Shown here: positions 1 to 64,000 of the stretch, one piece after another
Layout of the letters: every line of letters begins with the position of its first letter
Position numbering within the stretch: the stretch's first letter is position 1
DNA from: a phage
DNA: 64,000 nucleotides
NCBI GenBank assembly: GCA_018027755.1
Contig: GCA_018027755.1_4098.1
Strand: one strand, 5' to 3'
Notes under the pieces: generated by a model
What the model was told of the DNA's origin: nothing
The model's database searches: none
The model's input: the letters and a program-made list of their open reading frames with translations, nothing else
Program-made: the position numbers and the translations under genes

Positions 1-24
1 AAAAAAAAACAACGAGAGGTATAC

Positions 25-282
<258 letters not shown>

Positions 283-290
283 GAATTTAA

Positions 291-692
291 ATGAAAAAGA
301 ATGACTTGATCAAAATGCTTCAAGAGATTGACGGCAATCCAGAGATTGTTATTTGGAATGGATATGTCGATGATTATATGAACATCGAAAAAGGCTTGAC
401 TAAAATCACTCTAGTCAAAGAAACTGAACAGTTCCTTCTGGAAGCATTAGTGCACGAATGGTGCAAACGTAACAATACATTCGACATTCCAGAAGATCAA
501 CGAACTAAGATTGCAGAACAAGCTAAAAAACTTCATAAGAAACGTGAATACGATTTCCAGAACCCACATGTTACTGAAGACGAATTCAATCACTGGTACG
601 GTAAAAAGAAATTGACAAAGTATGTCCTTTCACCTAAACTACGTGGTAAGACTTCACTTGGTGTATTCAACGCCGCAGACTTAAACTACTAG
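291..692 (+). CDS. hypothetical protein
   Basis: ORF in track, 9 nt after previous stop. Confidence 0.55.
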   Translation: MKKNDLIKMLQEIDGNPEIVIWNGYVDDYMNIEKGLTKITLVKETEQFLLEALVHEWCKRNNTFDIPEDQRTKIAEQAKKLHKKREYDFQNPHVTEDEFNHWYGKKKLTKYVLSPKLRGKTSLGVFNAADLNY

Positions 693-701
693 CGGGTATT
701 A

Positions 702-956
<255 letters not shown>

Positions 957-1000
957 ATGGGGAGGTTGTGATTCCCGATTCAGTAGCTTATAAAGCAATT

Positions 1001-1106
<106 letters not shown>

Positions 1107-1125
1107 AGAGGTACTTCGAGTATGC

Positions 1126-1251
<126 letters not shown>

Positions 1252-1253
1252 TA

Positions 1254-1340
<87 letters not shown>

Positions 1341-1395
1341 GACTGCCAAACAGCTTGAAGTACTTTGTAGTGCTGCACCTATGCCGACACTTGGC

Positions 1396-1496
<101 letters not shown>

Positions 1497-1518
1497 TATC
1501 TTACTTTTTAAACAAATA

Positions 1519-1592
1519 GCCTCAATAGCAAAATTGGTAATGCACACGATTTGTAATCGTGAGATTTTTCCGTTCGAGTCGGAATTGGGGCA
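1519..1592 (+). tRNA. tRNA-Thr (anticodon UGU)
   Basis: Hand-folded cloverleaf: 7-bp acceptor stem (one G-U), D-loop with GG, anticodon stem cacga/tcgtg with loop tttgtaa (U33, anticodon TGT, A37), T-stem ttccg/cggaa with loop ttcgagt; no encoded CCA. Confidence 0.75.
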
Positions 1593-1649
1593 CAAATAAG
1601 TTCAAGTCTGTTACATAACACTAAATACTATATAATACTTATATAGGAC

Positions 1650-2351
1650 ATGGATGTTATGAAAGAGATTATGTACAATCTATACAAAAATAAAAAATCA
1701 AAGTTATCTACTAAAGATATCAATGAATGTAAAGAATTACCTTCTTATAACACATTACTGTTAAAGTATGGTTTTACATTATCTGAACTTAATAAAGAAT
1801 TTCGTGAAAGATATTATAATGAAAACCCAAAACTTTGTTTAATGTGCAACAAATCAATACCACTATGTAAAGGATTTGAAGAGAAGAAATTTTGCAATCA
1901 ATCTTGTGCTGCCAGTTATAACAACAAAGGTTATAACAGACATACTGGTGAAATTGTCAAAGATCAGTACTGTTTATCATGTAATACATTTCTCCCTAAA
2001 GGAAAAACCGATAGGAAGTATTGTGATTTGAAATGTCACAAACAGCACCAATATGACACTTATGTTCATGCCTGGCTTTCAGGTAATAAAATTGGTTGCA
2101 CTGGTAAGACTTGCCAAATTAGTAATTATGTGAGAAGATATCTACATGAAACACGCGGAACTGCATGTGAAGAGTGTGGATGGGATAAACGTCATCCAAC
2201 AGATGGTGCAGTACTGACAGAAGTTGAGCACATTGATGGTGATGCTACAAATAATGACCTACCAAATTTAAAAATCCTTTGCCCTAATTGTCATTCGATG
2301 ACACCAACATTCAGAGCAAGGAACAAGAACTCCGCAAGGAATCGTAAATAA
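1650..2351 (+). CDS. HNH homing endonuclease with zinc-ribbon Cys pairs
   Basis: C-terminal motif EVEHIDGD...NN...NLKILCPNCH; CxxC pairs upstream; directly downstream of the tRNA. Confidence 0.8.
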   Translation: MDVMKEIMYNLYKNKKSKLSTKDINECKELPSYNTLLLKYGFTLSELNKEFRERYYNENPKLCLMCNKSIPLCKGFEEKKFCNQSCAASYNNKGYNRHTGEIVKDQYCLSCNTFLPKGKTDRKYCDLKCHKQHQYDTYVHAWLSGNKIGCTGKTCQISNYVRRYLHETRGTACEECGWDKRHPTDGAVLTEVEHIDGDATNNDLPNLKILCPNCHSMTPTFRARNKNSARNRK

Positions 2352-2367
2352 TTTTTTAAGGTACAAT

Positions 2368-2784
2368 ATGACATACAACATTGTTAAAATGGTGAACTAC
2401 GTATTAAAAAACAACGCATGGTCACTGCATGATGTACAATTAGAAGATATTGGTGAAGTTAGAGTTTTTTGCTATGATGGCGATTTGAACGAAACCACTG
2501 ATTTGAGTAAATGTTTTAATATTTTTCTTGGTTATGAAATCAATAATCATTTTTATTCATTTGATGTGTATTTTGAACGAGTTAAAATCAGAATTGCTAA
2601 TGTAAATAGTGATTATTATGACACTAGAATTGAATTGAATTTTGACGATATTGATACTGAAGAAAAATTCTTTCAGTACTGTCTCGTAAACGATCTAAAT
2701 GGATTAACATTTGATGACATTAGTGCTATCCTTAAAGTTCAAAGATTGATTCCAGAAGAGGTATTAAATCCGTTAAATGACTAG
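2368..2784 (+). CDS. hypothetical protein, paralog family A
   Basis: Shares C-terminal motif (FFQY..ND..GLT.D...AIL.V.RLI) with the ORFs at 2777, 3853 and 4271. Confidence 0.6.
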   Translation: MTYNIVKMVNYVLKNNAWSLHDVQLEDIGEVRVFCYDGDLNETTDLSKCFNIFLGYEINNHFYSFDVYFERVKIRIANVNSDYYDTRIELNFDDIDTEEKFFQYCLVNDLNGLTFDDISAILKVQRLIPEEVLNPLND

Positions 2785-3142
2785 TCTAATAGTACGTATA
2801 ATGCAAGATGTTTGTAATAACCTTTATACAGGCAATTTTGACGATCCGAACATAAAAATATTATGTTATGATGGTTTTACAATGGTACATCCAGCCTATT
2901 CAAATAATATCTACGTAGCATATACAGGTGAAAATCTATTATATCAATTTGATATATATAGTACAATGACAAAGATAATTTTGGATGCATCTAAACCAGC
3001 AATCTTTATTGCTTCTCATGATTACCATTACACTGAAGAATCACTATTTCAGTACTCAATGATTAATGACATTGGTGGGTTGACATTGGATGAGGTTAAT
3101 GCTATACTAGCTGTCTCACGTTTGGTTAAAACCCACAATTAG
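2777..3142 (+). CDS. hypothetical protein, paralog family A
   Basis: Paralogous C-terminal motif LFQYSMINDIGGLTLDEVNAILAVSRLV. Confidence 0.6.
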   Translation: MTSLIVRIMQDVCNNLYTGNFDDPNIKILCYDGFTMVHPAYSNNIYVAYTGENLLYQFDIYSTMTKIILDASKPAIFIASHDYHYTEESLFQYSMINDIGGLTLDEVNAILAVSRLVKTHN

Positions 3143-3151
3143 GAGATTCAT

Positions 3152-3343
3152 ATGTTCTGGAATTTATTATGCTTGTTTGGTCGTACATTGGTTCTTGCTA
3201 TTATTCATACACCTGGTATTCGTAATTATGTTTCTTATGAATTTAAGAAAAATTATCACAACAATACTGAAGTTCGTACAACTAAGATGTGCAAAGACTT
3301 CAAGGTAGATGTTCCACCATTCAAGAAGTACGAGGATGAATAA
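3152..3343 (+). CDS. hypothetical protein
   Basis: ORF in track; SD AGGAG upstream. Confidence 0.5.
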   Translation: MFWNLLCLFGRTLVLAIIHTPGIRNYVSYEFKKNYHNNTEVRTTKMCKDFKVDVPPFKKYEDE

Positions 3344-3627
3344 TGGAATTCATTGTTGCACCTGATGAACTTAAAACATTCACGTTCAGAGATAATAACA
3401 ATTATCCTTATACAAATCATTCATTGAATTCATTACATGTTATTGCAATCATTGCATCTGAATACAGGGATAATCCATGTATTGATTTTAAAACCACTGA
3501 TGGCGAATATACATGGGTGATCCCAAAAGATAAATATAGTTATCAAGGGGCAGTAGAAATTCGTGACTCGATTCTAAAACAAATCGAAGATGGAAATACT
3601 CATCCTAAACTAAACACTCAGTACTGA
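3343..3627 (+). CDS. hypothetical protein
   Basis: ORF in track; start overlaps previous stop. Confidence 0.5.
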   Translation: MEFIVAPDELKTFTFRDNNNYPYTNHSLNSLHVIAIIASEYRDNPCIDFKTTDGEYTWVIPKDKYSYQGAVEIRDSILKQIEDGNTHPKLNTQY

Positions 3628-3826
3628 AATCGTTTAACCCGATAGCTTCTAGTCAGTACTGATTCCTCCTTATGTATAGAAGCTATCACTTTTTTACGTA
3701 TAATGATATTACCCTCAAATTCATTATATTCGTTACCCTCTAACAGTATCTTTTTATTCCTCTTGGATGCTGTAATTTAGAAGTTGACTTTTTAACTTCT
3801 ACTGTGTTATACTTAAGGCTGATTCG

Positions 3827-3847
3827 ATGAATCGGCCTTTTTTCTTA
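3827..3847 (+). terminator. intrinsic terminator hairpin
   Basis: ggctgattcgatgaatcggcc followed by a T-run. Confidence 0.5.
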
Positions 3848-3852
3848 TATAG

Positions 3853-4281
3853 GTGAATGCAATGAGTTATTTGTTTACTTTAATTGATAAGTATGTTGAC
3901 ATTGTATACCGTCAAGTTTGTAGTGATACGTTTGAAACAAAAAACCCAATTAGAGATGGCATTTTTGATGTTGTCGTTGGATCATTTTTGAATGGATACA
4001 CAGAGACATTATACAACAGTAATAATATTTTTATTTCAGTTCAATCCAGACATACATCAGACTATGCTGTTAGCATTGATATTTGGGAAAATAATATAGA
4101 AATAGATATAACGGAACATACTAACATTCATGTTGATGATACATTTAATCAATTAACTGAAGAAATGTACTTGCAGTTGAATTTTGTACATGATCTTACA
4201 AATATCAGTTATGATACATTAAGGAAAATATGTTTTCTTAGTGGGGTGATCCGTAGTAATATGAGTAAGGATGGGAAGTGA
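3853..4281 (+). CDS. hypothetical protein, paralog family A
   Basis: GTG start at 3853 (ATG at 3862 is the alternative); family A C-terminal motif. Confidence 0.55.
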   Translation: MNAMSYLFTLIDKYVDIVYRQVCSDTFETKNPIRDGIFDVVVGSFLNGYTETLYNSNNIFISVQSRHTSDYAVSIDIWENNIEIDITEHTNIHVDDTFNQLTEEMYLQLNFVHDLTNISYDTLRKICFLSGVIRSNMSKDGK

Positions 4282-4699
4282 AATGTTAAAAATTCCACCT
4301 AAGTCGTTAACACATCTTATTGAATGTGGTGTAATATTTTCCGAAGGTGATACCTCATCATACACATTGGTCGATGAACCTTATAATTTTTCATACCAAT
4401 CTTATAAAAATAATTCTAAAATTTCTTGTAGATATGCTGAAAACATATTAATAGATGTTTCGTTACATAATGTTCCGAAATTTTACATTGATATCTTTGG
4501 TGATTCTTTGACAATTCGAACATATGATTATTTTATTAATAAAGACCTCTTGAGTCTTCCAATTGAACATGATACTATAGATTCAGAGATGTTCTTTCAG
4601 CTATCAACAGTTTACGATTTACAGGGTTTAACTGTTGAGCAGTTGAATGGAATATTTGAGATTTCACGAAACATACGAAGCAGGAATAAAAATGTCTAA
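4271..4699 (+). CDS. hypothetical protein, paralog family A
   Basis: C-terminal FFQLSTVYDLQGLTVEQLNGIFEISRNI. Confidence 0.55.
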   Translation: MGSEMLKIPPKSLTHLIECGVIFSEGDTSSYTLVDEPYNFSYQSYKNNSKISCRYAENILIDVSLHNVPKFYIDIFGDSLTIRTYDYFINKDLLSLPIEHDTIDSEMFFQLSTVYDLQGLTVEQLNGIFEISRNIRSRNKNV

Positions 4700-5102
4700 T
4701 ATTTTAAATGAAAAAACAGTTGATGTTGTTATTGGTGTTCTTAACACCGCAACTTCATTTCAGAAGAAACACAGTGTTGTATACTTTGGTGAAGATTGTT
4801 GGCTGAACTATACTAATAATTCGTTTATAATTCGTGTAGAGGCTGATGATATTGGATTAACCGTTCAGGTAGGATGTGCCAAAACTGACAAACAAATCAC
4901 TGTCATTGTTGATAAACTTACGTCTTCTTTTTATGATAGTATAGATGATTGTGAACACTATAGTTCAACATTTTATGATACAGAAGAAGAACATTTTATG
5001 GAAAGTACTGTTCAAGAGTTAGCTATTCCATATAAGCTAATGAAAGCCGTGAGTGATTTAATTTTAAAATATAAAAAAATAGGAGTTACTAATGCAATTT
5101 AA
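4692..5102 (+). CDS. hypothetical protein
   Basis: Track ORF 4647..5102; start moved to the internal ATG after AGGAATAAAA. Confidence 0.5.
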   Translation: MSNILNEKTVDVVIGVLNTATSFQKKHSVVYFGEDCWLNYTNNSFIIRVEADDIGLTVQVGCAKTDKQITVIVDKLTSSFYDSIDDCEHYSSTFYDTEEEHFMESTVQELAIPYKLMKAVSDLILKYKKIGVTNAI

Positions 5103-5538
5103 TGGTAAAGTTTCCAAAGTAGGTTTGGTTTTTGAAAACTGTGAATTTGTTGATATTGATGTAAAGAATGTTTTATGGATGCATATTGCTGATGAGAAGA
5201 CTCTTTGTAGCCGTTTTTCAAACGGACTGACAATTAGTACTGTTATCGGTGAGTTCGGTATTGCATTACGCAGCAATACACCATCGGATTTCATGGACAA
5301 CTCTACACTGTTAGACCGTTTAAAAATGCGTGACGTTACACACGTTTATCTATATGATACTAACGGTGTTGAACAGCGTTATGTAGTTGAATGGGCTAAT
5401 TATAACCTTAGTGATCAATATTCAGTAAACCAGCGTGTTCAAATCACCCCTGGTGGTAATATTGTGTTTGTTAGTTCAACTGGTAAATTAATCAGTGTAG
5501 ATGATAAAAATATTGATCTATTCACTGCATATAACTAA
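5092..5538 (+). CDS. hypothetical protein
   Basis: ORF in track, overlapping junction. Confidence 0.5.
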   Translation: MQFNGKVSKVGLVFENCEFVDIDVKNVLWMHIADEKTLCSRFSNGLTISTVIGEFGIALRSNTPSDFMDNSTLLDRLKMRDVTHVYLYDTNGVEQRYVVEWANYNLSDQYSVNQRVQITPGGNIVFVSSTGKLISVDDKNIDLFTAYN

Positions 5539-5549
5539 CAAGAGCTTTT

Positions 5550-5969
5550 ATGAAAACAATCAAAGTGCATTTCAAAGACACATGGACAGAAGTGAGTACT
5601 GGTAATATTCAGGATATTTTATATAGTACTGAAACTATTCATGTTTATGATGAAGATACTGCTGCCGAGCAGTTAAAAGTTTTGCATCGTAGTGTTGGTG
5701 AGCACACTGAATATGGCATTAAACATACTCGTGAATTACTTAATACTAATCACATTGAAACCCGTAAAGCAAACTTATCAAAAGAAGAAATGTTCGATTT
5801 CATCCTGAACCATAAAGTTCATATTGAGCCTGATGGGTCTATATGGGAGAACACTGCTGGACAAAAAGTGCTGAAAAAATATCATGTTTCAATTGATAAT
5901 GTAAAAATGTCAGGGTATGATTTGGAAGATGCAATTAATGAATATGTATCTAGGCAGAGGGCAAATTGA
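5550..5969 (+). CDS. hypothetical protein
   Basis: ORF in track. Confidence 0.5.
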   Translation: MKTIKVHFKDTWTEVSTGNIQDILYSTETIHVYDEDTAAEQLKVLHRSVGEHTEYGIKHTRELLNTNHIETRKANLSKEEMFDFILNHKVHIEPDGSIWENTAGQKVLKKYHVSIDNVKMSGYDLEDAINEYVSRQRAN

Positions 5970-6340
5970 TGAGCTTGATAACATTTACAATTATTTGTTG
6001 CATTACTATTGTACTTTGTCGCCTGATTCATGTATACTCATATCATAAAGCGTTGCGAATCGAACAAGAGATTTACAACGAAAACCGAGAACCAGAACCA
6101 GTCAAGAAGCCACCATCACCTTATGGGTTGAAACGTGAGATGCATTCTCAAAGTAAAAAGTGGGGTTATGCAATTACTAAAAATGGCTACATCTATACTG
6201 CAAGTAATGGTTATTTTCAAATTCACCACGAATTAGAAGTGGCAGTTCAAATTTTGTGGGAGATGGAGGACATTGGTGGTTATGAGCGTACTAAGTTTGA
6301 ATTCATATCAAATGATCCAGGAACTTCACGAGAAACATGA
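5966..6340 (+). CDS. hypothetical protein with N-terminal hydrophobic segment
   Basis: ORF in track; N-terminal LITFTIICCITIVLC looks like a TM or signal anchor. Confidence 0.5.
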   Translation: MMSLITFTIICCITIVLCRLIHVYSYHKALRIEQEIYNENREPEPVKKPPSPYGLKREMHSQSKKWGYAITKNGYIYTASNGYFQIHHELEVAVQILWEMEDIGGYERTKFEFISNDPGTSRET

Positions 6341-6485
6341 TATAATTGTTGATGTGGAGAAGAAGGAAGTCGTTATGAAAAAGCAAGCATATAGAATTTT
6401 AGAAGACTTCCATCTAAAAGCATTTATAATGAAGTTCTGTACAGATGAACATCTTACCGGACGAGTAATACGTAAGGAGTTGTAA
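6273..6485 (+). CDS. hypothetical protein (start uncertain)
   Basis: ORF in track; overlaps previous gene, true start may be an internal ATG. Confidence 0.35.
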   Translation: MVVMSVLSLNSYQMIQELHEKHDIIVDVEKKEVVMKKQAYRILEDFHLKAFIMKFCTDEHLTGRVIRKEL

Positions 6486-6827
6486 ATGAACTTAAGTTCA
6501 ACAATTCAGTACTTGAGCAGTAACTTCGAGAAAATTATTTCTCGCGGTGGGATGATTGTACACCCAGAAACAGAGGAAATGTACATCATTGGATTTGATA
6601 AAAATTCTTATGATCAAGTACTTGTAATTTCCAAGTTAGAAAGTTATAATGAAGTTGTTCAGTTTTGCTGTACCGAATTTGGTATATATATTAAAGACGC
6701 TGAAACTAATACAATTTCGCATTATTTTTACCACACACTGATGGGTACTAAAGACTTCGGCTTGAAGTTCGATGATTTAGTACAATGTCACTATATGTTT
6801 AAAACCTTCCCAGCTAGTGGGCATTAA
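6486..6827 (+). CDS. hypothetical protein
   Basis: ORF in track; SD AAGGAG upstream. Confidence 0.55.
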   Translation: MNLSSTIQYLSSNFEKIISRGGMIVHPETEEMYIIGFDKNSYDQVLVISKLESYNEVVQFCCTEFGIYIKDAETNTISHYFYHTLMGTKDFGLKFDDLVQCHYMFKTFPASGH

Positions 6828-6840
6828 GGAGTATATCAAT

Positions 6841-7629
6841 ATGAGCAACATTTTCTTCAAAACTATTTCTTTCAAAAAAGCATCTTACTCCTACGCCTAC
6901 GTTGATGGTAAAGTGCTTAATATTGTACTGGATGGTGTTGACGTACCAGTTGAATTTAAAACACATGAAGAAGCAGTTGAAGGTGCTAAAGAATTGAATT
7001 CAATTCTTAATGGTGAAGTAAGTCAAAAACAACATGTAAAATCTGATTTAGATGTACTTTTGGAAAAAATCAAAACTGGTGAAGTATTAGAAATTTTAGA
7101 CAACTGTAATGAAAAACTTCGTAATGTAGTTAATAATGTTCGTGACCAGATTCAAGAAAAAGCACTAGAGCAAGCATTCAAACATGTATCCAAGAATGCT
7201 GAATCTCGTATTGACGGTATGGTTAAAAATCTTGATGATGTACTATCTCATCTCTTTACTAAAGAATACGAACAAGAAGTTGAAGAAGAACCAGTAAAAG
7301 AAACTAAAAAAGAAAAACGTAGCTTTGGCTCAGGTGATGATGTGTTTGGTTTTACGAATGTCCGAACAAGTGCAGATGAACCAAAAGAAATTAGTGAGAT
7401 GCTCATTGGTGACATGACAACTAAGCAGCTTCGTAATGAAATTGACAAGTTTGTAACTAGTTGTATCAAATCAGAACGTGCACAAAGTATGTTTAAAAGC
7501 ATTAGTGAGAACTTTGGTCCAGAAGCAACTGAGCAGGCACTAACTGCATTTAAAGAATTGATTTATAATGTAGCCATTAGCAATCCAGATAAAACACTTG
7601 AAGAAGTTCTACGTGACAATTTCAAATAA
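6841..7629 (+). CDS. hypothetical acidic protein
   Basis: Track ORF 6817..7629; start moved to ATG after TAAGGAG. Confidence 0.55.
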   Translation: MSNIFFKTISFKKASYSYAYVDGKVLNIVLDGVDVPVEFKTHEEAVEGAKELNSILNGEVSQKQHVKSDLDVLLEKIKTGEVLEILDNCNEKLRNVVNNVRDQIQEKALEQAFKHVSKNAESRIDGMVKNLDDVLSHLFTKEYEQEVEEEPVKETKKEKRSFGSGDDVFGFTNVRTSADEPKEISEMLIGDMTTKQLRNEIDKFVTSCIKSERAQSMFKSISENFGPEATEQALTAFKELIYNVAISNPDKTLEEVLRDNFK

Positions 7630-7642
7630 TTAGATAAAATTA

Positions 7643-7667
7643 AAGCCACTACAATGTAGTGGCTTTT
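7643..7667. terminator. bidirectional intrinsic terminator
   Basis: aagccactacaatgtagtggctttttt between convergent genes. Confidence 0.6.
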
Positions 7668-7670
7668 TTA

Positions 7671-8825
7671 TTATGCGTTGTAACCAACTATTACGACTGA
7701 GCAGTCAAGCGGTTCTACTACTTTAAGAATTACATTATCATCTTCATCCACTTGTATTTCACTATGAACTACATGATTGTCTGAAGAATATAATTGAACT
7801 TGTGGTAGTGCTTTACCATGTTCAGTTACTGGAACTGAGATAAAGTACATAGAGTCTTCACCGAGAACCCACTCACTTAAAGTATATTCTTTATGGAAAG
7901 GAGTAGTATGCAGTGTTTTTCCGATTATACTCAAAGAAACAGGTAAATTATCAGTTTGATACACAGTAATATTACCTTCTGCGTCTACAGAAAGATCTAC
8001 ACCAACTTGATATAAGTCACCACTGTATGCTTGAAGTGCTAAGTACTGTCCACGATCATGAACATCAAATGGAACAACCGCAGAAAATACACCTTCCGAA
8101 ACAGGTTCAAATTGGGATAGAAGAACTGATGTAACAAAATCAATATCCTCACCACTTTCAAGAACATCAAATTCCACCACTTTAGTGTTATAATATGGAG
8201 AAGTGAGCGTAGCAGTACCTTTCCCTGATTGTGTGATAACATCAACTGGAATTGTAAATGCATCATTAACAAATTGGGTAGTAAAGTATTCTGTCCCGTC
8301 TGGTAATACGATTGTTATTACCATACCGTTAGTATCAATTTCTGAACCAGTGTTGAATAATTTACCACTAATTGAGTCATTACCAACAAATACTGGTGAA
8401 ATGAGAATATTATCTATATCACGATCTATAATACCACATTCAGGTGTATACATATGATACAAGGTTTGTGAACTACCTAAAATTGTTTTATGTAGCATAA
8501 ATTTATATACAAATCCAGTATCAGTTTCTTGTGGCTCTTCAGAATATCCACGAACAAAGAAACAATTTTTATTAATTTCACTTAATAGTTGGTCATTAGT
8601 TTTATTGTAATTTAATAGATAACCTTTATTATCTTTAGTTGTTATTTGTACTTTACGATATATTATATTAGTTCTGGGATCAACTAAATCATATAATCTA
8701 TGGCTTCTTTGGCGATAGATTCTAATATTTTTTAGTCTAGTTCCATCGTTGAGGATTGCACCATCAACAACATAACCACATTCACCAAACTTATAGCGTC
8801 CAGCCGCAGCAATTGACCTTGACAT
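7671..8825 (-). CDS. hypothetical protein (384 aa)
   Basis: Long minus-strand ORF with GGAGGG SD upstream; the only minus-strand gene in the first 37 kb. Confidence 0.65.
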   Translation of the reverse strand: MSRSIAAAGRYKFGECGYVVDGAILNDGTRLKNIRIYRQRSHRLYDLVDPRTNIIYRKVQITTKDNKGYLLNYNKTNDQLLSEINKNCFFVRGYSEEPQETDTGFVYKFMLHKTILGSSQTLYHMYTPECGIIDRDIDNILISPVFVGNDSISGKLFNTGSEIDTNGMVITIVLPDGTEYFTTQFVNDAFTIPVDVITQSGKGTATLTSPYYNTKVVEFDVLESGEDIDFVTSVLLSQFEPVSEGVFSAVVPFDVHDRGQYLALQAYSGDLYQVGVDLSVDAEGNITVYQTDNLPVSLSIIGKTLHTTPFHKEYTLSEWVLGEDSMYFISVPVTEHGKALPQVQLYSSDNHVVHSEIQVDEDDNVILKVVEPLDCSVVIVGYNA

Positions 8826-8941
8826 TTATCCCTCCATTGGTATAATTATTATAACGTATTTATTATGCATATCCAAAAAATGAGCTTGACTGGTGTATGA
8901 TTTGGTGTTATCATGTAGTGAATGAATAATGAGGTGTTTTT

Positions 8942-9526
8942 ATGAATGTTATTGATAATAGATTAGTACTGAAAAATGGAAAAATGACTGTTAAGTTATA
9001 TAAAGATGAAGCTGATTCTTTTATGGCAAAAGCGATTGAAAAATCAGAACGATATAAACTTTTGGCTCCAGCCAGTAAATCGCCATATGGTTTTAATCAT
9101 GCACATAGTCATTTTGTTGGTATGGTATGTGAGCACGCATCTTTAGTACTTTTTAATGAAATTGAAAACAATACTGGTATTAAACTTAATATCGATCCAG
9201 CATTCCAAAATGAAGCACGTGACGGTGAATGTGATATTAAGGTAAACAACCTTCGTATTGAAGTAAAAGGTATCAAGTATAAATCATGGACTGACTTTGG
9301 ACCATGTGTTAGTACTCGACAGTTAAAAAATATCCAGAAAAAAGCTGACGTAATACTATGGGTATTGTATAATGAGAAAAAACAAGAGTTCACGTTTGAG
9401 GGATTCAACTATGTAAAAGATATTAGTTCTATCCCAGTTATCCTCACTGGTGTACCAGGGCGACCAATGATTGAAAATCACCCAGTACTCGGTATTATGA
9501 AACCACTACAGGAGTTACCATTGTGA
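8942..9526 (+). CDS. hypothetical protein, possible PD-(D/E)xK-like nuclease
   Basis: D...E.K-like spacing (DGECDIKV...IEVKG); weak motif-only call. Confidence 0.3.
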   Translation: MNVIDNRLVLKNGKMTVKLYKDEADSFMAKAIEKSERYKLLAPASKSPYGFNHAHSHFVGMVCEHASLVLFNEIENNTGIKLNIDPAFQNEARDGECDIKVNNLRIEVKGIKYKSWTDFGPCVSTRQLKNIQKKADVILWVLYNEKKQEFTFEGFNYVKDISSIPVILTGVPGRPMIENHPVLGIMKPLQELPL

Positions 9527-9750
9527 TTACTGCAACTGTATATCAAGATATCAATGAAGAATTTCATTCTAAAATTGCGTTCTTATCATTTCCTGTCCTC
9601 CCAGTAGTTGGGTCAACGTTGAATCTTACCATTTGTGGGTTTGAGAAATATTATAAAGTTCTAGATATTGAGTACTGTGCTGATGTGTATTCATGTAATA
9701 GTGAAATTGCAATTCCAGTATCAATCGATATTATTGTAAAAGAGGTTTGA
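9523..9750 (+). CDS. hypothetical protein
   Basis: ORF in track; GTG start overlapping previous stop. Confidence 0.45.
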   Translation: MITATVYQDINEEFHSKIAFLSFPVLPVVGSTLNLTICGFEKYYKVLDIEYCADVYSCNSEIAIPVSIDIIVKEV

Positions 9751-10208
9751 TTATGTTTAAGAATTTTATGGTTATCGTAGCAGTACTGTTTGGTACATCA
9801 TGTTTCATTTCCCCAGTACACGCAGAAGAACAACGTCAAACTATTAAAACTATTGGGACTGGTAAAACTCCCCCTAAACGTACTGCTGAAGAATACATGC
9901 CTGAAATGCGTGAACGTTATCGTCAGACATACAGGGAAAAACATGCTAATGATAAACCCATCAAGAAGCATAAATGGGAAGTTGTTAAATCTCCTTCATT
10001 TTGTGCTGGATATGCTAAAGTAAAGATTGAGCAGCACAAAAACCAGTACTATAAAGATATGTATTACTTCTATGACTCCAGAATTTCTGACACAGATATG
10101 ATGGCAGGGAAGGTTGATAAAGAAGAATTTCTACAAGGCTATGATATGATGGACGATGACAAAATCATGGAATGCGTTGAAGTGTATGAAAAATACAGAG
10201 GCTTCTGA
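9747..10208 (+). CDS. secreted hypothetical protein
   Basis: N-terminal signal peptide MIMFKNFMVIVAVLFGTSCFISPVHA. Confidence 0.55.
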   Translation: MIMFKNFMVIVAVLFGTSCFISPVHAEEQRQTIKTIGTGKTPPKRTAEEYMPEMRERYRQTYREKHANDKPIKKHKWEVVKSPSFCAGYAKVKIEQHKNQYYKDMYYFYDSRISDTDMMAGKVDKEEFLQGYDMMDDDKIMECVEVYEKYRGF

Positions 10209-10684
10209 TGTTAACAATAGTGTTGTTGGTAAGTCCATTTGTGTATTTTGTGCTGTATAATATTTTTAGTAATGCTAATCATTTTAAATATGCACAAACA
10301 ATTGCAAAACATGAAGGATTTTGGAATTTTTTCCCAGCGTTACTATGCTCATATCTATACCATGAACGCTATTTCATTTTTCCTGAATATAAAAATTATG
10401 GTTATGATTCTAAAGTAAATGGTATAATTGAGTACTGTATAAGAAATTATATTAATAATAATGATAACGTCCAAGTAAGAATAGGAAATGGTAATATATC
10501 AAGAATAGTTTTCATACCTGATATACAAGACCCAATATACTTATATCCATATGATTATAGTATTAGTGTAGGTTGTTCGATACATGGTAGTAAATCTATG
10601 TACGATTATTTTATCTTACCACCAACACAAATTAGATTAATAGAAAAATATTTGAGGGAAAAGTTTGACAACAAAGATTCTTAG
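10208..10684 (+). CDS. membrane-anchored hypothetical protein
   Basis: N-terminal hydrophobic helix. Confidence 0.5.
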   Translation: MLTIVLLVSPFVYFVLYNIFSNANHFKYAQTIAKHEGFWNFFPALLCSYLYHERYFIFPEYKNYGYDSKVNGIIEYCIRNYINNNDNVQVRIGNGNISRIVFIPDIQDPIYLYPYDYSISVGCSIHGSKSMYDYFILPPTQIRLIEKYLREKFDNKDS

Positions 10685-10726
10685 TATTATAATTAACACA
10701 CCAAGTAACCCAAGGGGGGATGGAAA

Positions 10727-11185
10727 ATGGATGTATTAGCTACAAATTTCAAACGTAACACAGAAGAGCGTGAAGGTTATTTGAGTATTAGTGAAGTTGT
10801 CGATGACAATTTTAAACAATACATTTTTAATAGTGCAATTAAATTAAAATGCACAAAAGATTCACCTGATCGTAGCTTTACTAAATGGATTGCGTATTGG
10901 GAAGATTCACCAGTTGCAATTGAAATGACTGTGATTACAACAGTACTTGAAACTGGTTACATCAAAGCCATTATAGTTGATAAGAAAGTCCGTACTCTTG
11001 ATGAAATTAATCCATATCCAGCCCGAAATTCTAAAGTTTTTGGTGTGTTGGTTGATGGTAAATTTATGATAGAAAAAGATGCAAAGGAATATGTAATTAA
11101 TAAACTTCAAACTACATCAGAAAAAAAGGAAGTAGTGGACCAAAACTCTGTTGATGCAATCAAAAAAGCATGGGGACTAAAGTAA
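10727..11185 (+). CDS. hypothetical protein
   Basis: ORF in track; SD GGGGGGATGG upstream. Confidence 0.55.
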   Translation: MDVLATNFKRNTEEREGYLSISEVVDDNFKQYIFNSAIKLKCTKDSPDRSFTKWIAYWEDSPVAIEMTVITTVLETGYIKAIIVDKKVRTLDEINPYPARNSKVFGVLVDGKFMIEKDAKEYVINKLQTTSEKKEVVDQNSVDAIKKAWGLK

Positions 11186-11186
11186 T

Positions 11187-11609
11187 ATGTTCACACTAAG
11201 TAATGCAAAATATCTTTTTCTTATTAGTATTATTGGTTGGGTTATGGCTCCAGTGCTAAATGCACTGGGGTTTTCCGATGAACATAAACTTTTAAATGTT
11301 TCAGGTTTAATTCAGGGTATTTCATGGTATACATTAATTACATTTTCAGTGTGCATCAATACATTTGCCCGTGAACATCGACGTTTGTTATATCTGAAAG
11401 TATTTGGAACTACCCGATATAGTTTTGTTTACACTTTCATTTTAGTACCGTGTATGTTATATGCATTTGTATTTGATTACTATACATATCTATGGGTATG
11501 TGGAACTATGTTTGTTATGTTGGAATACATCAGAACTGTTCAAAACTCATATGCCGATGAATTTCATGATCTAGAAGTTAAACGAAAATTAACGGAGCTA
11601 AACAAATGA
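11187..11609 (+). CDS. multi-pass membrane protein
   Basis: Several hydrophobic segments. Confidence 0.5.
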   Translation: MFTLSNAKYLFLISIIGWVMAPVLNALGFSDEHKLLNVSGLIQGISWYTLITFSVCINTFAREHRRLLYLKVFGTTRYSFVYTFILVPCMLYAFVFDYYTYLWVCGTMFVMLEYIRTVQNSYADEFHDLEVKRKLTELNK

Positions 11610-12031
11610 GAGGTTATAATAAGATTTGTATTTTTGTATTTTTAGTTTGTGCATTCAATTCGTTTGGTTACTACTGTACAGAAAATAATATTTCATATGG
11701 TTTAAATCCTTTGTGGTTTACAATTTCTAATGTAGCACAAATTGGTATTGCTCTTATGTCTGCACTTATGTTCTGTCCAATTGTCACTATGGATACTGAT
11801 CATGAAAGGCTTGGATTTCTCCGTGATACTGGAGACGAACCTTACAGTAGATTGATTGTGTTGTATCCATTTATTGTTATTTTAGGTACTAACATCCAAC
11901 TTGGGTCATTATCTAATAGTGTTACATCAGCAGCTATTGCTATATTTGCATTCACATTTTTTATGGTACACAAATCAGTACTTAATTGGTATATCACAAA
12001 AATGGCAGAAGAAGGTACTAAAAATACTTGA
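11606..12031 (+). CDS. multi-pass membrane protein
   Basis: Several hydrophobic segments; overlapping junction. Confidence 0.5.
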   Translation: MRGYNKICIFVFLVCAFNSFGYYCTENNISYGLNPLWFTISNVAQIGIALMSALMFCPIVTMDTDHERLGFLRDTGDEPYSRLIVLYPFIVILGTNIQLGSLSNSVTSAAIAIFAFTFFMVHKSVLNWYITKMAEEGTKNT

Positions 12032-12056
12032 CATAATTTAGTATGTTATATATAAT
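12028..12056 (+). promoter_or_regulatory. sigma70-type promoter
   Basis: ttgacataatttagtatgttatatataat. Confidence 0.5.
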
Positions 12057-12090
12057 TATTTTGTTAAAAACAAATTAGAGTAAGGAACTT

Positions 12091-12342
12091 ATGAACATCG
12101 ATAAGGTCAAAGAACTTAGTGCTGCACTAATTAAGAATGAAGAAGTTTGTGAAGAACTTCGCAGTACTATCAAAGTTGAGTACGCACGACTCCAAGGTAT
12201 GCTTCAAGAATCAGAATGGGTAGTAACTAAATCTATCGAAGCAATCTATAAGGATATTGAATCCCTTTTCAACAAGAAAAGTAAGATTGAATCTGATTCA
12301 TATAACAAACGTAAAGAGTTATCTACTGCACTTGGTATCTAA
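12091..12342 (+). CDS. hypothetical protein
   Basis: ORF in track; SD AAGGAA upstream. Confidence 0.55.
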   Translation: MNIDKVKELSAALIKNEEVCEELRSTIKVEYARLQGMLQESEWVVTKSIEAIYKDIESLFNKKSKIESDSYNKRKELSTALGI

Positions 12343-12349
12343 AAGTATT

Positions 12350-12378
12350 TGACATAACAAATAATATGGAGTACAATG
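12350..12378 (+). promoter_or_regulatory. sigma70-type promoter
   Basis: ttgacataacaaataatatggagtacaat. Confidence 0.45.
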
Positions 12379-12416
12379 TGCTCCTAATTTAATTATCAGC
12401 TAAAAAGGAAAACATT

Positions 12417-12677
12417 ATGAAATCTATTCTCGTTGCAGTTAACCTGGTTGCTTCCCCATCTTTCAACTTCAAACAAGTTGTTGCTGATAATCTGAAGAAG
12501 ATCTGTCCAAACGCTGAATTAACTTTCTGTGTGTTTGATTCAGAAAAAGTAACTAAAGTTGATCTAAACTATCTTTTGAACGAAGTAAAAAGCGTTTCTG
12601 GTGAAAGTAACTTAAAAGTTCTTCATGATATTGCTGATGATTATGATGATACACTTGTAATTTCGGAGAAATTCTAA
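12417..12677 (+). CDS. hypothetical protein
   Basis: ORF in track; SD AAAGGAAAA upstream. Confidence 0.55.
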   Translation: MKSILVAVNLVASPSFNFKQVVADNLKKICPNAELTFCVFDSEKVTKVDLNYLLNEVKSVSGESNLKVLHDIADDYDDTLVISEKF

Positions 12678-12682
12678 ATAAA

Positions 12683-13102
12683 ATGTTTAGATTTCTTCAG
12701 TACTTAATCATTAAGTTCTTTGGTTATCATACGATTGAAGGAAAAGCTACACTTGCACATAAAATCTTTGTAGCATTATGTACGGGTGATTATGACGTAT
12801 TGAATAAGTACTGTAAATCGCAAGCATGTATTGATATAATGGCACTTCGTATCTATGAGTGCCAGTTCAATAGATATAATTTTTACCAGTACAGATTTGA
12901 TAAAGAAGAATTTGATAGCATCAAAATGCTAAAGAATTTATGTAACAATAAAAAGAATATGCATATATCAGAATTTGTTGCTTTGTATTTTTATTTAAAA
13001 AGTTCATTGTATATGAACACGATGCAAAGATTCGATACTAGAATTAATGTATTCACCGATAAAGAATTTTATATATACGATAAATTCTTAGATAAGGTTT
13101 AA
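12683..13102 (+). CDS. hypothetical protein
   Basis: ORF in track. Confidence 0.5.
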   Translation: MFRFLQYLIIKFFGYHTIEGKATLAHKIFVALCTGDYDVLNKYCKSQACIDIMALRIYECQFNRYNFYQYRFDKEEFDSIKMLKNLCNNKKNMHISEFVALYFYLKSSLYMNTMQRFDTRINVFTDKEFYIYDKFLDKV

Positions 13103-13103
13103 T

Positions 13104-13601
13104 ATGACAACTGTTTATATTGATAAACGATTAAATTTATTGATTACCGATTCTAGAGTTACGTCAACTATACCACGAAACTTATTTGGTTTTTTTCCAC
13201 TAAGACCAAAATATCAATATGGAGTTGTTAATCAAAAAACTTTATATGTACATGACCGTTTATTCAGTGCTAGTGGGGCAGTAAGTGAAATTGATAAAGT
13301 ACTGGATTGGTTAATTAATAAAGTACCAGTTATACCTGACAGAAAGTTAAGTTGCCATTGTGTGCTTCTTTCTAAAGATTATGTTATTCATATGATTTTA
13401 ACTAAAGGAAAGTTTATTAAAAAACTTGAATATCTACATGAAGACTACACTTTCTTTATGGGAAGTGGTGGAGAATACATGGTAGATGCTGCTATTCATG
13501 AAGAACATACAACTTTATATGATAAAGTGTTTAGTACTTTCATGGATGTGCATAACCATGATTGCTTCACAGATGATAATATTAATGTATATCGATTTTG
13601 A
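13104..13601 (+). CDS. hypothetical protein
   Basis: ORF in track. Confidence 0.5.
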   Translation: MTTVYIDKRLNLLITDSRVTSTIPRNLFGFFPLRPKYQYGVVNQKTLYVHDRLFSASGAVSEIDKVLDWLINKVPVIPDRKLSCHCVLLSKDYVIHMILTKGKFIKKLEYLHEDYTFFMGSGGEYMVDAAIHEEHTTLYDKVFSTFMDVHNHDCFTDDNINVYRF

Positions 13602-13622
13602 TTTCGTCATTAGGAGATGTAA

Positions 13623-14588
13623 GTGAAAAAGCTTGATTTAAATACAATTGCCGAAGAAGTTCTGGATGAATGTTTTGCTAATGAAGAAGTCAACACACTA
13701 GAAGCCTTAGATTTCGTTGAAGATAAAGATGAAAATGAAGGTAAAGTACAAAGCAGTTTCAAATATAATATTACACTTAAGCGACCACCAAATGTTTCCA
13801 ATGAAGATCTAATTCGTGATATTCAAGCTGGTATCAATGTAAAGAAAAACACTGAACTGTTAGTTCGTTACAATTATGGACTTATTATTGATGTAGCAAG
13901 TAAATGTACTTGTTATATCCCATTTGAAGATAAGATTTCATATGGTGTTGAGGGGTTCATGAGAGCACTAAAAACCTTTGATCTTAATAAGAATGTTAAG
14001 TTCATTACCTATGCTTCTTCTAGTATTTACATGACAGTCTATAACGAAAGTTCTGACGCTAACTATATGGTACACTTCCCACGTTATATGAGTGTTCATA
14101 AGATCAAAGTAAAAAGATTCTGCCAGGAATATATGCGTAAACATGGTGTTCGCCCAACTCCTGAAATAATCTCAGAGGGTACTGGGATTGAGATTCAGCA
14201 TGTTAATAATTGTTTGTTATTTCAAAGCGAATACACTTCGCTGGATGCACCATTAGACGGTGTTACAGATGGTACATTAGGTGACATTATTCATTCACCT
14301 GCTTCTGATTTTAACCTCAATGTTGATAGTATTCGTGCACCTTTACGTTATGCTATCAATGAACTGACTAACGAATTGAGTACTAAAGAACGTGAGATTA
14401 TCCAGCGTGTTCATGGTCTAGGTGAATATGAACCTGAAACGCTTCGTGAGATTGCTGATAATGGTTTTGTTGATGATAATGGAAAATATGTTAAATCCCG
14501 TTCATCAATACACCGAAAGTACAGTGAAGCTATGCAAAAGCTTAAGAAGCTAGTACTTGCAAAAGGGTACGAATACGAAGATTTCTAA
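13623..14588 (+). CDS. sigma-70 family RNA polymerase sigma factor
   Basis: GTG start after AGGAG; region-2-like segment (GVEGFMRALKTFDLNKNVKFITYASSSIYMTV) and region-4-like HTH (STKEREIIQRVHGL...TLREIA...RSSIHRKYSEAMQKLKK). Confidence 0.8.
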   Translation: MKKLDLNTIAEEVLDECFANEEVNTLEALDFVEDKDENEGKVQSSFKYNITLKRPPNVSNEDLIRDIQAGINVKKNTELLVRYNYGLIIDVASKCTCYIPFEDKISYGVEGFMRALKTFDLNKNVKFITYASSSIYMTVYNESSDANYMVHFPRYMSVHKIKVKRFCQEYMRKHGVRPTPEIISEGTGIEIQHVNNCLLFQSEYTSLDAPLDGVTDGTLGDIIHSPASDFNLNVDSIRAPLRYAINELTNELSTKEREIIQRVHGLGEYEPETLREIADNGFVDDNGKYVKSRSSIHRKYSEAMQKLKKLVLAKGYEYEDF

Positions 14589-14596
14589 AGAAAAAA

Positions 14597-14615
14597 GGTT
14601 GGCTTATGCCAACCT
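14597..14615 (+). terminator. intrinsic terminator
   Basis: ggttggcttatgccaacc followed by T7. Confidence 0.65.
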
Positions 14616-14619
14616 TTTT

Positions 14620-15140
14620 TTATGGGATGAAGTAAAAGTTTGTGATATAATTATCTTGTACAATTCTGTTGGCATGATATTCATGTACCTGATCCACTCG
14701 AAAACGTAGAGGGCAGTTGAGCAGTCCGACAGTGCGAACAGCAAAAGAAACCCGTTAGATGTGGGCATAGTTTGAACCCCTCACGGCAATGCGGCTGTAT
14801 AAAGAACCACGTTAGGATAGCTGGTGGTTCCTTGATAGACATATAAGGATAACACCTTACGAATTATCTAAGGGAGAGTTATCGAATTTTGTACAGGAAA
14901 GTTGCGTCCAAAATTTGAGTACTCACATTAAGTATTTGATTGCATAGATACTTAATGAAGATACACTATGTTTAAAAGTGTAGACCGTCATATGAAACTG
15001 AAGTAGAGAGAAACAGGATGACCCGCTTTCGCACTCGTTATGAGTAATCTTCAATGCAATAGCTCTGATACCATCAGCGTCAAATTTCCCTCCTTGGGGG
15101 GGGAAGAAAAATCCCTTCCTCAAATCCCGTCAATATTAAA
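14620..15140. other. ~0.5-kb non-coding stretch, GC-richer than its surroundings
   Basis: No credible ORF on either strand; sits between a terminator and a promoter (TTGACA 15153, TAGAAT 15176); contains hairpin-capable segments such as ccctccttggggggggaag. Confidence 0.4.
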
Positions 15141-15238
15141 AGTCCTTGACAGTTATTAATCATTCGCGTAGAATACGTAGTATTAGAAGCGAACAGACAT
15201 CTCGAAGAGATGGATGATTAACCATTAAGGAATATCAA

Positions 15239-15448
15239 ATGAATTCAGTAATCTTTTTAGTAGTCGCTTTCTCTGTTAATTCCGGTGTACAAATAACCCC
15301 AATGAATTCCATGAATCAATGCATAGCAGTACGTGATAGTACATACGAACAAGTAAACAAAGATATTTGGATTACAGTTAGTAAAGAACAAATGTGGTGT
15401 TACAATAGTAATACTAACACAAAGCTTATTGTAGGACAAACTCAATGA
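15239..15448 (+). CDS. secreted or membrane hypothetical protein
   Basis: N-terminal hydrophobic segment; SD AAGGAA upstream. Confidence 0.5.
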   Translation: MNSVIFLVVAFSVNSGVQITPMNSMNQCIAVRDSTYEQVNKDIWITVSKEQMWCYNSNTNTKLIVGQTQ

Positions 15449-15675
15449 GTTATGGCGTTCGTTTTGAGATTCGTTCTATTGTCATCAATGCAGAGAAACA
15501 AGTATCGTTGGATGGTGATATACGTGAAATTTATCTATCATGTATCCGTGCGAAATCTGAAGCAGATGCCTTAGTACAAATGTATAGTTTTAACTTTTCA
15601 AATGGATTCTATTTGGTACGAGTTATTGAAGTGAAAAAAGTACTTATTGGTTGTAGCATAGAAGGATTAATGTAA
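15445..15675 (+). CDS. hypothetical protein
   Basis: ORF in track. Confidence 0.5.
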   Translation: MSYGVRFEIRSIVINAEKQVSLDGDIREIYLSCIRAKSEADALVQMYSFNFSNGFYLVRVIEVKKVLIGCSIEGLM

Positions 15676-15676
15676 A

Positions 15677-16465
15677 ATGAGCACTATAGATGAACTGATT
15701 CGACGGAATTCAAAATATTACCAACCATCAGAAATTGTAGGTAACATTACCAAATCAGAGTTTGGTCCAAATACTCGAAAACTCATTCATGTAATGTCAC
15801 GTGATGGCTTTAAATGTGATTGTTGCGGTGAATCTAATGTAGTATTCACTTTACACAAGCACAGTACTAAAGATCGTTATAAATTCAGACCTTATGTACT
15901 TAAAGGGAAACGCCTTGTACGCATGACGTTAGACCATAATGTACTGGACTGTCTTCAGGGCGGTAATGATAAAGAGAACATGACTGCACTGTGTGAAGAT
16001 TGTAACGCATTACGCCAGCATAAGTTTGCTGAATACAGTGAGTTTAAACACTGGTATCATAACGCGGATCGTTCAATCGAGCCTGACGTTAACTACTGCT
16101 TCATTGAGTACATTAAGAATGCCAAAGATACATACATTCTTAAATCAATGTCACCTATTACCGTGTTTCCTGAGAACCTATTCACTACATTAAAGAATAG
16201 TTTTATTGTAGGTGATATTGATGCATTCAAGTATTTTGACAAAGGTGCAAAACATTTTGAAATTCAATGTCTTAGTACTGCACTATGTGAACTCATTAAA
16301 ATTTACATAAAAGAGTATTTGGGTATTGACAATGTACGTGTACCAGAGTATACTTTTTCTATTGAATTCGATTGTGAATCAATCAAAGAGTTTGGAATTC
16401 TTTTCAATAAACAAATAGAACTTGCAATTCAAAACGAAATCAAGTACTATACTACTAACATTTAA
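15677..16465 (+). CDS. HNH endonuclease
   Basis: CDCCGE...LDHNVLDCLQGGND.EN..ALCEDCN motif. Confidence 0.7.
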   Translation: MSTIDELIRRNSKYYQPSEIVGNITKSEFGPNTRKLIHVMSRDGFKCDCCGESNVVFTLHKHSTKDRYKFRPYVLKGKRLVRMTLDHNVLDCLQGGNDKENMTALCEDCNALRQHKFAEYSEFKHWYHNADRSIEPDVNYCFIEYIKNAKDTYILKSMSPITVFPENLFTTLKNSFIVGDIDAFKYFDKGAKHFEIQCLSTALCELIKIYIKEYLGIDNVRVPEYTFSIEFDCESIKEFGILFNKQIELAIQNEIKYYTTNI

Positions 16466-16480
16466 TCAGAGGAAATTATC

Positions 16481-16663
16481 ATGCAAATTATCATTCTTAT
16501 CGTTGGCATCATGCTGGGTGTTTACGGTCACTCCTGGATGAACGAGAAGTTTCCTAATACGCGTCCTGAGTATTGCAGTACTAATGTATTCCAGAATGGT
16601 GAGAAACCAAAGGAAAGTATTGGTAAAAAGCTGGACAAAGTACTTGATGTGATCAATGAATAA
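16481..16663 (+). CDS. small membrane protein
   Basis: N-terminal TM MQIIILIVGIMLGV. Confidence 0.5.
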   Translation: MQIIILIVGIMLGVYGHSWMNEKFPNTRPEYCSTNVFQNGEKPKESIGKKLDKVLDVINE

Positions 16664-16673
16664 GGGAAATAAA

Positions 16674-16874
16674 ATGTTTAAACCGAATTCCAATGTTGGT
16701 AAGAAAGTTCAATTACTTGAGGATGTATCCACTCTGAGTGGGATTTTCCCAAGAGGTCACATCATGACTATTATTGCCGAAACATCCCGTGGCTGGGACT
16801 TGGAAGATGCTGATGGTAATCGCATCCTTGAAGCTGGCTTCTATGGTCATCGTGAATATAAAATCATTGATTAA
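16674..16874 (+). CDS. hypothetical protein
   Basis: Track ORF 16656..16874; start moved to ATG after GGGAAATAAA. Confidence 0.5.
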   Translation: MFKPNSNVGKKVQLLEDVSTLSGIFPRGHIMTIIAETSRGWDLEDADGNRILEAGFYGHREYKIID

Positions 16875-16875
16875 G

Positions 16876-16965
16876 GATGTAACATGACTTTAGAGATTGT
16901 CTTTGGTATTGTTAGCTTAGTCGTCTGTGTGGGTTGGTTTGGGTATCTGATGATTTTTGGTGATT
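16876..16965 (+). CDS. small hydrophobic peptide (29 aa)
   Basis: Short ORF MTLEIVFGIVSLVVCVGWFGYLMIFGD after AAGGATG; below the track size cutoff. Confidence 0.3.
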
Positions 16966-16970
16966 AATAC

Positions 16971-16999
16971 TTGACATAAGATATCAGTACTGTATAATG
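16971..16999 (+). promoter_or_regulatory. sigma70-type promoter with AGTACTG spacer motif
   Basis: ttgacataagatatcagtactgtataat. Confidence 0.6.
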
Positions 17000-17042
17000 T
17001 TTATATCAAACGAAATCCACTTTAACAAATGATAGGAAATAT

Positions 17043-17322
17043 TATGTCTTTTTCTAAAGAAGAACGTGACCTTATTAAAAAAGCAATTTGGTTTTATGCT
17101 AATGAAGGGAAGTGCGATGAAGAAAAAGCACGTGAACTGTGTAATATTCTTGAGAAGAAACAAGAACTGAAAGTGTATCGTATCCGTGATTTGGATGAAG
17201 GGGATCGTATTGTCCTAGCTGAAACAAAAGAAGAAGCAGAACAAATCTTCACTGATAAAAACGAAAATCCACATTGGATGGAAGAAGTCTGTGATGTTAA
17301 AAAAGGTACTTATATCGATTGA
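17043..17322 (+). CDS. hypothetical protein
   Basis: Start at ATG after GATAGGAAAT. Confidence 0.5.
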
Positions 17323-17441
17323 CAGTACTGAATAATAGCAGTATTATGTTTTATATAAAAGGGAATGCAGTGAAAGGAAAGACAGCATAATCGTACTCGT
17401 CACTGCGTTCCCGCCCTTTTAAATTAAATGAGGAATTAACT

Positions 17442-17750
17442 ATGTTTCAAACTAACACTCAAGGTTTTGTAATCATCGATTTGAATCAAAACAGCGGTTA
17501 TTGGATGAAACCTACTGACGCATGTATGCAGTTTGATTTTTTAGGTTACAGGATTAGTGTAAGTACTGGTGCTTCTGTACTGAGAGGTGGTTGTATCGTT
17601 GAACATCTGGTAACTGATCCAGAAGGTCGTGAGTATGAAATCGCAGGTTCAGTACAAGATGCCATTATGTTTGTATGTCAGCGTGAAATGAATGGTTCGA
17701 ATTCAAATGCACTGACTCATGCTCTTTCTCAAGAAGTGGAGGTTCGTTAA
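17442..17750 (+). CDS. hypothetical protein
   Basis: SD GAGGAA upstream. Confidence 0.55.
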   Translation: MFQTNTQGFVIIDLNQNSGYWMKPTDACMQFDFLGYRISVSTGASVLRGGCIVEHLVTDPEGREYEIAGSVQDAIMFVCQREMNGSNSNALTHALSQEVEVR

Positions 17751-17995
17751 TGAAATACATTGTAGCAGTACTCGTCGCATTTCTACTCACTGCATGTGAT
17801 GCTTCTACCAAAGAACGTACAAGTGATTTTGTTCTACCTGCTGAATTAAAAGAAGCAGGGTGTAAGATTTATCGTATGCAACAAGATGGTGCTGGTGCGA
17901 CTTTATACACTGTGTACTGTCCTAATGCAAATACAAGTACTGGATACACTAGCGGTAAAACACGAATCAACACTTCCGTAATTCATGGAGAATAA
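17750..17995 (+). CDS. putative lipoprotein
   Basis: Signal peptide with lipobox LTAC. Confidence 0.55.
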   Translation: MKYIVAVLVAFLLTACDASTKERTSDFVLPAELKEAGCKIYRMQQDGAGATLYTVYCPNANTSTGYTSGKTRINTSVIHGE

Positions 17996-17997
17996 CA

Positions 17998-18366
17998 ATG
18001 AGCCTTGATACAACACGTGCAGCAGATTTATTAACTCGTCTGAATGATGAAGAATATCTTGCTGAGATAAAGTACAAGCTTGACAAACTTGTTCGAAGTG
18101 CTGAAGTAATTGAAGTTGAAGGTCACTTACCGATGGATCAATACCATAGGTTCAAGGAAGATATGGTTTATTATCCTAATGAAATTTGGATTGAGTGGCA
18201 ACATTGGACTAACAAAACTCTTCGCATTGAAGGGTATTGTGTGAAGTATGAAAGTTCACCTGGTGATGTTACAAAAACTCTATCAATTTGGTGTACAAAA
18301 ACACATGAACTCGTTGAGGTGAATTTGAATTATATGAATGGCTTCCGTTGGGGTGATGTTCAATGA
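17998..18366 (+). CDS. hypothetical protein
   Basis: SD GGAGAA upstream. Confidence 0.55.
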   Translation: MSLDTTRAADLLTRLNDEEYLAEIKYKLDKLVRSAEVIEVEGHLPMDQYHRFKEDMVYYPNEIWIEWQHWTNKTLRIEGYCVKYESSPGDVTKTLSIWCTKTHELVEVNLNYMNGFRWGDVQ

Positions 18367-18638
18367 TTAAAAAACTATTGACAGTTGTCTTTGTATTCTG
18401 TACAATGTTTCTTACAGCATGTAATGATGACGGCAGGTTTAGTGCAAAAGACTTAGTTCGTCAGGATTGTACATTCACAGGTAAGTCTTTTATTAACGAG
18501 TATGAGGTATGTACACAATCAGGTCGTATCTGTGGTGGTTGGGAAAAACGACAGGAGCGATTGTATGTATATGAATGCCCTGGACATCACAACAAAGTAC
18601 TAAGCACACACAAACTTGTTTATGATAAGGTTGAATAA
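18363..18638 (+). CDS. putative lipoprotein
   Basis: Signal peptide with lipobox LTAC. Confidence 0.55.
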   Translation: MIKKLLTVVFVFCTMFLTACNDDGRFSAKDLVRQDCTFTGKSFINEYEVCTQSGRICGGWEKRQERLYVYECPGHHNKVLSTHKLVYDKVE

Positions 18639-18853
18639 TGACTACCAATGAAATGATGCAGGTTATTTGGGATAAAGGTTGTGATATTAAAATCACTAGT
18701 ACTGATGTTCGTGTATTCAAAACTGAATATATGGAGTACTTGGACCTTGATACTTATAATAATATTGTATCAATTGAACACAAAGGTGCAGTACTGGAAA
18801 CGATTGATGTAGTACTCAAGAAAGCTACCGACCTATTAGGAGTGGCAGTGTGA
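18638..18853 (+). CDS. hypothetical protein
   Basis: ORF in track. Confidence 0.5.
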   Translation: MTTNEMMQVIWDKGCDIKITSTDVRVFKTEYMEYLDLDTYNNIVSIEHKGAVLETIDVVLKKATDLLGVAV

Positions 18854-18999
18854 ATAACAAAGAGTGGGAAGATTACCGCAAGAAGTGCCGAGAGTTTGAT
18901 AAAGAACTCACAGGTGCAGTGAACGGGGTAATGTGGGTATCTGCAATTATTGCAGTACTTGGTTTGGGTGCTATTATTATTAATAAATTATTGTAAGGA
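18850..18999 (+). CDS. small C-terminally anchored membrane protein (~49 aa)
   Basis: GTG-initiated short ORF after AGGAG, C-terminal TM; not in track. Confidence 0.3.
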
Positions 19000-19004
19000 C
19001 TAAT

Positions 19005-19205
19005 ATGTTTACTTTATATCTTGCAGTAGTACTAACTAATGGTGAAATCACTCGCACCGTTGGTGAAGGTGTATATAAAACACCTGATCAGTGTTACTCT
19101 GTAACTCATTGGCCTCGTGATGCTGGTGATGAATCTCGCACTGAATACAAATGTATGAAGGTTAAAGGTGACTTTGTAAATCTAAAGGTTATTGAGACTA
19201 AGTAA
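19005..19205 (+). CDS. hypothetical protein
   Basis: ORF in track. Confidence 0.5.
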   Translation: MFTLYLAVVLTNGEITRTVGEGVYKTPDQCYSVTHWPRDAGDESRTEYKCMKVKGDFVNLKVIETK

Positions 19206-19723
19206 TGGATATTAATGAGTTGTTGAAATTAGTGTTTAATCGTGAACGCCGCGATACAAGACCAATTGAATATCAAGATGTGATACGCATTGAAACTGAT
19301 TTCTGTTATGGTAAAACAACTCATGACCTTTTGAATCTCTCTGGAAAACGCTATGCTGATGTTTGTTTTTCAGAGAGAAGTGATGGTTCGGAAATAACGA
19401 GTACTGATATTGTTTGTTACGCACGCAGTGCTGATAAATCTTATGAAATAGAACTTATATATTCCCCTAGTTCTAAAACAAATCATCACCGCCATATTTT
19501 ATATGATGTTTACACACCACCTGGTATTGCTGAATATTTTGTTATTGATTATAGTACTGAAGAAAATGTGTTTCAACAAAGTTTGATTCATAACTTTGAG
19601 GTTAATGATCCATTAGTGCCAAAGTTATTCAAACTACTTGACACCATCGATGTTGATTTTGAATTTGTTATGTGTATTAGAACTTCTTTATTCAATGAAT
19701 TCATGGAACTTTTTAATATATGA
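19205..19723 (+). CDS. hypothetical protein
   Basis: ORF in track. Confidence 0.5.
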   Translation: MDINELLKLVFNRERRDTRPIEYQDVIRIETDFCYGKTTHDLLNLSGKRYADVCFSERSDGSEITSTDIVCYARSADKSYEIELIYSPSSKTNHHRHILYDVYTPPGIAEYFVIDYSTEENVFQQSLIHNFEVNDPLVPKLFKLLDTIDVDFEFVMCIRTSLFNEFMELFNI

Positions 19724-19941
19724 ATAGATACTATGTTGTGTATGAACACGTCTCTGAATTTAATAACATACGAGGTTATTCCAGAGTTGTCACAAAGATG
19801 GATGTATTCATTCGTGCTCTTAGTGAAGTGGATGCACTGTTTAAATTGTTTGATGAAATTACAAAGTATAACACACCCAAAACACACCGCTATGTGGAAA
19901 CTGTACATAGCATTATACTAACTGAAAGTGATGAGGAATGA
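19720..19941 (+). CDS. hypothetical protein
   Basis: ORF in track. Confidence 0.5.
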   Translation: MNRYYVVYEHVSEFNNIRGYSRVVTKMDVFIRALSEVDALFKLFDEITKYNTPKTHRYVETVHSIILTESDEE

Positions 19942-19944
19942 TAA

Positions 19945-20163
19945 ATGAATTTATATCTAGTTGAAGGTTTAGTACAAGTCTATAAACCAGAAGGTGAAGG
20001 TCAACGTTTTTCACACGTAGAAGAATTTAAGTACGTTGTACAGGCTGATGGTCAGTACGATGCGGAAATTCAAGTAGATGAATCATTCCGTAAGAAAAAT
20101 GAAATTGGTAAATTTCAATACCAGAACTTACAATATAAAGTATGGCCTAGTATAAATGACTAA
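19945..20163 (+). CDS. hypothetical protein
   Basis: ORF in track. Confidence 0.5.
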   Translation: MNLYLVEGLVQVYKPEGEGQRFSHVEEFKYVVQADGQYDAEIQVDESFRKKNEIGKFQYQNLQYKVWPSIND

Positions 20164-20371
20164 GATGTGGTGGTGTCATGGTGTATATAACGTGTATGTA
20201 AATGGTAGATATAAAATGTCTAGTACCTATGCAAGACGTGTTAATGCGAACAACCAAGTTGATGCTGCTTGTGAGATCATTGAGTGGTATGCTGAGTTCA
20301 ATGCACCTGACTATATGTACGAAATAGTTACAATAAATGTTGTACAAATCGATACATCTTTGATACAATAA
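20156..20371 (+). CDS. hypothetical protein
   Basis: ORF in track. Confidence 0.45.
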   Translation: MTKMWWCHGVYNVYVNGRYKMSSTYARRVNANNQVDAACEIIEWYAEFNAPDYMYEIVTINVVQIDTSLIQ

Positions 20372-20401
20372 CCACATCAAAAAATTGCATCTGAGGATAC
20401 T

Positions 20402-21062
20402 TATGTTAGTTAATCTTAATTTCATCACTTCACCTGACTGGGCATTACGTGGAGTTTCTTTAAACTTCAAGGAAACTATGTTTGACTACATTGGTGAGTG
20501 TACATTGGTAAATGCAACTTTTGATCCAAATCATCCGTTTTGGGCTGAAATTCATGATCCAAATGTAAACAATACATCTGTTATGACTATTGTCCAGACT
20601 AAACATGCAGGTATCCTTGCAGGTTATCGACCTGCACATGCAATTGAACATTTCACTGATTACGATGTCGTGGATGAATACCCAATGATCCATGAAGATG
20701 GAAGTCTATACACATCTGAAGACTTCCGTGCTATCTTTAATAGTACTGATGATATTCTACCAAGTGGACGTCCACGTCCTGAGTCTTATCTTATGCATCC
20801 ATCTTATGGTGTAGCAGATACGCTTGAACAGATTATGAAGAAGTACAAGAACCTAATTGAAGGTCCAGAAGAAATTGTCTTGTGCTATCACCCAGTACTT
20901 AAGTCTGAACAACCAAAGGATGGTGGATGGCGTTGGCATAAGAATGGTGAGTATATCGGTACTAAACGAAGTAAAGAACGTTTTGAGTACTTGTATGATG
21001 AGCCAGATGTTGATGTGGTTTTGTGTTATAATTTTATTAAGGTGAAAAAGAAATGTATCTAG
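20402..21062 (+). CDS. hypothetical protein
   Basis: Track ORF 20385..21062; start moved to ATG after GAGGATACTT. Confidence 0.5.
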
Positions 21063-21295
21063 TACTAAGTTTTGTTGTTGCACTATTGTTTATGTTTTAT
21101 CCTACACTAGTGGCATTAGCCACTAGACGAACGATGGTAGATCTCACTACTGTATTCTTGCTAAACGTGGCATTAGTACTGGTGTCTATTATCATTCCAG
21201 TGAGCTTTACAGTTATTGATATTATTTCGGTATTACTCTTCGTGTTAAGTTATCTTATGCTTATTGAAGAAACAAATGTTGACAAACGTTCGTAG
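21053..21295 (+). CDS. small membrane protein
   Basis: Hydrophobic throughout. Confidence 0.5.
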   Translation: MYLVLSFVVALLFMFYPTLVALATRRTMVDLTTVFLLNVALVLVSIIIPVSFTVIDIISVLLFVLSYLMLIEETNVDKRS

Positions 21296-21352
21296 TACTG
21301 TATAATGGTTCCTGTAGTCTGAAACTTAACACTTAAACTTGAGGTAAAAAAT

Positions 21353-21679
21353 ATGCTATCAGTACTAATTTCAATTCCGTCTTTAATTCTGATTTGGCTT
21401 CTGGTTTACGAATGCTTTATTACTGATGATAATGATAAAAAAGAGTTCTCTGAGTTGTTTATGCTTGATTCACCGATTGTGCGTATTTTCTATACAGTCG
21501 TTGTGGTTTCAGTAATTGTATGGGTTTTGAGTTTTATCTTCCCACTCGGTGCAGTAGTTAAAACTTTGGATTTAGTTGAGAACTTTGTTGCAATTATGTG
21601 GCTAATCAAAGCACTATTTGCAGGAAATGTTAAAATTTGGATTGATATTATCAAATTCAAGTTCACGAATAAGATGTAA
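21353..21679 (+). CDS. membrane protein
   Basis: Several TM segments; SD GAGGTAAAAAAT upstream. Confidence 0.55.
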   Translation: MLSVLISIPSLILIWLLVYECFITDDNDKKEFSELFMLDSPIVRIFYTVVVVSVIVWVLSFIFPLGAVVKTLDLVENFVAIMWLIKALFAGNVKIWIDIIKFKFTNKM

Positions 21680-21757
21680 CAGTCAAAATACCTCTATAGT
21701 ATTAAATACTTCTGTACATATATATAGTACAGAAGTATTTCTCGTTAGAGGTTTGTT

Positions 21758-22117
21758 ATGAAAAGTTATATAAAATTAATAGCACTTGTGTGTGCATTAT
21801 TTTCATGTTTTAGTTATGGTGCAGCAGCAGAAACATATTGTCGTAGTACTAAGGGAACGTGGCATGTATTGACTAACGACCCTAGAAATGGTAAAAATAT
21901 AGTTGTTGATGGCGTGATTTATCGTTTTAAAGTAGAAAGTATTATTGGTAATAAAAAAATCTCGACTTATAGAGATGATTCTGGTACATTAGCAAACGTA
22001 ATATTAATTGTAGACCCAAGAACTGGTAATGGTGATATCTATATAGTAATTTACTTGGACTCATCGGTACGCCGTGACCTAGATATAGATAAATTGAACT
22101 TACACTGTGAAATATAG
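21758..22117 (+). CDS. small secreted protein
   Basis: Signal peptide ...CFSYGAAAE; Cys near both ends. Confidence 0.55.
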   Translation: MKSYIKLIALVCALFSCFSYGAAAETYCRSTKGTWHVLTNDPRNGKNIVVDGVIYRFKVESIIGNKKISTYRDDSGTLANVILIVDPRTGNGDIYIVIYLDSSVRRDLDIDKLNLHCEI

Positions 22118-22128
22118 GACTTAAAAAA

Positions 22129-22506
22129 ATGGTAAACACTATTTTACTTTTGTTGTTGAATATTCCAATTATTCTGTCTTTTTTAATTTCTATTTTTATG
22201 GCAGGATATTGTTTAGTTGCAGTAATTCATTTTATTTTAACAAACAAATATGTCCTAATTTCTAAGCTTGATTCTATTTTTGCTTGCGATTCAATGGCTT
22301 ATAACTTATGGTTAATTTGTTCTTGCATTATGGGAGTAACTTTCCTTCTGCATGTATTTGATGTCCTTGACCAAAAGTTCGTATACATCAGTACTGGATT
22401 GGCTCTTTATCCTGCTACGTGGTACTTGATTTACGTTGGTGATATATGGTATAGTACTTATAAAGAATATCAGTACAAGAAATCACTTAACGTTGGAGGA
22501 AAATAA
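22129..22506 (+). CDS. membrane protein
   Basis: Several TM segments. Confidence 0.5.
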   Translation: MVNTILLLLLNIPIILSFLISIFMAGYCLVAVIHFILTNKYVLISKLDSIFACDSMAYNLWLICSCIMGVTFLLHVFDVLDQKFVYISTGLALYPATWYLIYVGDIWYSTYKEYQYKKSLNVGGK

Positions 22507-22508
22507 TC

Positions 22509-22859
22509 ATGAAAATTATTTTATTTTTTGTATGTATGTTAATGTGTGGATTGTCATATGCTGAACCATTGGAAGGTTTAGTTTGTACAGATGGTAATAT
22601 TAAACATATCTATCAAGGTGATAGTGACGATCGAGATATTGTATATATTGATGGACAATCATATACGTTTGTTAAAGAGCATACAGTAGGCGACATTAGC
22701 TTCACTGAGTTTTCTAACGACACAGACCCTAACTTCTTAGCGTTTATTGAAGTAGATGTATATGAAGATAGTAATGGTACACAATATGCTAAATTAGTTA
22801 TGATGCGTCGTGGTGCTAAAGAAACTAGTTTTGGTGGCTTGTGTAAATATAAGGATTGA
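22509..22859 (+). CDS. small secreted protein
   Basis: Signal peptide ...GLSYAEP; Cys near both ends. Confidence 0.55.
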   Translation: MKIILFFVCMLMCGLSYAEPLEGLVCTDGNIKHIYQGDSDDRDIVYIDGQSYTFVKEHTVGDISFTEFSNDTDPNFLAFIEVDVYEDSNGTQYAKLVMMRRGAKETSFGGLCKYKD

Positions 22860-22863
22860 TATT

Positions 22864-23055
22864 ATGTTGATTTATCAAAGTGATAATATTCGTGTTATGC
22901 AGCATCCCTACTTACAAATCTTTGATGTGCAGCAGTATATGGAAGGTGATGACCCAAGAACCTATGGTCGTAAGTATGATTACTTCACTGTAAAGCAGTG
23001 TAATAATATTAACGAAGTACGACAATTAGTTCAAGAACTTCAAAACAAAGGTTGA
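22864..23055 (+). CDS. hypothetical protein
   Basis: Track ORF 22810..23055; start moved to ATG after AAGGATTGAT. Confidence 0.45.
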   Translation: MLIYQSDNIRVMQHPYLQIFDVQQYMEGDDPRTYGRKYDYFTVKQCNNINEVRQLVQELQNKG

Positions 23056-23073
23056 CTTCGGTCAGCCTTTTTT
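23049..23073 (+). terminator. intrinsic terminator (GGTTGACTTCGGTCAGCC family)
   Basis: Hairpin with TTCG loop followed by a T-run. Confidence 0.65.
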
Positions 23074-23109
23074 GTTATAATTCTCTTAATAAATTAGAGG
23101 ATTTTAATT

Positions 23110-23550
23110 ATGTATGTATATCGTTTTGAACTTAAATTTAGTTACATTGAACCTAACTTAGATCCTGCACGAACTGTAGGTCCGTTTGCACGGTATTCAA
23201 CCAGATACAGTACTAAAAATGGATTTGACCGTTTGCTCATGACTACACCTTCTCAATTCCAACCTGAACCAACTGAGGATGGGATCTATTCAATCAAAAG
23301 TGGATGGGTATTTGGCTGTCAAAGTTTGAAAGATTTGTTCAGATTCTTCACTATGGACTTAGGTAAATTGCATCGTGCTGGGTTTGCTATATCTGTATAT
23401 GAAGTTCCAGACCACCATGTAGACATTGGTCGTAATCAGGTTCAGTACTATTGCGGTAGTGCTAAATTAGTTCGTATCATGTCAGTTAAGGAAGCAAAGG
23501 ATGAGTTCCGACAAAGTAAAAGAGAAACACATGAGGTAATATATGGATAA
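23110..23550 (+). CDS. hypothetical protein
   Basis: SD AGAGGA upstream. Confidence 0.55.
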   Translation: MYVYRFELKFSYIEPNLDPARTVGPFARYSTRYSTKNGFDRLLMTTPSQFQPEPTEDGIYSIKSGWVFGCQSLKDLFRFFTMDLGKLHRAGFAISVYEVPDHHVDIGRNQVQYYCGSAKLVRIMSVKEAKDEFRQSKRETHEVIYG

Positions 23551-23887
23551 AACTCAAATAGAATTAAAGAAATTTGTTTCATTCTATCTTCCTGATGACC
23601 CACGTAATTCACAAAAAGATATTGAATATTATAATATCCTATCTAAACAGTTAATGAGAAAGTTTCAACAGTGTTTAACTATATTCAATACAGATGGAAG
23701 ACGTAGATACCGAATCGTTTCAATGAATGATGAAAACGCAAATTTCTTTGATTACGATGTGGTTTTTAGAGCATATAATGATGATCGTATAAAATTAAAT
23801 TATGATCAAATTATACTTGACCTGAATGTTATATGTGTTATAATCACTCACGTAGCCGAACTTAATGGTTTTAAAGAATGGTATTGA
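23543..23887 (+). CDS. hypothetical protein
   Basis: ORF in track. Confidence 0.5.
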   Translation: MDKTQIELKKFVSFYLPDDPRNSQKDIEYYNILSKQLMRKFQQCLTIFNTDGRRRYRIVSMNDENANFFDYDVVFRAYNDDRIKLNYDQIILDLNVICVIITHVAELNGFKEWY

Positions 23888-23901
23888 ATAGAGGATAACA
23901 T

Positions 23902-24168
23902 ATGAAGCTTAAATTACAATATAATGGATTTACTTTACGTAATGATACTGAATTTATTAATCGTTCTCCTGGTGCTGAACTGTTTTTACGAGAGATGAAC
24001 ATTCCTTTCATCATTACTACAGTGGGCGACCGTGAAGTTCTACAATACGCAGAGCATCCGATCATTGATGTTCCTTGGTACTCTGAGCATATGTACATGG
24101 ATATGGCACGTCGCTACAACTGTAAGTTCGTAGTTGAAGGTGATAAAATTACAGTCGAATTTAAATAA
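23902..24168 (+). CDS. hypothetical protein
   Basis: SD AGAGGA upstream. Confidence 0.5.
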   Translation: MKLKLQYNGFTLRNDTEFINRSPGAELFLREMNIPFIITTVGDREVLQYAEHPIIDVPWYSEHMYMDMARRYNCKFVVEGDKITVEFK

Positions 24169-24179
24169 GGTAAATTAAA

Positions 24180-24473
24180 ATGATCAGTACTTCAGTTAAT
24201 GAAAGCATCGTCGCTGACGTAGAAATGGTTAAAGAATGTGCAGATGAAACTCTTCGTGATATGTACATTAATGATTTAATTACTGAATACGGTAGTCGTG
24301 GTGTACACGAATTTATTCGTTTAAGTGGAGAGTTGATGAAAAATCGAATTCGTATGAAGCTTAACGTACATCCAAAAGCATGGGCATTTACATTAAAATA
24401 CGCAGAAGATATTGTGAATTTGCGTCGAACTGAAGTATATGAACGTTTGCACAATGGTATGTTAGATAAATGA
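24180..24473 (+). CDS. hypothetical protein
   Basis: ORF in track. Confidence 0.5.
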   Translation: MISTSVNESIVADVEMVKECADETLRDMYINDLITEYGSRGVHEFIRLSGELMKNRIRMKLNVHPKAWAFTLKYAEDIVNLRRTEVYERLHNGMLDK

Positions 24474-24525
24474 TTGTAAAATAGGAATTCTTAAATGAAT
24501 TCCTTTTTGTTTATAAGGTATAGTA

Positions 24526-24747
24526 ATGAAATATATAGTACTTGTACTGATATTATTCAGTACTGTTGTAAGTGCTAAACAAAAAGAATATATTAAATGT
24601 ATAAATTATGAAGAGAAATATGTTGAAACATATAAAAAAAGTATAATTAAAAACGTTTCGATTACTAACAGAGCAACAATCATTGTACTTAAAAATGGGT
24701 TAATTATGCTATATAAACCACACGTTAAATGTGAAATTATTAATTGA
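24526..24747 (+). CDS. small secreted protein
   Basis: Signal peptide ...STVVSAKQ. Confidence 0.5.
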   Translation: MKYIVLVLILFSTVVSAKQKEYIKCINYEEKYVETYKKSIIKNVSITNRATIIVLKNGLIMLYKPHVKCEIIN

Positions 24748-24754
24748 GGAAATT

Positions 24755-25327
24755 ATGAATCGTAAAGGTCGTTTTAAAGTATCAAAAAAGAACAAAAGTT
24801 CTAGGTTTAAACATATTGTTTTAACAGTTAAATCTAACAAAGATTTAACTGCACTTAGTAAAAAGATAATTTCATCTAAGATTGAAGTATCATACGTAAA
24901 TTCATTAAAATATATGAATGTCAAACCACTGGACCAACTCATTTCACTTATATTTGAACGTAATGATTTTGAGATATCAGTAGATGATTATAGAGCCTAT
25001 AATGCTGGTTTCATTAATGTTACTTGTAATAAAAAACTAACTGAGTTGGAAAATTTGTCATGTATAATAAATCTAGATAAAGGTGTTGTGAAGTACCATT
25101 TTGTACATTTCACTAATATCAATAATGGAATGGGTGTACAATCCAGACCTATAGTGCCTACGTGTGATGTTACTAAATTAGCAAAGCTCAATGATGAAGA
25201 ATATTTTCAAGAAAGCATTGTAACTGAGCATTTAGATGATATAATAGCTACTTACAAAGAATGCATATGGGTGTTGAATGCTATAAAACCTAAATTGTGT
25301 TTAATGAATATTGTTCGTGATTTATGA
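24755..25327 (+). CDS. hypothetical basic protein
   Basis: Track ORF 24731..25327; start moved to ATG after GAGGAAATT. Confidence 0.5.
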   Translation: MNRKGRFKVSKKNKSSRFKHIVLTVKSNKDLTALSKKIISSKIEVSYVNSLKYMNVKPLDQLISLIFERNDFEISVDDYRAYNAGFINVTCNKKLTELENLSCIINLDKGVVKYHFVHFTNINNGMGVQSRPIVPTCDVTKLAKLNDEEYFQESIVTEHLDDIIATYKECIWVLNAIKPKLCLMNIVRDL

Positions 25328-25340
25328 ATGGGGAATCGTA

Positions 25341-25784
25341 ATGAGTTGGGTAAATGTTAATAGTATTGAACTTAACGAACAAGATATTTTTGCATTTGTA
25401 AATTTAACTAATAACACAGTACTAAAAGGGCGTTTGTTCAGTGCTAGTGATGGGTACAAATGGATCTCTTTGATGGATGATAGTGGTGTGATTTATAATG
25501 TAATGCAATTACCCCAATGGGTATATAGTAACACTGCTGACGATGTTCTTACCGCAGTTATGCGTGAGTTTGAAAAACTCCCAGGTGGTGATATCAAAAA
25601 CAAAGTTTTTAATGCAGAACGTAAAAATTATACAGCACAGCAATTGGAATCCCTTGCCATTGCTGCTTATCAAGCTGCTATTAAGAAGCCAGAGTGCGTT
25701 ATTCTTAAGTATGTACCAGACTTAAAACTTACGTTGGAAAACATGGATGCATTCATTTTTACATCTGAACTTGATCAGTACTAA
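25341..25784 (+). CDS. hypothetical protein
   Basis: Track ORF 25311..25784; internal ATG start. Confidence 0.5.
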   Translation: MSWVNVNSIELNEQDIFAFVNLTNNTVLKGRLFSASDGYKWISLMDDSGVIYNVMQLPQWVYSNTADDVLTAVMREFEKLPGGDIKNKVFNAERKNYTAQQLESLAIAAYQAAIKKPECVILKYVPDLKLTLENMDAFIFTSELDQY

Positions 25785-25899
25785 TTTAACTTTGGGACAA
25801 CCATTCTTATTATGATATAATGTTTTATGTCATTCGATATAAATGACAACGGAACTATAAATATTATAGTAAAATTTATCTCTTATAGGAGTTATAAAA

Positions 25900-26283
25900 A
25901 TGGTTGATAAATGGAATAAGAAAGATCCATCACATGATGTTGATATTTCTGGTCTAGACAATGCACATAAGCACAAGTATCTAGATTCACTAGGTCTTCT
26001 AAAACCAGACCAAAGTCTTGCACATGATCGTCCATCCCGTGAAAAAGCATTTAGCCTAGAATCACTAGGTCATGAGCTTAATCGTGTGTTTGAGGATCAC
26101 CCAATCTATGTACGTGATATTATCGAGAAACTTAAAGTAACTCCTAAAGAGCACTTTAAAGCAACTGTACACTCTGCATTCCGTGCATTACATGAATCTC
26201 TAAAGAAAACTCACAATCTTCGTAAAATTCATGATGAAATCGTGAATGCAATCGAAAGTGAAAAACATAAGTTCAAGAAGTAA
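25900..26283 (+). CDS. hypothetical protein
   Basis: SD AGGAG upstream; shares a YLDSLGLLKP-like motif with the ORF at 27627. Confidence 0.55.
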   Translation: MVDKWNKKDPSHDVDISGLDNAHKHKYLDSLGLLKPDQSLAHDRPSREKAFSLESLGHELNRVFEDHPIYVRDIIEKLKVTPKEHFKATVHSAFRALHESLKKTHNLRKIHDEIVNAIESEKHKFKK

Positions 26284-26288
26284 TAAAA

Positions 26289-26308
26289 GGGTTGACTAAG
26301 GTCAGCCC
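26289..26308 (+). terminator. intrinsic terminator (GGTTGACT..GGTCAGCC family)
   Basis: gggttgactaaggtcagccc followed by a T-rich tail. Confidence 0.55.
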
Positions 26309-26350
26309 TTTGTTGTATCATAACTTCTCAATATAACTGAGGTATCATAT

Positions 26351-26464
26351 ATGCAAGGTTTGAAATTTGTAGTTGCTGCACTCATCGCTGCTGTTGTAGT
26401 GGGTACAGTATGTTATTCAATTGACACCTATATCAATACACCTAGTGTTGAACAAACCAAATAA
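26351..26464 (+). CDS. small membrane peptide (37 aa)
   Basis: Short ORF MQGLKFVVAALIAAVVVGTV... after GAGG; not in track. Confidence 0.3.
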   Translation: MQGLKFVVAALIAAVVVGTVCYSIDTYINTPSVEQTK

Positions 26465-26472
26465 GGGATATC

Positions 26473-26736
26473 ATGGCTGAAACATTATCACTATATGCGT
26501 TAGTACTGTTATTTGTCGGATTTCTTCCCGCACTCATTACAGCCATTCGTGTTGTTAAACATGAAGCTGCATTGATTGTATGTAGTATTGGGTCGAACAT
26601 TCTATTGTATTTCTTTTTGACAAATACTATTGTACTGTTTGCTTTCTTTATCATGATTCTGTGGGTACTTGTAATTCTCGGATTCTTCATTTGGTCATTG
26701 GTTGATCCTAAGAAAAAATCAGGAGAAGTGAAATGA
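26473..26736 (+). CDS. membrane protein
   Basis: Three hydrophobic segments. Confidence 0.5.
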   Translation: MAETLSLYALVLLFVGFLPALITAIRVVKHEAALIVCSIGSNILLYFFLTNTIVLFAFFIMILWVLVILGFFIWSLVDPKKKSGEVK

Positions 26737-27029
26737 AATTAATTATAGCAATGATAATGTGTTTGGCTTTCCCTGTACTGGCTACTCCTAATCTGGACTG
26801 CACACTGTTGCGTTCAGATGGTGACACACTTGAAATCAACACATATGAACTCTTTGGTCCAAGTGTAGTGGAGAATGAAACCACCTACAATTTCAAAGCT
26901 ATTGACTTTGAAGGTAATGTTCCAGTACTAACTACAATGACTATTGACAAAACTACTTTACTCGGACGAATCACCACACAACGCGGAGAAAGTAAAACAT
27001 TCACAGCGAAAGCTGACTGTAACTACTAA
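26733..27029 (+). CDS. small secreted protein
   Basis: Signal peptide ...AFPVLATP; Cys near both ends. Confidence 0.55.
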   Translation: MKLIIAMIMCLAFPVLATPNLDCTLLRSDGDTLEINTYELFGPSVVENETTYNFKAIDFEGNVPVLTTMTIDKTTLLGRITTQRGESKTFTAKADCNY

Positions 27030-27040
27030 TGGTATAGTAC

Positions 27041-27059
27041 AGTGAAAATAGGGTTGACT
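27041..27059 (+). terminator. intrinsic terminator hairpin
   Basis: gggttgacttcggtcaacc. Confidence 0.5.
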
Positions 27060-27079
27060 TCGGTCAACCTTTATATATA

Positions 27080-27622
27080 ATGGAAGAAATAAACATGGAA
27101 CGTTGGAAATTAATTCCTGATTATGACTATTCAATTTCTGATCATGGAAGAGTAAGAAACGAACAAACTGGATATATAAGTTGTGGATTTAAAAATAAAG
27201 ATGGGTATGTGAAGGTCGATTTGTATCGCAATTCTGTGAAAAATAGAAAGGCGATTCATCGACTAGTAGCTGAAGCATTTTTACCACCACCCACACAGAA
27301 ACAGTTACAGTGGGCGAGTAGAACAAAGAAAAAAGTTGTTCACATAAACCATAAAGATTGTAATAGAAGTAACAATCACTATTTGAATTTGGAATGGAAC
27401 ACAGCATCTGAAAACGTACTATATTCTTATTCACATGGTAACGCAACAACTAATCGTGGTGCTGCTGTGTTGACATGGGAAATTGTAAGAGAAATAAGAA
27501 AAGATTATAATGATAATTATAATGATGTGATAGAATATGCACGAGAAAATTGTAATAAATACCGTGTATGTAAAAAAACAATACGTCGTATTTTATACAA
27601 TCAAACATGGATAGAGGATTAA
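27080..27622 (+). CDS. HNH_3/NUMOD4-type homing endonuclease
   Basis: ERWKLIPDYDYSISDHGRVRN...GYVKVDL..N...KAIHRLVAEAF, then HINHKDCNRSNNHYLNLEW.TASEN. Confidence 0.75.
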   Translation: MEEINMERWKLIPDYDYSISDHGRVRNEQTGYISCGFKNKDGYVKVDLYRNSVKNRKAIHRLVAEAFLPPPTQKQLQWASRTKKKVVHINHKDCNRSNNHYLNLEWNTASENVLYSYSHGNATTNRGAAVLTWEIVREIRKDYNDNYNDVIEYARENCNKYRVCKKTIRRILYNQTWIED

Positions 27623-27626
27623 AAAT

Positions 27627-28886
27627 ATGCCACAAGATAATGGGGATATGAAACATCGTAATGGTGGACTAGTACAACACTCGGATAAATGGGCCGACCG
27701 AAATCGTCGCAAAAATAGTTATCAAGCAGGACAAGGTTCACGTGGTTCCAGAAACCAAGGAACGGGACTTGCTGGTAAGGCAAACGCAGAAGCAGGTGAA
27801 GTTAAGAGTACTGAGAACATGACTGAGCTAGAAAAGCTACGTTATGTTAATTCATTGGGACTTCTTAATGCTACACAAAAACAACGTCTAGCTGATATGG
27901 AACGTGAAGAAAAAGAAAAGTCTGCTCCTGCGAAAGAAGAACCAAAACAAGAAGCACCAAAGGCGGTTAACCCTGTCAAAGAACTGTCTGATAAGTTAGG
28001 TAAGATTTTTGCTAATAAACCACAACTTATCCAAGGTATTGTGAAAGAATTGCAATCTGTACCTAAAGAAGAATTAAAAGTCAAAGCACAAGCTGTACTT
28101 GATGCAATGAGTGGAAATACCAGTACTGAACCAACTGAAGTATTCAGTACTATAATGCGTGCACTTGAAGGTACGCAACAAGGTGATGTGCCTGCACAAG
28201 AGGAAGTAAGTCTTGAAAGCGTACTTAAAACATTTGATAGTATTGGTAAAGAAGACCGTGCTAATGCTCAACAAGTTAAGAATGTACTAGCTAAGTTAGA
28301 AAACCGTCTGGAAGGTAAAGACGATAAGATTAAATTAGTATCTGATGCAGTTAACGATGCACTTAAATCTTATGTACAAGGTGAAAAGAGTCGTTTTGTA
28401 ACTGCAATGGATGCTGCATTCAATACTATGAAAAAGTATGAAGCTGATCATGGTGAGAAGGTTACACGAGATGGTTATCTGATGCGTGATGATGAAGAAG
28501 GTGCAGTAGAACAGAATGATGTTCATTCAGACGAAGAAATTGATGACATGGAAGCTGAACTGTCACAAGACCGCCAAATGACTGAAAAATCCCATAACGA
28601 ACTACAGAAATTAATGCAATGGGTTGCAGATGTTGGTGAAAAAGCTGGTGCTGATAAGAAGAGTATAAACCGAAATCTTAGTTGGATTAAAGATAAAGTT
28701 GGTAACAACGCTCGTAAACTACAAAAAGCGTGGACTGATGTAGTGAATGGTGCTGTTGACATTGATGTTGAATCCGGTGAGGCATATGATTATGCATTGA
28801 CTACACTTGATGACTCTTTCCGTGATTACGAAAATGGAAATGTAACTCCTTGGGAAAAGGATATCATGAGCAAATACGGTAAATGA
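27627..28886 (+). CDS. hypothetical charged protein (419 aa)
   Basis: Long ORF, Lys/Glu-rich and predicted helical; SD GAGGATTAAAAAT upstream. Confidence 0.6.
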   Translation: MPQDNGDMKHRNGGLVQHSDKWADRNRRKNSYQAGQGSRGSRNQGTGLAGKANAEAGEVKSTENMTELEKLRYVNSLGLLNATQKQRLADMEREEKEKSAPAKEEPKQEAPKAVNPVKELSDKLGKIFANKPQLIQGIVKELQSVPKEELKVKAQAVLDAMSGNTSTEPTEVFSTIMRALEGTQQGDVPAQEEVSLESVLKTFDSIGKEDRANAQQVKNVLAKLENRLEGKDDKIKLVSDAVNDALKSYVQGEKSRFVTAMDAAFNTMKKYEADHGEKVTRDGYLMRDDEEGAVEQNDVHSDEEIDDMEAELSQDRQMTEKSHNELQKLMQWVADVGEKAGADKKSINRNLSWIKDKVGNNARKLQKAWTDVVNGAVDIDVESGEAYDYALTTLDDSFRDYENGNVTPWEKDIMSKYGK

Positions 28887-28896
28887 TAAAACAAAA

Positions 28897-28921
28897 GGTT
28901 GACTTCGGTCAGCCTTTTTTG
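28897..28921 (+). terminator. intrinsic terminator (GGTTGACTTCGGTCAGCC family)
   Basis: Hairpin followed by T6. Confidence 0.65.
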
Positions 28922-28956
28922 TTATGATGTTGGTATTAACTACAGAGGATAAAGTA

Positions 28957-29598
28957 ATGACTAAGCAAGACATATTCAAAACTTTAATTGACATTTTGCG
29001 TCCATCAAAAACTCGTTGTGCGATGGAGTTTGATATTCCTTATGCTGAACGCGTAATCTTTCCACAAGTTAAAGCTGCTGGACTTACTTTGCTTGGAATG
29101 GGGATGTACTCTGTAGTAGTTGAACATAAAAACTATCCTGGACGTGCATTTAAAGTAACCACTTCACGCTGGGATGGTTTTCGTGCTTATGCAAAGTACT
29201 GCATTGAAAACGCAGGAACCAAGTTTCTTCCAGTGATCTACAGTGCCAACGAACAAGGAAACTTTGGATGGTATGAGATGGACAAGTACTATCCTATAAT
29301 TAAACAAAAAAATAATTATGATGACTTTGTTAGTACTAAAATTGGAGATTTATATTCTTATGCACATGCTGGTCAGTACGCTACTTCAGTGAATGATATG
29401 CGTGGAAATTCTGAAGAGATTGCTATTGCAACGGTCGCTGCTAACATCATGAAAGAGTTTCACGGGCGTTTTGTACCAGACATTCATTCAAGTAATGTGA
29501 TGATGGATAAAGATGGCAATGTATTCATTACTGATCCTCTTTCGTGTGATGTACGTAGAGAAATACCAGTTACTGAAGAAGATCCAGTTTTTTATTGA
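28957..29598 (+). CDS. kinase-like phosphotransferase (APH/protein-kinase fold)
   Basis: G-loop-like GMGMYSVV, AFKV (VAIK-like), catalytic-loop-like DIHSSNVMMDKDGNVFITDP; start moved to ATG after AGAGGATAAAGTA. Confidence 0.5.
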   Translation: MTKQDIFKTLIDILRPSKTRCAMEFDIPYAERVIFPQVKAAGLTLLGMGMYSVVVEHKNYPGRAFKVTTSRWDGFRAYAKYCIENAGTKFLPVIYSANEQGNFGWYEMDKYYPIIKQKNNYDDFVSTKIGDLYSYAHAGQYATSVNDMRGNSEEIAIATVAANIMKEFHGRFVPDIHSSNVMMDKDGNVFITDPLSCDVRREIPVTEEDPVFY

Positions 29599-29659
29599 CA
29601 GAACTGATGTTCTGGTGTATTCTTAATAAACCATAAAAATTGCGGTAAAGGATAAAATC

Positions 29660-29941
29660 ATGCGTTCATTTGAAAACTTAATAGGTAAGCATCTTTTATC
29701 TGAAATTGATGCAGACGTTAAAGAATTATCCAAATCAAAAAGTTACATTCATTTGGATGAACTGTTTATTAAGTACGGTGAGATTGGTTTTAAGTCATTA
29801 TTTGTTTTTACTATGAAAGTACATAGTTTAAAGTACTTCGATTTGAGTTCTAAAGATGGTGAACCGAATCTATATTACATGTATTACCTTAAGAACAAAG
29901 ATGAAGCTAATACATTACTCTCTGAATATATATTGGGGTAA
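29660..29941 (+). CDS. hypothetical protein
   Basis: SD AAAGGATAAAATC upstream. Confidence 0.5.
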   Translation: MRSFENLIGKHLLSEIDADVKELSKSKSYIHLDELFIKYGEIGFKSLFVFTMKVHSLKYFDLSSKDGEPNLYYMYYLKNKDEANTLLSEYILG

Positions 29942-29943
29942 AA

Positions 29944-30282
29944 ATGGAACAATATTTTGAATTAATAAACAAAGTATCATTTTATGTAGTATCTTTGGTT
30001 TGGGTGTATTATATGTTTTGCTATATTATTGCATTCTTCCGATATACTACTTTATATGAACGTATCTACTATGATGCCCCAATTTCATTCTTGATGTTTT
30101 GTGCATGTACGTGGGGAATATTAGAAGTACTGATATGTGGGTATAGTACTGATGAATTAAATCTGGTATCGGTGTTGACTGGGTTTTCATTTGTTGTTAT
30201 GATAGCTGCCGTTCCAGTATGGTTGTTCTTTGGACTAGTTCATCGCATTGATATATGGCGTTCTAATATCCCTGAAAAGTAA
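29944..30282 (+). CDS. small multi-TM membrane protein, family M
   Basis: ~112 aa, 3 TM segments, basic C-terminal tail ..RSNIPEK. Confidence 0.55.
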   Translation: MEQYFELINKVSFYVVSLVWVYYMFCYIIAFFRYTTLYERIYYDAPISFLMFCACTWGILEVLICGYSTDELNLVSVLTGFSFVVMIAAVPVWLFFGLVHRIDIWRSNIPEK

Positions 30283-30285
30283 GGA

Positions 30286-30633
30286 TTGGAAATGATTTAT
30301 TACACTAACATGTTTGCCTATGCTGTTGCTTGCATTTACATTGTTTACTTCTTATTCGGTGGAGTACTGTGCTTCTTTAAGTACAAAACGTTGTTCAACC
30401 GAATGTACCCAAATCATCCAATTGTAGTTGTACTTTTGATTCTTTCAGTTTCTCAAATAATCGTTGAAACTACAATGGGTATCAGTAGTGTACATTATAG
30501 TTTTGGCACTATAGTAATTATTACTATGCTTATTGCATACATTTTAGTACTTGGATATGGTATCTTTGGTAATATTGGTATGAAAATGTATCATCGAATT
30601 AAAACATTACGTGATAATCTACCGGAGCGTTGA
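30286..30633 (+). CDS. small multi-TM membrane protein, family M
   Basis: 3 TM segments; tail ..LRDNLPER. Confidence 0.55.
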   Translation: MEMIYYTNMFAYAVACIYIVYFLFGGVLCFFKYKTLFNRMYPNHPIVVVLLILSVSQIIVETTMGISSVHYSFGTIVIITMLIAYILVLGYGIFGNIGMKMYHRIKTLRDNLPER

Positions 30634-30634
30634 T

Positions 30635-30979
30635 ATGTATAATTTGAACCTAATCTCATATATTATAACAACACTGTTTACATTCTATGCCTTTGTTGGT
30701 ATAATCCTACTGTACTTTAAATTTTATAAAGTGTTTAACCGTTTCTATCCTTCAATGGAGAATGAGTTTTTCTTTGTGTTGTACGTAGGTTACACATTAA
30801 TGGCTACATGTTTCACTGTAGCCGATGGTGTCATCGGCATTAAAACTGATTCCCCAAATGGTAGTACGCTGGTTGCATTTATTCTTACTGGATTCCTTGC
30901 AACTTATATTGCCTTCATTACAACATGGTCAGTGGTTGAATTTCTCTTGCGACTACGAAAGAATATGCCGAATCGATAG
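30635..30979 (+). CDS. small multi-TM membrane protein, family M
   Basis: 3 TM segments; tail ..LRKNMPNR. Confidence 0.55.
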   Translation: MYNLNLISYIITTLFTFYAFVGIILLYFKFYKVFNRFYPSMENEFFFVLYVGYTLMATCFTVADGVIGIKTDSPNGSTLVAFILTGFLATYIAFITTWSVVEFLLRLRKNMPNR

Positions 30980-30988
30980 GAGACATAT

Positions 30989-31243
30989 ATGTTTGCGTTG
31001 CGTAATAAAAACACTAAAGAATTATTATGTATTGATACCGTATGGGATTGTGCGGGATCAACTACAGTTCTTGAAGAAGGAACTGGATATTGCGTGTTTG
31101 TTGTTCATGATAGGAATGAACTCGAATTATTACTTGCTGAGTTCAATGCTGGTGGTAATCCTAACAGTACTGAATACCCTGAGATTATCAATCCAGCACC
31201 ACCAGGCTCTTATGAAATTCTACAACTGTGGGAGTTGAAGTAA
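30989..31243 (+). CDS. hypothetical protein
   Basis: SD AGGAGACATAT upstream. Confidence 0.55.
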   Translation: MFALRNKNTKELLCIDTVWDCAGSTTVLEEGTGYCVFVVHDRNELELLLAEFNAGGNPNSTEYPEIINPAPPGSYEILQLWELK

Positions 31244-39959: not shown

Positions 39960-41093
39960 TTAAGGTTTATTTTTATAATTAATTTCTACATAGTTACGTT
40001 GTGTTCCAGTATATCCTGGAACATTCCCTATATTTCCATTACCTGCACCAAACAGACGTTCTCCGACTGCAAAATATGTCCCATAGAAACAACCATCAAA
40101 CACAGGAACATCATTATAATTTGATATGTAATTATCCATTGAATCCATTCTAGTGTATGCAGTCAGAGTTACATTTGTACCTATACCATATGCACCATAA
40201 GGGTTAGTACCAGCAACATAATACCCAGTGGGTGTACATATTACTGGTGAATTTGCCCCTGATCTCGTGTGGATAAATCTAAATGTACCTTCAGGTACTG
40301 GTGCTTCTTTACTGAATAATGTTGTAGCTACTACTGGGTAATCAATACCATAACTATTACCACTCAACCACGTTTTACCATCACTATCTTTGAATAATGA
40401 ACAGGATTGTGTGCATCCGAACAGATTCAAATTGGTTACATTTGGAAATTTACTAATTTGTGTATATACCAGAACTGTGGTTGCGGCAGCACTACCAAGT
40501 TGTCCACGACCATTATCACCCGCACTGTACATGTACCCATCGGTCTTTAATATTATACTAGCGTTTCCTAAAATATCAAAATCAACAACATCCGTTTGTG
40601 TTAATGTAGCTATAGGATAACGAAAATTCACTGCCTCACCAGTACCAAATTGACAATTGGTGTTTACCCCACATCCATATAAGTTGCCGTTTTGCATTAA
40701 TATAAACAAACCTGTTGTCATTTTAATTTTCTTAATATTAAGAATATCTATATCTTGGAATATGTGTGTTACATTTACAAATGTGGTTGAGTTAACAGTA
40801 CTTGAACCATAATAAGAACCGTTCCCGCTACCAAAGAATTCATCGCCTTTTCTGTACATTGCACATAGACTGCCACCCCATACATCATCAACTCCAGTGT
40901 CAATTTGAATAACTGAAGTAACACTAGTTGTTGCACCAGTGCCAAGTTCACCACCTGAATTGAATCCAAAACCATACAAATCTCCACTTTCGGTGAGCAC
41001 CAAAACACTGTTATTGGTTGTGCATGAAATCTTTTTGATATTATTAGATGGTCTTTTATTTCCGTACTTAACCATTCTTGCAAAAGGTAACAT
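39960..41093 (-). CDS. RCC1-like beta-propeller repeat protein, MLPF-family paralog (377 aa)
   Basis: MLPFARMVKYGN; RCC1-type motifs YGCGVNTNCQFGTGEA and YSAGDNGRGQLGSAA. Confidence 0.8.
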   Translation of the reverse strand: MLPFARMVKYGNKRPSNNIKKISCTTNNSVLVLTESGDLYGFGFNSGGELGTGATTSVTSVIQIDTGVDDVWGGSLCAMYRKGDEFFGSGNGSYYGSSTVNSTTFVNVTHIFQDIDILNIKKIKMTTGLFILMQNGNLYGCGVNTNCQFGTGEAVNFRYPIATLTQTDVVDFDILGNASIILKTDGYMYSAGDNGRGQLGSAAATTVLVYTQISKFPNVTNLNLFGCTQSCSLFKDSDGKTWLSGNSYGIDYPVVATTLFSKEAPVPEGTFRFIHTRSGANSPVICTPTGYYVAGTNPYGAYGIGTNVTLTAYTRMDSMDNYISNYNDVPVFDGCFYGTYFAVGERLFGAGNGNIGNVPGYTGTQRNYVEINYKNKP

Positions 41094-41140
41094 GATTTCT
41101 CTCCTTTATCCATTATACTATATTTAATACAAATAAGAAA

Positions 41141-41159
41141 GCCAGTACAGAGTACTGGC
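41141..41159 (-). terminator. junction terminator hairpin
   Basis: gccagtactctgtactggc. Confidence 0.6.
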
Positions 41160-41166
41160 TTTTACA

Positions 41167-42357
41167 TTACAATTGTCTAGGTGTATCCAGAACATATCTA
41201 TTTGTTTTAGGACCACCATCATCATAAGTTCCGGTTGAATATATATTTTTCATATCAGCAGTTAGGAAAGTACGTAACGACCCTCGATATATTTTTATTT
41301 TATCATACATAGAATATGTTATTTCTGACGGCAATGGACATGCAGTAAATTTACCAATGGTAACATTAGAACCAACACCCAATGAACCAGCATAACTACT
41401 CGCATTTAAACCTGTTGCATATACACCAGTACTCGTAACTAGTATACTAGATTGTGCTGGGTATCCAGTATGGATTGAATAATAAGTACCGGGTGGTAAT
41501 GTAGCACTATTATTTCCTAAAACTCCATTAACAGTGCTAGATGTAGTTTTATTTCCCCATGCCCCATTATTAGCGTTACCACCTACTAGGAACTGACGTG
41601 CTCCTGTACTTGGATTCTCTACTAAAGCACTGACAGCACCAAATGAACAAACAGTATATTGTAATGTTTTTGTATATGTGGTACTTGGCTTATACAAAGT
41701 ATATTCATTAAATGGTGTCCATGTGGTACTAGTACTTATGCCAGATGTACTACCACCAATATATAAATTATTTTGTGTATCAAAAAACATTGCACAGTAA
41801 TTTGTTGACTGTATTTGTGCAATATCTACATCTGGTGTTACCGCTTTAACAAATGAACCATCTGATATTTGATAAGTAGTTCCTGTACCATCTGCGAATT
41901 GTCTAGCACTATTCCACCCTGTACTCCATATTGTATTATTATCCATTAAGAAAGTAAACCATGTAGTACCTGCATACATCTGTTTAATTGAAGTACTTGA
42001 ACTTTGTTTGTACAATTTTTCAATATATTGGTTATAACTTAAAAATGATGTAGTACTAGTTTCTAAACCAATATGACTACCATATCCACAATAAAAATAA
42101 TTTAAGTCCTTATCTTGAACTAACAAAGTTCCTTGTGTCATCCAGCAATCTTTGACATTTTCTCTAATTAATGTCCACGACCTTACTGCATTATTATTTC
42201 CTCTACCAAACTTCCCAAAACTATTACTGCCTCGTGCGTATAGTTGACCGTCGGTATAAAGTACAACAACCTCAGTATCAGTTGGTATTATTTTCTTAAT
42301 TTGTAGTGGTACAGGCACAATATTCCCATAATTCATCATTCTTGCAAAAGGTAACAT
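41167..42357 (-). CDS. RCC1-like beta-propeller repeat protein, MLPF-family paralog (396 aa)
   Basis: MLPFARMMNYGN; about 90% identical over the body to the copy at 45612..46802. Confidence 0.8.
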   Translation of the reverse strand: MLPFARMMNYGNIVPVPLQIKKIIPTDTEVVVLYTDGQLYARGSNSFGKFGRGNNNAVRSWTLIRENVKDCWMTQGTLLVQDKDLNYFYCGYGSHIGLETSTTSFLSYNQYIEKLYKQSSSTSIKQMYAGTTWFTFLMDNNTIWSTGWNSARQFADGTGTTYQISDGSFVKAVTPDVDIAQIQSTNYCAMFFDTQNNLYIGGSTSGISTSTTWTPFNEYTLYKPSTTYTKTLQYTVCSFGAVSALVENPSTGARQFLVGGNANNGAWGNKTTSSTVNGVLGNNSATLPPGTYYSIHTGYPAQSSILVTSTGVYATGLNASSYAGSLGVGSNVTIGKFTACPLPSEITYSMYDKIKIYRGSLRTFLTADMKNIYSTGTYDDGGPKTNRYVLDTPRQL

Positions 42358-42403
42358 AATTCCCCTCCTTATTCATTATACTATATTTAATACAAATAAG
42401 AAA

Positions 42404-42422
42404 GCCAGTATCAAGTACTGGC
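42404..42422 (-). terminator. junction terminator hairpin
   Basis: gccagtacttgatactggc. Confidence 0.6.
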
Positions 42423-42436
42423 ATAGTTTTATAGTA

Positions 42437-43546
42437 TCATTTCGGCATTGTAATTGCAGACCATGAGTTCGTGGTAATAGGACCTGGCACATACAAAAAA
42501 GAACCACAAGCATAAATTTGATTATTACCATCAAATACTATACTAAAATGTGCACATGTGTATAATGCTGATTTTTCTGGGTTGTAATTATCTAAAGTTA
42601 GTGTATTGGTGAATCTACTCAAACCACCACCAGAACCATTTCTACCAAATTCACCAGTACTATATATCTTTCCTTCGGTTGTTGCGTACATATTAACATA
42701 TGAAGTTGCACTTGATTTTGATATTTTATGTATCTTACTATCAATAGTAGTGGAGTTAAATGCAAATGGATATACTTGTGTGTTCGTTGTAATACCGTTA
42801 CCAAGTTGACCAACATACTGCCAACCTGCGTTGTATATATTGCTGGCTGAATAAGCAAGAGTACCAGTACTGTTACCACCAAATAGTTTAACACTTGTTA
42901 ACCTTCTTACTAGTGTAGTATACTGTCCGGGACTTACGCCAAGTGAACCATACCCACTGCTCCCGCAACCGAGAAGTTCATTATTTGATGTTAATATTAA
43001 TGTGTTATTCTGTGTACCCAATATATCAAGGACTGTATTAGCTCCGGTATTAACAACTGAAACAAAAGTACTCTGAGCCGTGGAATACCCACCACCGAGT
43101 GAATAGTTACCATTCATGCCTCTACCATAAACAATCGAACCACTAGCATCAACGTAGTGCATTGTATCTGCACCAATTGATATCATTTTAATATTAGATA
43201 TATGTGGAAATGAAGAAGTAACATTCAAACCACCCAACGGAATCATAGTATTTCCTGTGCCTAATTGTGTGGTAACTCCATGCATTATGAATTCTTCACC
43301 CTTGAGATAAAGAATATTGTACGCACCAGCCCATGCATCAGTAACACCTTCTGAAATTAATATCCAAGTATTTCTTGTTGCTGTATTTTCAACGTTTAAC
43401 TGCAAATACGTATTAACCCCACAACCATAAAGTGAGCCATCGCCATAGAGGACGTACAAATTATCAAGACCGCACAGTACTTTCTTTATCTTTGGAGCTT
43501 CAGGTGCAATATTTCCGTACTTAACCATTCTTGCAAAAGGTAACAT
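42437..43546 (-). CDS. RCC1-like beta-propeller repeat protein, MLPF-family paralog
   Basis: True start taken at MLPFARMVKYGN (43546) after AGGAG; only ~8 nt after the upstream gene's stop. Confidence 0.75.
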   Translation of the reverse strand: MLPFARMVKYGNIAPEAPKIKKVLCGLDNLYVLYGDGSLYGCGVNTYLQLNVENTATRNTWILISEGVTDAWAGAYNILYLKGEEFIMHGVTTQLGTGNTMIPLGGLNVTSSFPHISNIKMISIGADTMHYVDASGSIVYGRGMNGNYSLGGGYSTAQSTFVSVVNTGANTVLDILGTQNNTLILTSNNELLGCGSSGYGSLGVSPGQYTTLVRRLTSVKLFGGNSTGTLAYSASNIYNAGWQYVGQLGNGITTNTQVYPFAFNSTTIDSKIHKISKSSATSYVNMYATTEGKIYSTGEFGRNGSGGGLSRFTNTLTLDNYNPEKSALYTCAHFSIVFDGNNQIYACGSFLYVPGPITTNSWSAITMPK

Positions 43547-43554
43547 ATTCACTC

Positions 43555-44730
43555 CTATTCTGGTAAAATCATTTTCTTCATTTTAACTTGTTGTGTACCT
43601 GGACTCTGTTCCTGAAACATAGACCCGTTACCACACCAGTACACCTCATTAGTACCCACTAACGCGTATAACACACCAGAACCACCTTGTACTGAAAATG
43701 CATTAACATCTGGTGCAACATCCATATCCTCATATTGTACCTGGTGGTAATAAGATCTTTCTGATGCAGTAGTAACAGGCCAACCAAGAGGAACACCACT
43801 ACCACATGTATAAAGTTTACCATTCTGTGTCATTGCCATTATAAAATAATTCAAACTGTGATTGTTCATCGACCCAGCATCTGGTATAATACCACTAATT
43901 GCAGGAGTGGTACTAAATGGACTCATGATAATAGTAGTGTCGCCATACCCTATTCCTAAACAATAATCAGTGTTTTTTCCAGCAGTATATACATTAATCT
44001 TATTTCTATTGGATGTAAGTACTGAAGTGGTTTCAGGAGTACATGAAATACCAATAACTGTTCCAGATATATCAGTACTTACCGTAAATGTCGAAAGTTT
44101 AGAAGAACCTGACCCTAAGTTGTAACTTGCGTTATTCCCACATCTGTAGTATTGATTATTTTTAACATAATGGAAAGCATCCCCAGCCGTTGTTCCCGCA
44201 ATTATAGTAACTCCAGTAGCAATCTGAATTGGCGTTGTTTTTCTACCAGTAACACCCAATGCACCTCCTGTATTACGCCCAATCCCATATAAGTCCCCAT
44301 TACTTAACAAAATCAATAACGCACCATTTGATGCAGTAGTTTCAGTAGCAGCTATATCTACTACTGTAGTAAGTGCTGGTATTGTAGACAATAAAGATGT
44401 GATATTAGTCCATCCAGGAACTGGTGATGCAGATACACCGACATAACCCATTTGACCAGCTAAGTAAAATTCTCCGTCAGTCGTAAGTATAATTGTTGCT
44501 GCAAAGAAGCACCAAACATTAGAAACTTTATATGGACACTGTACCCACCCATTTTGCACATACGCAGTGCTATTATTTCCTAGCATATAGTGTGCACCAT
44601 TTCCACGTAGATATAAGTTACCACTATCAAATAACATACCCATATGTGATGGAGATGTACTTATCTTCATAACACCTGAAGGTGCTGGAACTCTGTTTCC
44701 GTACTTAACCATTCTTGCAAAAGGTAACAT
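43555..44730 (-). CDS. RCC1-like beta-propeller repeat protein, MLPF-family paralog
   Basis: Start at MLPFARMVKYGN (44730); the track's MNKGGN extension is the RBS read as codons. Confidence 0.75.
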   Translation of the reverse strand: MLPFARMVKYGNRVPAPSGVMKISTSPSHMGMLFDSGNLYLRGNGAHYMLGNNSTAYVQNGWVQCPYKVSNVWCFFAATIILTTDGEFYLAGQMGYVGVSASPVPGWTNITSLLSTIPALTTVVDIAATETTASNGALLILLSNGDLYGIGRNTGGALGVTGRKTTPIQIATGVTIIAGTTAGDAFHYVKNNQYYRCGNNASYNLGSGSSKLSTFTVSTDISGTVIGISCTPETTSVLTSNRNKINVYTAGKNTDYCLGIGYGDTTIIMSPFSTTPAISGIIPDAGSMNNHSLNYFIMAMTQNGKLYTCGSGVPLGWPVTTASERSYYHQVQYEDMDVAPDVNAFSVQGGSGVLYALVGTNEVYWCGNGSMFQEQSPGTQQVKMKKMILPE

Positions 44731-44775
44731 ATTTCCTCCTTTATTCATTATACTATATTTAATACAAAAAGAAAT

Positions 44776-44794
44776 GCCAGTATCAAGTACTGGC
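44776..44794 (-). terminator. junction terminator hairpin
   Basis: gccagtacttgatactggc. Confidence 0.6.
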
Positions 44795-44801
44795 CTATAT
44801 T

Positions 44802-45539
44802 TTAGACTGAATTGTTAGGATAATATCTCCCACGTCCCCATATTATTCGCACAGCACCACCACCAGCAGCCGTATAAGAAAAATTATCCCATATACTACC
44901 ACCACCACCATACATCTTACCAGCACCACCACTACCAGCACCACCATTATATGAACCATCGTATCTACCGCCAATACCATTAGCACCTTGAACAATGATA
45001 CCAGTACCACCACCCGTACCAATGAACGAGGTATTATAGAATGCACCACCACCACCGCCGCCGCCAGCACCATTTTCACCAGTGATTGCATCTCCGTTAC
45101 CACCTTTACCAGTGTAGCCACCAGCACCACCACCAATGACTGCACCACCACTTACACCAGCGTTGCCCCCATTACCACCACCATCATTAATAGCGTTAGC
45201 AGCTTTCCCACCTAGTCCACCAACCCTATATTCACCAGTGAAGCTAACACATAGTTTTTCAGTTCCACGATATAAACCGTTTTCAACTGCTGTAGTAGTG
45301 TTGGGATGTGTAAGAGAAACACTTAAGTACTCACCACTAGTAACCGGAATATTATTACGCCACGATAAGCCGCCGCCAGCACCACGTTGACCACCCGGCG
45401 AAATAACACATACTGATATTTCGGTAACGCTAGCAGGAACTGTAAATTGTGTTGTTCCTATTGTCGTGATTAATTGTTCACCATGTGGCTTATATTCAAT
45501 TTCATTCCCGTACTTAATCATTCTTCCAAAAGGTAACAT
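44802..45539 (-). CDS. glycine-rich MLPF-family protein (245 aa)
   Basis: MLPFGRMIKYGN followed by long poly-Gly runs (GGNGGNAGVSGGAVIGGGAGGYTGKGGNG...); no Gly-X-Y periodicity. Confidence 0.7.
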   Translation of the reverse strand: MLPFGRMIKYGNEIEYKPHGEQLITTIGTTQFTVPASVTEISVCVISPGGQRGAGGGLSWRNNIPVTSGEYLSVSLTHPNTTTAVENGLYRGTEKLCVSFTGEYRVGGLGGKAANAINDGGGNGGNAGVSGGAVIGGGAGGYTGKGGNGDAITGENGAGGGGGGGAFYNTSFIGTGGGTGIIVQGANGIGGRYDGSYNGGAGSGGAGKMYGGGGSIWDNFSYTAAGGGAVRIIWGRGRYYPNNSV

Positions 45540-45586
45540 AATTCCCTCCTTTATTCATTATAATATATTTAATACAAAAAAGAAAA

Positions 45587-45605
45587 GCCAGTACAAAGTA
45601 CTGGC
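45587..45605 (-). terminator. junction terminator hairpin
   Basis: gccagtactttgtactggc. Confidence 0.6.
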
Positions 45606-45611
45606 ATTATA

Positions 45612-46802
45612 TTATAACTGTCTTGGAGTATCCAGTACATATCTATTTGTACGAGGACCACCATCATCATCAGTTCCTGTTGAATATATATTTTTCATAT
45701 CAGCAGTTAGGAAAGTACGATACGAACCGCGATATATTTTAATTTTATCATACATAGAATATGTTATTTCTGACGGCAATGGACATGCAGTAAATTTACC
45801 AATGGTAACATTAGAACCAACACCCAATGTGCCAGCATAACTACTCGCATTTAAACCAGTTGCATATACACCTGCACTCGTAACTAGTATACTAGATTGT
45901 GTTGGGTATCCAGTATGAATTGAATACAAAGTACCGGGTGGTAAGGTTGTACTATTATTTCCTAAAACTCCATTAACAGTGCTAGATGTAGTTTTATTTC
46001 CCCATGCTCCATTATTAGCTAATCCACCAACTAGAAACTGACGTGCTCCTGTATTTGGATTCTCCACCAAAGCACTGACTGAACCCATTGAGCATCCAGT
46101 GTATTGTAACGTTTTTGTGTATGTGGTACTTGGCTGATATAAAGTATATTCATTATATAAAGTCCATGTAGTGCTGGAACTTATACCGGATGTACCACCA
46201 CCAATATATAAATTATTTTGTGTATCAAAAAACATTGCACAGCTATTTGTTGACATTATTTGTGCAATATCAACATCTGGTGTTACAGCTTTAACAAATG
46301 AACCATCGGTTATTTGTTGAGTTTTTCCAGTACCATCAGCGAATTGTTTAGCCCCACTCCACCCAGTACTCCATATTGTATTATTATCCATTAAGAAAGT
46401 AAACCATGTAGTACCTGCATACATCTGTTTAATTGAAGTACTTGAACTTTGTTTGTACAATTTTTCAATATATTGGTTATAACTTAAAAATGATGTAGTA
46501 CTAGTTTCTAAACCAATATAACCACCATAGCCACAATAAAAATAATTTAAGTCCTTATCTTGTACTAACAAAGTTCCTTCTGACATCCAACAATCGTTAA
46601 CGTTTTCTCTAATTAATGTCCATGTTCTTAATGCAGTGTTGTTTCCTCTCCCAAACTTCCCAAAACTATTATTGCCTCGTGCGTATAGTTGACCATCAGT
46701 ATAAAGTACAACAACATCACTATTGATTGGTATTATTTTCTTAATTTGAAGAGGCTCAGGTGTAATATTTCCATAATCAAACATTCTAACAAAAGGTAAC
46801 AT
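45612..46802 (-). CDS. RCC1-like beta-propeller repeat protein, MLPF-family paralog
   Basis: Start at MLPFVRMFDYGN (46802); near-duplicate of 41167..42357. Confidence 0.8.
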   Translation of the reverse strand: MLPFVRMFDYGNITPEPLQIKKIIPINSDVVVLYTDGQLYARGNNSFGKFGRGNNTALRTWTLIRENVNDCWMSEGTLLVQDKDLNYFYCGYGGYIGLETSTTSFLSYNQYIEKLYKQSSSTSIKQMYAGTTWFTFLMDNNTIWSTGWSGAKQFADGTGKTQQITDGSFVKAVTPDVDIAQIMSTNSCAMFFDTQNNLYIGGGTSGISSSTTWTLYNEYTLYQPSTTYTKTLQYTGCSMGSVSALVENPNTGARQFLVGGLANNGAWGNKTTSSTVNGVLGNNSTTLPPGTLYSIHTGYPTQSSILVTSAGVYATGLNASSYAGTLGVGSNVTIGKFTACPLPSEITYSMYDKIKIYRGSYRTFLTADMKNIYSTGTDDDGGPRTNRYVLDTPRQL

Positions 46803-46848
46803 ATTTCCTCCTTTATTCATTATACTATATTTAATACAAAAAAGAAAA

Positions 46849-46867
46849 GCCAGTATCAAGTACTGGC
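46849..46867 (-). terminator. junction terminator hairpin
   Basis: gccagtacttgatactggc. Confidence 0.6.
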
Positions 46868-46873
46868 CTATAT

Positions 46874-48043
46874 TTAAACTGGCGAATCTAATATAAATTC
46901 TAAACTACTAATGCCACCATATGTGACATCTGTTCCCGTGCTATATACAAAATTACCATCAGTTATATAAGTTCGGTTATAACTACCTGCCATCTGTGAC
47001 TTACTATAATCAAACCCATCAGGTACGATTGCTTTGGTATATACTAATGCATTAGTAGATGTACCAATACCTAACATACCAGCTTGTGTAGATTGATTGT
47101 AGCCGCAACAATATATACCATCTGTTGTAGCAATAACTTGGTTATAATATGAAGTATTGTTAGCAATGCTTACTACATCACCAGGTGGCATTAGTGATGC
47201 TGTTTGTACCTCAAATGCTCTATAATCTTTGAGAGAACCATCTTTCCCATCTGCTTGTGCACCAAATATTCTTGAACCACCATTTGCGATGATAGTTTTA
47301 CCAGTGGGATCAGTGCCTATTGCCATTGCCATTGAAGTACCATTATTCACATAGTACTTTATATTAATTGTATTACTTAAGCTGGTAGGAGCACCATAAT
47401 ATATATTATATAACTTACTTCCTGAACTTGTAACTGCATTGACTCTTCCTGTATAAAATAACCATCCTTGGTTTGTAACATAACCGTGCATTAAATTACT
47501 TGCAAACAATTTAACAGGTAATTGATTTGCTGCGGTAGGAACAGTACTTTTGACGAATCTACCAGAAACATGGTTAATTGTTGTCCCATCACCCAACTGA
47601 CCATCCGACCCTACTCCAGTACTCCATATTGTTTGGTCTGATAGTAACACACTTGTAGTCTGATAACTAACGGCTATATCTAATATTGGTAATGTTAATG
47701 TATTGAATATAGGCATAGCAGATGTCCATATTGATACTCCTGACCCTTTCATACCAACAGTTGTTGAACTTCCACTGTACCATATTTCATTATTGCTTTT
47801 CTTAACAACTATCGACGTGGCTCCCATCCAAAAATCTTCAACACCAGAAGTACTAAAAGTCCATGTAGTAACAGTATTTTTGTGACCTAAACCCAAAATA
47901 CCATATGCATTATCACCACGCACATATAAATCACCACTGTTTGTTAAAACAGCAACATTATAGTTGTTAGCAAGTATTTTTTTAATATTTGGTTTAGCAG
48001 GTGCAATATTCCCGTAATCAAACAATCTCACAAAAGGTAACAT
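46874..48043 (-). CDS. RCC1-like beta-propeller repeat protein, MLPF-family paralog
   Basis: Start at MLPFVRLFDYGN (48043); motifs YVRGDNAYGILGLG and WSTGVGSDGQLGDG. Confidence 0.8.
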   Translation of the reverse strand: MLPFVRLFDYGNIAPAKPNIKKILANNYNVAVLTNSGDLYVRGDNAYGILGLGHKNTVTTWTFSTSGVEDFWMGATSIVVKKSNNEIWYSGSSTTVGMKGSGVSIWTSAMPIFNTLTLPILDIAVSYQTTSVLLSDQTIWSTGVGSDGQLGDGTTINHVSGRFVKSTVPTAANQLPVKLFASNLMHGYVTNQGWLFYTGRVNAVTSSGSKLYNIYYGAPTSLSNTINIKYYVNNGTSMAMAIGTDPTGKTIIANGGSRIFGAQADGKDGSLKDYRAFEVQTASLMPPGDVVSIANNTSYYNQVIATTDGIYCCGYNQSTQAGMLGIGTSTNALVYTKAIVPDGFDYSKSQMAGSYNRTYITDGNFVYSTGTDVTYGGISSLEFILDSPV

Positions 48044-48088
48044 AATTCCTCCTTTATTCATTATACTATATTTACCCCAAAAAGAAAT

Positions 48089-48108
48089 GCCAGTACTTGA
48101 GTACTGGC
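48089..48108 (-). terminator. junction terminator hairpin
   Basis: gccagtactcaagtactggc. Confidence 0.6.
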
Positions 48109-48114
48109 ATTATG

Positions 48115-49224
48115 TTATTTTGGTAAATCAATTTTAGTAAAGACTGCAACATCTGCACTTGCACCTGGAATGGCGTAATACGATCCAGTACTATATACAT
48201 TCCCGTCTTTGGTTAATAATGATGTTAATCCGTCACTAAAAGCAACATCACTAATCTCACTAACTTCTACAGGTAATTGTAAATTAGCAGCACTATAGAT
48301 AGCACCCGTTTGAGAATTGTTTAATCCCAAACCACGGTTTCCCCCAATACCTTTCTGATATGCACTAGTTAATATAATTTGCGTAGCCGTGCTTGTTGCC
48401 TCTGAATTTGTCATAAACAAAGGTGAATTATTAGGTAAAGTACTTACAGGAACTGCTTTGAATGTAGTTGAATCTGAACTAAGAAAGTTTGGAGTTGTAC
48501 CACATGTGAAATATGATGTACCATTATAGTAATTGAGTGTATGTCCACCAATAGCTGCATCTATTACACCAGAACTACGCAGTCCCCAAATGTTAACTTG
48601 TGTTCTGTTCCCTGTGCCATGTAATCCACGGTCATTCCACCCTGAACTATATAACTTATTATCTATGCTAATATACATACTATCATTAGGAGTAGACATA
48701 ACTTTACGCACATTAGAAGCACATAGTGTTAATGTATATATTGATGAAGAACCAATCCCCAATACACCACGGTATCCATTAGCCCCAGCACCATAGAGTA
48801 CTGAACTTGAACTGAGTACAAATATTACACCACCATTGCATACAATATTAGCAATTTGATTCACAGGAATTGTATTTGTAAACCACTCCGTTCTATCAAC
48901 TAATGTAGTACTGTAAGAAGTTGTTGATGATGATGTGAACCAAAATGTTTCACCTGATGTCCATATCGTATTGTCATTTTTAATAATAACAAGTGTTCGT
49001 CCTCCAGTGAAAAAATTAGAAACATCTGCACTTACTAATGTCCAAGAAGATACCGTGTTTTTATTACCATTTCCAGATTCACCACCTTGATTTCTGCCTA
49101 TGTAATACAATTCATGTGAATCAGTCAATACGAATTGACCTTGAGTAGAAGCACCAACTTTAATTATATTTTTAGGACCAGAGGTAATATTCCCATAATC
49201 AAATAGTCTTACAAAAGGTAACAT
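48115..49224 (-). CDS. RCC1-like beta-propeller repeat protein, MLPF-family paralog
   Basis: Start at MLPFVRLFDYGN (49224) after AGGAGG; ~8 nt after the upstream gene's stop. Confidence 0.75.
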   Translation of the reverse strand: MLPFVRLFDYGNITSGPKNIIKVGASTQGQFVLTDSHELYYIGRNQGGESGNGNKNTVSSWTLVSADVSNFFTGGRTLVIIKNDNTIWTSGETFWFTSSSTTSYSTTLVDRTEWFTNTIPVNQIANIVCNGGVIFVLSSSSVLYGAGANGYRGVLGIGSSSIYTLTLCASNVRKVMSTPNDSMYISIDNKLYSSGWNDRGLHGTGNRTQVNIWGLRSSGVIDAAIGGHTLNYYNGTSYFTCGTTPNFLSSDSTTFKAVPVSTLPNNSPLFMTNSEATSTATQIILTSAYQKGIGGNRGLGLNNSQTGAIYSAANLQLPVEVSEISDVAFSDGLTSLLTKDGNVYSTGSYYAIPGASADVAVFTKIDLPK

Positions 49225-49232
49225 AATTCCTC

Positions 49233-50435
49233 CTATTGTTGCCATAACTGCGTTGGCATTAATGTTAGTGTAGTAATACTATAAGTGCCATCAGGCAATC
49301 TACCACCATTACCATTCCAGCCACCACATGCATATAATTTATAATCTTTAGTAATTATTATGGTTCTGCTCCAATCTTTAGATGCCATAAGAACATTGTC
49401 ATAACCACCACTTATTGCATTAAGATTAAAAATATTCCAAGTCCTAACTAATGTATTAGTTCCATTACCTTCTTGACCGTATCCGTTAGCACCACTACTT
49501 CTAACATATGGTGCGTATTGTGCCATAGGTGCACCAATTGATGCATTTCCCATATTACTTGGACAAATAAAAGTACTGTACTTACTTACATCAACCGTGA
49601 CCGATGTGTTCCTAATTGGTGTTAGCTGATTTACCGATGTAGTCGTACCATTACCAGCTTGTCCAGTACTGTTAGCCCCGCTATAATATACAGGCCCACC
49701 AGTAGTAAACCACCAAGTAACATCGTATGTAGTACTAATATGTTCGACATCACTCATCACATATTTGTTCAAATATATCATAGAACTAGCACCACAACCA
49801 CTTTCACCGAAGTTATCCTTACCACAAAACCATGCCTTTTTATTTGATTTAATATAGTGCGTTCCTTGTAATGAACATGCCATATGTGTAACTTCACCCA
49901 TATTAGTCATAACTGTTAGTGTAGGTATGGAATTTTGATTACCAGACCCACATTCACCATTGGTATTTCTTCCACACGCAATTACTCTACCATCGGTTAA
50001 TAATATTCTAGTACTTTCACCTATATATACACTCTTGATCATATTAGCCATAACACCAATTTTATTAAATGAAGCAGTAACATCAGTCCATGTTCTCAAA
50101 TAACCATTAACAGGTGTTGCATCTCCATAATCAGAAAATGCACCAACCGACCCAGTGTAGTATATTTTATTATCCAAATCAATCATCAATGAACCTTGAA
50201 CACCAAGCCAAAAGGCTGCACATCGCGTTGCAAGTACTGTAAATGACGCAACTGCTGCTGAATTCCCAAGACCAAATTGATAAAAGTTATTACTACCATA
50301 ACCATATAAAGTATTAGTTGGGCTATGTAGATACATACAGTTTGTATAATGTTGTTGTAAAACATCTGAGAACTCTACAGGTTCTGGACCTGGTGCAATA
50401 TTTGCGTACTTAACCATTCGTGCAAAAGGTAACAT
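49233..50435 (-). CDS. RCC1-like beta-propeller repeat protein, MLPF-family paralog (400 aa)
   Basis: MLPFARMVKYAN; motifs YGYGSNNFYQFGLGN and YSGANSTGQAGNGTT. Confidence 0.8.
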   Translation of the reverse strand: MLPFARMVKYANIAPGPEPVEFSDVLQQHYTNCMYLHSPTNTLYGYGSNNFYQFGLGNSAAVASFTVLATRCAAFWLGVQGSLMIDLDNKIYYTGSVGAFSDYGDATPVNGYLRTWTDVTASFNKIGVMANMIKSVYIGESTRILLTDGRVIACGRNTNGECGSGNQNSIPTLTVMTNMGEVTHMACSLQGTHYIKSNKKAWFCGKDNFGESGCGASSMIYLNKYVMSDVEHISTTYDVTWWFTTGGPVYYSGANSTGQAGNGTTTSVNQLTPIRNTSVTVDVSKYSTFICPSNMGNASIGAPMAQYAPYVRSSGANGYGQEGNGTNTLVRTWNIFNLNAISGGYDNVLMASKDWSRTIIITKDYKLYACGGWNGNGGRLPDGTYSITTLTLMPTQLWQQ

Positions 50436-50481
50436 ATTTCCCTCCTTTATTCATTATACTATATTTAATACAAAAAGAAAT

Positions 50482-50500
50482 GCCAGTATCAAGTACTGGC
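50482..50500 (-). terminator. junction terminator hairpin
   Basis: gccagtacttgatactggc. Confidence 0.6.
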
Positions 50501-50507
50501 ATAGTAT

Positions 50508-51635
50508 TCAAAAAGGTAAATCAATTTGCTTAGTAATAATAGTATCTAACGGTATTGAACACAATGAGAAATTCTTTCCACCCGTATTTTTAGGATTATA
50601 TCCATTCATCCATACATTATTACCTTCGTAAAATGTATTCCAGTATAAAGACCCACTATATCGTGTATTCGAATTGAACGATGTAAAATTGAATTCTTGA
50701 AATGCTGTAAAATATGGAAGGGAACTTGAACTACTTCCCGTAAATGGGGTATGCCCAGTTGCTATTAGTTTGTTTGTATCTGCATTAATTAAAAATACAA
50801 CACTAGTCGAATAGTCCAACGAATCAGGATGATATATATTACTCATATCACCTATAGTAAAACCAACATCAAAAACTTTACTATGTGCACCACTACCAGC
50901 AAAAGTAGTTCCAGTTGCATATATTTTATTATCAGATGTTATCATTACAAAACCAACACCAGAAACAAAACTGCATTTTATATCATAAGATATATCATCA
51001 AACAACGGAACAAATGTGGTTGCATCACCCGATGTTGCTTTAACTTGAAAGCTGTTATTTGAACCTGAACCATATACAGTTCCATCGTTTTTAATCTTAA
51101 ACAATGTATCGCCAAGGTAACCGCCAAATATATTATCCACATTAGTGTCAAGTACAGTCCACGCTGAAACATAATTTTTATGTCCTAAACCTAATGCACC
51201 ACTTCGATTCCATCCTCTTCCATAAAGTGTTCCGTCTTTCATTAATATAAATGCTGTATAACCACATAACATTTTTTTAATTTGGGTAACATCTATACCA
51301 GTGAAATACACAGCCCAGTCAGTATATCCTTGTTGGAAAGTATTAGAATTCGTGAATGCATATGTTGAACCTGAACCATATATTTTATCACCTTTAATAA
51401 CAACGGAAAACGATCCTAACCATAAGTCATCAACTTCAGTTGTGATTTGTTGAACTGCTCCTAACGATACAAACTTTGTACTTAAACCCGCATTATAGTT
51501 TGAATCTTCACCGTGTGCATATACAGTGCCATCTTGCATTAGAAACATTTCAAGAGTGTAACTAACAACACTTTTCTTTATATTATTAACTTCGATTATA
51601 TTCCCATAATCAAACATTCTAACAAAAGGTAACAT
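50508..51635 (-). CDS. MLPF-family paralog (375 aa), Gly/Ser/Thr/Asn/Tyr-rich
   Basis: MLPFVRMFDYGN; weaker RCC1-like motifs. Confidence 0.7.
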   Translation of the reverse strand: MLPFVRMFDYGNIIEVNNIKKSVVSYTLEMFLMQDGTVYAHGEDSNYNAGLSTKFVSLGAVQQITTEVDDLWLGSFSVVIKGDKIYGSGSTYAFTNSNTFQQGYTDWAVYFTGIDVTQIKKMLCGYTAFILMKDGTLYGRGWNRSGALGLGHKNYVSAWTVLDTNVDNIFGGYLGDTLFKIKNDGTVYGSGSNNSFQVKATSGDATTFVPLFDDISYDIKCSFVSGVGFVMITSDNKIYATGTTFAGSGAHSKVFDVGFTIGDMSNIYHPDSLDYSTSVVFLINADTNKLIATGHTPFTGSSSSSLPYFTAFQEFNFTSFNSNTRYSGSLYWNTFYEGNNVWMNGYNPKNTGGKNFSLCSIPLDTIITKQIDLPF

Positions 51636-51707
51636 AATTCCCTCCTTTATTCATTATACTTTATTTAATACAAATAAGAATTCCTGTATCGAGTACTGGC
51701 ATTCAAT

Positions 51708-52856
51708 TTATTGTAAAAAGGACATATCTACTTCTGTATAACTAAGAATGTTTTGACCAGCAATTCCACCCATTACTACTATTGCATACCCACAATAATA
51801 TAATTTCCCAGTGTCCGTAAGTATAAGTGAACCAGAAGGTGTTCTTACCAAATTACACGAACTATTAAAAGAAGTATACGAAGGAGTATAGGAGTACTGA
51901 TTAATATTATTACCAACACCTAATTGACCACCCCTATTCGAACCAGATGCATAAAGTACTTCATCTGCTTTGACAATATGTGATGCCATGTTAGCAACAC
52001 ATGCATATACACCATATACCCCTGTACTCAATAATGTAGGAGTCTTGTATTGAATATCAGTACTAGTAGATGTTCCACCTGTGCCAAATTCATTACCATA
52101 TTGTGCTCCGTACTGCTTCCCACATGCGTACAAATTATTATCCGATTTGATAAAAAATGTACTCTGATAACTTACATCAAAATCTATAACATCCGAAGAA
52201 ATCATCGTTACCCCAGTAATCGAAGTTTGATTACCAGTACCCAACTGGTAGTAATAGTTAAAACCACAACCCCATAAAGTATTATCTTCTCGCAAATAAA
52301 TGTTACCAACAGCCTTTTTAACAGATGTTATAGTACTGACCTTCTTGAATGTATTAAATGAATCAATGTTAGTACCATCTCCAAAGGAGGATATGTTCGA
52401 TGCGTTATTAGCACCACAACAATATAATGTCCCATCCTTCAGTACTAAATTTACCTTCATATCATTAAAACTGCTCATGTACTCAATATCAGATACACTA
52501 ATACCACCTGATGTTATCCACGTAGTACAGTCCGTCCATAACGTCTTCCTATCAGTTACCCCAGTAAATGCCTTCGTGTTACCAGTGATAAACACTTTAC
52601 CAGTACCCTTTTCTTCATACAATTGACAATCACTACTGTTATCTTCCAATAAAACCCTCTGTACATTCTCTGCACAAAGAATAAATTTACTCGAAGCTAC
52701 TCCTGTACCAGTACCCCAATTCGTCGCAGAAGATGCATACAACTTGTGTGTTAGTGTATCATGCAAATACATAGAACCACTAGAATATATTTTAAAACGC
52801 CCTTCTTTCTCAGGTATAATATTCCCATAATCAAACATTCTAACAAAAGGTAACAT
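51708..52856 (-). CDS. MLPF-family paralog, Gly/Ser/Thr/Asn/Tyr-rich
   Basis: Start at MLPFVRMFDYGN (52856); first gene of the minus-strand array. Confidence 0.7.
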   Translation of the reverse strand: MLPFVRMFDYGNIIPEKEGRFKIYSSGSMYLHDTLTHKLYASSATNWGTGTGVASSKFILCAENVQRVLLEDNSSDCQLYEEKGTGKVFITGNTKAFTGVTDRKTLWTDCTTWITSGGISVSDIEYMSSFNDMKVNLVLKDGTLYCCGANNASNISSFGDGTNIDSFNTFKKVSTITSVKKAVGNIYLREDNTLWGCGFNYYYQLGTGNQTSITGVTMISSDVIDFDVSYQSTFFIKSDNNLYACGKQYGAQYGNEFGTGGTSTSTDIQYKTPTLLSTGVYGVYACVANMASHIVKADEVLYASGSNRGGQLGVGNNINQYSYTPSYTSFNSSCNLVRTPSGSLILTDTGKLYYCGYAIVVMGGIAGQNILSYTEVDMSFLQ

Positions 52857-52904
52857 ATTTCCTCCTTTATTCATTATATCATATTTACCCCATAAACAAA
52901 ACCC

Positions 52905-52933
52905 TTGACAACCTTCCAGTACTGATGTACTAT
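52905..52933 (+). promoter_or_regulatory. sigma70-type promoter for the small-ORF array
   Basis: ttgacaaccttccagtactgatgtactat then AAGGAG SD and the first array gene. Confidence 0.5.
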
Positions 52934-52958
52934 AGAAGGAATATAAGGAGAACTACAC

Positions 52959-53186
52959 ATGACAAATACTCTTAAGTACTACCTCAATACTCTAAATGAA
53001 CTAGAGTACGCGAAGTTTCTCGCGGATAGTTCGTGGCTAATTGAGCTAAAAACACATAACAGTACTGGATGTAACCTAATGCTGAACAATGCACTTGATA
53101 CCCTTGTAGTGAGTATTTTACACAGCAACATCTGCGGGGATAGAAACAAACAATTATCAAAAATCTTAGTACTGCTATCTATATGA
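52959..53186 (+). CDS. small-ORF array member
   Basis: First member; has AAGGAG SD; C-terminal hydrophobic tail. Confidence 0.55.
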   Translation: MTNTLKYYLNTLNELEYAKFLADSSWLIELKTHNSTGCNLMLNNALDTLVVSILHSNICGDRNKQLSKILVLLSI

Positions 53187-53386
53187 ATATCGAACAGTAC
53201 TACATCGATGCACTACCAACAAAAGGTCTACGTGAAAGCCTACTGCATACACAAACTAATTTCAAACACCTCAAACGTAGCCCTAAACTCCTGAACTCGT
53301 ACAGGAATAATAACATAAGAAATGCTTTACAAGGGGTAGAATGTATGCAATACTATTACATCCTTACCCTATTAATCGAGTACTAA
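53183..53386 (+). CDS. small-ORF array member
   Basis: ATGA overlap with previous gene. Confidence 0.55.
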   Translation: MNIEQYYIDALPTKGLRESLLHTQTNFKHLKRSPKLLNSYRNNNIRNALQGVECMQYYYILTLLIEY

Positions 53387-53387
53387 T

Positions 53388-53597
53388 ATGAATACTGAAC
53401 ATAAAGAATTCTACACCAAATACCTTAGCAACGAAGAACAATTGTTTCTAAGGAGTGTATCACCTGTAAGTACCAATACTCAATTCGGTAGAGATTGCTT
53501 TAATAATTGTATACGTAGTACTCTAGAAGCAATCGAATGCAATAACAAAAATATTATGTACTCAGGTTTAATAGGACTAATATATTTCTATGAATAA
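53388..53597 (+). CDS. small-ORF array member
   Basis: MNTEHKEFY...LIGLIYFYE; near-paralog of 56340. Confidence 0.6.
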   Translation: MNTEHKEFYTKYLSNEEQLFLRSVSPVSTNTQFGRDCFNNCIRSTLEAIECNNKNIMYSGLIGLIYFYE

Positions 53598-53784
53598 TCA
53601 TAAAGATTTCTATTGTAGTAAACTACCCAAACAAGAACAGCTATCATTCTCTTTAGCACCACCTATGAGAAAGGATAATCTGTATTATAATTACGATTTC
53701 AGGATGGTGACACGTTATGCAATAGAACATCAGTTCCCTGAAACTAAGTACCGCTCTATCCTGAACCTCATCTTTAAGTTCTAA
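53590..53784 (+). CDS. small-ORF array member
   Basis: MNNHKDFY...LNLIFKF. Confidence 0.55.
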   Translation: MNNHKDFYCSKLPKQEQLSFSLAPPMRKDNLYYNYDFRMVTRYAIEHQFPETKYRSILNLIFKF

Positions 53785-53836
53785 AAGGTACACCAGGGAC
53801 CGAGTACTTTAATATAGTAAGGCTAATTACATTATA

Positions 53837-54022
53837 ATGAATCATATAAGCTACTACTACCAACAACTATCCGACAGAGACAAGTACAGTCACAACTCCC
53901 ATGTGTGGTACTACAAACGCGGCAGTATAAGAGACAAACAACATTACTTCTGTATTTCTATTAAAGAAGCACTGACAACTAAGTACACGTACCGAGCAGT
54001 ACTTAAACTAATCTCTATTTGA
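53837..54022 (+). CDS. small-ORF array member (..VLKLISI subfamily)
   Basis: Conserved C-terminus shared with 54031, 54225 and 54413. Confidence 0.55.
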   Translation: MNHISYYYQQLSDRDKYSHNSHVWYYKRGSIRDKQHYFCISIKEALTTKYTYRAVLKLISI

Positions 54023-54030
54023 GGTAATAT

Positions 54031-54216
54031 ATGAATACATTTGAGTACTATACCAATAAACTATCTATGCCTGAAAGATCTCATCTCTATGTGTGGAGAA
54101 ATGCGTATAAAAGCGGCAATAAACTTATACAAAGAAATTCCCTTACAGTGTGTACAAATTTAATTAAAGCAGAGTACCGCACATATATTGAAGTACTGAA
54201 GCTGATAGCAATCTAA
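54031..54216 (+). CDS. small-ORF array member (..VLKLIAI subfamily)
   Basis: ORF in track. Confidence 0.55.
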   Translation: MNTFEYYTNKLSMPERSHLYVWRNAYKSGNKLIQRNSLTVCTNLIKAEYRTYIEVLKLIAI

Positions 54217-54224
54217 GGTACTCT

Positions 54225-54404
54225 ATGCAAGAATTCTATATCTATAACCTCCAGCACAAAGATAGATACAACTATAATAAATTCCAAAGGTACTACACAG
54301 TCGGGAACAAAAGAGATAAAAAACGATACTTTCTATCATGTACAGTAGAAGCACAAAACGAAAAGTACACGTACAGAGAAGTACTGAAACTCATCTCTAT
54401 GTAA
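54225..54404 (+). CDS. small-ORF array member (59 aa)
   Basis: Hand-translated MQEFYIYNLQ...REVLKLISM; below the track cutoff. Confidence 0.5.
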   Translation: MQEFYIYNLQHKDRYNYNKFQRYYTVGNKRDKKRYFLSCTVEAQNEKYTYREVLKLISM

Positions 54405-54412
54405 GGAATAAT

Positions 54413-54592
54413 ATGCAAGAATACTATATAGAACACATAAGCATTAAAGACCGTTTCATGTACGACACCTTCGTGAAGTACTACAACCTGGCAACTAACA
54501 GTACTAAAAATATTAATCTCAATAGCTGCATTCATCACGCACTAACAAAAGATAATCCCTTCAGGGAAATCCTCGCACTAGCATCTGTATAA
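54413..54592 (+). CDS. small-ORF array member
   Basis: Track ORF 54338..54592 trimmed to the family-type start MQEYYIEH. Confidence 0.5.
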   Translation: MQEYYIEHISIKDRFMYDTFVKYYNLATNSTKNINLNSCIHHALTKDNPFREILALASV

Positions 54593-54602
54593 AGGAAACC
54601 AA

Positions 54603-55262
54603 ATGAAACTTAATGCACACAGCAAACAATACCTTAAGCACTTTAAGTACCTCAACAGTATTCAAGCAGAATCTTTTACACCAGCATATACGTATCACCC
54701 TAATGTACTAAAGAAACGAAATAAAAAGAAAAAATCCAGAAATGTTCTCGTATCTAAGAACCTCAAATCGTACTTGAAGAAAAATAATATAGCTCTTGCT
54801 TTTATTAATATCTATAATACTGATTTAAAAGTATTGAGTACTAATACCAGCACAAAAGCACTAAAGAATGCATCTATCTATATACACATGGATAATATCC
54901 CGTGCACTATAATTCTATCTTTCGGGAATGTATACTTCTTCGGGAATTGTAATAGCACCCATGATATCAGTACTGCACAATTCCAAATCGGAGATATGTA
55001 CTGCATGGGTTCAGAAAAAATACACGATAACATGCACTTCTTCCAAAAGCAACGTACTAACGAAACTGATACAGTACTGCAATTCCTCAAAGAATTACAA
55101 AACAAAGAATTATCCGAGGAAGAAGAATTCATGTACAGTACTGTAATCGATAATCCAGAACTCTATAAAAACGCGTACAAACTAACAAAACATGTACAGG
55201 AACTTATCAGTACTGATAAGAAATTTCATCACCTCATTACGTATATTTCAAACTATGTATAA
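54603..55262 (+). CDS. hypothetical protein (219 aa) embedded in the small-ORF array
   Basis: Larger ORF unrelated to the array family; SD AAAGGAAACCAA upstream. Confidence 0.55.
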   Translation: MKLNAHSKQYLKHFKYLNSIQAESFTPAYTYHPNVLKKRNKKKKSRNVLVSKNLKSYLKKNNIALAFINIYNTDLKVLSTNTSTKALKNASIYIHMDNIPCTIILSFGNVYFFGNCNSTHDISTAQFQIGDMYCMGSEKIHDNMHFFQKQRTNETDTVLQFLKELQNKELSEEEEFMYSTVIDNPELYKNAYKLTKHVQELISTDKKFHHLITYISNYV

Positions 55263-55283
55263 AGAATACTAAAATTATCTATA

Positions 55284-55382
55284 ATGAATTAATGAAAGAA
55301 TGTATTAAAGGTGCTATTAACCCTAAAGATACGTATGACTTGTACTATGCAGTACTAACCCTTGTTTTCACGAAATAACACA
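55284..55382 (+). pseudogene. array-family C-terminal remnant (32 aa)
   Basis: Short ORF ...DLYYAVLTLVFTK resembles only the family C-terminus. Confidence 0.3.
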
Positions 55383-55386
55383 TAAT

Positions 55387-55578
55387 ATGAATAACCACAA
55401 AGAATACTACATAGAGAAACTCCCAATGTATCTCCAACACCTTGTACCAACAGAACCATTGGGTATAGAAAAAAACTACGAAAAAGACTACTTCATTCAG
55501 TGCACTAAATCCTCGATATATATTGAAGACTATAATCGAGTACTGTATCACATCCTTTTACTAATATATAGGTACTAA
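55387..55578 (+). CDS. small-ORF array member
   Basis: MNNHKEYY...LLLIYRY. Confidence 0.6.
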   Translation: MNNHKEYYIEKLPMYLQHLVPTEPLGIEKNYEKDYFIQCTKSSIYIEDYNRVLYHILLLIYRY

Positions 55579-55579
55579 T

Positions 55580-55762
55580 ATGCACAAAGAATACTACACA
55601 CAATTTCTCCCCAGCATTTTTGAACACTACGCCAGATACAAAGTCCCTATGGATAACGATTTGGCAGTACTGGGATTCAATAACTGCATAGAACGAAGTA
55701 TAGAAAATAGTAGTAGTTATGACCAGCTATATAACACTATCCTACTTATATTCAGGTACTAA
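55580..55762 (+). CDS. small-ORF array member
   Basis: MHKEYY...LLIFRY; start 2 nt after previous stop. Confidence 0.6.
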   Translation: MHKEYYTQFLPSIFEHYARYKVPMDNDLAVLGFNNCIERSIENSSSYDQLYNTILLIFRY

Positions 55763-55763
55763 T

Positions 55764-55952
55764 ATGCATAAAGAATACTACACAAAATATTTCCCAATGT
55801 ACCTCAGTACTAATCTATTAGATAAACCTCGCGGTATCAATGCACAAAACGATAAAGTGTACTTTACTATGTGCACTAAAGCATGTATACTAGATTTTGA
55901 CAGCTATCATCGAGTACTGTATCATACCCTGTACCTAGCTTTCGTATTCTAA
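55764..55952 (+). CDS. small-ORF array member
   Basis: Track ORF trimmed to MHKEYYTKYF. Confidence 0.55.
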   Translation: MHKEYYTKYFPMYLSTNLLDKPRGINAQNDKVYFTMCTKACILDFDSYHRVLYHTLYLAFVF

Positions 55953-55961
55953 AAGAACAAT

Positions 55962-56147
55962 ATGCATAAAGAATTCTACTTAAGCCATCTCGATCTAAAC
56001 TCCCAAATGCTTATACCACTAATCCCAATAGATATCAAGGATAAGAAAAATACCGAACAATTCATTTACCATACACAGTGTGCGATCACCCCAAATTACA
56101 TTCCATATGAATTGTACTACATTATCGCCCTAATATATAGGTACTAA
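55962..56147 (+). CDS. small-ORF array member
   Basis: MHKEFY...ALIYRY. Confidence 0.6.
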   Translation: MHKEFYLSHLDLNSQMLIPLIPIDIKDKKNTEQFIYHTQCAITPNYIPYELYYIIALIYRY

Positions 56148-56148
56148 T

Positions 56149-56334
56149 ATGCATAGAGAATACTACACACAATTTGTTAAAGGGAACTACAAACATGCCG
56201 TACCCAGAACCCCTTTAAATTCTCATGACCCAAGTACTATATTCTTGTTTAATGACGCAATACGTACAGTACTCAATACTAAAGATGAAGATGTGCAGTA
56301 CGTATTCTTACTATTACTTATATACAGACACTAA
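56149..56334 (+). CDS. small-ORF array member
   Basis: MHREYY...LLLIYRH. Confidence 0.6.
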   Translation: MHREYYTQFVKGNYKHAVPRTPLNSHDPSTIFLFNDAIRTVLNTKDEDVQYVFLLLLIYRH

Positions 56335-56339
56335 CTAAT

Positions 56340-56549
56340 ATGAATAAAGAACATAAAGAATTCTACTCCAAATACATAAGCCCCTCAGAACAAATGTTTC
56401 TAAGAACTACTCCACCTTTAAGTACTAATACATTTTTCGGCAGAGTATGCTACAATAATTGTATTCAAATGACTTTAAACGCAAACGAAGATGGTAACAG
56501 TACTAACCTGTACTCAGGTATCATAGGTATACTATTCCTGTATGAATAA
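56340..56549 (+). CDS. small-ORF array member
   Basis: MNKEHKEFY...GILFLYE. Confidence 0.6.
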   Translation: MNKEHKEFYSKYISPSEQMFLRTTPPLSTNTFFGRVCYNNCIQMTLNANEDGNSTNLYSGIIGILFLYE

Positions 56550-56730
56550 TTTCAAAGACTTCTATTTGAATACACTACCTACTGTACTTTCTCTAAGTGC
56601 TCAATGTAAAATCCCGCTGGATAATGCTTACGCCAGATATAGCTATTCCATAACTGTTAATCGATGTATAGAGAATCATTGCAGTACTAACCAGTACTAT
56701 AACATAATCCTACTTATATTCAGGTACTAA
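56542..56730 (+). CDS. small-ORF array member
   Basis: MNNFKDFY...LLIFRY. Confidence 0.6.
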   Translation: MNNFKDFYLNTLPTVLSLSAQCKIPLDNAYARYSYSITVNRCIENHCSTNQYYNIILLIFRY

Positions 56731-56731
56731 T

Positions 56732-56914
56732 ATGAATAAAGAACATAAAGAATTCTATATACGAAAACTAACATTCGTCCCCGTAAGAATATATAAAGAA
56801 TGCGACCCAAGATTATACCTATGGCACTTCAATGAGTGCATAAAAGATTCTATATACCATAAGAACTATAAAGAACAATTGTGCTCAGTACTAACACTAG
56901 TACTATCATATTAA
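56732..56914 (+). CDS. small-ORF array member
   Basis: MNKEHKEFY...LVLSY. Confidence 0.6.
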   Translation: MNKEHKEFYIRKLTFVPVRIYKECDPRLYLWHFNECIKDSIYHKNYKEQLCSVLTLVLSY

Positions 56915-56929
56915 TTAATAGAGAATACT

Positions 56930-57121
56930 ATGTATAAAAACTTCTATATAAGTAAACTAAAAGAAAATGAACAAGTATGGATTAGATCTATAATTCCACT
57001 GGCATTTAATAGATATGCATTTAACAGATGTACCGAGATTGCTATAGACCCTTATAATATTAAAGAGAATGTACAGTATAATCAGTACTACTATATCTTA
57101 ATGCTTATATATAGAAAGTAA
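56930..57121 (+). CDS. small-ORF array member
   Basis: MYKNFY...MLIYRK; last member. Confidence 0.55.
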   Translation: MYKNFYISKLKENEQVWIRSIIPLAFNRYAFNRCTEIAIDPYNIKENVQYNQYYYILMLIYRK

Positions 57122-57759
57122 TTAAACACATAGAGACAGGGGAAGCTCCTAGTGAACAACCTTTATGTACAGGCGAATTGTTAAAATTCAGCCTGGACAA
57201 ATGCGATCACTAGGATTCTCCCCAGGCTAAACCCCGTAATCATAGGTAGTCATAAGTAATCATATATAAACATTTATATGAGCACCGTAGAATCACAGAA
57301 TGATTATATATGATTCAGTACTGATTAGTATAGACAAGATTGCTCAAGAATGCACGGAAATGTGTGTGAATGATTCAGTACTGATATCCCACTAAGTAGG
57401 CAGAGGAAGTCTGCCGTACTTTGTAGTTTCCAAGCTCCTTTTCCATTTTGCAAATTACATCAAATGTAATCAAAAGTAATCACACAATGATTAGTACTGA
57501 ATTATTACTTTCACCTTAATTACAATTACCCTTTTACCCTTCGGGGTAAAATTCCATTACCCCTTGAGGCTCCAGCAAAAAGTTGGTTAGTACTCCATCC
57601 TAAATCTCGATCCTAAAAATTTTGGAGTACCTATGAAATAAAAGTTGGATCTTCGAAAGTTGAAATTTACGTTGGGACGTTTATGATTTGTGGGATATAA
57701 TGATGTTTGTAGTCGGGTAGTTCTCAAGAATATCAGTACTGAATGATGAAAGAAAGCTA

Positions 57760-57788
57760 TTGACTTTATGATTCAGTACTGTATAATG
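57760..57788 (+). promoter_or_regulatory. strong consensus promoter with no downstream ORF
   Basis: ttgactttatgattcagtactgtataat then gttttacat; the next ~1.3 kb has no credible ORF. Confidence 0.5.
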
Positions 57789-58149
57789 TTTTACATAGAG
57801 AGATGAGTTGCCGCAAACAATTCATTCACTCTACTTCCTGTCGTGAGACAGTACAGAAAGATAGTTCCTCCTATGGGTGGTACATCTTTTAGAACCTCTT
57901 TTTTCGTAATATGAACAGTACTGATATTAACAGAATGGTGTCAGTACTGATTTTAATTTAATGCATTATGCCACCAGCACAAGCTGGTGGATTCCCTCTA
58001 ACAGTATTCAGTACTACATGATGGTCTTCATCCTCCTAGGGTAACATAGTGAGGGCTATGATGGCAGTACTGAATACTCCCTTTCAAAAGATAGATCTAT
58101 GGTATAGTACTGACGGATTTTGGGCGTAGTTACCCTGGATGGATTTTGG

Positions 58150-58330
58150 GCGTAGATATGTCTAGCCCTCCAGAAGTCTGGAAGTAAAGATGGCTATCCA
58201 TCTAGACGGCTAAACGGCTAGATTTCTGGATGGCTGGATGGCTGGATGGCTGGATGGCTAGACGTTTGGACGGCTAAACGGCTAGATGGTTACACGTCTG
58301 GAAGTATAGACGGCTAAATCAAAATTTTAT
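58150..58330. repeat. iteron-like tandem repeats
   Basis: GGATGGCT x4 tandem (58231-58262) flanked by two copies of gacggctaaacggctagat, plus repeated ttttgggcgta. Confidence 0.6.

Positions 58331-64000: not shown

Follow-up and report, generated by a model that had tools for sequence, protein, structure and literature searches.

Three predicted HNH homing endonuclease genes in an Asteriusvirus genome and the link of one of them to tRNA-Thr(UGU)

The window, a 64-kb stretch of phage DNA (64,000 nucleotides), contains three open reading frames, HNH-1, HNH-2 and HNH-3, which are probably HNH homing endonuclease genes of the free-standing kind, outside introns, each at a different stage of the selfish-element cycle, with targeting of tRNA-Thr by HNH-1 as the most likely course. 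HNH-1 belongs to a clade that is widespread in phages, lies almost always beside tRNA-Thr(UGU) and seems to swap the tRNA gene when it moves. Genome comparison showed that the closest relatives of the window are Asteriusviruses (95-99% identity), and its sequence identifies the source as a member of this group of E. coli jumbo phages (121Q/PBECO4/G17 group), for which three HNH nuclease genes are an ordinary feature. All three ORFs are on the plus strand, at 1650..2351, 15677..16465 and 27080..27622, where the initial annotation had reported HNH motifs. Profile, alignment and homology evidence confirmed each of these motifs, and the three proteins are assigned to the HNH (His-Me finger) nucleases. 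A domain scan of the 83 remaining ORFs of the 64-kb window detected no other HNH, GIY-YIG or LAGLIDADG domain, and the count of three is therefore correct. Comparison with related genomes, which had been suggested as a check, revealed insertion polymorphism at all three loci. Under the homing model, recombinational repair off the nuclease-carrying genome would copy the nuclease gene, together with adjoining DNA, into the recipient.

The 233-aa ORF of HNH-1 encodes a protein that opens with a helical domain, continues with two Cys4 zinc modules and ends in an HNH core. It scores 20.2 bits against Pfam HNH, slightly below the cut-off of 21.4, and matches PHROGs HNH families with E-values down to E=4e-22. 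The zinc ribbons that had been read from the sequence correspond to two Cys4 modules (C63/C66/C82/C86 and C108/C111/C125/C129), which are invariant in an alignment of 26 homologues, as is the HNH core (C173, C176, H194, N206, C211, C214 and H215). The top PDB matches of the AlphaFold model (pLDDT 84.6) are the HNH domains of McrA, Cap5, PacI and TagI, all of them local matches. Translation probably starts at the ATG at 1659, rather than at 1650, since the homologues begin with MKE and an AGGA is present at 1645-1648. Both HNH-1 and HNH-2 share the zinc-bound core CxxC...(D/E)H...N...CxxC(H/N) with the T4 MobA-E/McrA-type enzymes (His-Me finger family 1; Pfam HNH, HNH_5), among which MobE is described as a free-standing homing HNH enzyme of phage (PMC2790892). 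However, this likeness covers only the core, and PDB searches retrieved no solved counterpart for the N-terminal helical domain and double Cys4 of HNH-1 or for the C-terminal half of HNH-2.

HNH-1 is located directly downstream of tRNA-Thr, as first noted, with 56 nt between the end of the tRNA-Thr(UGU) gene (anticodon tgt; 1519..1593, plus strand; Rfam tRNA, 60.1 bits) and the start of HNH-1. The homology to G17 and JP4 ends at 1506 and restarts at 2358, and therefore the tRNA gene belongs to the HNH-1 block (1507..2357, plus strand), in place of which G17, JP4 and phAPEC6 have 88 bp. The tRNA of the window, allele C, is only 53% identical to the allele of the HNH-free relatives. In the following gene (ORF 2368..2784, plus strand), the tract 2358..2740 is 98% WPEC5/EcMJ-like and only 72-98% G17-like, while from ~2750 the window is again 98-100% G17-like. 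In a backbone that elsewhere follows G17, HNH-1 thus appears to have arrived recently; in doing so, it would have exchanged the resident tRNA-Thr(UGU) gene, which is host-like, for a strongly different tRNA-Thr(UGU) allele and converted ~390 nt of the downstream gene. The HNH-1 gene itself is a chimera: on the 5′ side, up to 2128, it is nearest to the metagenomic contig L126 (76-98% in windows of 50 nt), and the remaining 3′ portion (2129..2351) shares 95-100% identity with the 131-aa HNH of WPEC5/vB_Ec-M-J.

The expectation that homing endonucleases often sit next to tRNA genes understated the case of HNH-1, whose family is tied to tRNA clusters and whose clade is tied to tRNA-Thr(UGU), and does not apply to the HNH-3 family. 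Among 71 non-identical HNH-1-family loci, 62 have a tRNA within 1.5 kb, as compared to 1 of the 25 HNH-3-family loci that served as the control (Fisher p=3e-14, an overstatement given that the tree leaves are non-independent). The carriers are unrelated phages (Mimasvirus, Sugarlandvirus, Tequintavirus, Kyanoviridae and others). tRNA-Thr(tgt) adjoins 13 of the 17 nearest relatives of HNH-1, either upstream or downstream, and, in the neighbour-joining tree, 16 of the 20 members of the HNH-1 clade versus 7/50 elsewhere (p=3e-7, likewise overstated by the non-independence of the leaves). The other four clade members adjoin a different tRNA or none. HNH-1 would lie directly beside tRNA-Thr(UGU) most likely because the DNA of the tRNA-Thr gene in nuclease-free genomes is what the enzyme recognises, and by analogy with T4 SegB this gene is probably its target. 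The linked tRNA-Thr allele would then be a cut-resistant version that travels with the nuclease gene.

A less probable reading, to which we give about one chance in five, is that the HNH-1 family resides near tRNA genes for reasons of expression or tolerance, without cleaving them: through co-transcription with highly expressed tRNA operons, through RNase P/E processing that keeps toxic expression low, or through the use of dispensable "safe harbours". The wider family adjoins many tRNAs (Leu, Ser, Arg, Gly, Val, Tyr and others), in keeping with this reading, and the SegB study proposed that the nuclease is down-regulated via processing of the tRNA-cluster transcript (PMC2330249). Furthermore, a promoter-like site with a perfect sigma-70 consensus (TTGACA-16-TATAAT, 1195..1222, plus strand; 12/12 match, consensus only) is present ~300 nt upstream of tRNA-Thr, and this putative promoter could drive a tRNA-Thr/HNH-1 transcript. 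The tRNA-Thr alleles beside the relatives of HNH-1 also lack a recognisable common target sequence: they are mutually only 40-60% identical and have little in common beyond the anticodon loop and the T-loop. A comparison of HNH-linked with HNH-free tRNA-Thr alleles revealed no consistent difference, and hence no target sequence was derived. Two candidate rules for the HNH-linked alleles were rejected: one based on the D-arm does not hold for the T5-like pair, and one based on the anticodon stem does not hold for WPEC5. However, the expression or tolerance model predicts no preference for a single tRNA, whereas the HNH-1 clade prefers Thr(UGU), whichever side of the gene it occupies and even, in Ochrobactrum phage OC, with the two genes on opposite strands, and does so within clusters rich in other tRNAs.

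Moreover, swapped or unusually diverged tRNA alleles coincide exactly with the presence of the HNH gene, which also speaks against that model. In Sugarlandvirus, where 2 of 97 records carry the HNH gene, the segment in which the HNH-containing and HNH-free genomes differ begins 5 nt inside tRNA-Thr; it is a replacement that takes in the entire tRNA as well as the HNH gene. Among T5-like phages, the HNH gene adjoins the 5′ end of the tRNA, the tRNA body bears ~14 differences and the downstream flank is ~99% identical. The pattern of a swapped or unusually diverged tRNA beside an HNH gene thus recurs in two unrelated T5-like lineages.

The closest parallel to targeting of a tRNA gene by HNH-1 is T4 SegB, whose gene is flanked by tRNA genes and missing in close relatives. 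SegB cleaves inside the tRNA genes of nuclease-free phages, where it recognises the T-psi-C motif, and causes the tRNA region to be inherited preferentially, with co-conversion (PMC2330249). HNH-1 resembles it in its position within a tRNA cluster, its insertion polymorphism, and the swapped flanking tRNA and gene sequence. On the other hand, SegB is a GIY-YIG enzyme and HNH-1 an HNH protein with two Cys4 zinc modules, and therefore the two are not homologous. In addition, the SegB motif is common to many tRNAs, whereas the association of the HNH-1 clade is with a single isoacceptor, tRNA-Thr(UGU). [quoted passage not shown] 2004, cited in PMC2330249 and PMC5714182). Short relatives of HNH-1 (~130 aa) are present in T5-like phages. 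The T5 tRNA-region HNH matches the short relative from HdH2 only in the ~50-residue HNH core (43% identity), and the proteins of T4-like phages annotated as "F-TflIV" show ~30% identity to it, so that the T5 F-Tfl and "F-TflIV" proteins are distant relatives in a subfamily separate from that of HNH-1.

HNH-2 (262 aa) contains a divergent HNH/HNH_5 domain at residues ~41-128 and a C-terminal half without a fold assignment. The motif comprises C47xxC50, D86-H87, N101 and C106xxC109-N110. Direct matches are weak: Pfam HNH scores 15.7 bits (E=0.017), a PDB sequence search gave no match, and the AlphaFold model (pLDDT 48.6) is unusable. An exhaustive HMMER search identified 95 distant relatives, all matched over residues ~30-150. 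Among the 65 relatives that were scanned, 59 contain Pfam HNH_5 (best E=7e-23) and 52 contain HNH. Residues C47, C50, H87, C106 and C109 are invariant among the relatives, and D86, N101 and N110 are almost so. The identity of HNH-2 thus rests on transitive homology.

The original view that such genes are markers of mosaicism is strongly borne out for HNH-1 and HNH-3, but less so for HNH-2, which is conserved and vertically inherited in most of the genus. HNH-2 was found at 80% coverage or more in 31 records, which form two lineages with 96-100% and ~80% aa identity, and it occupies one fixed site in most Asteriusviruses. Between the window and EC.P1, its dN/dS is 0.27, the HNH core has dN=0 and dS=0.21, and the dS of 0.48 is close to that of the neighbouring genes. 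HNH-2 therefore appears to be an old resident that is inherited vertically and kept intact by purifying selection, which fits a domesticated function as well as a persistent selfish element. We regard it as rather unlikely, though comparable in weight to the expression or tolerance model, that HNH-2, and possibly the others, is a domesticated, immobile nuclease serving host DNA degradation, competition with co-infecting phages or packaging. The fixed site, the selection on an unchanged catalytic core and the lack of any indication of recent transfer agree with such a role. However, the block containing HNH-2 and a 76-aa ORF (15418..16456, plus strand) is cleanly absent from EC22.5-2, which has an intact empty site of 86 bp; the 76-aa ORF (phrog_28392, 15445..15675, plus strand) is present or absent jointly with HNH-2. 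The gene is degraded in other members of the genus, such as A4, where only a C-terminal remnant with 47% identity persists. HNH-2 is therefore dispensable. Furthermore, no terminase genes are adjacent, and the C-terminal half evolves faster (omega 0.38), as expected of the DNA-recognition domain of a homing enzyme. In the homing model, HNH-2 would represent the long-resident stage of the cycle.

I-HmuI (1U3E) is an HNH homing nickase encoded in a group I intron of the Bacillus phage SPO1. It matches residues 8-127 of the 180-aa HNH-3 protein (E=2.2e-5), spanning the NUMOD4-type N-terminal strands and the HNH_3 motif (...NHKD...N.LEW). HNH-3 is accordingly predicted to be an I-HmuI-like HNH endonuclease, and its initial classification as NUMOD4/HNH_3 type was borne out by scores above both Pfam gathering thresholds (HNH_3, 30.1 vs 24.8; NUMOD4, 30.6 vs 23.4). 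The catalytic-motif histidine is H91, and N103 lies within the NLEW motif. Unlike the intron-encoded I-HmuI, HNH-3 is free-standing, it has N90 in place of the Asp that precedes the catalytic His in I-HmuI, and its C-terminal ~50 residues do not align with I-HmuI. The start codon is probably the ATG at 27095, rather than at 27080, because the annotated EC.P1 orthologue is 175 aa long.

The cassette containing HNH-3 and two small ORFs (26395..27677, plus strand) is represented by ~200 bp in G17, phAPEC6 and ELP-22. Over ~1.3 kb (~26430..27730), the DNA is 99-100% identical to that of EC.P1, while the flanks are only 66-93% identical, and the HNH-3 protein is 100% identical solely in EC.P1, with all other phage matches below 60%. 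The two small ORFs (26473..27029, plus strand) code for a membrane protein of 87 aa and for a 98-aa product whose N-terminus resembles a signal peptide; EC.P1 has one 185-aa ORF in their place, which is split here by a 1-nt difference in the A-run at 26712. At the 5′ end of the adjacent virion structural protein gene (27627..28886, plus strand), the tract 27627..27740 encodes 50 aa identical to EC.P1 and unlike phAPEC6. Such near-identity to a distant genome between divergent flanks argues for recent lateral transfer of HNH-3 with co-conversion into the virion protein gene. HNH-3 would thus be a very recent arrival, and both small ORFs as well as ~110 nt from the start of the virion protein gene would have been copied with it.

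It is improbable, and somewhat more so than the two readings weighed above, that the HNH genes are passive cargo and that the patches are products of ordinary recombination, whether homologous or illegitimate, between co-infecting phages, which would take place at short conserved elements between genes, namely terminator/promoter hairpins that resemble the "PeSL" cassettes known from T4-type phages. The hairpin GGTTGACTTCGGTCARCC occurs five times in the window versus zero expected by chance, and three copies bracket the HNH-3 zone. The first (GGTTGAC-loop-GTCARCC, 26290..26307, plus strand) lies ~90 bp before the left cassette junction. The second, the terminator-like GGTTGACTTCGGTCAACC followed by a T-run (27052..27069, plus strand), is directly upstream of HNH-3 and holds a -35-like TTGACT, 16 nt ahead of TATAAT (27076..27081). 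The third (28897..28914, plus strand) borders a nuclease-free structural difference at 28522..28872, ~900 bp downstream of HNH-3, where the window lacks ~1.0-1.7 kb of small ORFs found in G17 and phAPEC6. Comparison with the more distant EC.P1 gave several further small-ORF indels without HNH genes, and the repeats around HNH-3 could act as nuclease-independent recombination sites. However, over window positions 1..32000, of which one 24-kb stretch is 98.3% identical, the comparison with G17/phAPEC6 gave no more than three structural differences, two of which are the HNH-1 and HNH-3 cassettes, while the third lies close to one of them. Moreover, the HNH-3 junctions are inside coding sequence, away from the hairpins (the left in a small conserved ORF, the right in a conserved patch of the structural gene), HNH-1 is not flanked by a GGTTGACTTCGGTCARCC-type hairpin, and its pairing with a swapped or diverged tRNA is found again in two further phage lineages.

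The tRNA-Thr locus is an allele hot-spot, with at least five alleles and tandem pairs, and L126 again combines a long HNH gene with a tRNA-Thr allele identical to allele C; nonetheless, it is most doubtful that tRNA-Thr(UGU) and HNH-1 make up a functional module of two genes under selection for the tRNA (such as an allele resisting host tRNA-cleaving defences such as PARIS/AriB), with the nuclease as a mere vehicle or an attacker of host thrU, as the clear look of an escape variant belongs to the HNH-free allele A and not to the HNH-linked alleles. Allele A differs from the host thrU solely in its exchanged anticodon stem, through which UAAUC|A is lost, whereas the HNH-linked alleles retain UAAUC|G (window) or UAAUC|A (B01).

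Three HNH-type homing endonuclease genes had been proposed in the initial annotation, and all three ORFs were confirmed on the plus strand: HNH-1 (1650..2351, 233 aa), HNH-2 (15677..16465, 262 aa) and HNH-3 (27080..27622, 180 aa). ARAGORN finds a sole tRNA in the window, a tRNA-Thr(UGU) at 1519..1593, 56 nt upstream of HNH-1, which scores 60.1 bits in Rfam (gathering score 29). The window comes from an Asteriusvirus, one of the jumbo phages of E. coli grouped with 121Q, PBECO4 and G17; it is 95–99% identical to its relatives and matches no record exactly. A Pfam scan of 83 other window ORFs returned no further homing endonuclease domain.

Membership of the HNH / His-Me finger nuclease superfamily is defined by a beta-beta-alpha-metal core with a catalytic His, a metal-ligand Asn/His and usually two CxxC pairs. 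Pfam searches, homologue alignments, and fold and PDB matches bear out the HNH-type nuclease claim, and we assign all three proteins to this superfamily from their sequences. HNH-3 exceeds the Pfam cut-offs of both domains predicted for it, NUMOD4 (30.6 bits, GA 23.4, aa 7–49) and HNH_3 (30.1 bits, GA 24.8, aa 58–113), and aligns with the solved HNH homing endonuclease I-HmuI (PDB 1U3E, E=2.2e-5). The order of an N-terminal NUMOD4 followed by HNH_3 places HNH-3 in the predicted I-HmuI-like class of homing endonucleases, which excludes HNH-1 and HNH-2. For these two proteins, superfamily membership follows from family alignments and from homologues that score above the Pfam gathering score. HNH-1 itself lies slightly below the Pfam HNH cut-off (20.2 bits against 21.4), and PHROGs HNH families match it with E=4e-22. 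Among 26 aligned full-length homologues, two Cys4 modules (C63/C66/C82/C86 and C108/C111/C125/C129) and the zinc-framed core that follows them (C173, C176, H194, N206, C211, C214 and H215) are invariant. The top PDB matches of the HNH-1 AlphaFold model (pLDDT 84.6) are the HNH domains of McrA, Cap5, PacI and TagI; since these matches are only local, the architecture as a whole has no solved counterpart. HNH-2 scores 15.7 bits on Pfam HNH (cut-off 21.4, E=0.017). An exhaustive HMMER search with HNH-2 retrieved 95 distant relatives, all over residues ~30–150, and a Pfam scan of 65 relatives found HNH_5 in 59 and HNH in 52. Within this family C47, C50, H87, C106 and C109 are invariant and D86, N101 and N110 nearly so. 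The predicted catalytic histidines of the three proteins are H194 (HNH-1), H87 (HNH-2) and H91 (HNH-3). A PDB sequence search with HNH-2 gave only chance-level matches, to ribosomal protein L33, and its AlphaFold model, built from a 4-sequence alignment, was unusable (pLDDT 48.6). A profile-profile comparison with HNH-1 put the N..LC..C(H/N) motif in register at a probability of 1.9%, a low value due to the shallowness of the profile.

The first half of the window (1..32000) is collinear with the close relatives G17 and phAPEC6, with an unbroken 24-kb alignment at 98.3% identity, and shows only three structural differences from them. The first (1507..2357) carries tRNA-Thr and HNH-1 where G17 and phAPEC6 have 88 bp; the second (26395..27677) carries two small ORFs and HNH-3 where they have about 200 bp; and the third (28522..28872) lies about 900 bp downstream of HNH-3. 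Comparison with related genomes, which had been proposed as a check for insertion polymorphism, was positive for every gene: intact empty sites occur for HNH-1 in G17, JP4 and phAPEC6, for HNH-2 in EC22.5-2, and for HNH-3 in G17, phAPEC6 and ELP-22. The empty sites fall within 77,400-78,300 of G17 for HNH-1, 333,900-334,200 of EC22.5-2 for HNH-2 and 28,600-29,100 of phAPEC6 for HNH-3. Thus each gene is polymorphic for presence at the same locus, a criterion of homing. Co-conversion of the flanks, a second criterion, was found at HNH-1 and HNH-3 and was not seen at HNH-2. The best-supported model is that all three would be free-standing homing endonuclease genes spreading by intron-less homing, as the initial annotation had correctly interpreted them. 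That free-standing HNH homing endonucleases often make phage genomes mosaic is well established, and the basic finding is therefore ordinary. Three stages of the life cycle of a homing element nevertheless stand side by side here, with breakpoints at base level and co-conversion tracts, so that the window offers a convenient natural system for phage crosses. The added interest lies in the HNH clade linked to tRNA-Thr(UGU) and in its allele-swapping footprint.

The HNH-3 protein is 100% identical only in EC.P1, a distant member of the genus whose DNA is 80–88% identical across the HNH-3 region, while all other phage matches fall below 60%. Between ~26430 and ~27730 the window and EC.P1 share 99–100% identity, against 66–93% in the flanks. 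The left joint falls within a small conserved ORF, which is phAPEC6-like to ~26392 and EC.P1-like beyond. The right joint is a conserved patch ~110 nt inside a virion structural protein gene, so over its first 50 residues the protein is of the EC.P1 type. This near-identity to a distant genome indicates that HNH-3 is a recent lateral transfer, in the pattern expected of homing with co-conversion. Inside the tract, at 26473..27029 of the window, an A-run at 26712 differs in length by 1 nt from EC.P1, so that the 185-aa ORF which is single in EC.P1 becomes two here, one of 87 aa for a membrane protein and one of 98 aa whose start resembles a signal peptide; a true frameshift, a slippery site or an error in sequencing one or the other genome could account for this.

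An intergenic hairpin, GGTTGAC-TTCG-GTCARCC followed by a T-run, occurs five times in the window (23050..23067, 26290..26307, 27052..27069, 28897..28914 and 33813..33830), where none is expected by chance. It is terminator-like and contains a TTGAC hexamer resembling a -35 element. Three of the copies bracket the HNH-3 mosaic zone. The third structural difference (28522..28872) is a deletion with the hairpin repeat at its border: relative to phAPEC6 the window lacks ~1.0 kb, which holds the three small ORFs gp032c-gp034c, and relative to G17 it lacks ~1.7 kb. The structural protein gene also differs there at its 3' end. The hairpin is reminiscent of the promoter/stem-loop cassettes of T4-type phages, which are thought to mediate gene shuffling. 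Recombination at these recurrent repeats carries appreciable weight as the source of the mosaic patches.

HNH-2 is an old resident. A block comprising HNH-2 and an adjoining 76-aa ORF (15418..16456) is cleanly missing in EC22.5-2, where the flanking genes lie ~75 bp apart. The gene is present in 31 records at ≥80% coverage, in two lineages with 96–100% and about 80% amino acid identity. Compared with EC.P1, its dN/dS is 0.27; the HNH core (aa 41–128) has a dN of 0 and a dS of 0.21, and change is faster in the C-terminal half (omega 0.38). The dS of HNH-2, 0.48, is similar to that of neighbouring genes (0.06–1.4). These values fit a functional, vertically inherited gene, which could be either a homing element that has persisted or a nuclease that has been domesticated. 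Domestication has appreciable weight, given the unchanged core; against it, the clean empty site in EC22.5-2 shows the gene to be dispensable. Upstream of this block, a gene for a sigma-70-family sigma factor with regions 2, 3 and 4 (13623..14588) is much more diverged than its neighbours, with a dS of 1.4 and 59.6% protein identity to the EC.P1 orthologue.

At the HNH-1 locus, homology to G17 and JP4 stops at 1506, 12 nt 5' of the tRNA, and restarts at 2358; the tRNA gene thus belongs to the replaced block. The window tRNA (allele C) is only 53% identical to that of the HNH-free G17 and JP4 (allele A), and a third allele (B) occurs in WPEC5 and vB_Ec-M-J together with a shorter HNH of 131 aa. 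All three alleles score as genuine tRNAs. From 2129 to ~2740 the window is 98% WPEC5/vB_Ec-M-J-like, and from ~2750 it is 98–100% G17-like. This leaves a co-conversion tract of ~390 nt in the next gene (2358..~2740) inside a G17-like backbone and, because the WPEC5-like sequence begins at 2129, makes HNH-1 itself chimeric. The 5' two-thirds of HNH-1 finds ~88% identity only on two metagenomic (Logan) contigs, L126 and L127, whose allele-C tRNA is identical to that of the window. Judging from these contigs, the real relative of the window tRNA allele is an unsampled Asteriusvirus lineage. Cronobacter phage GAP32, which has the closest full-length HNH homologue, was rejected as the source of the allele, as the two tRNAs are only 58% identical.

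A promoter scan called no sigma-70 promoter between the tRNA and HNH-1, where a TTACAT...TATAAT pair has a 14-nt spacer; the short HNH of WPEC5 and vB_Ec-M-J is preceded by a similar TTACATA...TAAATACT...ATAATA motif. A perfect sigma-70 consensus promoter-like site (TTGACA-16-TATAAT) lies at 1195..1222, ~300 nt upstream of tRNA-Thr. In Turkey3 (L131:1352-1505) and JNE01 (L132:2041-2194) the locus holds a tandem pair of differing tRNA-Thr(UGU) genes, 77–85% identical to each other, bringing the Asteriusvirus alleles of this gene, with A, B and C, to at least five. JP4, WPEC5 and JNE01 have one more annotated HNH gene, a short distance upstream of the point that corresponds to the window's left end, and in JP4 it adjoins a tRNA-Ser gene.

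Linkage to tRNA genes, which places HNH-1 in the tRNA-associated class, extends far beyond Asteriusvirus. The closest full-length homologues of HNH-1 are in GAP32, Xanthomonas phage XbC2, Ochrobactrum phage OC and a T5-like Klebsiella phage, and in all of them a tRNA-Thr(UGU) directly adjoins the HNH gene. In a profile-based scan of viral contigs, a tRNA lay within 1.5 kb at 62 of 71 non-identical HNH-1-family loci; in the HNH-3 family, taken as control, this held for 1 of 25. Thr(tgt) is the immediate neighbour, upstream or downstream, in 13 of the 17 closest relatives; by neighbour-joining clustering it adjoins 16 of the 20 HNH-1 clade leaves and 7 of 50 elsewhere, relatives outside the clade having mostly other tRNAs as neighbours. 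Clade leaves are not independent samples, and the P values for the family contrast (3e-14) and the clade contrast (3e-7) are only indicative. Published surveys mention HNH genes within the tRNA clusters of phages in general terms only (PMC6409571).

The tRNA-Thr gene is swapped or unusually diverged along with the presence of the HNH in three lineages. Besides Asteriusvirus, an HNH-1-type HNH occurs in 2 of 97 Sugarlandvirus records, and in the HNH-positive genome a block starting 5 nt inside tRNA-Thr takes the place of the entire tRNA of HNH-negative relatives and brings in the HNH; homology returns at the next tRNA. In T5-like phages, where the 5' end of the tRNA adjoins the HNH, the tRNA body carries ~14 differences and the downstream flank is ~99% identical. 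Two further loci were observed in passing. In Pectobacterium phage CBB (L065:1397-1614), tRNA-Thr(UGU) is adjoined only by a 16-codon ORF with 88% identity to HNH-1 residues 196–228, apparently what is left of a copy that has decayed, in keeping with the cycle of gain, decay and loss through which homing endonuclease genes pass. The 366-kb viral contig IMGVR_UViG_3300012988_000001 (stretches L022 and L023) carries two HNH-1-family paralogues separated by ~3 kb; the neighbour of one is tRNA-Thr(tgt) and that of the other tRNA-Ser(act), which suggests retargeting between neighbouring tRNA genes.

Under the favoured model of intron-less homing, the target of HNH-1 would be the tRNA-Thr gene of nuclease-free genomes. 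The specificity of the clade for Thr(UGU), together with the allele swaps in three lineages, lends indirect support to a recognition or cleavage site inside that gene. The HNH-linked tRNA alleles are only 40–60% identical to one another, and no shared target motif could be derived from them. Simple target rules, based on the D-arm or the anticodon stem, each fail in at least one lineage: a non-canonical D-arm distinguishes HNH-linked from HNH-free alleles in Asteriusvirus and Sugarlandvirus, but the T5-like pair shares the same non-canonical D-arm, and this rule was rejected. That HNH-1 sits next to the tRNA for reasons of expression or as a safe harbour also has appreciable weight; it would account for the adjacency, and the swapped alleles and the preference for a single isoacceptor are the observations that favour a tRNA-Thr target instead.

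If the tRNA-Thr gene is the target, HNH-1 may work like SegB, the free-standing homing endonuclease of the T4 tRNA cluster, as its counterpart of narrower specificity, and the movement of tRNA alleles between unrelated phages would be explained. The T-psi-C motif of tRNA genes is what SegB recognises, and the enzyme causes the tRNA region to be inherited preferentially; the F-Tfl HNH enzymes of T5 are likewise encoded in a tRNA cluster (PMC2330249). SegB, however, is a GIY-YIG enzyme, whereas HNH-1 is an HNH enzyme outside the Seg family. When a short HdH2 relative of HNH-1, rather than HNH-1 itself, was used as the query, a T5 tRNA-region HNH, only putatively an F-Tfl enzyme, matched in the HNH core only (43% over ~50 aa), and proteins annotated as 'F-TflIV' were ~30% identical.

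The displaced allele A (L001:2010-2083 in G17 and L004:1997-2070 in JP4) was compared with E. coli K-12 thrU (L137:389-464). The two are identical in the acceptor stem, D-arm, variable loop and T-arm and differ in the anticodon stem only, which has been exchanged in allele A. AriB, the nuclease of the PARIS defence system, cuts E. coli tRNA-Thr(UGU) at U36AAUC|A41 (PMC12409363), and the exchange in allele A eliminates this motif. The same paper examined T5 tRNAs in AriB cleavage assays and for their rescue of infection restricted by PARIS. Allele A has the look of a tRNA taken from the host and altered into a defence-escape variant, and the HNH-1 block here thus displaced a host-derived, escape-like allele. 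The converse idea, that the HNH-linked alleles are AriB-escape variants, was not supported, the pattern being opposite or inconsistent: the HNH-free allele A lacks UAAUC|A, the B01 allele has it, and allele C reads UAAUC|G.

HNH-1 marks a widespread, uncharacterised clade tied to the gene of one tRNA isoacceptor. We consider it a speculative and rather unlikely proposal that this clade, with its Cys4 module(s) and HNH core, forms a homing family that recognises the tRNA-Thr(UGU) gene and swaps its alleles across unrelated phage families, thereby reshuffling the anti-defence tRNA repertoire and possibly cutting host thrU. As tRNA-Thr(UGU) is a prime target of PARIS/AriB and the displaced allele is a thrU with an altered AriB site, selfish nucleases would, if this proposal is true, reshuffle anti-defence tRNAs. 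Phage tRNA-Thr(UGU) matters for escape from PARIS, and an allele-swapping nuclease would tie selfish DNA to the arms race between phage and host.

Two features of the second half of the window were also observed. On the minus strand, 38540..52874 holds about a dozen paralogous ORFs of 245–449 aa; in ten of them RCC1-like repeat domains are matched (PF25390, E=1e-32). The region 52900..64000 contains few ORFs of ≥90 aa (five in 11 kb), unlike the dense packing elsewhere.

What the first reader, a model, noticed from the sequence alone, without database searches (positions are those of the whole stretch)
2368..4699. Four-member paralog family A sharing a C-terminal motif
The ORFs at 2368, 2777, 3853 and 4271 (~120-142 aa) share a C-terminal block (F/L)FQ(Y/L)..(N/Y)D..GLT.(D/E)...AIL.V.RLI with divergent N-terminal parts. 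This is another local tandem expansion in the same mosaic region as the tRNA and an HNH gene.
Basis: seen in the sequence. Interest (0 to 1): 0.35.

Follow-up and report, generated by a model that had tools for sequence, protein, structure and literature searches.

The report
Jumbo-phage multigene family, unknown function
The four small genes are true relatives of each other, and they are the visible edge of a family of 35-45 or more small acidic proteins, all of unknown function, that makes up roughly 6-8% of the genes of this giant E. coli phage and no public database recognises as one family.

Summary
The four ORFs (2368-2784, 2777-3142, 3862-4281, 4283-4699; two starts corrected) are significant homologues over their whole length, not only at the C-terminus.

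The window is an Asteriusvirus-type jumbo coliphage (PBECO4/121Q group, about 350 kb). "Four-member family" understates what is there:
- A profile of the family finds 35-45 ORFs in a near-identical complete genome, and none in reversed or shuffled controls. This includes the head-to-tail array that Hua et al. 2017 mentioned for 121Q as ">30 very similar genes".
- A C-terminal-module profile built only from paralogues elsewhere in the genome recovers the four ORFs plus 4692-5102, 19205-19723, 24731-25327 and 54603-55262.
- The shared core is (S/T)EEx(F/Y)FQxS(T/L)(V/I)xD at the start of a two-helix module.
- Distant relatives occur only in Rak2-like jumbo phages (RaK2/K64-1, Munch/7t3).

The proteins are acidic (median pI 4.45) and have no transmembrane segment or conserved catalytic residues. 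The AF2 model shows an N-terminal helix, a seven-strand beta-meander and C-terminal helices, with no significant PDB match. The genes lie in a block rich in consensus sigma-70 promoters and are under purifying selection. Pfam has nothing, and PHROGs splits 45 paralogues into 37 unknown-function families.

The most likely role, which is inferred and not shown, is early non-enzymatic binder proteins for host takeover or counter-defence. Interest is moderate to low.

The parts
2368..2784 (+). Paralogue 1 (138 aa, pI 4.3). C-terminal two-helix module at aa 97-128, nt 2656-2751.
   Evidence: ORF and alignment. phrog_17453 at E=3e-54. AF2 model pLDDT 82, pTM 0.77. Module coordinates. AAGG Shine-Dalgarno 7 nt upstream.
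2777..3142 (+). Paralogue 2 (121 aa, pI 4.7). Module at aa 86-117, nt 3032-3127. Its start overlaps the stop of paralogue 1 (ATGACTAG), which suggests translational coupling.
   Evidence: phrog_17453 at 2e-56; module profile 3e-10.
3862..4281 (+). Paralogue 3 (139 aa, pI 4.6), the most divergent of the four. Module at aa 99-130, nt 4156-4251.
   Evidence: phrog_35192 at 4e-98. Leave-one-out E=1.2e-4. Module profile 3e-6. Start from the Shine-Dalgarno sequence and the orthologue calls.
4283..4699 (+). Paralogue 4 (138 aa, pI 4.9). Module at aa 100-131, nt 4580-4675. It starts 1 nt after the stop of paralogue 3 (TGAAATG).
   Evidence: phrog_17453 at 1.5e-11. Leave-one-out 1e-11. Module profile 3e-8. 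Start.
4692..5102 (+). Fifth, divergent member (136 aa, pI 4.7; phrog_24027). Module TEEEHFMESTVQEL... at nt 4980-5075. Its start overlaps the stop of paralogue 4 (ATGTCTAA).
   Evidence: Iterated profile E=2.3e-5 before its own inclusion. Independent module profile 5.7e-7. hhalign supports the motif only (E=0.0025, probability 12%). The AF2 model is unusable (pLDDT 42). Membership is therefore probable, not proven.
19205..19723 (+). Probable sixth member (172 aa, pI 4.7; phrog_28118). Module TEENVFQQSLIHNF... at nt 19556-19651.
   Evidence: Iterated profile E=1-2e-4 before its own inclusion. Module profile 1.2e-6..
24731..25327 (+). Longer, basic (pI 9.1) protein carrying the module core (NDEEYFQESIV, nt 25190-25285). 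One of a 'basic subfamily' with a Lys-rich N-terminal extension.
   Evidence: Module profile 6.8e-5. Full-length profile only 0.014-0.046. phrog_33518. Only module-level relatedness is shown.
37195..37857 (+). Basic (pI 9.2) protein resembling 24731-25327, with a weak copy of the module core (SSDLMFQYSLIH, nt 37699-37794).
   Evidence: Module profile E=0.045, which is marginal. Found by the regex. phrog_34359. Unresolved.
54603..55262 (+). Basic-type 219-aa protein carrying the module core (SEEEEFMYSTVID, nt 55113-55208).
   Evidence: Module profile 1.8e-5. phrog_29152. Sequence.
1195..1222 (+). Perfect sigma-70 consensus promoter (TTGACA-16-TATAAT). It is the nearest strong promoter upstream of tRNA-Thr, the HNH gene and paralogues 1-2.
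   Evidence: No transcript data, so this is inferred.
3815..3839 (+). Intrinsic terminator (11-bp stem plus U6) that separates the first pair's transcription unit from the second cluster. A second hairpin plus U6 lies at 3641-3687.
   Evidence: RNA fold z=-6.9. G17 and UE-S1 annotate a terminator at the same place.

Best explanation
The four ORFs are bona fide protein-coding paralogues. They form two translationally coupled clusters, 2368+2777 and 3862+4283(+4692).

They belong to a large superfamily specific to Rak2-like jumbo phages, with at least 35-45 genes per Asteriusvirus genome. Its members are small (about 110-220 aa), acidic, soluble, single-domain alpha/beta proteins.

The fold predicted for paralogue 1 is an N-terminal helix, a seven-strand antiparallel beta-meander, and a C-terminal pair of helices.

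The shared 'C-terminal motif' is that helix pair:
- The (S/T)EE and (L/I)(T/S)x(D/E)(D/E) elements look like helix N-caps.
- The (F/Y)F...(T/L)(V/I) and I..I/L residues form hydrophobic faces that would pack on the sheet.
- One Gln is nearly invariant.

No catalytic-type residue is conserved, so the proteins are most likely non-enzymatic.

What is shown: homology, family size, phage-clade restriction, acidity, purifying selection, and location in a block rich in consensus sigma-70 promoters.

What is inferred: the genes are transcribed early by host RNA polymerase. The paralogues act as a diversified set of stoichiometric binders or inhibitors of host, or competing-element, macromolecules for host takeover or counter-defence. 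In this picture the conserved helices serve as the structural scaffold and the variable beta-sheet face and loops serve as the specificity surface.
For: Homology:
-.

Superfamily size, with controls:
- 35 ORFs at E<1e-3 with the non-iterated profile and 40 with one iteration.
- No hits in reversed or shuffled ORF sets.
- All hits lie on the + strand.
- A near-contiguous array at about 57-86 kb of the sister genome has EEx(Y/F/L)FQxS in about 40 ORFs.
- In the 40-paralogue alignment, F and Q are at least 90% conserved.

Clade restriction:
- An exhaustive profile search of 1.84e9 cluster representatives returned 39 proteins of about 125-175 aa, one of them a repeat-protein false positive.
- tblastn places distant members in RaK2/K64-1/Muenster and Munch/7t3/PHA46.
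- At least 12 profile-positive ORFs lie in 40 kb of RaK2, and at least 4 in Munch.

Protein properties:
- Fold: AF2 pLDDT 82, pTM 0.77.
- Acidity: median pI 4.45, with 40 of 46 members below pI 5.
- No conserved catalytic residue: only Q103 is nearly invariant across 46 sequences.

Functional genes:
- dN/dS against UE-S1 is 0.45, 0.05, 0.39, 0.19 and 0.30.

Early-type block:
- 30 sigma-70 matches of at least 11/12, against 6.6+/-2.3 expected.
- 19 of them are on the + strand within 1-34 kb, and nine are perfect.
- The phage sigma factor lies in the same block (13623-14588).
- The CBB paper assigns the syntenic block of short ORFs, RpoD-like promoters and the sigma factor to early host-takeover genes (PMC5259590).
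- PA5oct, a relative, depends on host RNAP and expresses blocks of small unknown ORFs early from TTGAC/TATAAT promoters (PMC7318152).

Not virion proteins:
- Family members in RaK2 are annotated 'hypothetical', while MS-detected neighbours ORF182 and ORF233 are annotated 'virion structural protein' (MS/MS analysis described in PMC3622015).
- The array core is all 'hypothetical' in phAPEC6, 121Q and PBECO4.

Weak context hint:
- One metagenomic member lies three genes from an Acb2/Tad1-hairpin anti-defence gene.
Against: - No member has any experimental or annotated function: Pfam, NCBIfam, PADLOC, PDB sequence search and PDB fold search are all negative.
- Early expression is inferred from promoter consensus and synteny. 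There are no transcript data for this phage.
- The second cluster sits just behind a terminator, and its own promoter is unclear: the only candidate is a 10/12 match at 3784-3813 that abuts the terminator stem.
- Target binding, the scaffold role of the helices and the specificity role of the sheet are inference. The model's coordinates could not be inspected, so burial of the motif residues was not verified.
- Only one paralogue has a confident model. The attempt on ORF 4692 failed.
- For many array members only the C-terminal part aligns to the profile, so full-domain homology across the whole superfamily is not demonstrated.
Confidence: 0.4

Rival explanations
1. Adaptor model. The conserved C-terminal helical module is a docking element for one common partner, such as a host or phage protease, RNA polymerase or sigma factor, or a chaperone. 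The variable N-terminal part selects different cargoes. This would be analogous in logic to poxvirus Ank-PRANC/F-box proteins.
For: - Conservation is extremely asymmetric across 40 paralogues: F and Q of the motif are at least 90% conserved, while overall column identity is 10%.
- The module also occurs on longer, basic proteins with a different N-terminal region: 24731, 54603 and perhaps 37195.
- The motif is an acidic-aromatic helix, a common type of protein-protein contact (general knowledge).
Against: - AF2 predicts a single compact domain (pTM 0.77), with its highest pLDDT values (91-94) over residues 91-120, which cover the first motif helix and the start of the second. That fits a core element rather than a free docking helix.
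- The conserved positions are mostly hydrophobic or helix-capping residues.
- No partner is known, and no fusions to known domains were found.
Confidence: 0.15
2. Genome 'stuffer'. The paralogues are products of tandem duplication that fill headful capacity after capsid enlargement, as in the ratchet idea of Hua et al. 2017, and have little or no specific function.
For: - Hua et al. interpret the array of more than 30 genes in 121Q as tandem duplication contributing to genome expansion (PMC5646251).
- Array content varies between close relatives, with 58-100% coverage.
- Three of the five genes evolve faster than their neighbours.
Against: - dN/dS is below 0.5 for all five tested.
- The paralogues are ancient (10-35% identity), yet all keep open reading frames and the motif.
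- Orthologues hold their position across genera.
- Every hit is on the coding strand, with compact coupled gene junctions.
Confidence: 0.1
3. Virion-packaged internal, inner-body or ejected proteins, by analogy with the paralogous inner-body proteins of phiKZ and the T4 internal proteins. The shared motif would be a packaging or processing signal.
For: - 121Q shows a phiKZ-like inner-body bubblegram whose proteins are unidentified (PMC5646251).
- Paralogous families with one short shared signal are typical of such proteins (general knowledge).
- Two virion proteins are encoded close by, at 6817-7629 and 7671-8825.
Against: - No family member carries a virion annotation in RaK2, PBECO4, 121Q or phAPEC6, although those records label virion proteins elsewhere.
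- The genes lie in the sigma-70-promoter-rich block, not in the late structural block.
- The motif is inside a confidently predicted helix, not a terminal peptide.
Confidence: 0.07
4. p32/MAM33-like acidic oligomeric chaperone or scaffold. The proteins would form doughnut-like acidic oligomers that bind basic partners, such as nucleic-acid-binding proteins.
For: - The order of secondary-structure elements matches: one N-terminal helix, seven antiparallel strands, C-terminal helices. The proteins are also strongly acidic.
- Six of the 12 best Foldseek PDB hits, and nine of the 50 listed, are p32/gC1qR/p22-family entries.
Against: - Those hits are not significant: E of at least 0.03, TM 0.26-0.34, rmsd 8-18 A.
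- No Pfam hit of any kind at E<=1, so no MAM33 hit either.
- The proteins are about 40 residues shorter than p32.
- Oligomeric state was not tested.
Confidence: 0.08
5. The similarity is chance or compositional, and the ORFs are not related genes.
For: The genome is AT-rich with many small ORFs. The 3853/2368 pair alone is weak (E=0.026).
Against: Leave-one-out and independent-profile tests are clean against reversed and shuffled controls. Orthologues are conserved in dozens of genomes.
Confidence: 0.01

Closest known systems
Tandem array of '>30 very similar genes' in phage 121Q (Hua et al. 2017, mBio, PMC5646251)
   Same: Same phage genus. The profile-positive array at about 57-86 kb of the sister genome EC22.5-2 maps to 121Q 169.6-179.7 kb. 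A C-terminal profile built mostly from these array genes recovers the four ORFs of the finding.
   Different: The paper gives one sentence and no family definition, motif, fold or function. The four ORFs lie outside that array, on the far side of the genome map, and are very divergent from it (10-25% identity). That this array is the one the paper meant is my inference.
PHROG families phrog_17453 and phrog_35192 (plus phrog_24027, 9317, 12674, 13866 and about 30 others)
   Same: ORFs 2368, 2777 and 4283 match phrog_17453, and ORF 3862 matches phrog_35192, at E=1e-11 to 1e-98.
   Different: PHROGs lists them as separate families of unknown function. 45 paralogues of one genome fall into 37 PHROGs, so the superfamily relationship is not captured there.
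Lineage-specific expansions of small proteins in other jumbo phages, such as the ~35-copy zinc-ribbon expansion in Bacillus phage G (Iyer et al. 2021, PMC7824862) and the roughly 10% paralogous gene products noted for RaK2 (PMC3622015)
   Same: The same evolutionary phenomenon: massive intragenomic duplication of a small domain in a jumbo phage, with function unknown or only speculated.
   Different: A different fold and sequence family. Here the proteins are acidic alpha/beta, with no metal-binding or DNA-binding signature.
p32/gC1qR/MAM33 acidic proteins
   Same: The same order of secondary-structure elements and a strongly acidic character.
   Different: No significant structural or sequence match (TM about 0.3, E>=0.03, no Pfam hit). 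A resemblance only.

Membership tests
phrog_17453 / phrog_35192 (PHROGs, unknown function) | Significant full-length match to the family profile | tested here: met
   2368: 2.8e-54 over 1-129/129. 2777: 2.1e-56. 4271/4283: 1.5e-11 to phrog_17453. 3853/3862: 3.8e-98 to phrog_35192.
EE-x-(F/Y)-F-Q-x-S superfamily of Rak2-like jumbo phages (defined here; includes the 121Q tandem array) | C-terminal two-helix module with core (S/T)EEx(F/Y)FQxS, detected by a profile built without the query genes | tested here: met
   A module profile from 34 paralogues elsewhere in the EC22.5-2 genome recovers the four at 3e-10, 3e-8, 5e-7 and 3e-6. Controls give no hit below 0.5.
EE-x-(F/Y)-F-Q-x-S superfamily of Rak2-like jumbo phages | A common fold over the whole protein (N-terminal helix, beta-meander, helix pair) in all members | tested here: inconclusive
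   There is a confident model only for ORF 2368. BFVD matches to RaK2, CBB, GAP32 and PBECO4 unknowns reach TM 0.4-0.63. The model of ORF 4692 failed (pLDDT 42). Many array members align only over the C-terminal half.
p32 / MAM33 (Pfam PF02330) fold family | Significant sequence or structure match to p32-family proteins | tested here: not met
   No Pfam hit at E<=1. Best Foldseek PDB hit 6szw_B has E=0.033, TM 0.32/0.27, rmsd 15.8 A.
Type III secretion chaperone-like (SycT) | Significant sequence match | tested here: not met
   2bho_A matches at E=1 over the N-terminal 46 residues only. It is absent when the broader profile is used.
Virion / inner-body proteins of Rak2-like phages | Detected in purified virions (MS) or annotated as virion structural | tested here: not met
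   None of the family ORFs carries such an annotation in RaK2, PBECO4, 121Q or phAPEC6, while neighbouring genes do. This rests on the depositors' annotations, not on raw MS data.
Known anti-defence proteins (Acr, Ocr/Arn-type DNA mimics, Acb/Tad sponges) | Homology to a characterised anti-defence family, or demonstrated inhibition of a defence system | not testable with these tools
   No anti-defence library was available. Pfam, which includes Acb2_Tad1 and several Acr families, gives no hit. AcrF1 is only a chance-level fold hit (E=0.84). A functional test needs experiments.
Early (host-RNAP-transcribed) gene class | Transcription within minutes of infection from sigma-70 promoters | not testable with these tools
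   Indirect evidence only: 4.5-fold excess of near-consensus sigma-70 promoters, oriented with the genes, and synteny with the proposed early region of CBB.

The most novel reading that the evidence does not exclude
The EE-x-FFQ-x-S superfamily, about 6-8% of the phage's genes, could be a combinatorial 'adaptor repertoire'. In this reading the invariant C-terminal acidic-aromatic helix plugs every paralogue into one common host or phage machine, such as a protease, RNA polymerase or sigma factor, or a chaperone. The hypervariable beta-sheet domain of each paralogue would capture a different host defence or housekeeping protein. That would be a bacterial-virus counterpart of the poxvirus Ank/F-box (PRANC) arrays, and a rich untapped source of specific inhibitors of E. 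coli proteins.
Probability: 0.12. Interest if true: 0.8.

Novelty: new member of a known kind. Interest (0 to 1): 0.38.

Why it matters
Jumbo phages devote much of their extra DNA to genes of unknown function. A single domain family accounting for 35-45 or more genes in each Asteriusvirus genome, with at least a dozen in RaK2, is one of the biggest blocks of that unknown material in an E. coli-infecting, genetically tractable phage group.

Recognising that dozens of separate 'hypothetical' PHROGs are one superfamily turns them into one testable problem. The superfamily has a defined motif, a confident fold model, an early-type genomic setting and purifying selection. Possible tests include cluster deletions, motif mutants and interaction screens against E. 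coli proteins.

If the proteins are diversified inhibitors, they are a candidate reservoir of new host-takeover or anti-defence factors. If they are functionless duplicates, they bear on how capsid enlargement ratchets genome size.

For the scan itself, the finding as written (four local paralogues) is real but ordinary.

Tried and rejected
Searches that found no function:
- Pfam, NCBIfam and PADLOC scans of the four ORFs, of 46 relatives and of 45 genome paralogues gave nothing meaningful.
- PDB sequence search with two profiles found nothing (SycT at E=1, thiamin pyrophosphokinase at E=0.4).
- Foldseek against PDB found nothing significant; the p32-family hits have TM about 0.3.
- Foldseek against BFVD returned only uncharacterised proteins of Rak2-like phages.
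- The last wide protein search with the 40-paralogue alignment found no domain fusions or named proteins, and the diffuse profile had low power.
- Literature searches found no functional work or transcriptome for Asteriusvirus or RaK2. They gave only generic remarks on paralogues and the one-sentence mention of the 121Q array.
- Rfam on the window found only the tRNA.

Searches that failed technically:
- The search for related loci on viral contigs failed twice because no stretch was conserved enough. Once it found pattern hits but none confirmed by tblastn.
- Contig look-ups for distant metagenomic members returned contigs too short (0.9-2.4 kb) for context.

Tests of whether ORF 4692 belongs to the family:
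- hhalign of ORF 4692's orthologue alignment against the superfamily supports only a 25-residue motif match (probability 12%).
- AF2 on ORF 4692 gave pLDDT 42, which is unusable, so I ran no further search on it.

Ideas considered and dropped:
- HTH or DNA-binding role for the helix pair: the proteins are acidic, there is no basic surface signature and no Pfam HTH hit.
- The motif as a protease site: its resemblance to the TEV site ENLYFQ/S is superficial. The motif lies within a high-confidence helix, and the T4-type prohead proteases of these phages cleave after Glu (own knowledge).
- The motif as a beta-clamp-binding or SSB-tail-like peptide: the consensus does not fit.
Full report
**What the window is.** The window is AT-rich (about 34% G+C) and packed with small, same-strand ORFs. 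It carries one tRNA-Thr at 1519-1593. Megablast of 1500-7700 hits 37 phage records. Twenty-one of them are 95-99% identical, and all are jumbo coliphages or Salmonella phages of about 350 kb in the genus Asteriusvirus: PBECO4, 121Q, phAPEC6, G17, Sharanji and others. In most of them the match starts at window position about 2358. The HNH gene at 1650-2351 (PF01844 at E=7e-4; phrog_1271 at 4e-22) is therefore an insertion between tRNA-Thr and the first ORF of the finding. In G17 and UE-S1 the tRNA is followed directly by that ORF.

**Checking the observation.** The four ORFs are there and they align.
- Pairwise BLASTP gives 7e-16 (2368/2777), 9e-6 (2368/4271), 1e-6 (2777/4271), 3e-3 (3853/4271) and 0.026 (2368/3853).
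- In a leave-one-out test, a profile of any three finds the fourth among all 561 six-frame ORFs of the window at 1.7e-9, 1.4e-10, 1.2e-4 and 1e-11. The next best ORF scores 0.02-0.2.
- The alignments run over the whole length. Besides the C-terminal block there is a central conserved NI...(Y/F)x(I/F)D(I/V)(Y/F/W) block.
- Two starts need correction. ATG 3862 is preceded by AGGTGA, and ATG 4283 is preceded by AGGATGGGA. Both fit the gene calls in G17 and UE-S1 and the database proteins.
- The gene junctions are compact: ATGACTAG (2368/2777), TGAAATG (3862/4283) and ATGTCTAA (4283/4692). This points to translational coupling.
- Between the two clusters lie two unrelated small ORFs (3152, 3343) and a strongly structured spacer with two hairpin-plus-U6 terminators.

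**The family is much larger than four.**
- PHROGs puts 2368, 2777 and 4283 in phrog_17453 and puts 3862 in phrog_35192. There are weak C-terminal hits to several other unknown-function PHROGs.
- A word-indexed search of 5.8e9 proteins found only orthologues in E. coli jumbo-phage contigs, all 'hypothetical'.
- An exhaustive HMMER search of 1.84e9 cluster representatives with a 17-sequence profile returned 39 proteins. One is a repeat-protein false positive. The rest are 125-175 aa and share (L)TEEx(F/Y)FQ(M/L/Y)Sx(V/L)YD...(L/I)(T/S)..(E/D)(L/I).
- tblastn places distant members in Klebsiella phages RaK2, K64-1 and Muenster and in Salmonella phages Munch, 7t3 and PHA46, all Rak2-like jumbo phages.
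- In 40 kb of RaK2, syntenic with our window (tRNA cluster, HNH, small ORFs, virion protein, sigma factor), at least 12 ORFs are profile-positive at E<1e-3. These include ORF226-228 directly downstream of tRNA-Thr. Munch has at least 4.

**Whole-genome count.** I assembled the complete genome of a phage that is about 98-99% identical to the window over most matched segments (EC22.5-2, OR845138.1). The window maps onto it colinearly.
- The non-iterated superfamily profile finds 35 ORFs at E<1e-3, and 43 at E<1e-2. A once-iterated profile finds 40.
- The same ORFs reversed or shuffled give zero hits.
- All 35 hits at E<1e-3 are on the + strand, against 56% of all ORFs.
- The hits form a near-contiguous head-to-tail array at about 57-86 kb, where about 40 of about 50 ORFs show EEx(Y/F/L)FQxS. 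Smaller groups lie at 98-99, 139, 152, 303-310, 315 and 319 kb. The five genes at 320.9-323.7 kb correspond to the finding plus ORF 4692.
- In an alignment of 40 paralogues only the F and Q of the motif reach 90% conservation. Mean column identity is 10%.

**Independent test on the window.** I built a profile of the C-terminal module from the 34 paralogues that lie elsewhere in the genome, excluding the orthologues of the window's candidates. In the window it recovers:

| ORF | E-value |
|---|---|
| 2777 | 3e-10 |
| 4283 | 3e-8 |
| 2368 | 5e-7 |
| 4692-5102 | 6e-7 |
| 19205-19723 | 1e-6 |
| 3862 | 3e-6 |
| 54582/54603-55262 | 2e-5 |
| 24731-25327 | 7e-5 |
| 37195-37857 | 0.045 (marginal) |

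Controls give nothing below 0.5.

ORF 4692 also reaches E=2e-5 with the full-length iterated profile before its own inclusion. However, hhalign supports only the motif and its AF2 model failed, so I call it a probable member. The three longer ORFs (24731, 37195, 54603) are basic (pI about 9 for the two computed) and have a Lys-rich N-terminal extension. They are shown to share the module only.

**Prior knowledge.**
- Hua et al. [quoted passage not shown] The array I detect maps to 121Q 169.6-179.7 kb. It is presumably that array, but this identification is my inference.
- The RaK2 paper notes that nearly 10% of its gene products are paralogues (PMC3622015).
- Neither paper, nor the later genome papers I read, defines the family, its motif, its fold or a function.
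- Pfam covers none of the 45 paralogues. PHROGs splits them into 37 families of unknown function.

**What the proteins look like.**
- The AF2 model of ORF 2368, built with the 17-sequence alignment, is confident (pLDDT 81.8, pTM 0.77). Its elements are helix 5-15, strands 23-25, 29-37, 42-44, 51-58, 61-68, 71-78 and 84-91, and helices 92-95, 98-107, 115-125 and 130-133.
The model's highest confidence (block means 91-94) covers residues 91-120, that is the first motif helix and the start of the second.
- Reading the sequence, (S/T)EE and (L/I)(T/S)x(D/E)(D/E) look like helix N-capping boxes. The conserved F, F, (T/L), (V/I) and I..(I/L) positions give each helix a hydrophobic face. This is what a core helical hairpin packed on a sheet would show. 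It is inference, because I could not inspect the coordinates.
- Only Gln103 is nearly invariant across 46 relatives. No His, Cys, Ser, Lys or Arg is conserved, so an enzyme is unlikely.
- The family is acidic, with median pI 4.45 and 40 of 46 members below pI 5. The window members' GRAVY values (-0.29 to 0.08) give no sign of membrane segments.
- Foldseek against PDB gives nothing significant. Six of the 12 best hits (nine of the 50 listed) are p32/gC1qR/p22 proteins, which share the order of elements and the acidity, but with TM about 0.3 and E of at least 0.03.
- BFVD matches are uncharacterised proteins of RaK2, PBECO4, CBB and GAP32.

**Are they real, functional genes, and when are they expressed?**
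- Against UE-S1, dN/dS is 0.45, 0.05, 0.39, 0.19 and 0.30 for 2368, 2777, 3862, 4283 and 4692. Four non-family neighbours give 0.05-0.15. Selection is therefore purifying, and more relaxed for three of the five members.
- Orthologues of 2368 carry a hypervariable acidic or Cys-rich insert just before the module.
- The window contains 30 sigma-70 matches of at least 11/12, against 6.6+/-2.3 expected. Twenty-four are on the + strand, 19 lie in the 1-34 kb + strand block, and nine are perfect.
- The same block encodes the phage sigma factor (13623-14588).
- In CBB the syntenic block of short ORFs with RpoD-like promoters and the sigma factor was proposed to be the early host-takeover region (PMC5259590).
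- In the related PA5oct, which depends on host RNAP, blocks of small unknown ORFs are early genes. TTGAC/TATAAT-type promoter motifs were identified at its transcription start sites (PMC7318152).
- No family member is annotated as a virion protein in RaK2, PBECO4, 121Q or phAPEC6, although neighbouring genes are.
- One metagenomic member lies three genes from an Acb2/Tad1-hairpin gene. This is a single, weak hint of an anti-defence neighbourhood.

**Interpretation.**
- Shown: a real paralogue set; membership of a very large superfamily restricted to Rak2-like phages; an acidic, soluble, probably non-enzymatic alpha/beta domain; purifying selection; an early-type genomic setting; absence from annotated virion proteomes.
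- Inferred: early expression and a role as diversified stoichiometric binders of host or competitor macromolecules (host takeover or counter-defence). In this picture the conserved helix pair is the scaffold and the variable sheet and loops are the specificity surface.
- I give the functional part about 0.35-0.4 and the descriptive part more than 0.9.
- Rivals are an adaptor model with a common docking helix (0.15), functionless duplication 'stuffer' (0.1), a p32-like acidic oligomeric chaperone (0.08), packaged internal proteins (0.07) and chance (0.01).

**Verdict.** The finding is correct as an observation but under-described. It is ordinary as a 'local four-gene family' and somewhat more interesting as an outlier cluster of a 35-45-member superfamily that no database treats as a unit. 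There is no evidence of a new kind of system and no mechanism can be demonstrated, so interest is moderate to low (0.38).

Noticed in passing
window 1650-2351; also 15415-16456 and 26389-27677: There are three window-specific insertions relative to the near-identical phage EC22.5-2. One is the HNH endonuclease gene between tRNA-Thr and the first paralogue. One is a Cys-rich 262-aa ORF (15677-16465) with no Pfam hit. One is an HNH_3+NUMOD4 homing endonuclease (27080-27622). They look like mobile homing-endonuclease genes that differ between sister phages.
   Followed up: partly
window 3625-3860: The intergenic spacer folds far better than shuffles (z=-6.9). It has two hairpin-plus-U6 terminators (3641-3687 and 3815-3839) and a TATAAT at about 3699 between them. 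This could be a roughly 130-nt small transcript. G17 annotates a 25-aa ORF there. No Rfam family matches.
   Followed up: partly
window 1-34000, + strand: Near-consensus sigma-70 promoters (at least 11/12 matches) are 4.5-fold over-represented: 30 against 6.6 expected, nine of them perfect TTGACA-N16/17-TATAAT. Almost all are oriented with the genes.
   Followed up: yes
window 29944-30979 and 34713-37152: Two tandem arrays of small (104-141 aa) multi-pass membrane-protein paralogues. Most end in a similar R..(I/L/M/V)P(E/D/N)(K/R/E) tail. This is a separate multigene family.
   Followed up: no
window 21353-22859 and 26733-27029: Signal-peptide-bearing small paralogues (21758-22117, 22509-22859, 26733-27029) are interleaved with small membrane ORFs (21353-21679, 22129-22506). 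This looks like another repeated two-gene module.
   Followed up: no
window 41055-42424 and 45500-46867: Both segments match the same 1.37-kb stretch of EC22.5-2 (12373-13744) at about 90% identity. This indicates an internal duplication in the minus-strand gene block of this phage.
   Followed up: no
orthologues of window 2368-2784 (P0071, P0088, P0104, P0109): A hypervariable low-complexity insert rich in Asp, Glu, Asn, Tyr or Cys (for example DYDNDDDVDYDNEDYE and CDHEDYECDHEECECECEDD) sits between the last beta-strand and the conserved module. Its length differs between sister phages.
   Followed up: no
locus L005 (Logan SRR33371454 contig), 71-295 and 1601-2026: A distant family member (P0135) lies three genes downstream of a gene with a Pfam Acb2_Tad1_hairpin hit (anti-CBASS/anti-Thoeris sponge) on a 2.4-kb metagenomic contig.
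   Followed up: no
window 24731-25327, 37195-37857, 54603-55262: Three longer (198-220 aa) proteins with Lys-rich N-terminal regions carry the same C-terminal EE-x-FQ-x-S core; the two whose pI was computed (24731 and 37195) are basic (pI about 9). They may be a basic subfamily or a case of module sharing.
   Followed up: partly
window 13623-14588: Phage-encoded sigma-70-family sigma factor (regions 2, 3 and 4). It is syntenic with the sigma factor genes of RaK2 (ORF244) and Munch.
   Followed up: partly

Follow-up and report, generated by a model that had tools for sequence, protein, structure and literature searches.

What are the small proteins with N-terminal export signals that a jumbo phage encodes, and what might they do at the envelope of the infected cell? 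The question is raised by eight small ORFs in a window of 64,000 nucleotides, the whole stretch analysed here, which comes from a 121Q/PBECO4-like jumbo coliphage (Asteriusvirus) with Escherichia coli as host. The original prediction had described these ORFs as a repertoire of envelope-targeted secreted proteins and lipoproteins. All eight are present, and an explicit test identifies a signal peptide or a lipobox in each.

Export signals of eight small proteins

The predicted exported proteins are as follows (a slash marks the cleavage site).

9753..10208, plus strand: exported protein F, 151 aa; signal peptide MFKNFMVIVAVLFGTSCFISPVHA/EEQ; mature part 127 aa with 2 Cys
17750..17995, plus strand: lipoprotein G, 81 aa; lipobox LLTA/C16, invariant Asp at +2, two more Cys
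18363..18638, plus strand: lipoprotein H, 91 aa; lipobox FLTA/C20, Asn at +2 (Asp in JNE01), four more Cys
21758..22117, plus strand: secreted protein A, 119 aa; signal peptide ~24 aa (...SYGAAA/ETYC); mature part 95 aa with Cys4 and Cys93
22509..22859, plus strand: secreted protein B, 116 aa; signal peptide 18 aa (...GLSYA/EPLEG); mature part 98 aa with Cys8 and Cys94
24526..24747, plus strand: secreted protein E, 73 aa; signal peptide 17 aa (...TVVSA/KQKE); mature part 56 aa with Cys8 and Cys52
26733..27029, plus strand: secreted protein C, 98 aa; signal peptide 17 aa (...FPVLA/TPNLDC); mature part 81 aa with Cys6 and Cys79
63076..63375, plus strand: secreted protein D, 99 aa; signal peptide 19 aa (...FAVNA/SLDV); mature part 80 aa with Cys12 and Cys79

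A sequence passed if it had a positively charged n-region, 10-18 residues of h-region and either a lipobox or a -3/-1 cleavage site, and contained no additional transmembrane (TM) segment. By this heuristic all eight ORFs carry Sec-type signals, six of the signal-peptidase-I type and two of the lipoprotein type, and no twin-arginine motif is visible in their sequences. Among the 111 dominant-strand genes of the window only nine pass, namely the eight and a weak extra at 12417, compared to 1 of 214 shadow ORFs. The controls behaved as expected, with T4 Spackle passing and T4 Imm and cytoplasmic T4 proteins failing. Despite sequence divergence, down to 31% identity in Klebsiella phage RaK2, a passing signal remains in 33 of the 34 orthologues, and the only defect of the single failing orthologue is the lack of an N-terminal K or R. 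Both of the LTAC lipoboxes that had been read from the sequence are borne out. The lipobox pattern is a loose one that also flags LASC within the T4 Spackle (Sp) signal peptide, so the two lipoproteins are called from a Cys placed where the h-region ends and, in the case of 17750, additionally from conservation in distant phages.

Start codons were also assessed. The ORF placed at 9747, where there is a TTG, does encode a predicted exported protein, but its true start is the ATG at 9753, two codons further on and with GAGG 7 nt ahead of it. The long starts of 17750, 21758, 22509, 24526, 26733 and 63076 are backed by Shine-Dalgarno sites 6-9 nt upstream (GGAGG at 7 nt for 17750), and the start of 18363 overlaps the upstream stop (ATGA), which implies translational coupling. 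Taken on sequence evidence, it is highly probable that the eight small proteins are exported to the envelope. Six would be released into the periplasm after cleavage by signal peptidase I, and two would be lipid-anchored. Expression or localisation data on the eight proteins were not found in the papers searched. The virion proteome of phage phAPEC6 lacks gp074c (the 9753 orthologue), gp047c and gp040c (the 24526 orthologue), and neighbouring gene products are present in it, in line with a non-structural nature of the three; the genes for 18363 and 21758 are unannotated in that phage.

Paired cysteines and predicted folds

It had been noted that several of these proteins have one Cys near either end of the mature part, and we see this arrangement in 21758, 22509, 24526, 26733 and 63076. 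Such a terminal pair occurs in five of the eight exported proteins and in none of 68 background small genes (Fisher p = 3e-6). More generally, the mature part of every one of the eight has an even, non-zero number of Cys, as compared to 22 of the 68 background genes (p = 3e-4). In the family formed by 26733 and 63076, invariance is limited to the two Cys and one Gly. Structure prediction confidently gives a six-stranded beta domain for 63076 (pLDDT 91) and an eight-stranded beta domain for 22509 (pLDDT 69), so that the modelled proteins are predicted small all-beta domains. In the oxidising periplasm one or two disulfides would form per protein, and in the five with terminal pairs a single disulfide is predicted to join the first strand of a small all-beta domain to the last, which would make for a compact binding module that resists proteases.

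Six unrelated groups

Sequence comparison places the eight proteins in six groups with no detectable relationship to one another, comprising two paralogue pairs and four single proteins. The pairs are 21758 with 22509 (hhalign of the mature parts, 93% probability, E 3.4e-7) and 26733 with 63076, recognised by alignment and a joint profile search (hhalign 55%, E 1.2e-4). No relatives of 24526 were detected among the other families. The idea of an envelope-targeted repertoire is thus upheld as regards targeting, in view of the conserved signals, the even Cys counts and the 16 of 43 genes between 9.7 and 27.1 kb with exported or membrane products, but not as regards a single family. We regard the presence of these exported small proteins as a solid yet ordinary observation that involves orphan families.

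Lipoprotein G (17750) belongs to phrog_902, matching with its mature part alone (1.2e-6) and with 9 of 9 family sequences (best E 1.5e-14). This widespread, uncharacterised family of small lipoproteins, from Felixounavirus, Certrevirus, Vibrio and other virulent phages, covers 582 phage records. The homologues in Felixounavirus wV8 and Cronobacter phage CR9 keep the lipobox, D or N at +2, an LP.E[LM] motif and a C...CPN pair, features that 17750 shares with no distinguishing difference; membership of this uncharacterised family gives no mechanism. Proteins F, H and E fall in phrog_36332, phrog_31263 and phrog_31284, respectively, all of unknown function, and the signal peptide of protein F is kept in four orthologues. 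The RaK2 orthologue of 21758 is 31% identical and has kept its cleavage site and h-region as well as both Cys. In four of five genome comparisons, divergence is faster for envelope-targeted genes than for their cytoplasmic neighbours, an effect driven by the membrane proteins, as signal-peptide proteins alone diverge significantly faster in one of the five. The cassette 26473-27029 is present or absent among close relatives and is missing from 121Q and PBECO4.

Gene neighbourhood and transcription units

Seven of the eight exported-protein genes fall within 43 of the 111 genes of the window (hypergeometric p = 0.005), where they are interleaved with genes for small membrane proteins. The neighbouring features are listed below.

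21053..21295, plus strand: M0, small 2-TM membrane protein (TM prediction); opens a conserved five-gene envelope block
21279..21306, plus strand: sigma-70 promoter, perfect consensus TTGACA-16-TATAAT; precedes 21353
21353..21679, plus strand: M1, small multi-TM membrane protein; directly upstream of secreted protein A
22129..22506, plus strand: M2, small multi-TM membrane protein; between secreted proteins A and B
23047..23070, plus strand: intrinsic-terminator-like hairpin, 10-bp stem then T run; ends the 21279-23047 unit
26473..26736, plus strand: M3, small 3-TM membrane protein; its stop overlaps the 26733 start
62997..63024, plus strand: near-consensus sigma-70 promoter TTGATA-16-TATAAT (11/12); ~50 nt upstream of 63076
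63634..63650, plus strand: terminator-like hairpin, 7-bp stem (5 G-C pairs) and T run; ends the two-gene unit 63076-63627

Two transcription units can thus be outlined, from the promoter at 21279 to the terminator at 23047 and from the promoter at 62997 to the terminator at 63634. Perfect (12/12) sigma-70 matches number four in 19 kb, all on the plus strand, and there are several 11/12 matches also. Promoter-like sites as a whole are not above expectation in 9-28 kb (87 vs 97.6 in shuffles), where only the perfect matches stand out, and are enriched in 57.5-64 kb (33 vs 18.9 +/- 4.2). The gene for 63076 is located within the direct terminal repeat, at 6 kb from the end of the genome, and is present in two copies per genome. 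In the RaK2-like phage CBB, the sigma-factor region and the adjoining terminal repeat have been put in the early class (PMC5259590). From the sequence context, the exported-protein genes are probably expressed early; host sigma-70 RNA polymerase would transcribe them soon after DNA entry, partly alongside the small multi-TM membrane proteins. The five genes of block 21053-22859 keep their order even in RaK2, where the M1 orthologue has 3 TM segments. Such wide conservation would fit a core infection step at least as well as an arms-race accessory.

Comparison with known exclusion proteins

Llp of phage T5 and Cor of T1/phi80-type phages act in receptor-blocking superinfection exclusion, and Cor, like Llp, is an outer-membrane lipoprotein. 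The proteins described here resemble both in being small, apparently made early after infection and Sec-exported, with a presumed action on the periplasmic side. T5 Llp is a 61-residue early lipoprotein of the outer membrane in which a Cys11-Cys58 disulfide constrains the termini, and the disulfide is common to Cor (PMC9586334). A Cys layout suited to stapling the termini is also seen in 21758, 22509, 24526, 26733 and 63076, and 17750 and 18363 are likewise small lipoproteins with predicted internal disulfides. However, there is no sequence relationship, and the profile of the 17750 family matches nothing in the PDB, FhuA-Llp included. The five proteins with a terminal Cys pair also differ from Llp and Cor in being predicted soluble and not lipidated. 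An Asp at +2 of a lipoprotein predicts retention in the inner membrane (PMC9595528), so for 17750 an inner-membrane rather than outer-membrane location is predicted.

T4 Spackle (gp61.3; PF25676) is another secreted periplasmic protein of similar build, with a 97 aa precursor, a mature part of ~75 residues and two Cys. It has a short C-x3-M-T-x-[DE]-x-T stretch in common with 63076, just past the signal peptide. The phAPEC6 virion proteome includes a 96-kDa lysozyme-family protein, which by analogy could possibly be a target of the Sp type. T4 Imm (PF14373) resembles 26473 in that both are small multi-TM proteins (83 and 87 aa, respectively), 26473 being apparently early as well and its gene directly preceding that of a secreted protein, but Imm has two TM segments whereas three are predicted in 26473.

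Labels of this kind in related genomes were put to direct tests. The match of 17750 to phrog_1119 (Cor) is lost once the signal peptide is removed and is thus a signal-peptide artefact. For 63076, the fEgEco12 orthologue of which is labelled 'protein spackle', hhalign gives 28% over the signal peptide and ~10 residues only, and PF25676 is unmatched. For 26473, labelled 'immunity to superinfection' in vB_Ec-M-J, there is no PF14373 match at E <= 10 in a scan in which T4 Imm itself scores 7e-16; compared directly with T4 Imm, it gives 15% in hhalign and a BLASTP E of 0.001 over 31 residues only. Membership of the MliC/PliC periplasmic lysozyme inhibitors fails its test as well. Searching every family, by profile or by sequence, against the whole set of PDB sequences, FhuA-Llp and Spackle included, gave no match, and no family shows homology to a characterised exclusion protein; in the Pfam and hhalign tests for Spackle and Imm, the positive controls worked. 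Because the Cor, Spackle and Imm labels all fail direct tests, function is something that we infer rather than adopt from related genomes.

Proposed role and alternatives

By analogy, the most plausible role for these proteins would be that of early periplasmic binders that block superinfection or entry. They would bind envelope components stoichiometrically, candidate targets being receptors, the DNA entry route or a tail-associated wall hydrolase, such that a second phage would no longer be admitted or supported by the infected cell. The outcome would be superinfection exclusion or receptor masking, as achieved by T5 Llp, Cor and T4 Sp/Imm. The original prediction had suggested superinfection exclusion or envelope remodelling, which is a plausible proposal. 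Speaking for exclusion are the consensus sigma-70-type promoters, the terminal-repeat position of 63076, the absence of the annotated orthologues from the virion and the Llp-like Cys layout of five proteins, together with the faster divergence of envelope-targeted genes and the variability of the 26473-27029 cassette; against it stand the failed labels, the gene block conserved to RaK2 and the +2 Asp of 17750. As a complete explanation, Sec-exported early proteins acting as envelope binders or exclusion factors is the best that we can offer, and we do so tentatively. That exclusion or entry blocking is the main role for at least some of the eight is possible, if somewhat doubtful.

Rather unlikely, though deserving of some weight, is the reading that the eight have no common function and are mixed exported proteins with separate envelope jobs (porin or transporter modulation, envelope stress responses, vesiculation or peptidoglycan turnover), co-located only through clustering of early accessory genes. 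The division into six sequence-unrelated groups agrees with this, as do membrane partners that are mutually unrelated, a pairing of membrane and secreted proteins that is not repeated around 63076-family genes in other phages, and conservation that ranges from genus-wide (proteins A and B, to RaK2) to strain-variable (protein C); the adjacent 29.9-37.2 kb block is also rich in small membrane proteins. Against separate jobs stands the combination of a signal peptide and a termini-stapling Cys pair in five proteins from at least three unrelated groups, with none among the 68 background genes. An unusual layout common to unrelated groups hints at a shared working mode, that of small stable binders.

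Binders that block entry are also to be weighed against periplasmic inhibitor or immunity proteins, which would guard the wall or membrane against enzymes outside phage entry, such as host autolysins, the phage's own endolysin before lysis, colicins or T6SS effectors; this we consider unlikely. A part in lysis timing, as periplasmic sensors like the T4 RI antiholin or as spanin-like lipoproteins, is improbable. It would suit such a part that the proteins are small, periplasmic or lipid-anchored, and have small membrane proteins as gene neighbours, and one member of the 17750 family gives a very weak match to an Rz-like spanin PHROG (E 0.075), but searches of PHROG and Pfam gave nothing significant for RI, RIII, holins or spanins. 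Moreover, the units have early-type promoters and are distant from any annotated lysis gene, the wV8 homologue of 17750 lies between DNA polymerase and ligase, outside any lysis cassette, and both lipoproteins lack a C-terminal TM segment and an embedded or overlapping i-spanin partner.

Finally, a GC content of ~33%, which favours Phe, Ile and Leu codons, and the later starts chosen elsewhere for 21758 and 22509 (PHROG models from residues 11 and 10; a shorter gene in UE-S1) would allow the hydrophobic N-termini to be uncleaved anchors or AT-rich chance products of mis-called starts, but this is very improbable given the near absence of passing shadow ORFs, h-regions of 10-18 residues followed by A-x-A-type sites and too short for a stable TM helix, the Shine-Dalgarno sites before the long starts, the retention of the signal under sequence change, and a Cys parity consistent with the periplasm.

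Export signals of the eight proteins

Across 96% of the stretch from 9700 to 27100, the sequence shares 98–99% identity with jumbo phages of Escherichia that belong to the 121Q/PBECO4 group (Asteriusvirus, genomes of about 350 kb). The window genes are small, close-packed and on the + strand, with a GC content of about 33%, and nearly all are listed as 'hypothetical' in the annotation of related records. The original prediction was that at least eight small ORFs carry N-terminal signal peptides, two of them with a lipobox. The corresponding proteins are referred to by gene start.

9753 (+): secreted protein, Sec signal-peptidase-I type
17750 (+): lipoprotein, signal peptidase II type, lipobox LLTA/C
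18363 (+): lipoprotein, signal peptidase II type, lipobox FLTA/C
21758 (+): secreted protein, Sec signal-peptidase-I type
22509 (+): secreted protein, Sec signal-peptidase-I type
24526 (+): secreted protein, Sec signal-peptidase-I type
26733 (+): secreted protein, Sec signal-peptidase-I type
63076 (+): secreted protein, Sec signal-peptidase-I type

Signals were assessed using a custom, explicit heuristic that demands an n-region with a net positive charge, a 9-residue hydrophobic core near the N-terminus, an h-region ending by residue 30, a −3/−1 cleavage site or lipobox, and no later transmembrane (TM) segment. All eight ORFs pass; in total, 9 of the 111 dominant-strand genes in the window pass (the eight and a weak case, 12417), compared to 1 of 214 shadow ORFs. 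Among control proteins from T4, Spackle passes, as expected, and none of Imm, Soc, Dmd, gp40, 61.2 and 61.4 does. The type I assignments, made by this heuristic and not by SignalP, were judged by a positive n-region, an h-region of about 10–18 residues, small −3/−1 residues and no further TM segment, and extend to 21 of 22 orthologues. The lipoproteins were judged by an L-[AST]-[GA]-C motif closing the h-region and by conservation of its Cys; both lipoboxes are invariant among orthologues.

The strongest evidence for the export signals, judged from sequence, is comparative. In the syntenic regions of UE-S1, vB_Ec-M-J, JNE01, A4 and Klebsiella phage RaK2, the signal-peptide sequence is mostly replaced between relatives, yet the n-h-c layout and the small −3/−1 residues are kept in 33 of 34 orthologues. 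The 21758 signal peptide, for example, occurs as MKSYIKLIALVCALFSCFSYGAAA or MKYVIITITFLIGLISSSANA, and in RaK2 as MHILLSLVLSTILLSFLPASVSA. The long starts are backed by Shine-Dalgarno sites 6–9 nt upstream. The first ORF, placed at 9747 in the prediction, in fact begins with the ATG at 9753, and the start codon of 18363 overlaps the stop codon of the gene before it. The predicted signals and both lipoboxes are confirmed from sequence, at a frequency that clearly exceeds chance.

Two other genes were considered. The weak pass of 12417 reflects a short h-region, and its membership is left uncertain. The 69-aa product of 15239–15448 (+), which some annotations start at an internal Met, has two conserved Cys, and its N-terminus is hydrophobic (MNSVIFLVVAFSV); although it lacks a positive n-region or clean cleavage site, it is an uncertain candidate for a ninth exported protein. 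Outside the window, the uncharacterised T4 protein Imm.1 also passes the heuristic, with a lipobox LAGC in a textbook lipoprotein signal (MKIAILVIALGLAGC). Its gene (12637–13014 of the T4 locus compared) adjoins imm, and its RefSeq label 'iduronate sulfatase' looks doubtful for 125 aa.

Seven of the eight exported-protein genes fall among the 43 of 111 window genes located at 9.7–27.1 kb (p = 0.005). Together with nine membrane proteins they make 16 of these 43 genes, or more than a third of those in the 17-kb block, envelope-targeted. The annotation of the RaK2-like phage CBB lists 4 lipoproteins and about 50 membrane proteins, all putative (PMC5259590).

In E. coli, inner-membrane retention through Lol avoidance is associated with Asp at position +2 and a permissive residue at +3 (PMC9595528). 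The sequence Cys-Asp-Ala is invariant in 17750, and its Asp predicts, if Ala is permissive at +3, that this lipoprotein would be kept in the inner membrane (PMC9595528, PMC5727369). There it would sit where the DNA passes through, and not beside a receptor in the outer membrane. In 18363 we see Cys-Asn-Asp, and Cys-Asp-Glu in its JNE01 orthologue.

Paired cysteines and protein families

In all eight proteins, the mature part, after the signal peptide, has an even and non-zero number of Cys; among 68 background small genes, 22 show this (p = 3e-4). The predicted arrangement of one Cys near either end of the mature part was found in five proteins and in none of the 68 background genes (p = 3e-6), and the terminal pair is kept in all orthologues.

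These five proteins do not form one family, as hhalign comparison of mature parts joins only 21758 with 22509 (93%, E 3e-7) and 26733 with 63076 (55%, E 1e-4). The first two are paralogues. The second pairing is strengthened by alignment, which gives the common pattern C-T...T-G...TT.xID..T.kG.it...C, and by a joint profile search, in which one profile recovers both groups from 5.8 billion proteins. The same mature-part comparison finds no relatives of 24526, 9753, 17750 or 18363 among the other exported proteins.

The 21758/22509 family is lineage-restricted, with 8 clusters in an exhaustive HMMER scan of 1.84 billion representatives, and both terminal Cys as well as a signal peptide are present in every full-length cluster. 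Members of the 26733/63076 family were also found in rV5-like phages, in jumbo phages of Salmonella and Klebsiella, and in a partial Alcyoneusvirus sequence of 52 kb. In the Salmonella phage SE_PL (1830–2869 of its locus) and in JNE01 (18474–20767), members lie directly upstream of the orthologue of 27627–28886, whose product is a virion protein beginning MPG.F...GHSD.WSD.NRR.NS. Because the family holds this position in distant jumbo phages, the 26733 position looks ancestral, and 63076 looks like a duplicated copy.

Lipoprotein 17750 belongs to phrog_902, which it matches at E 1.5e-13 in full length and at 1.2e-6 with the mature part alone. This family occurs in 582 phage records, all unannotated, from Felixounavirus, Certrevirus and many Vibrio phages. 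Conserved in it are the lipobox (LAGC in distant homologues), a D or N residue at +2, the motif LP.E[LM] and the Cys pair C...CPN.

None of the eight proteins had a significant match in Pfam, NCBIfam or PADLOC, PDB sequence searches gave none for any family, and a BFVD fold search returned only the query protein's own family. The families are orphan or uncharacterised, and their general kind is that of phage early exported accessory proteins. MliC/PliC proteins (PF09864) are eight-stranded beta-barrels with a disulfide joining the N- and C-terminal strands and with the loop motifs S.SG..Y and W[ST]KG. At the sequence level, membership of this family was rejected, as there was no Pfam match and hhalign gave at most 0.7% for the 21758/22509, 26733/63076 and 24526 profiles; the loop motifs are absent from the A4 alignment.

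Gene units and conserved neighbours

The following perfect promoters were found on the + strand; four lie in the 9.7–27.1 kb setting, together with several 11/12 matches.

10665 (+): 12/12 sigma-70 promoter, TTGACA-16/17-TATAAT
12028 (+): 12/12 sigma-70 promoter, same consensus
16971 (+): 12/12 sigma-70 promoter, same consensus
21279 (+): 12/12 sigma-70 promoter, same consensus
60883 (+): 12/12 sigma-70 promoter, same consensus

The total of weak promoter-like matches in this setting is not above that of shuffles; promoter-like sites are significantly enriched at 57.5–64 kb (33 compared to 18.9 ± 4.2 in shuffles). Further predicted promoters, from which early transcripts would be expected, lie at 17319 and 26292. 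Two of the secreted proteins lie in a five-gene block, 21053–22859.

21053 (+): membrane protein, with promoter 21279 in its 3' end
21353 (+): membrane protein, first gene between promoter 21279 and terminator 23047
21758 (+): secreted protein, same unit
22129 (+): membrane protein, same unit
22509 (+): secreted protein, same unit
22810–23055 (+): short ORF, last in the unit, not counted in the five-gene block

The block is syntenic with RaK2, a phage of a different genus, at 25–46% identity, and the three membrane partners in RaK2 are multi-TM proteins too. Further along, the start of 26733 overlaps the stop of 26473, a 3-TM protein, and this pair is a variable cassette that the BF17/CMSTMSU/vB_Ec-M-J group has and that both 121Q and PBECO4 lack. 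Immediately downstream of the cassette (26473–27029) is a NUMOD4 + HNH_3 homing endonuclease gene, 27080–27622 (+). None of six syntenic loci examined for comparison (JP4, vB_Ec-M-J, JNE01, A4, RaK2, UE-S1) has an orthologue of this gene; it could explain exchange of the cassette between lineages. In vB_Ec-M-J (EcMJ_535, 16568–16804 of its locus) and JNE01 (16548–16796), an extra 78-aa multi-TM gene, lacking in the window, follows the 24526 orthologue, and EcMJ_535 matches PF14373 (Imm_superinfect) at E 0.014, below the cutoff. With this extra gene and its sub-threshold match, the slot after 24526 is a second swap-prone site for small envelope proteins.

A general pairing of secreted proteins with membrane partners was considered and rejected: it applies to 21353/21758, 22129/22509 and 26473/26733 but fails for 63076, for 24526, and for the 63076-family genes of A5-4, SE_PL, phiKp_21 and JNE01. 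The membrane partners are not paralogous to one another. The 63076 gene has its own 11/12 promoter, at 62997, and its own terminator. Its vB_Ec-M-J orthologue lies 6 kb from the genome end, inside a 21.5-kb direct terminal repeat, which implies two copies per genome. In CBB, the sigma-factor region and the adjacent terminal repeat have been assigned to the early class (PMC5259590).

A role as virion components was rejected for the annotated phAPEC6 orthologues gp074c, gp047c and gp040c, which are not among the 62 virion proteins of that phage, whereas neighbouring products are. Orthologues of 17750, 18363 and 21758 are unannotated in phAPEC6 (MK817115.1; approximately 8551–8796, 9164–9439 and 12559–12918), and so were undetectable in its virion mass-spectrometry search. 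Three of the eight genes are thereby missing from at least one published annotation.

Superinfection labels in related records

Three orthologues carry exclusion labels in GenBank. In vB_Ec-M-J, the 17750 orthologue is called 'Cor', but the match of 17750 to Cor (phrog_1119) spans only residues 1–48, with an E of 0.0079 (7e-4 for the best family member). This is a signal-peptide artefact, as the mature part alone has no phrog_1119 match at E ≤ 1 and its phrog_902 match stays. Nor did we see likeness to T5 Llp: the 17750-family profile matched no PDB chain at E ≤ 1, although FhuA-Llp is solved, and 18363 matched none either.

The 63076 orthologue is labelled 'protein spackle' in fEgEco12; the paper on that phage used BLASTP and HHpred, and the label goes undiscussed there. 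There is no match of 63076 to PF25676 at E ≤ 1, where T4 Sp scores 1.6e-44. Its hhalign value against Spackle is 28%, limited to the signal peptide plus about 10 residues with a short C...MT.[DE].T stretch; the profile search of the PDB was negative, and its predicted all-beta fold is not that of Spackle. The 26473 orthologue of vB_Ec-M-J is labelled 'immunity to superinfection', and 26473 has no match to PF14373, a 42-residue domain, at E ≤ 10 (T4 Imm, 7.4e-16; hhalign 15% or less). None of the labels Cor, Spackle and Imm is supported, and they should not be propagated.

Possible functions

The reading of these proteins as envelope-targeted was sound; the accompanying suggestion of superinfection exclusion or envelope remodelling was reasonable but lacks homology support. 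We propose that the proteins would act as stoichiometric periplasmic binders, a design suggested by their small size, by their predicted early synthesis, export and disulfide bonds, and by the scarcity of invariant residues other than Cys. Exclusion or entry blocking is ranked first because characterised phage proteins of binder design are exclusion factors, and by this analogy it may, tentatively, be the role of at least some of the proteins. In T5, Llp is a 61-residue lipoprotein in which a Cys11–Cys58 bond constrains the termini (PMC9586334). T4 Sp is secreted and has two Cys in its mature part, and the virion of these phages includes a 96-kDa lysozyme-family protein, a conceivable Sp-type target.

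Among other explanations, a mixed set of proteins without a common role is rather less likely, and periplasmic enzyme inhibitors or immunity-like protectors are unlikely. Lysis-timing factors seem distinctly improbable. That the proteins are not exported at all is hardly credible, given the conserved signals. A pure arms-race accessory role is opposed by two observations. One is conservation of the five-gene block across genera. The other is the source of the faster divergence of the envelope genes, which is significant in 4 of 5 comparisons but comes mainly from the membrane proteins; for the exported proteins alone it is significant in only 1 of 5, and we do not rely on it.

For the block 21053–22859, which is confined to this jumbo-phage lineage, exclusion might take a more elaborate form. 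It is doubtful, though conceivable, that it encodes a previously undescribed multi-component envelope machine, wherein two periplasmic beta-barrel paralogues, each stapled by a disulfide, would be held by three small proteins of the inner membrane and would either close the infected cell to further DNA injection or neutralise incoming tail lysozyme. If so, superinfection exclusion would gain a new mechanistic class with no relation to Imm/Sp, Llp/Cor or Sie proteins.

Most jumbo-phage genes have no known function, and a 17-kb, probably early block is now sorted into a concrete, testable class. It includes a lipoprotein from a family that hundreds of virulent phages share, and two lineage-restricted paralogue pairs of small, putatively periplasmic beta proteins whose termini would be stapled. 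Should some of these proteins block secondary infection, they would be relevant to phage-cocktail design, since Asteriusviruses are being proposed for therapy, and would add new, small, stable binders of envelope targets.

Other paralogous genes in the window

Downstream of the block, at 27.1–37.5 kb, 10 of 20 genes encode membrane proteins. The region 29944–37152 (+) includes paralogous small 3-TM proteins of about 112–141 aa with no Pfam match (29944 compared to 30286, E 5e-10).

29944 (+): 3-TM membrane protein
30286 (+): 3-TM membrane protein
34713 (+): 3-TM membrane protein
35051 (+): 3-TM membrane protein
35733 (+): 3-TM membrane protein
36354 (+): 3-TM membrane protein
36781 (+): 3-TM membrane protein

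At 37838–52874 (−), about a dozen paralogous genes encode proteins of about 370–450 aa with RCC1-like repeats (PF25390, PF13540), related to one another at E 1e-10 to 1e-52. The phAPEC6 virion contains 'DNA condensation proteins' of about 40 kDa, and size and RCC1-type naming suggest that the window genes may be their orthologues. Finally, the small genes at 59601–59840 (+) and 61615–61884 (+), in the terminal-repeat part of the window, are paralogues with 66% identity over 79 aa (E 1e-34).

Follow-up and report, generated by a model that had tools for sequence, protein, structure and literature searches.

A conserved multi-pseudoknot non-coding RNA of about 480 nucleotides in RaK2-like jumbo phages and Enterobacterales islands

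The window, by which we mean the whole 64,000-nucleotide stretch of phage DNA analysed, comes from a 121Q/G17-like Asteriusvirus jumbo phage. Its sigma-factor open reading frame (13623-14588), whose product is labelled a putative RNA polymerase sigma factor in the near-identical G17 record, is followed by an intrinsic terminator, and the next block of genes has a strong promoter of its own. The first-pass annotation had placed a GC-richer, non-coding island of about half a kilobase, with several hairpin-capable segments, between these two signals, and that position (14620-15140) was borne out. The features of the locus are as follows.

About 14596-14620, + strand: intrinsic terminator of the upstream sigma-factor gene, a hairpin GGTTGGC-TTAT-GCCAACC (AAAAAAGGTTGGCTTATGCCAACCTTTTTTT) followed by a T-run, annotated as a terminator in UE-S1 and in G17, whose annotation maps to about 14596-14615; left boundary, outside the RNA.
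14643-14651, + strand: extended -10 promoter of the RNA gene, TGATATAAT, with a predicted start at about 14658; the motif lines up in two alignments of family members.
About 14658-15135 (ends predicted), + strand: the whole structured RNA, main body and 3' tail, about 478 nt; nhmmer/HMM matches span 14657/14658-15142, with ~70% identity across genera and covariation.
15146-15174, + strand: strong promoter of sigma-70 type for the next gene block, TTGACA-17-TAGAAT, with 11/12 matches; right boundary, outside the RNA.

The absence of a credible open reading frame was confirmed: the longest frames overlapping the region encode 66, 54 and 53 amino acids on the - strand and 50 and 39 on the + strand. 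Among 41 members of the family described below, neither a conserved frame nor a remnant of one was found, the longest ATG-initiated frames varying erratically from 0 to 81 amino acids on either strand, and indels that are not multiples of three are scattered through the family alignment. The region is most probably a stand-alone + strand gene for a non-coding RNA of ~480 nt. It carries no annotation in the 121Q and G17 records. Several GenBank records place spurious ‘hypothetical proteins’ over family loci, annotations that a covariance model would correct.

The higher GC content is real, if modest: 14620-15140 has 0.399 and the RNA proper 0.416, whereas the whole window has 0.348 and each 1-kb flank 0.35. 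The value for 14620-15140 ranks at the 93rd percentile of 521-nt segments, an enrichment of about 1.5 SD. Hairpins do form when the sequence is folded, as had been suspected, but folding of the single sequence is uninformative and falls short of significance, with z close to -2 on both strands (-1.85 on the + strand and -2.16 on the - strand). The folding energy is unremarkable (z about -1.9), and the case for structure rests on covariation. Elsewhere in the window, ARAGORN detected a tRNA-Thr at 1519-1593 alone, and HNH endonuclease genes lie near the RNA gene (15677-16465). Neither blastn nor our covariance model, R1, found a second family copy within the 64 kb; the paralogs are outside the window.

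The promoter is conserved: TGnTAnAAT occurs no more than 60 nt upstream of the body in 61 of 64 distinct family members, and many are preceded by the TGAAACG -35-type promoter described in the CBB paper. A T-run terminator follows the main body in 32 of the 64, with none in the window copy, and in one paralog type a terminator-like hairpin lies close to the promoter. Transcription of the RNA and both of its ends are predicted, with host RNA polymerase probably transcribing it from its own extended -10 promoter just past the sigma-factor terminator. A literature search returned no transcriptome for Asteriusvirus or RaK2-like phages.

To judge the fold, we scored a manual model of 99 pairs, in 20 helices with three pseudoknots, against a MAFFT alignment of 41 non-redundant copies (<97% identical) that had not been fitted to structure, using 500 shuffles and a slid model as controls. 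Standard pairs made up 95.2% of the observed total compared with 77.0% in shuffled and 36-42% in slid controls; compensatory double changes occurred in 73 pairs (50.6 shuffled, 27-37 slid); and the covariation score was 0.495 (0.174 shuffled, 0.06-0.10 slid). None of the 500 shuffles reached the observed value of any of the three measures. RNAalifold, applied to 18 sequences, predicted 69 pairs, and 38 of these carried compensatory changes. Each of the three pseudoknots was 99.7-100% paired, with several pair types. G-U-rich positions (376:387, U-G 34 and C-G 7; 451:472, G-U 27 and A-U 14; and likewise in the tail hairpin) would turn into C-A mismatches if the opposite strand folded, so the + strand is the folded strand. 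Of the three identities offered in the first-pass annotation, a structured RNA is thus strongly supported, and the alignment to related phages that it had proposed did reveal compensatory changes. Helix coordinates, mapped from the model with Ha and Hb re-registered by eye, are given here from 5' to 3'.

14666-14735, + strand: 5' pseudoknot domain, helices 1-4 of the model, with covariation.
14666-14672 with 14726-14732, + strand: helix Ha of the 5' domain.
14673-14677 with 14681-14685, + strand: hairpin Hb of the 5' domain.
14689-14716, + strand: hairpin Hc of the 5' domain, with conserved loop GAAAACGUA.
14721-14723 with 14733-14735, + strand: 3-bp helix of the 5' domain, pseudoknotted with Ha.
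14738-14742 with 14794-14798, + strand: helix He of the branch 14738-14798, enclosing Hf and Hg; double changes in 4/5 pairs.
14752-14755 with 14783-14786, + strand: Hf, inside He.
14763-14765 with 14777-14779, + strand: Hg, inside He, with conserved loop CAUAGUUUGAA.
14804-14830, + strand: variable hairpin Hh (GAACCAC...GUGGUUC), helices 8-9; compensatory changes in 7/7 pairs.
14833-14876, + strand: near-invariant core strands GAUAGACAUAUAAGG, CCUUAC and UAAGGGAG, seen as invariant alignment columns; this block was used as a search pattern.
14844-14847 with 14856-14859, + strand: short hairpin Hi, helix 10, within the near-invariant block.
14876-14878 with 14922-14924, + strand: helix Hj, helix 11, enclosing the optional module UUUGUACAGGAAAGUUGCGUCCAAAAUUUG.
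14926-15060, + strand: 3' pseudoknotted core, helices 12-18, 96-100% paired.
14926-14937 with 14946-14957, + strand: hairpin Hk of the 3' core.
14939-14945 (Hk loop) with 15054-15060, + strand: PK1, 7 bp, 99.7% paired, 6/7 pairs covarying; the covariation fits intramolecular or intermolecular pairing alike.
14962-14964 with 14980-14982, + strand: Hl of the 3' core.
14987-14991 with 15018-15022, + strand: Hm, pseudoknotted with Ho.
14999-15003 with 15049-15053, + strand: Hn of the 3' core.
15006-15010 with 15026-15030, + strand: Ho, pseudoknotted with Hm.
15033-15035 with 15043-15045, + strand: Hp of the 3' core.
15072-15083, + strand: direct-repeat motif, copy 1, CAUCAGCGUCAA, closing the main body; an intrinsic terminator follows in about half of the family and not in the window copy.
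15087-15106, + strand: C-run/G-run hairpin of the 3' tail, UUCCCUCC-UUGG-GGGGGGAA, helix 20, 97.6% paired.
15123-15133, + strand: direct-repeat motif, copy 2, AAUCCCGUCAA, closing the conserved tail.

Individual pairs can be followed through the family: pair 92:105 of the 5' domain is U-A in 17 members, A-U in 15 and C-G in 9, with zero exceptions, and in the He branch (helices 5-7) pairing is complete (100%) in helices 5 and 6. Long strands left unpaired are invariant, namely GAAACCCGUUAG and CAAUGCGG in the He branch and GACCGU, AGAAACAG and ACCCGCUU in the 3' core, the part that R1 matches at 104 bits (14924-15066). The module UUUGUACAGGAAAGUUGCGUCCAAAAUUUG is missing in some paralogs and duplicated in others. 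In the tail hairpin all changes are from U-G to C-G and the G strand is invariant. Two observations are left unexplained by the model: the variable letters of the two direct-repeat copies change together, as identical letters, and in half of the members a terminator lies ahead of a tail that stays conserved.

Two candidate pairings were rejected. A long-range helix, 185-188/473-476, was dropped because it overlaps the better-supported Ho and varies mostly between G-U and G-C. The alternative hairpin CCUUA/UAAGG (Hi_alt) has a tested pair, 266:281, that is standard in 30/41 sequences compared with 41/41 for the corresponding Hi pair 254:266.

BLAST located the element in about 71 of 50,697 records, all of them RaK2-like jumbo phages, at 68-100% identity. 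Phage 121Q has four full-length paralogs, 63-74% identical and all on the + strand in unannotated gaps; the covariance model recovers exactly these four in 121Q and the one in the window. Copies cluster by paralog type across genera, and the sampled RaK2-like genera keep the same types as 121Q. The four paralogs are anciently diverged and form a conserved set, with all four copies in each RaK2-like giant phage that was examined. Complete and unrelated genes surround the other paralogs, and opposite-strand genes flank paralog 4 and its ortholog in 7t3.

Family members also occur outside phages, where they border elements integrated in Serratia, Silvania and E. coli. At island edges in Serratia, Silvania and an Enterobacteriaceae MAG they adjoin serine or tyrosine integrases, ParB-like genes and CI-like repressors; two bacterial copies converge on a CI-like repressor gene; and one copy is in an E. 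coli island that also bears PDC-M45 candidate defence genes. We found no universal neighbouring protein: the matches were syntenic phage genes and a single weak pair shared by two islands, and the proteins encoded downstream are unrelated among copies. The first reading of the locus had missed the gene's own promoter, its membership of a set of four paralogs per genome and its occurrence outside phages.

We could place the RNA in none of the described families. An Rfam 15 scan of the whole window at gathering thresholds returned tRNA only. Permissive scans (E <= 10) of three divergent members (that of the window, that of the E. coli island and a further divergent copy) returned the upstream terminator and random snoRNA and miRNA noise; the covariance-model search had been suggested in the first-pass annotation. 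In the same three members neither the Intron_gpI and group-II models nor any RNase P model matched at E <= 10 in a 1-kb search; in the window, tmRNA was found neither by ARAGORN nor among Rfam matches. A paper describing the RNA was not found in the literature.

Taken together, it is highly probable that the locus is an independent gene, with its own promoter, for a trans-acting, multi-pseudoknot RNA of ~480 nt outside the described families, one of four paralogs. The RNA would act in trans as a folded RNA or an RNA-protein particle, and not as a regulator of its own neighbours. We infer action in trans from genomic arrangement: paralog 4 sits between genes on the opposite strand, and the two bacterial copies noted above converge on a repressor gene. 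Integrated elements of Enterobacterales that bear copies at their cargo edge, beside integrases, CI-like repressors and candidate defence genes, likewise suggest an RNA that acts in trans and whose role serves mobile elements generally. As no conserved protein partner lies beside the RNA, an RNA-protein particle is conjecture.

Our preferred guess is a self-folding particle that would bind, or act chemically on, a factor of the host or of a competitor in the course of infection; the genomic context suggests that its purpose may be counter-defence or take-over in phage-host conflict. It may be a ribozyme, in line with proposals for ROOL, GOLLD and other large ornate RNAs borne by phages. A bolder proposal, which we offer tentatively and think less probable than its contrary, is that this is an unrecognized class of large multi-pseudoknot RNA serving as a weapon or tool of Enterobacterales mobile elements: either a new ribozyme or a particle, of RNA only or of RNA and protein, perhaps built from the four paralogs, that would neutralize a host defence or seize a host machine and that islands and prophages may have borrowed against jumbo phages or in imitation of them.

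A ribozyme, self-processing or with another substrate, overlaps the favoured explanation, to which it adds a mechanism; the invariant strands would be its active site and the CGUCAR repeats its processing or ligation sites. Three pseudoknots together with long invariant strands that the model leaves unpaired (GAUAGACAUAUAAGG, UAAGGGAG, GACCGU, AGAAACAG, ACCCGCUU and GAAACCCGUUAG) form a pattern typical of large ribozymes, there is no conserved protein partner nearby, and two motifs with identical letters stand at the candidate 3' ends. Known models (group I and II introns, RNase P, hammerhead, twister and others) do not match, however, and by eye, with no model behind the comparison, a CAG[A/U]UGAG stretch deviates at required core positions from what we take to be the hammerhead consensus. 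We consider catalysis rather unlikely, more so than the bolder proposal above. Far less probable still is a cis-acting leader (an attenuator, antiterminator or riboswitch) governing read-through into downstream genes. Such a leader would suit the lack of a terminator between the window copy and the next gene block, the terminator inside the conserved unit in half of the family, the promoter-proximal hairpin of one paralog type and CGUCAR repeats that could take turns in pairing with one upstream strand. But a strong independent promoter (15146-15174) separates the RNA from the next frame, paralog 4 and its 7t3 ortholog have opposite-strand flanks, two bacterial copies converge on the CI-like repressor gene, downstream genes are unrelated among copies, and ~480 nt with three pseudoknots far exceeds known leaders.

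Four dispersed copies in the same orientation in a 350-kb T4-related genome recall multiple origins, and with integrases adjoining the element in islands and direct repeats flanking the tail, they could point to a DNA-level element (a replication origin, a recombination or att site, a packaging signal) or to an origin-primer transcript like ColE1 RNA II. Against this, helices are kept through strand-specific G-U intermediates and the long-range and pseudoknot pairings covary, which argues for selection on a folded single strand and not on duplex DNA; a primer transcript could fit these pairings but would not need such complexity. We regard this as very improbable, and to the same degree the idea that the hairpin of the 3' tail (UUCCCC..GGGGGGAUGA) imitates a single CRISPR repeat and, borne on a carrier RNA, works as an RNA anti-CRISPR against type I-E systems. 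The latter idea draws on a weak Rfam match of the tail to CRISPR-DR57 (15.5 bits, E = 2.4), on a resemblance by eye to the enterobacterial I-E repeat, which we take to be UUCCCCGCGCCAGCGGGGAUAAACCG, and on the presence of the element in defence and counter-defence contexts; the hosts commonly carry I-E systems. Yet 15.5 bits is far under the gathering threshold of 39 bits, tail and repeat share by eye no stretch >6 nt, the tail is nearly invariant across phages of differing hosts, which differ in their CRISPR repeats, and the 430-nt structured body would be left unexplained. A degenerate intron or decayed protein-coding gene, the remaining suggestions of the first-pass annotation, could be imagined from the nearby HNH endonuclease genes and from the fact that intergenic GC-rich islands can be gene relics, but is effectively refuted. 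The gene lies between others and has a promoter of its own. Its neighbours are complete, so that no exon halves flank it: the sigma-factor frame stops at 14588 and has a terminator, and the next frame has a separate promoter. No intron model matched in the three divergent members, and no open reading frame was conserved on either strand among all 41 members. Substitutions are compensatory in helices and not codon-patterned, and with ~70% nucleotide identity across genera they indicate purifying selection on the RNA fold, not decay.

Large conserved pseudoknotted RNAs are rare, and many have historically proved to be ribozymes or central machines; the orphan classes known are a handful, among them OLE, GOLLD, ROOL, HEARO and raiA. 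The maintenance of four paralogs across the sampled genera, invariant single strands tens of nucleotides long and the spread to islands together argue for an important, probably sub-functionalized role. As the RNA is present in cultivable E. coli phages (121Q, PBECO4, G17, phAPEC6 and Sharanji), genetics, RNA-seq, probing and cryo-EM are directly feasible in the host that is understood best.

Among known systems, RNase P RNA, group I introns and tmRNA share with this RNA a compact pseudoknotted architecture and invariant junction strands. By eye, and backed by no model, short stretches such as ACAGAGCAACCCGCUUUC (two motifs) recall what we take to be RNase P conserved regions, and tmRNA genes are often beside integrases. 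The helix order is nevertheless unlike that which we presume for these three, and none of them is known to have four paralogs per genome. OLE, the raiA motif and HEARO resemble it in size class, in long conserved single strands between covarying helices and in pseudoknots, and differ in that the present RNA has no oapA/B/C, raiA or IscB gene nearby. With ROOL, GOLLD, OLE, HEARO and raiA the likeness is one of kind (>400 nt, many covarying helices and pseudoknots, carriage by mobile elements) and not of membership, as no Rfam covariance model for them matched the three divergent members. ROOL, GOLLD and OLE assemble from RNA alone into homo-oligomers.

ROOL and GOLLD are large ‘ornate’ phage and prophage RNAs that form Rfam families and have been studied by cryo-EM (PMC12286853). 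Like the present RNA they are several hundred nucleotides long, highly conserved, with covariation-backed helices and pseudoknots, and are stand-alone phage or prophage genes with no obligatory protein partner. The present RNA differs in lying away from tRNA clusters and in having four diverged paralogs per genome. Its hosts also differ, being Enterobacterales and their jumbo myoviruses, whereas those of ROOL and GOLLD are mainly Lactobacillales and rumen and lake bacteria.

Closest in setting are the long non-coding RNAs ncRNA001-004 of phage PA5oct, defined by RNA-seq, four per genome, two of which are abundant throughout infection (PMC7318152). They belong to the same broad phage lineage and, like the present RNA, fill unannotated + strand gaps of 0.25-0.6 kb, four per genome. 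The two sets are not homologous: nhmmer gave no match in the ncRNA001/002 locus, R1 had none in the four ncRNA regions (its sole match, E = 4.9, was elsewhere), and by eye the PA5oct sequences read differently. What the PA5oct RNAs establish is that related jumbo phages do make abundant long non-coding RNAs.

The stretch at 14620-15140, which the first-pass annotation had described as a GC-richer non-coding island after a sigma-factor gene, holds an independent gene, with its own promoter, for a tightly constrained RNA of ~480 nt with pseudoknots. Together with its flanks, the RNA region matches two Asteriusvirus members, RaK2-like jumbo myoviruses of ~350 kb: Escherichia phage vB_EcoM_G17 at 99.7% identity and 121Q at 99.4%. 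The gene and its surroundings are laid out as follows (window coordinates).

13623-14588, +, phage RpoD-like sigma factor ORF (ORF calling and annotation of near-identical phages)
~14596-14620, +, sigma-factor gene terminator, a canonical hairpin and T-run (sequence and phage annotations)
14643-14651, +, extended -10 of the window copy, TGATATAAT, matching TGnTAnAAT
~14658-15135, +, structured RNA (predicted ends)
15146-15174, +, near-consensus promoter TTGACA-17-TAGAAT (promoter scan)

No credible ORF was found between the sigma-factor terminator and the 15146-15174 promoter, and the 121Q and G17 records carry no annotation there. The description as an island held, with a modest GC excess: the region has a GC fraction of 0.399 and the RNA itself 0.416, while the window averages 0.348 and each flank 0.35, which places the region at the 93rd percentile among same-size stretches of the window. 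Three genes downstream of the RNA is a 262-aa ORF (15677-16465), which the 121Q record calls an HNH endonuclease (gp170) and for which no connection to the RNA was found.

Four paralogs already made evident a pattern of invariant blocks between helices with compensatory changes. With 18 sequences, RNAalifold gave 69 pairs, 38 of which carry compensatory changes on both sides; folding of the single sequence, a suggested check, reached significance on neither strand (z = -1.85 and -2.16). The final model of 99 pairs in 20 helices was derived from column statistics of a MAFFT alignment of 41 copies, <97% identical and not fitted to structure. Standard pairs filled 95.2% of cells (77.0 ± 0.4% when shuffled, 36-42% with the partner slid 1-3 columns), 73 pairs had changed on both sides (50.6 shuffled, 27-37 slid) and the covariation score was 0.495 (0.174 shuffled, 0.06-0.10 slid); 0 of 500 shuffles attained any of the observed values. 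Three pseudoknots are supported in this model.

14721-23/14733-35, +, 3-bp pseudoknot helix clamping the 3' strand of Ha, the long-range helix of the 5' domain
14939-45/15054-60, +, 7-bp pseudoknot (PK1) between a hairpin loop and a strand 110 nt downstream
14987-91/15018-22, +, 5-bp pseudoknot helix interleaved with Hn and Ho, helices of the 3' core

The middle pair of the 3-bp helix is U-A in 17 copies, A-U in 15 and C-G in 9, with zero exceptions, and PK1 is 99.7% paired, six of its seven pairs covarying. The model leaves several invariant strands between the helices unpaired: GAAACCCGUUAG, GAUAGACAUAUAAGG, UAAGGGAG, GACCGU, AGAAACAG and ACCCGCUU. In the 41-copy alignment, several pairs that are G-U in some copies are G-C or A-U in others; in the tail hairpin the only change is U-G to C-G, opposite an invariant G strand. 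Because G-U variants would be C-A mismatches on the opposite strand, selection acts on the + strand RNA.

Three origins had been offered for the island: a structured RNA, an intron remnant or a decayed gene. The pairing and two-sided changes of the 41-copy alignment establish the structured RNA. The decayed gene is rejected, as none of the 41 family members shares a conserved ORF on either strand, and the intron remnant likewise, as group I and group II models were absent from permissive Rfam scans of three members (the window copy, one from an E. coli island and a divergent one from a metagenome). These scans returned only noise; intron, RNase P, tmRNA, ROOL, GOLLD, OLE, HEARO and riboswitch models were all among those without a match. 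The Rfam covariance scan proposed as a check, run on the window at gathering threshold, yielded only tRNA-Thr(UGU) at 1519-1593, the last gene of the phage tRNA cluster (Rfam and ARAGORN agree).

The ends of the RNA, including the start near 14658, are predictions. An extended -10, TGnTAnAAT, lies ≤60 nt upstream in 61 of 64 distinct members. Many also carry TGAAAC(G/C) ~17 nt above it (for example L010:2400-2440, L012 and L081; L-numbers denote stretches from other genomes), matching the TGAAACG -35 of the ‘divergent RpoD-like promoter’ that precedes DNA-metabolism genes in phage CBB (PMC5259590); TGAAAC is absent at the right spacing upstream of the window copy. A T-run terminator immediately follows the main body in 32 of the 64 members, the window copy having none. 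All members, even those with a terminator ahead of it, keep the tail, a C-run/G-run hairpin (window 15087-15106) followed by CAAAUC(Y)CGUCAR ending at 15133. In one paralog type from Mimasvirus/Eneladusvirus-like contigs (L120, L045, L036, L032 and L035), a terminator-like GC-rich hairpin with a T6 run stands directly after the extended -10 and before the body, and might act as an attenuator or shield the 5' end. Elsewhere in the window, a 60-nt cassette containing a near-consensus promoter (TTGCAA-17-TATAAT) occurs in four copies, 80-100% identical (59513-59572, 60191-60250, 60755-60814 and 61557-61616), three directly upstream of a small ORF; the 2-kb 121Q counterpart (135194-137161) is unannotated.

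Both the body (15072-15083) and the tail (15123-15133) end with the motif A-Y-C-N(N)-CGUCA-R, at the same positions in all members. Where a variable letter of one copy changes, the other copy takes on the identical letter and not its complement; the divergent subfamily instead has CNACGAAG in both places. The two copies could serve as sites for one partner, as alternative partners of one upstream strand (GACGA or UUCG) or in processing, or they could stem from an old att-like duplication.

Within the 64-kb window the RNA is single copy. Among 50,697 phage records, blastn matched it in 62-72, all RaK2-like jumbo phages (hosts Escherichia, Salmonella, Klebsiella, Erwinia, Serratia, Yersinia, Pectobacterium, Cronobacter and Xanthomonas), at several places in each record and with cross-genus non-coding identity of ~68-72% across ~450 nt. 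The whole 121Q genome has four full-length copies, 63-74% identical to one another, each in a gap of 0.6-0.85 kb that carries no annotation.

90.3 kb, +, paralog 1, counterpart of the window copy
192.8 kb, +, paralog 2
247.5 kb, +, paralog 3
326.7 kb, +, paralog 4, flanked by opposite-strand endonuclease VII and baseplate hub genes

IMG/VR pattern scans found three or four loci per ~350-380 kb jumbo-phage contig, save one end-cut contig. Copies from Mimasvirus, Eneladusvirus and metagenomic relatives cluster by paralog type, not by genome; since this grouping spans genera, the set of types is old and has been retained by the phage lineage. Small ‘hypothetical protein’ ORFs are annotated over some RNA genes (121Q 247799-247954, gp516, L007:47799-47954; also GenBank SHEFM2K, JP4, E9.1, BAU.Micro_ELP-22 and SD-* phages, some with 3-5 per locus) and are probably spurious calls.

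Other mobile elements carry the RNA too. Four assemblies among 185,579 species genomes, scanned once, have a near-full-length copy (the Serratia fonticola chromosome, Serratia sp. 2723, Silvania hatchlandensis and an Enterobacteriaceae MAG), and each copy lies at the edge of an integrated element, with core genes directly beyond (rof/tilS, miaB, a peptidase M20 gene and thiM/thiD). A large serine recombinase adjoins the copy in the first three, one of which additionally has two ParB-like genes and another a CI-like S24 repressor; the MAG copy adjoins a CI-like repressor, and the stretch retrieved around it contains no integrase. The edge layout recurs in a metagenomic relative with a tyrosine integrase. 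In S. fonticola GTA-SR07 (L071) and in L073, the element that the RNA ends encodes two ParB/RepB-like proteins besides a large serine recombinase. Adjoining the RNA are tilS and a tandem pair of rof genes, a duplication which suggests that the element integrated at or near rof. Of 5,426 complete E. coli genomes, two have copies. That of LR-29-1 (NZ_AP027515, L141; ~19925-20545), complete with promoter, terminator and tail, belongs to an island of ~10 kb flanked by ffs and ybaA; the island further contains IS3, a resolvase, integrase fragments and PDC-M45 candidate defence genes (DuOB, DUF488, DUF4326/mSLOG). The divergent metagenomic subfamily has a different, GC-richer 5' domain but shares the middle and 3' domains, PK1 and the tail; its members neighbour phage genes (T4-type baseplate or DUF6267) or have bacterial-looking surroundings.

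We infer that the RNA acts in trans, because paralog 4 and the 7t3 ortholog have opposite-strand genes on both sides, two bacterial copies converge on a repressor gene, the copies have unrelated genes downstream of them and the window copy has an independent promoter after it. The locus is very probably a trans-acting structured ncRNA gene of a new family. Were that so, a particle for counter-defence or take-over would be possible though less likely than not, and catalysis less probable still. Island cargo position near integrases, repressors and defence candidates leads us to guess at a role in phage-host or inter-element conflict. Since the phages can be grown on E. coli, experiments on the RNA should be straightforward.

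The related jumbo phage PA5oct has four lncRNAs defined by RNA-seq, two of them abundant (PMC7318152).

L030:15952-16402, PA5oct ncRNA002, abundant, unrelated to the RNA family
L030:2264-2499, PA5oct ncRNA001, abundant, unrelated to the RNA family

Neither nhmmer nor R1, a covariance model of the 3' domain that recovers every true copy at 104-121 bits, matched the PA5oct lncRNAs; no structural characterization of ncRNA001 or ncRNA002 was found in the literature. We likewise found no description of the present RNA in the searchable literature and, as far as this and Rfam 15 show, its class is undescribed. Large size, pseudoknots and invariant junction strands also occur together in ribozymes and in ROOL and GOLLD (‘ornate’ phage RNAs).
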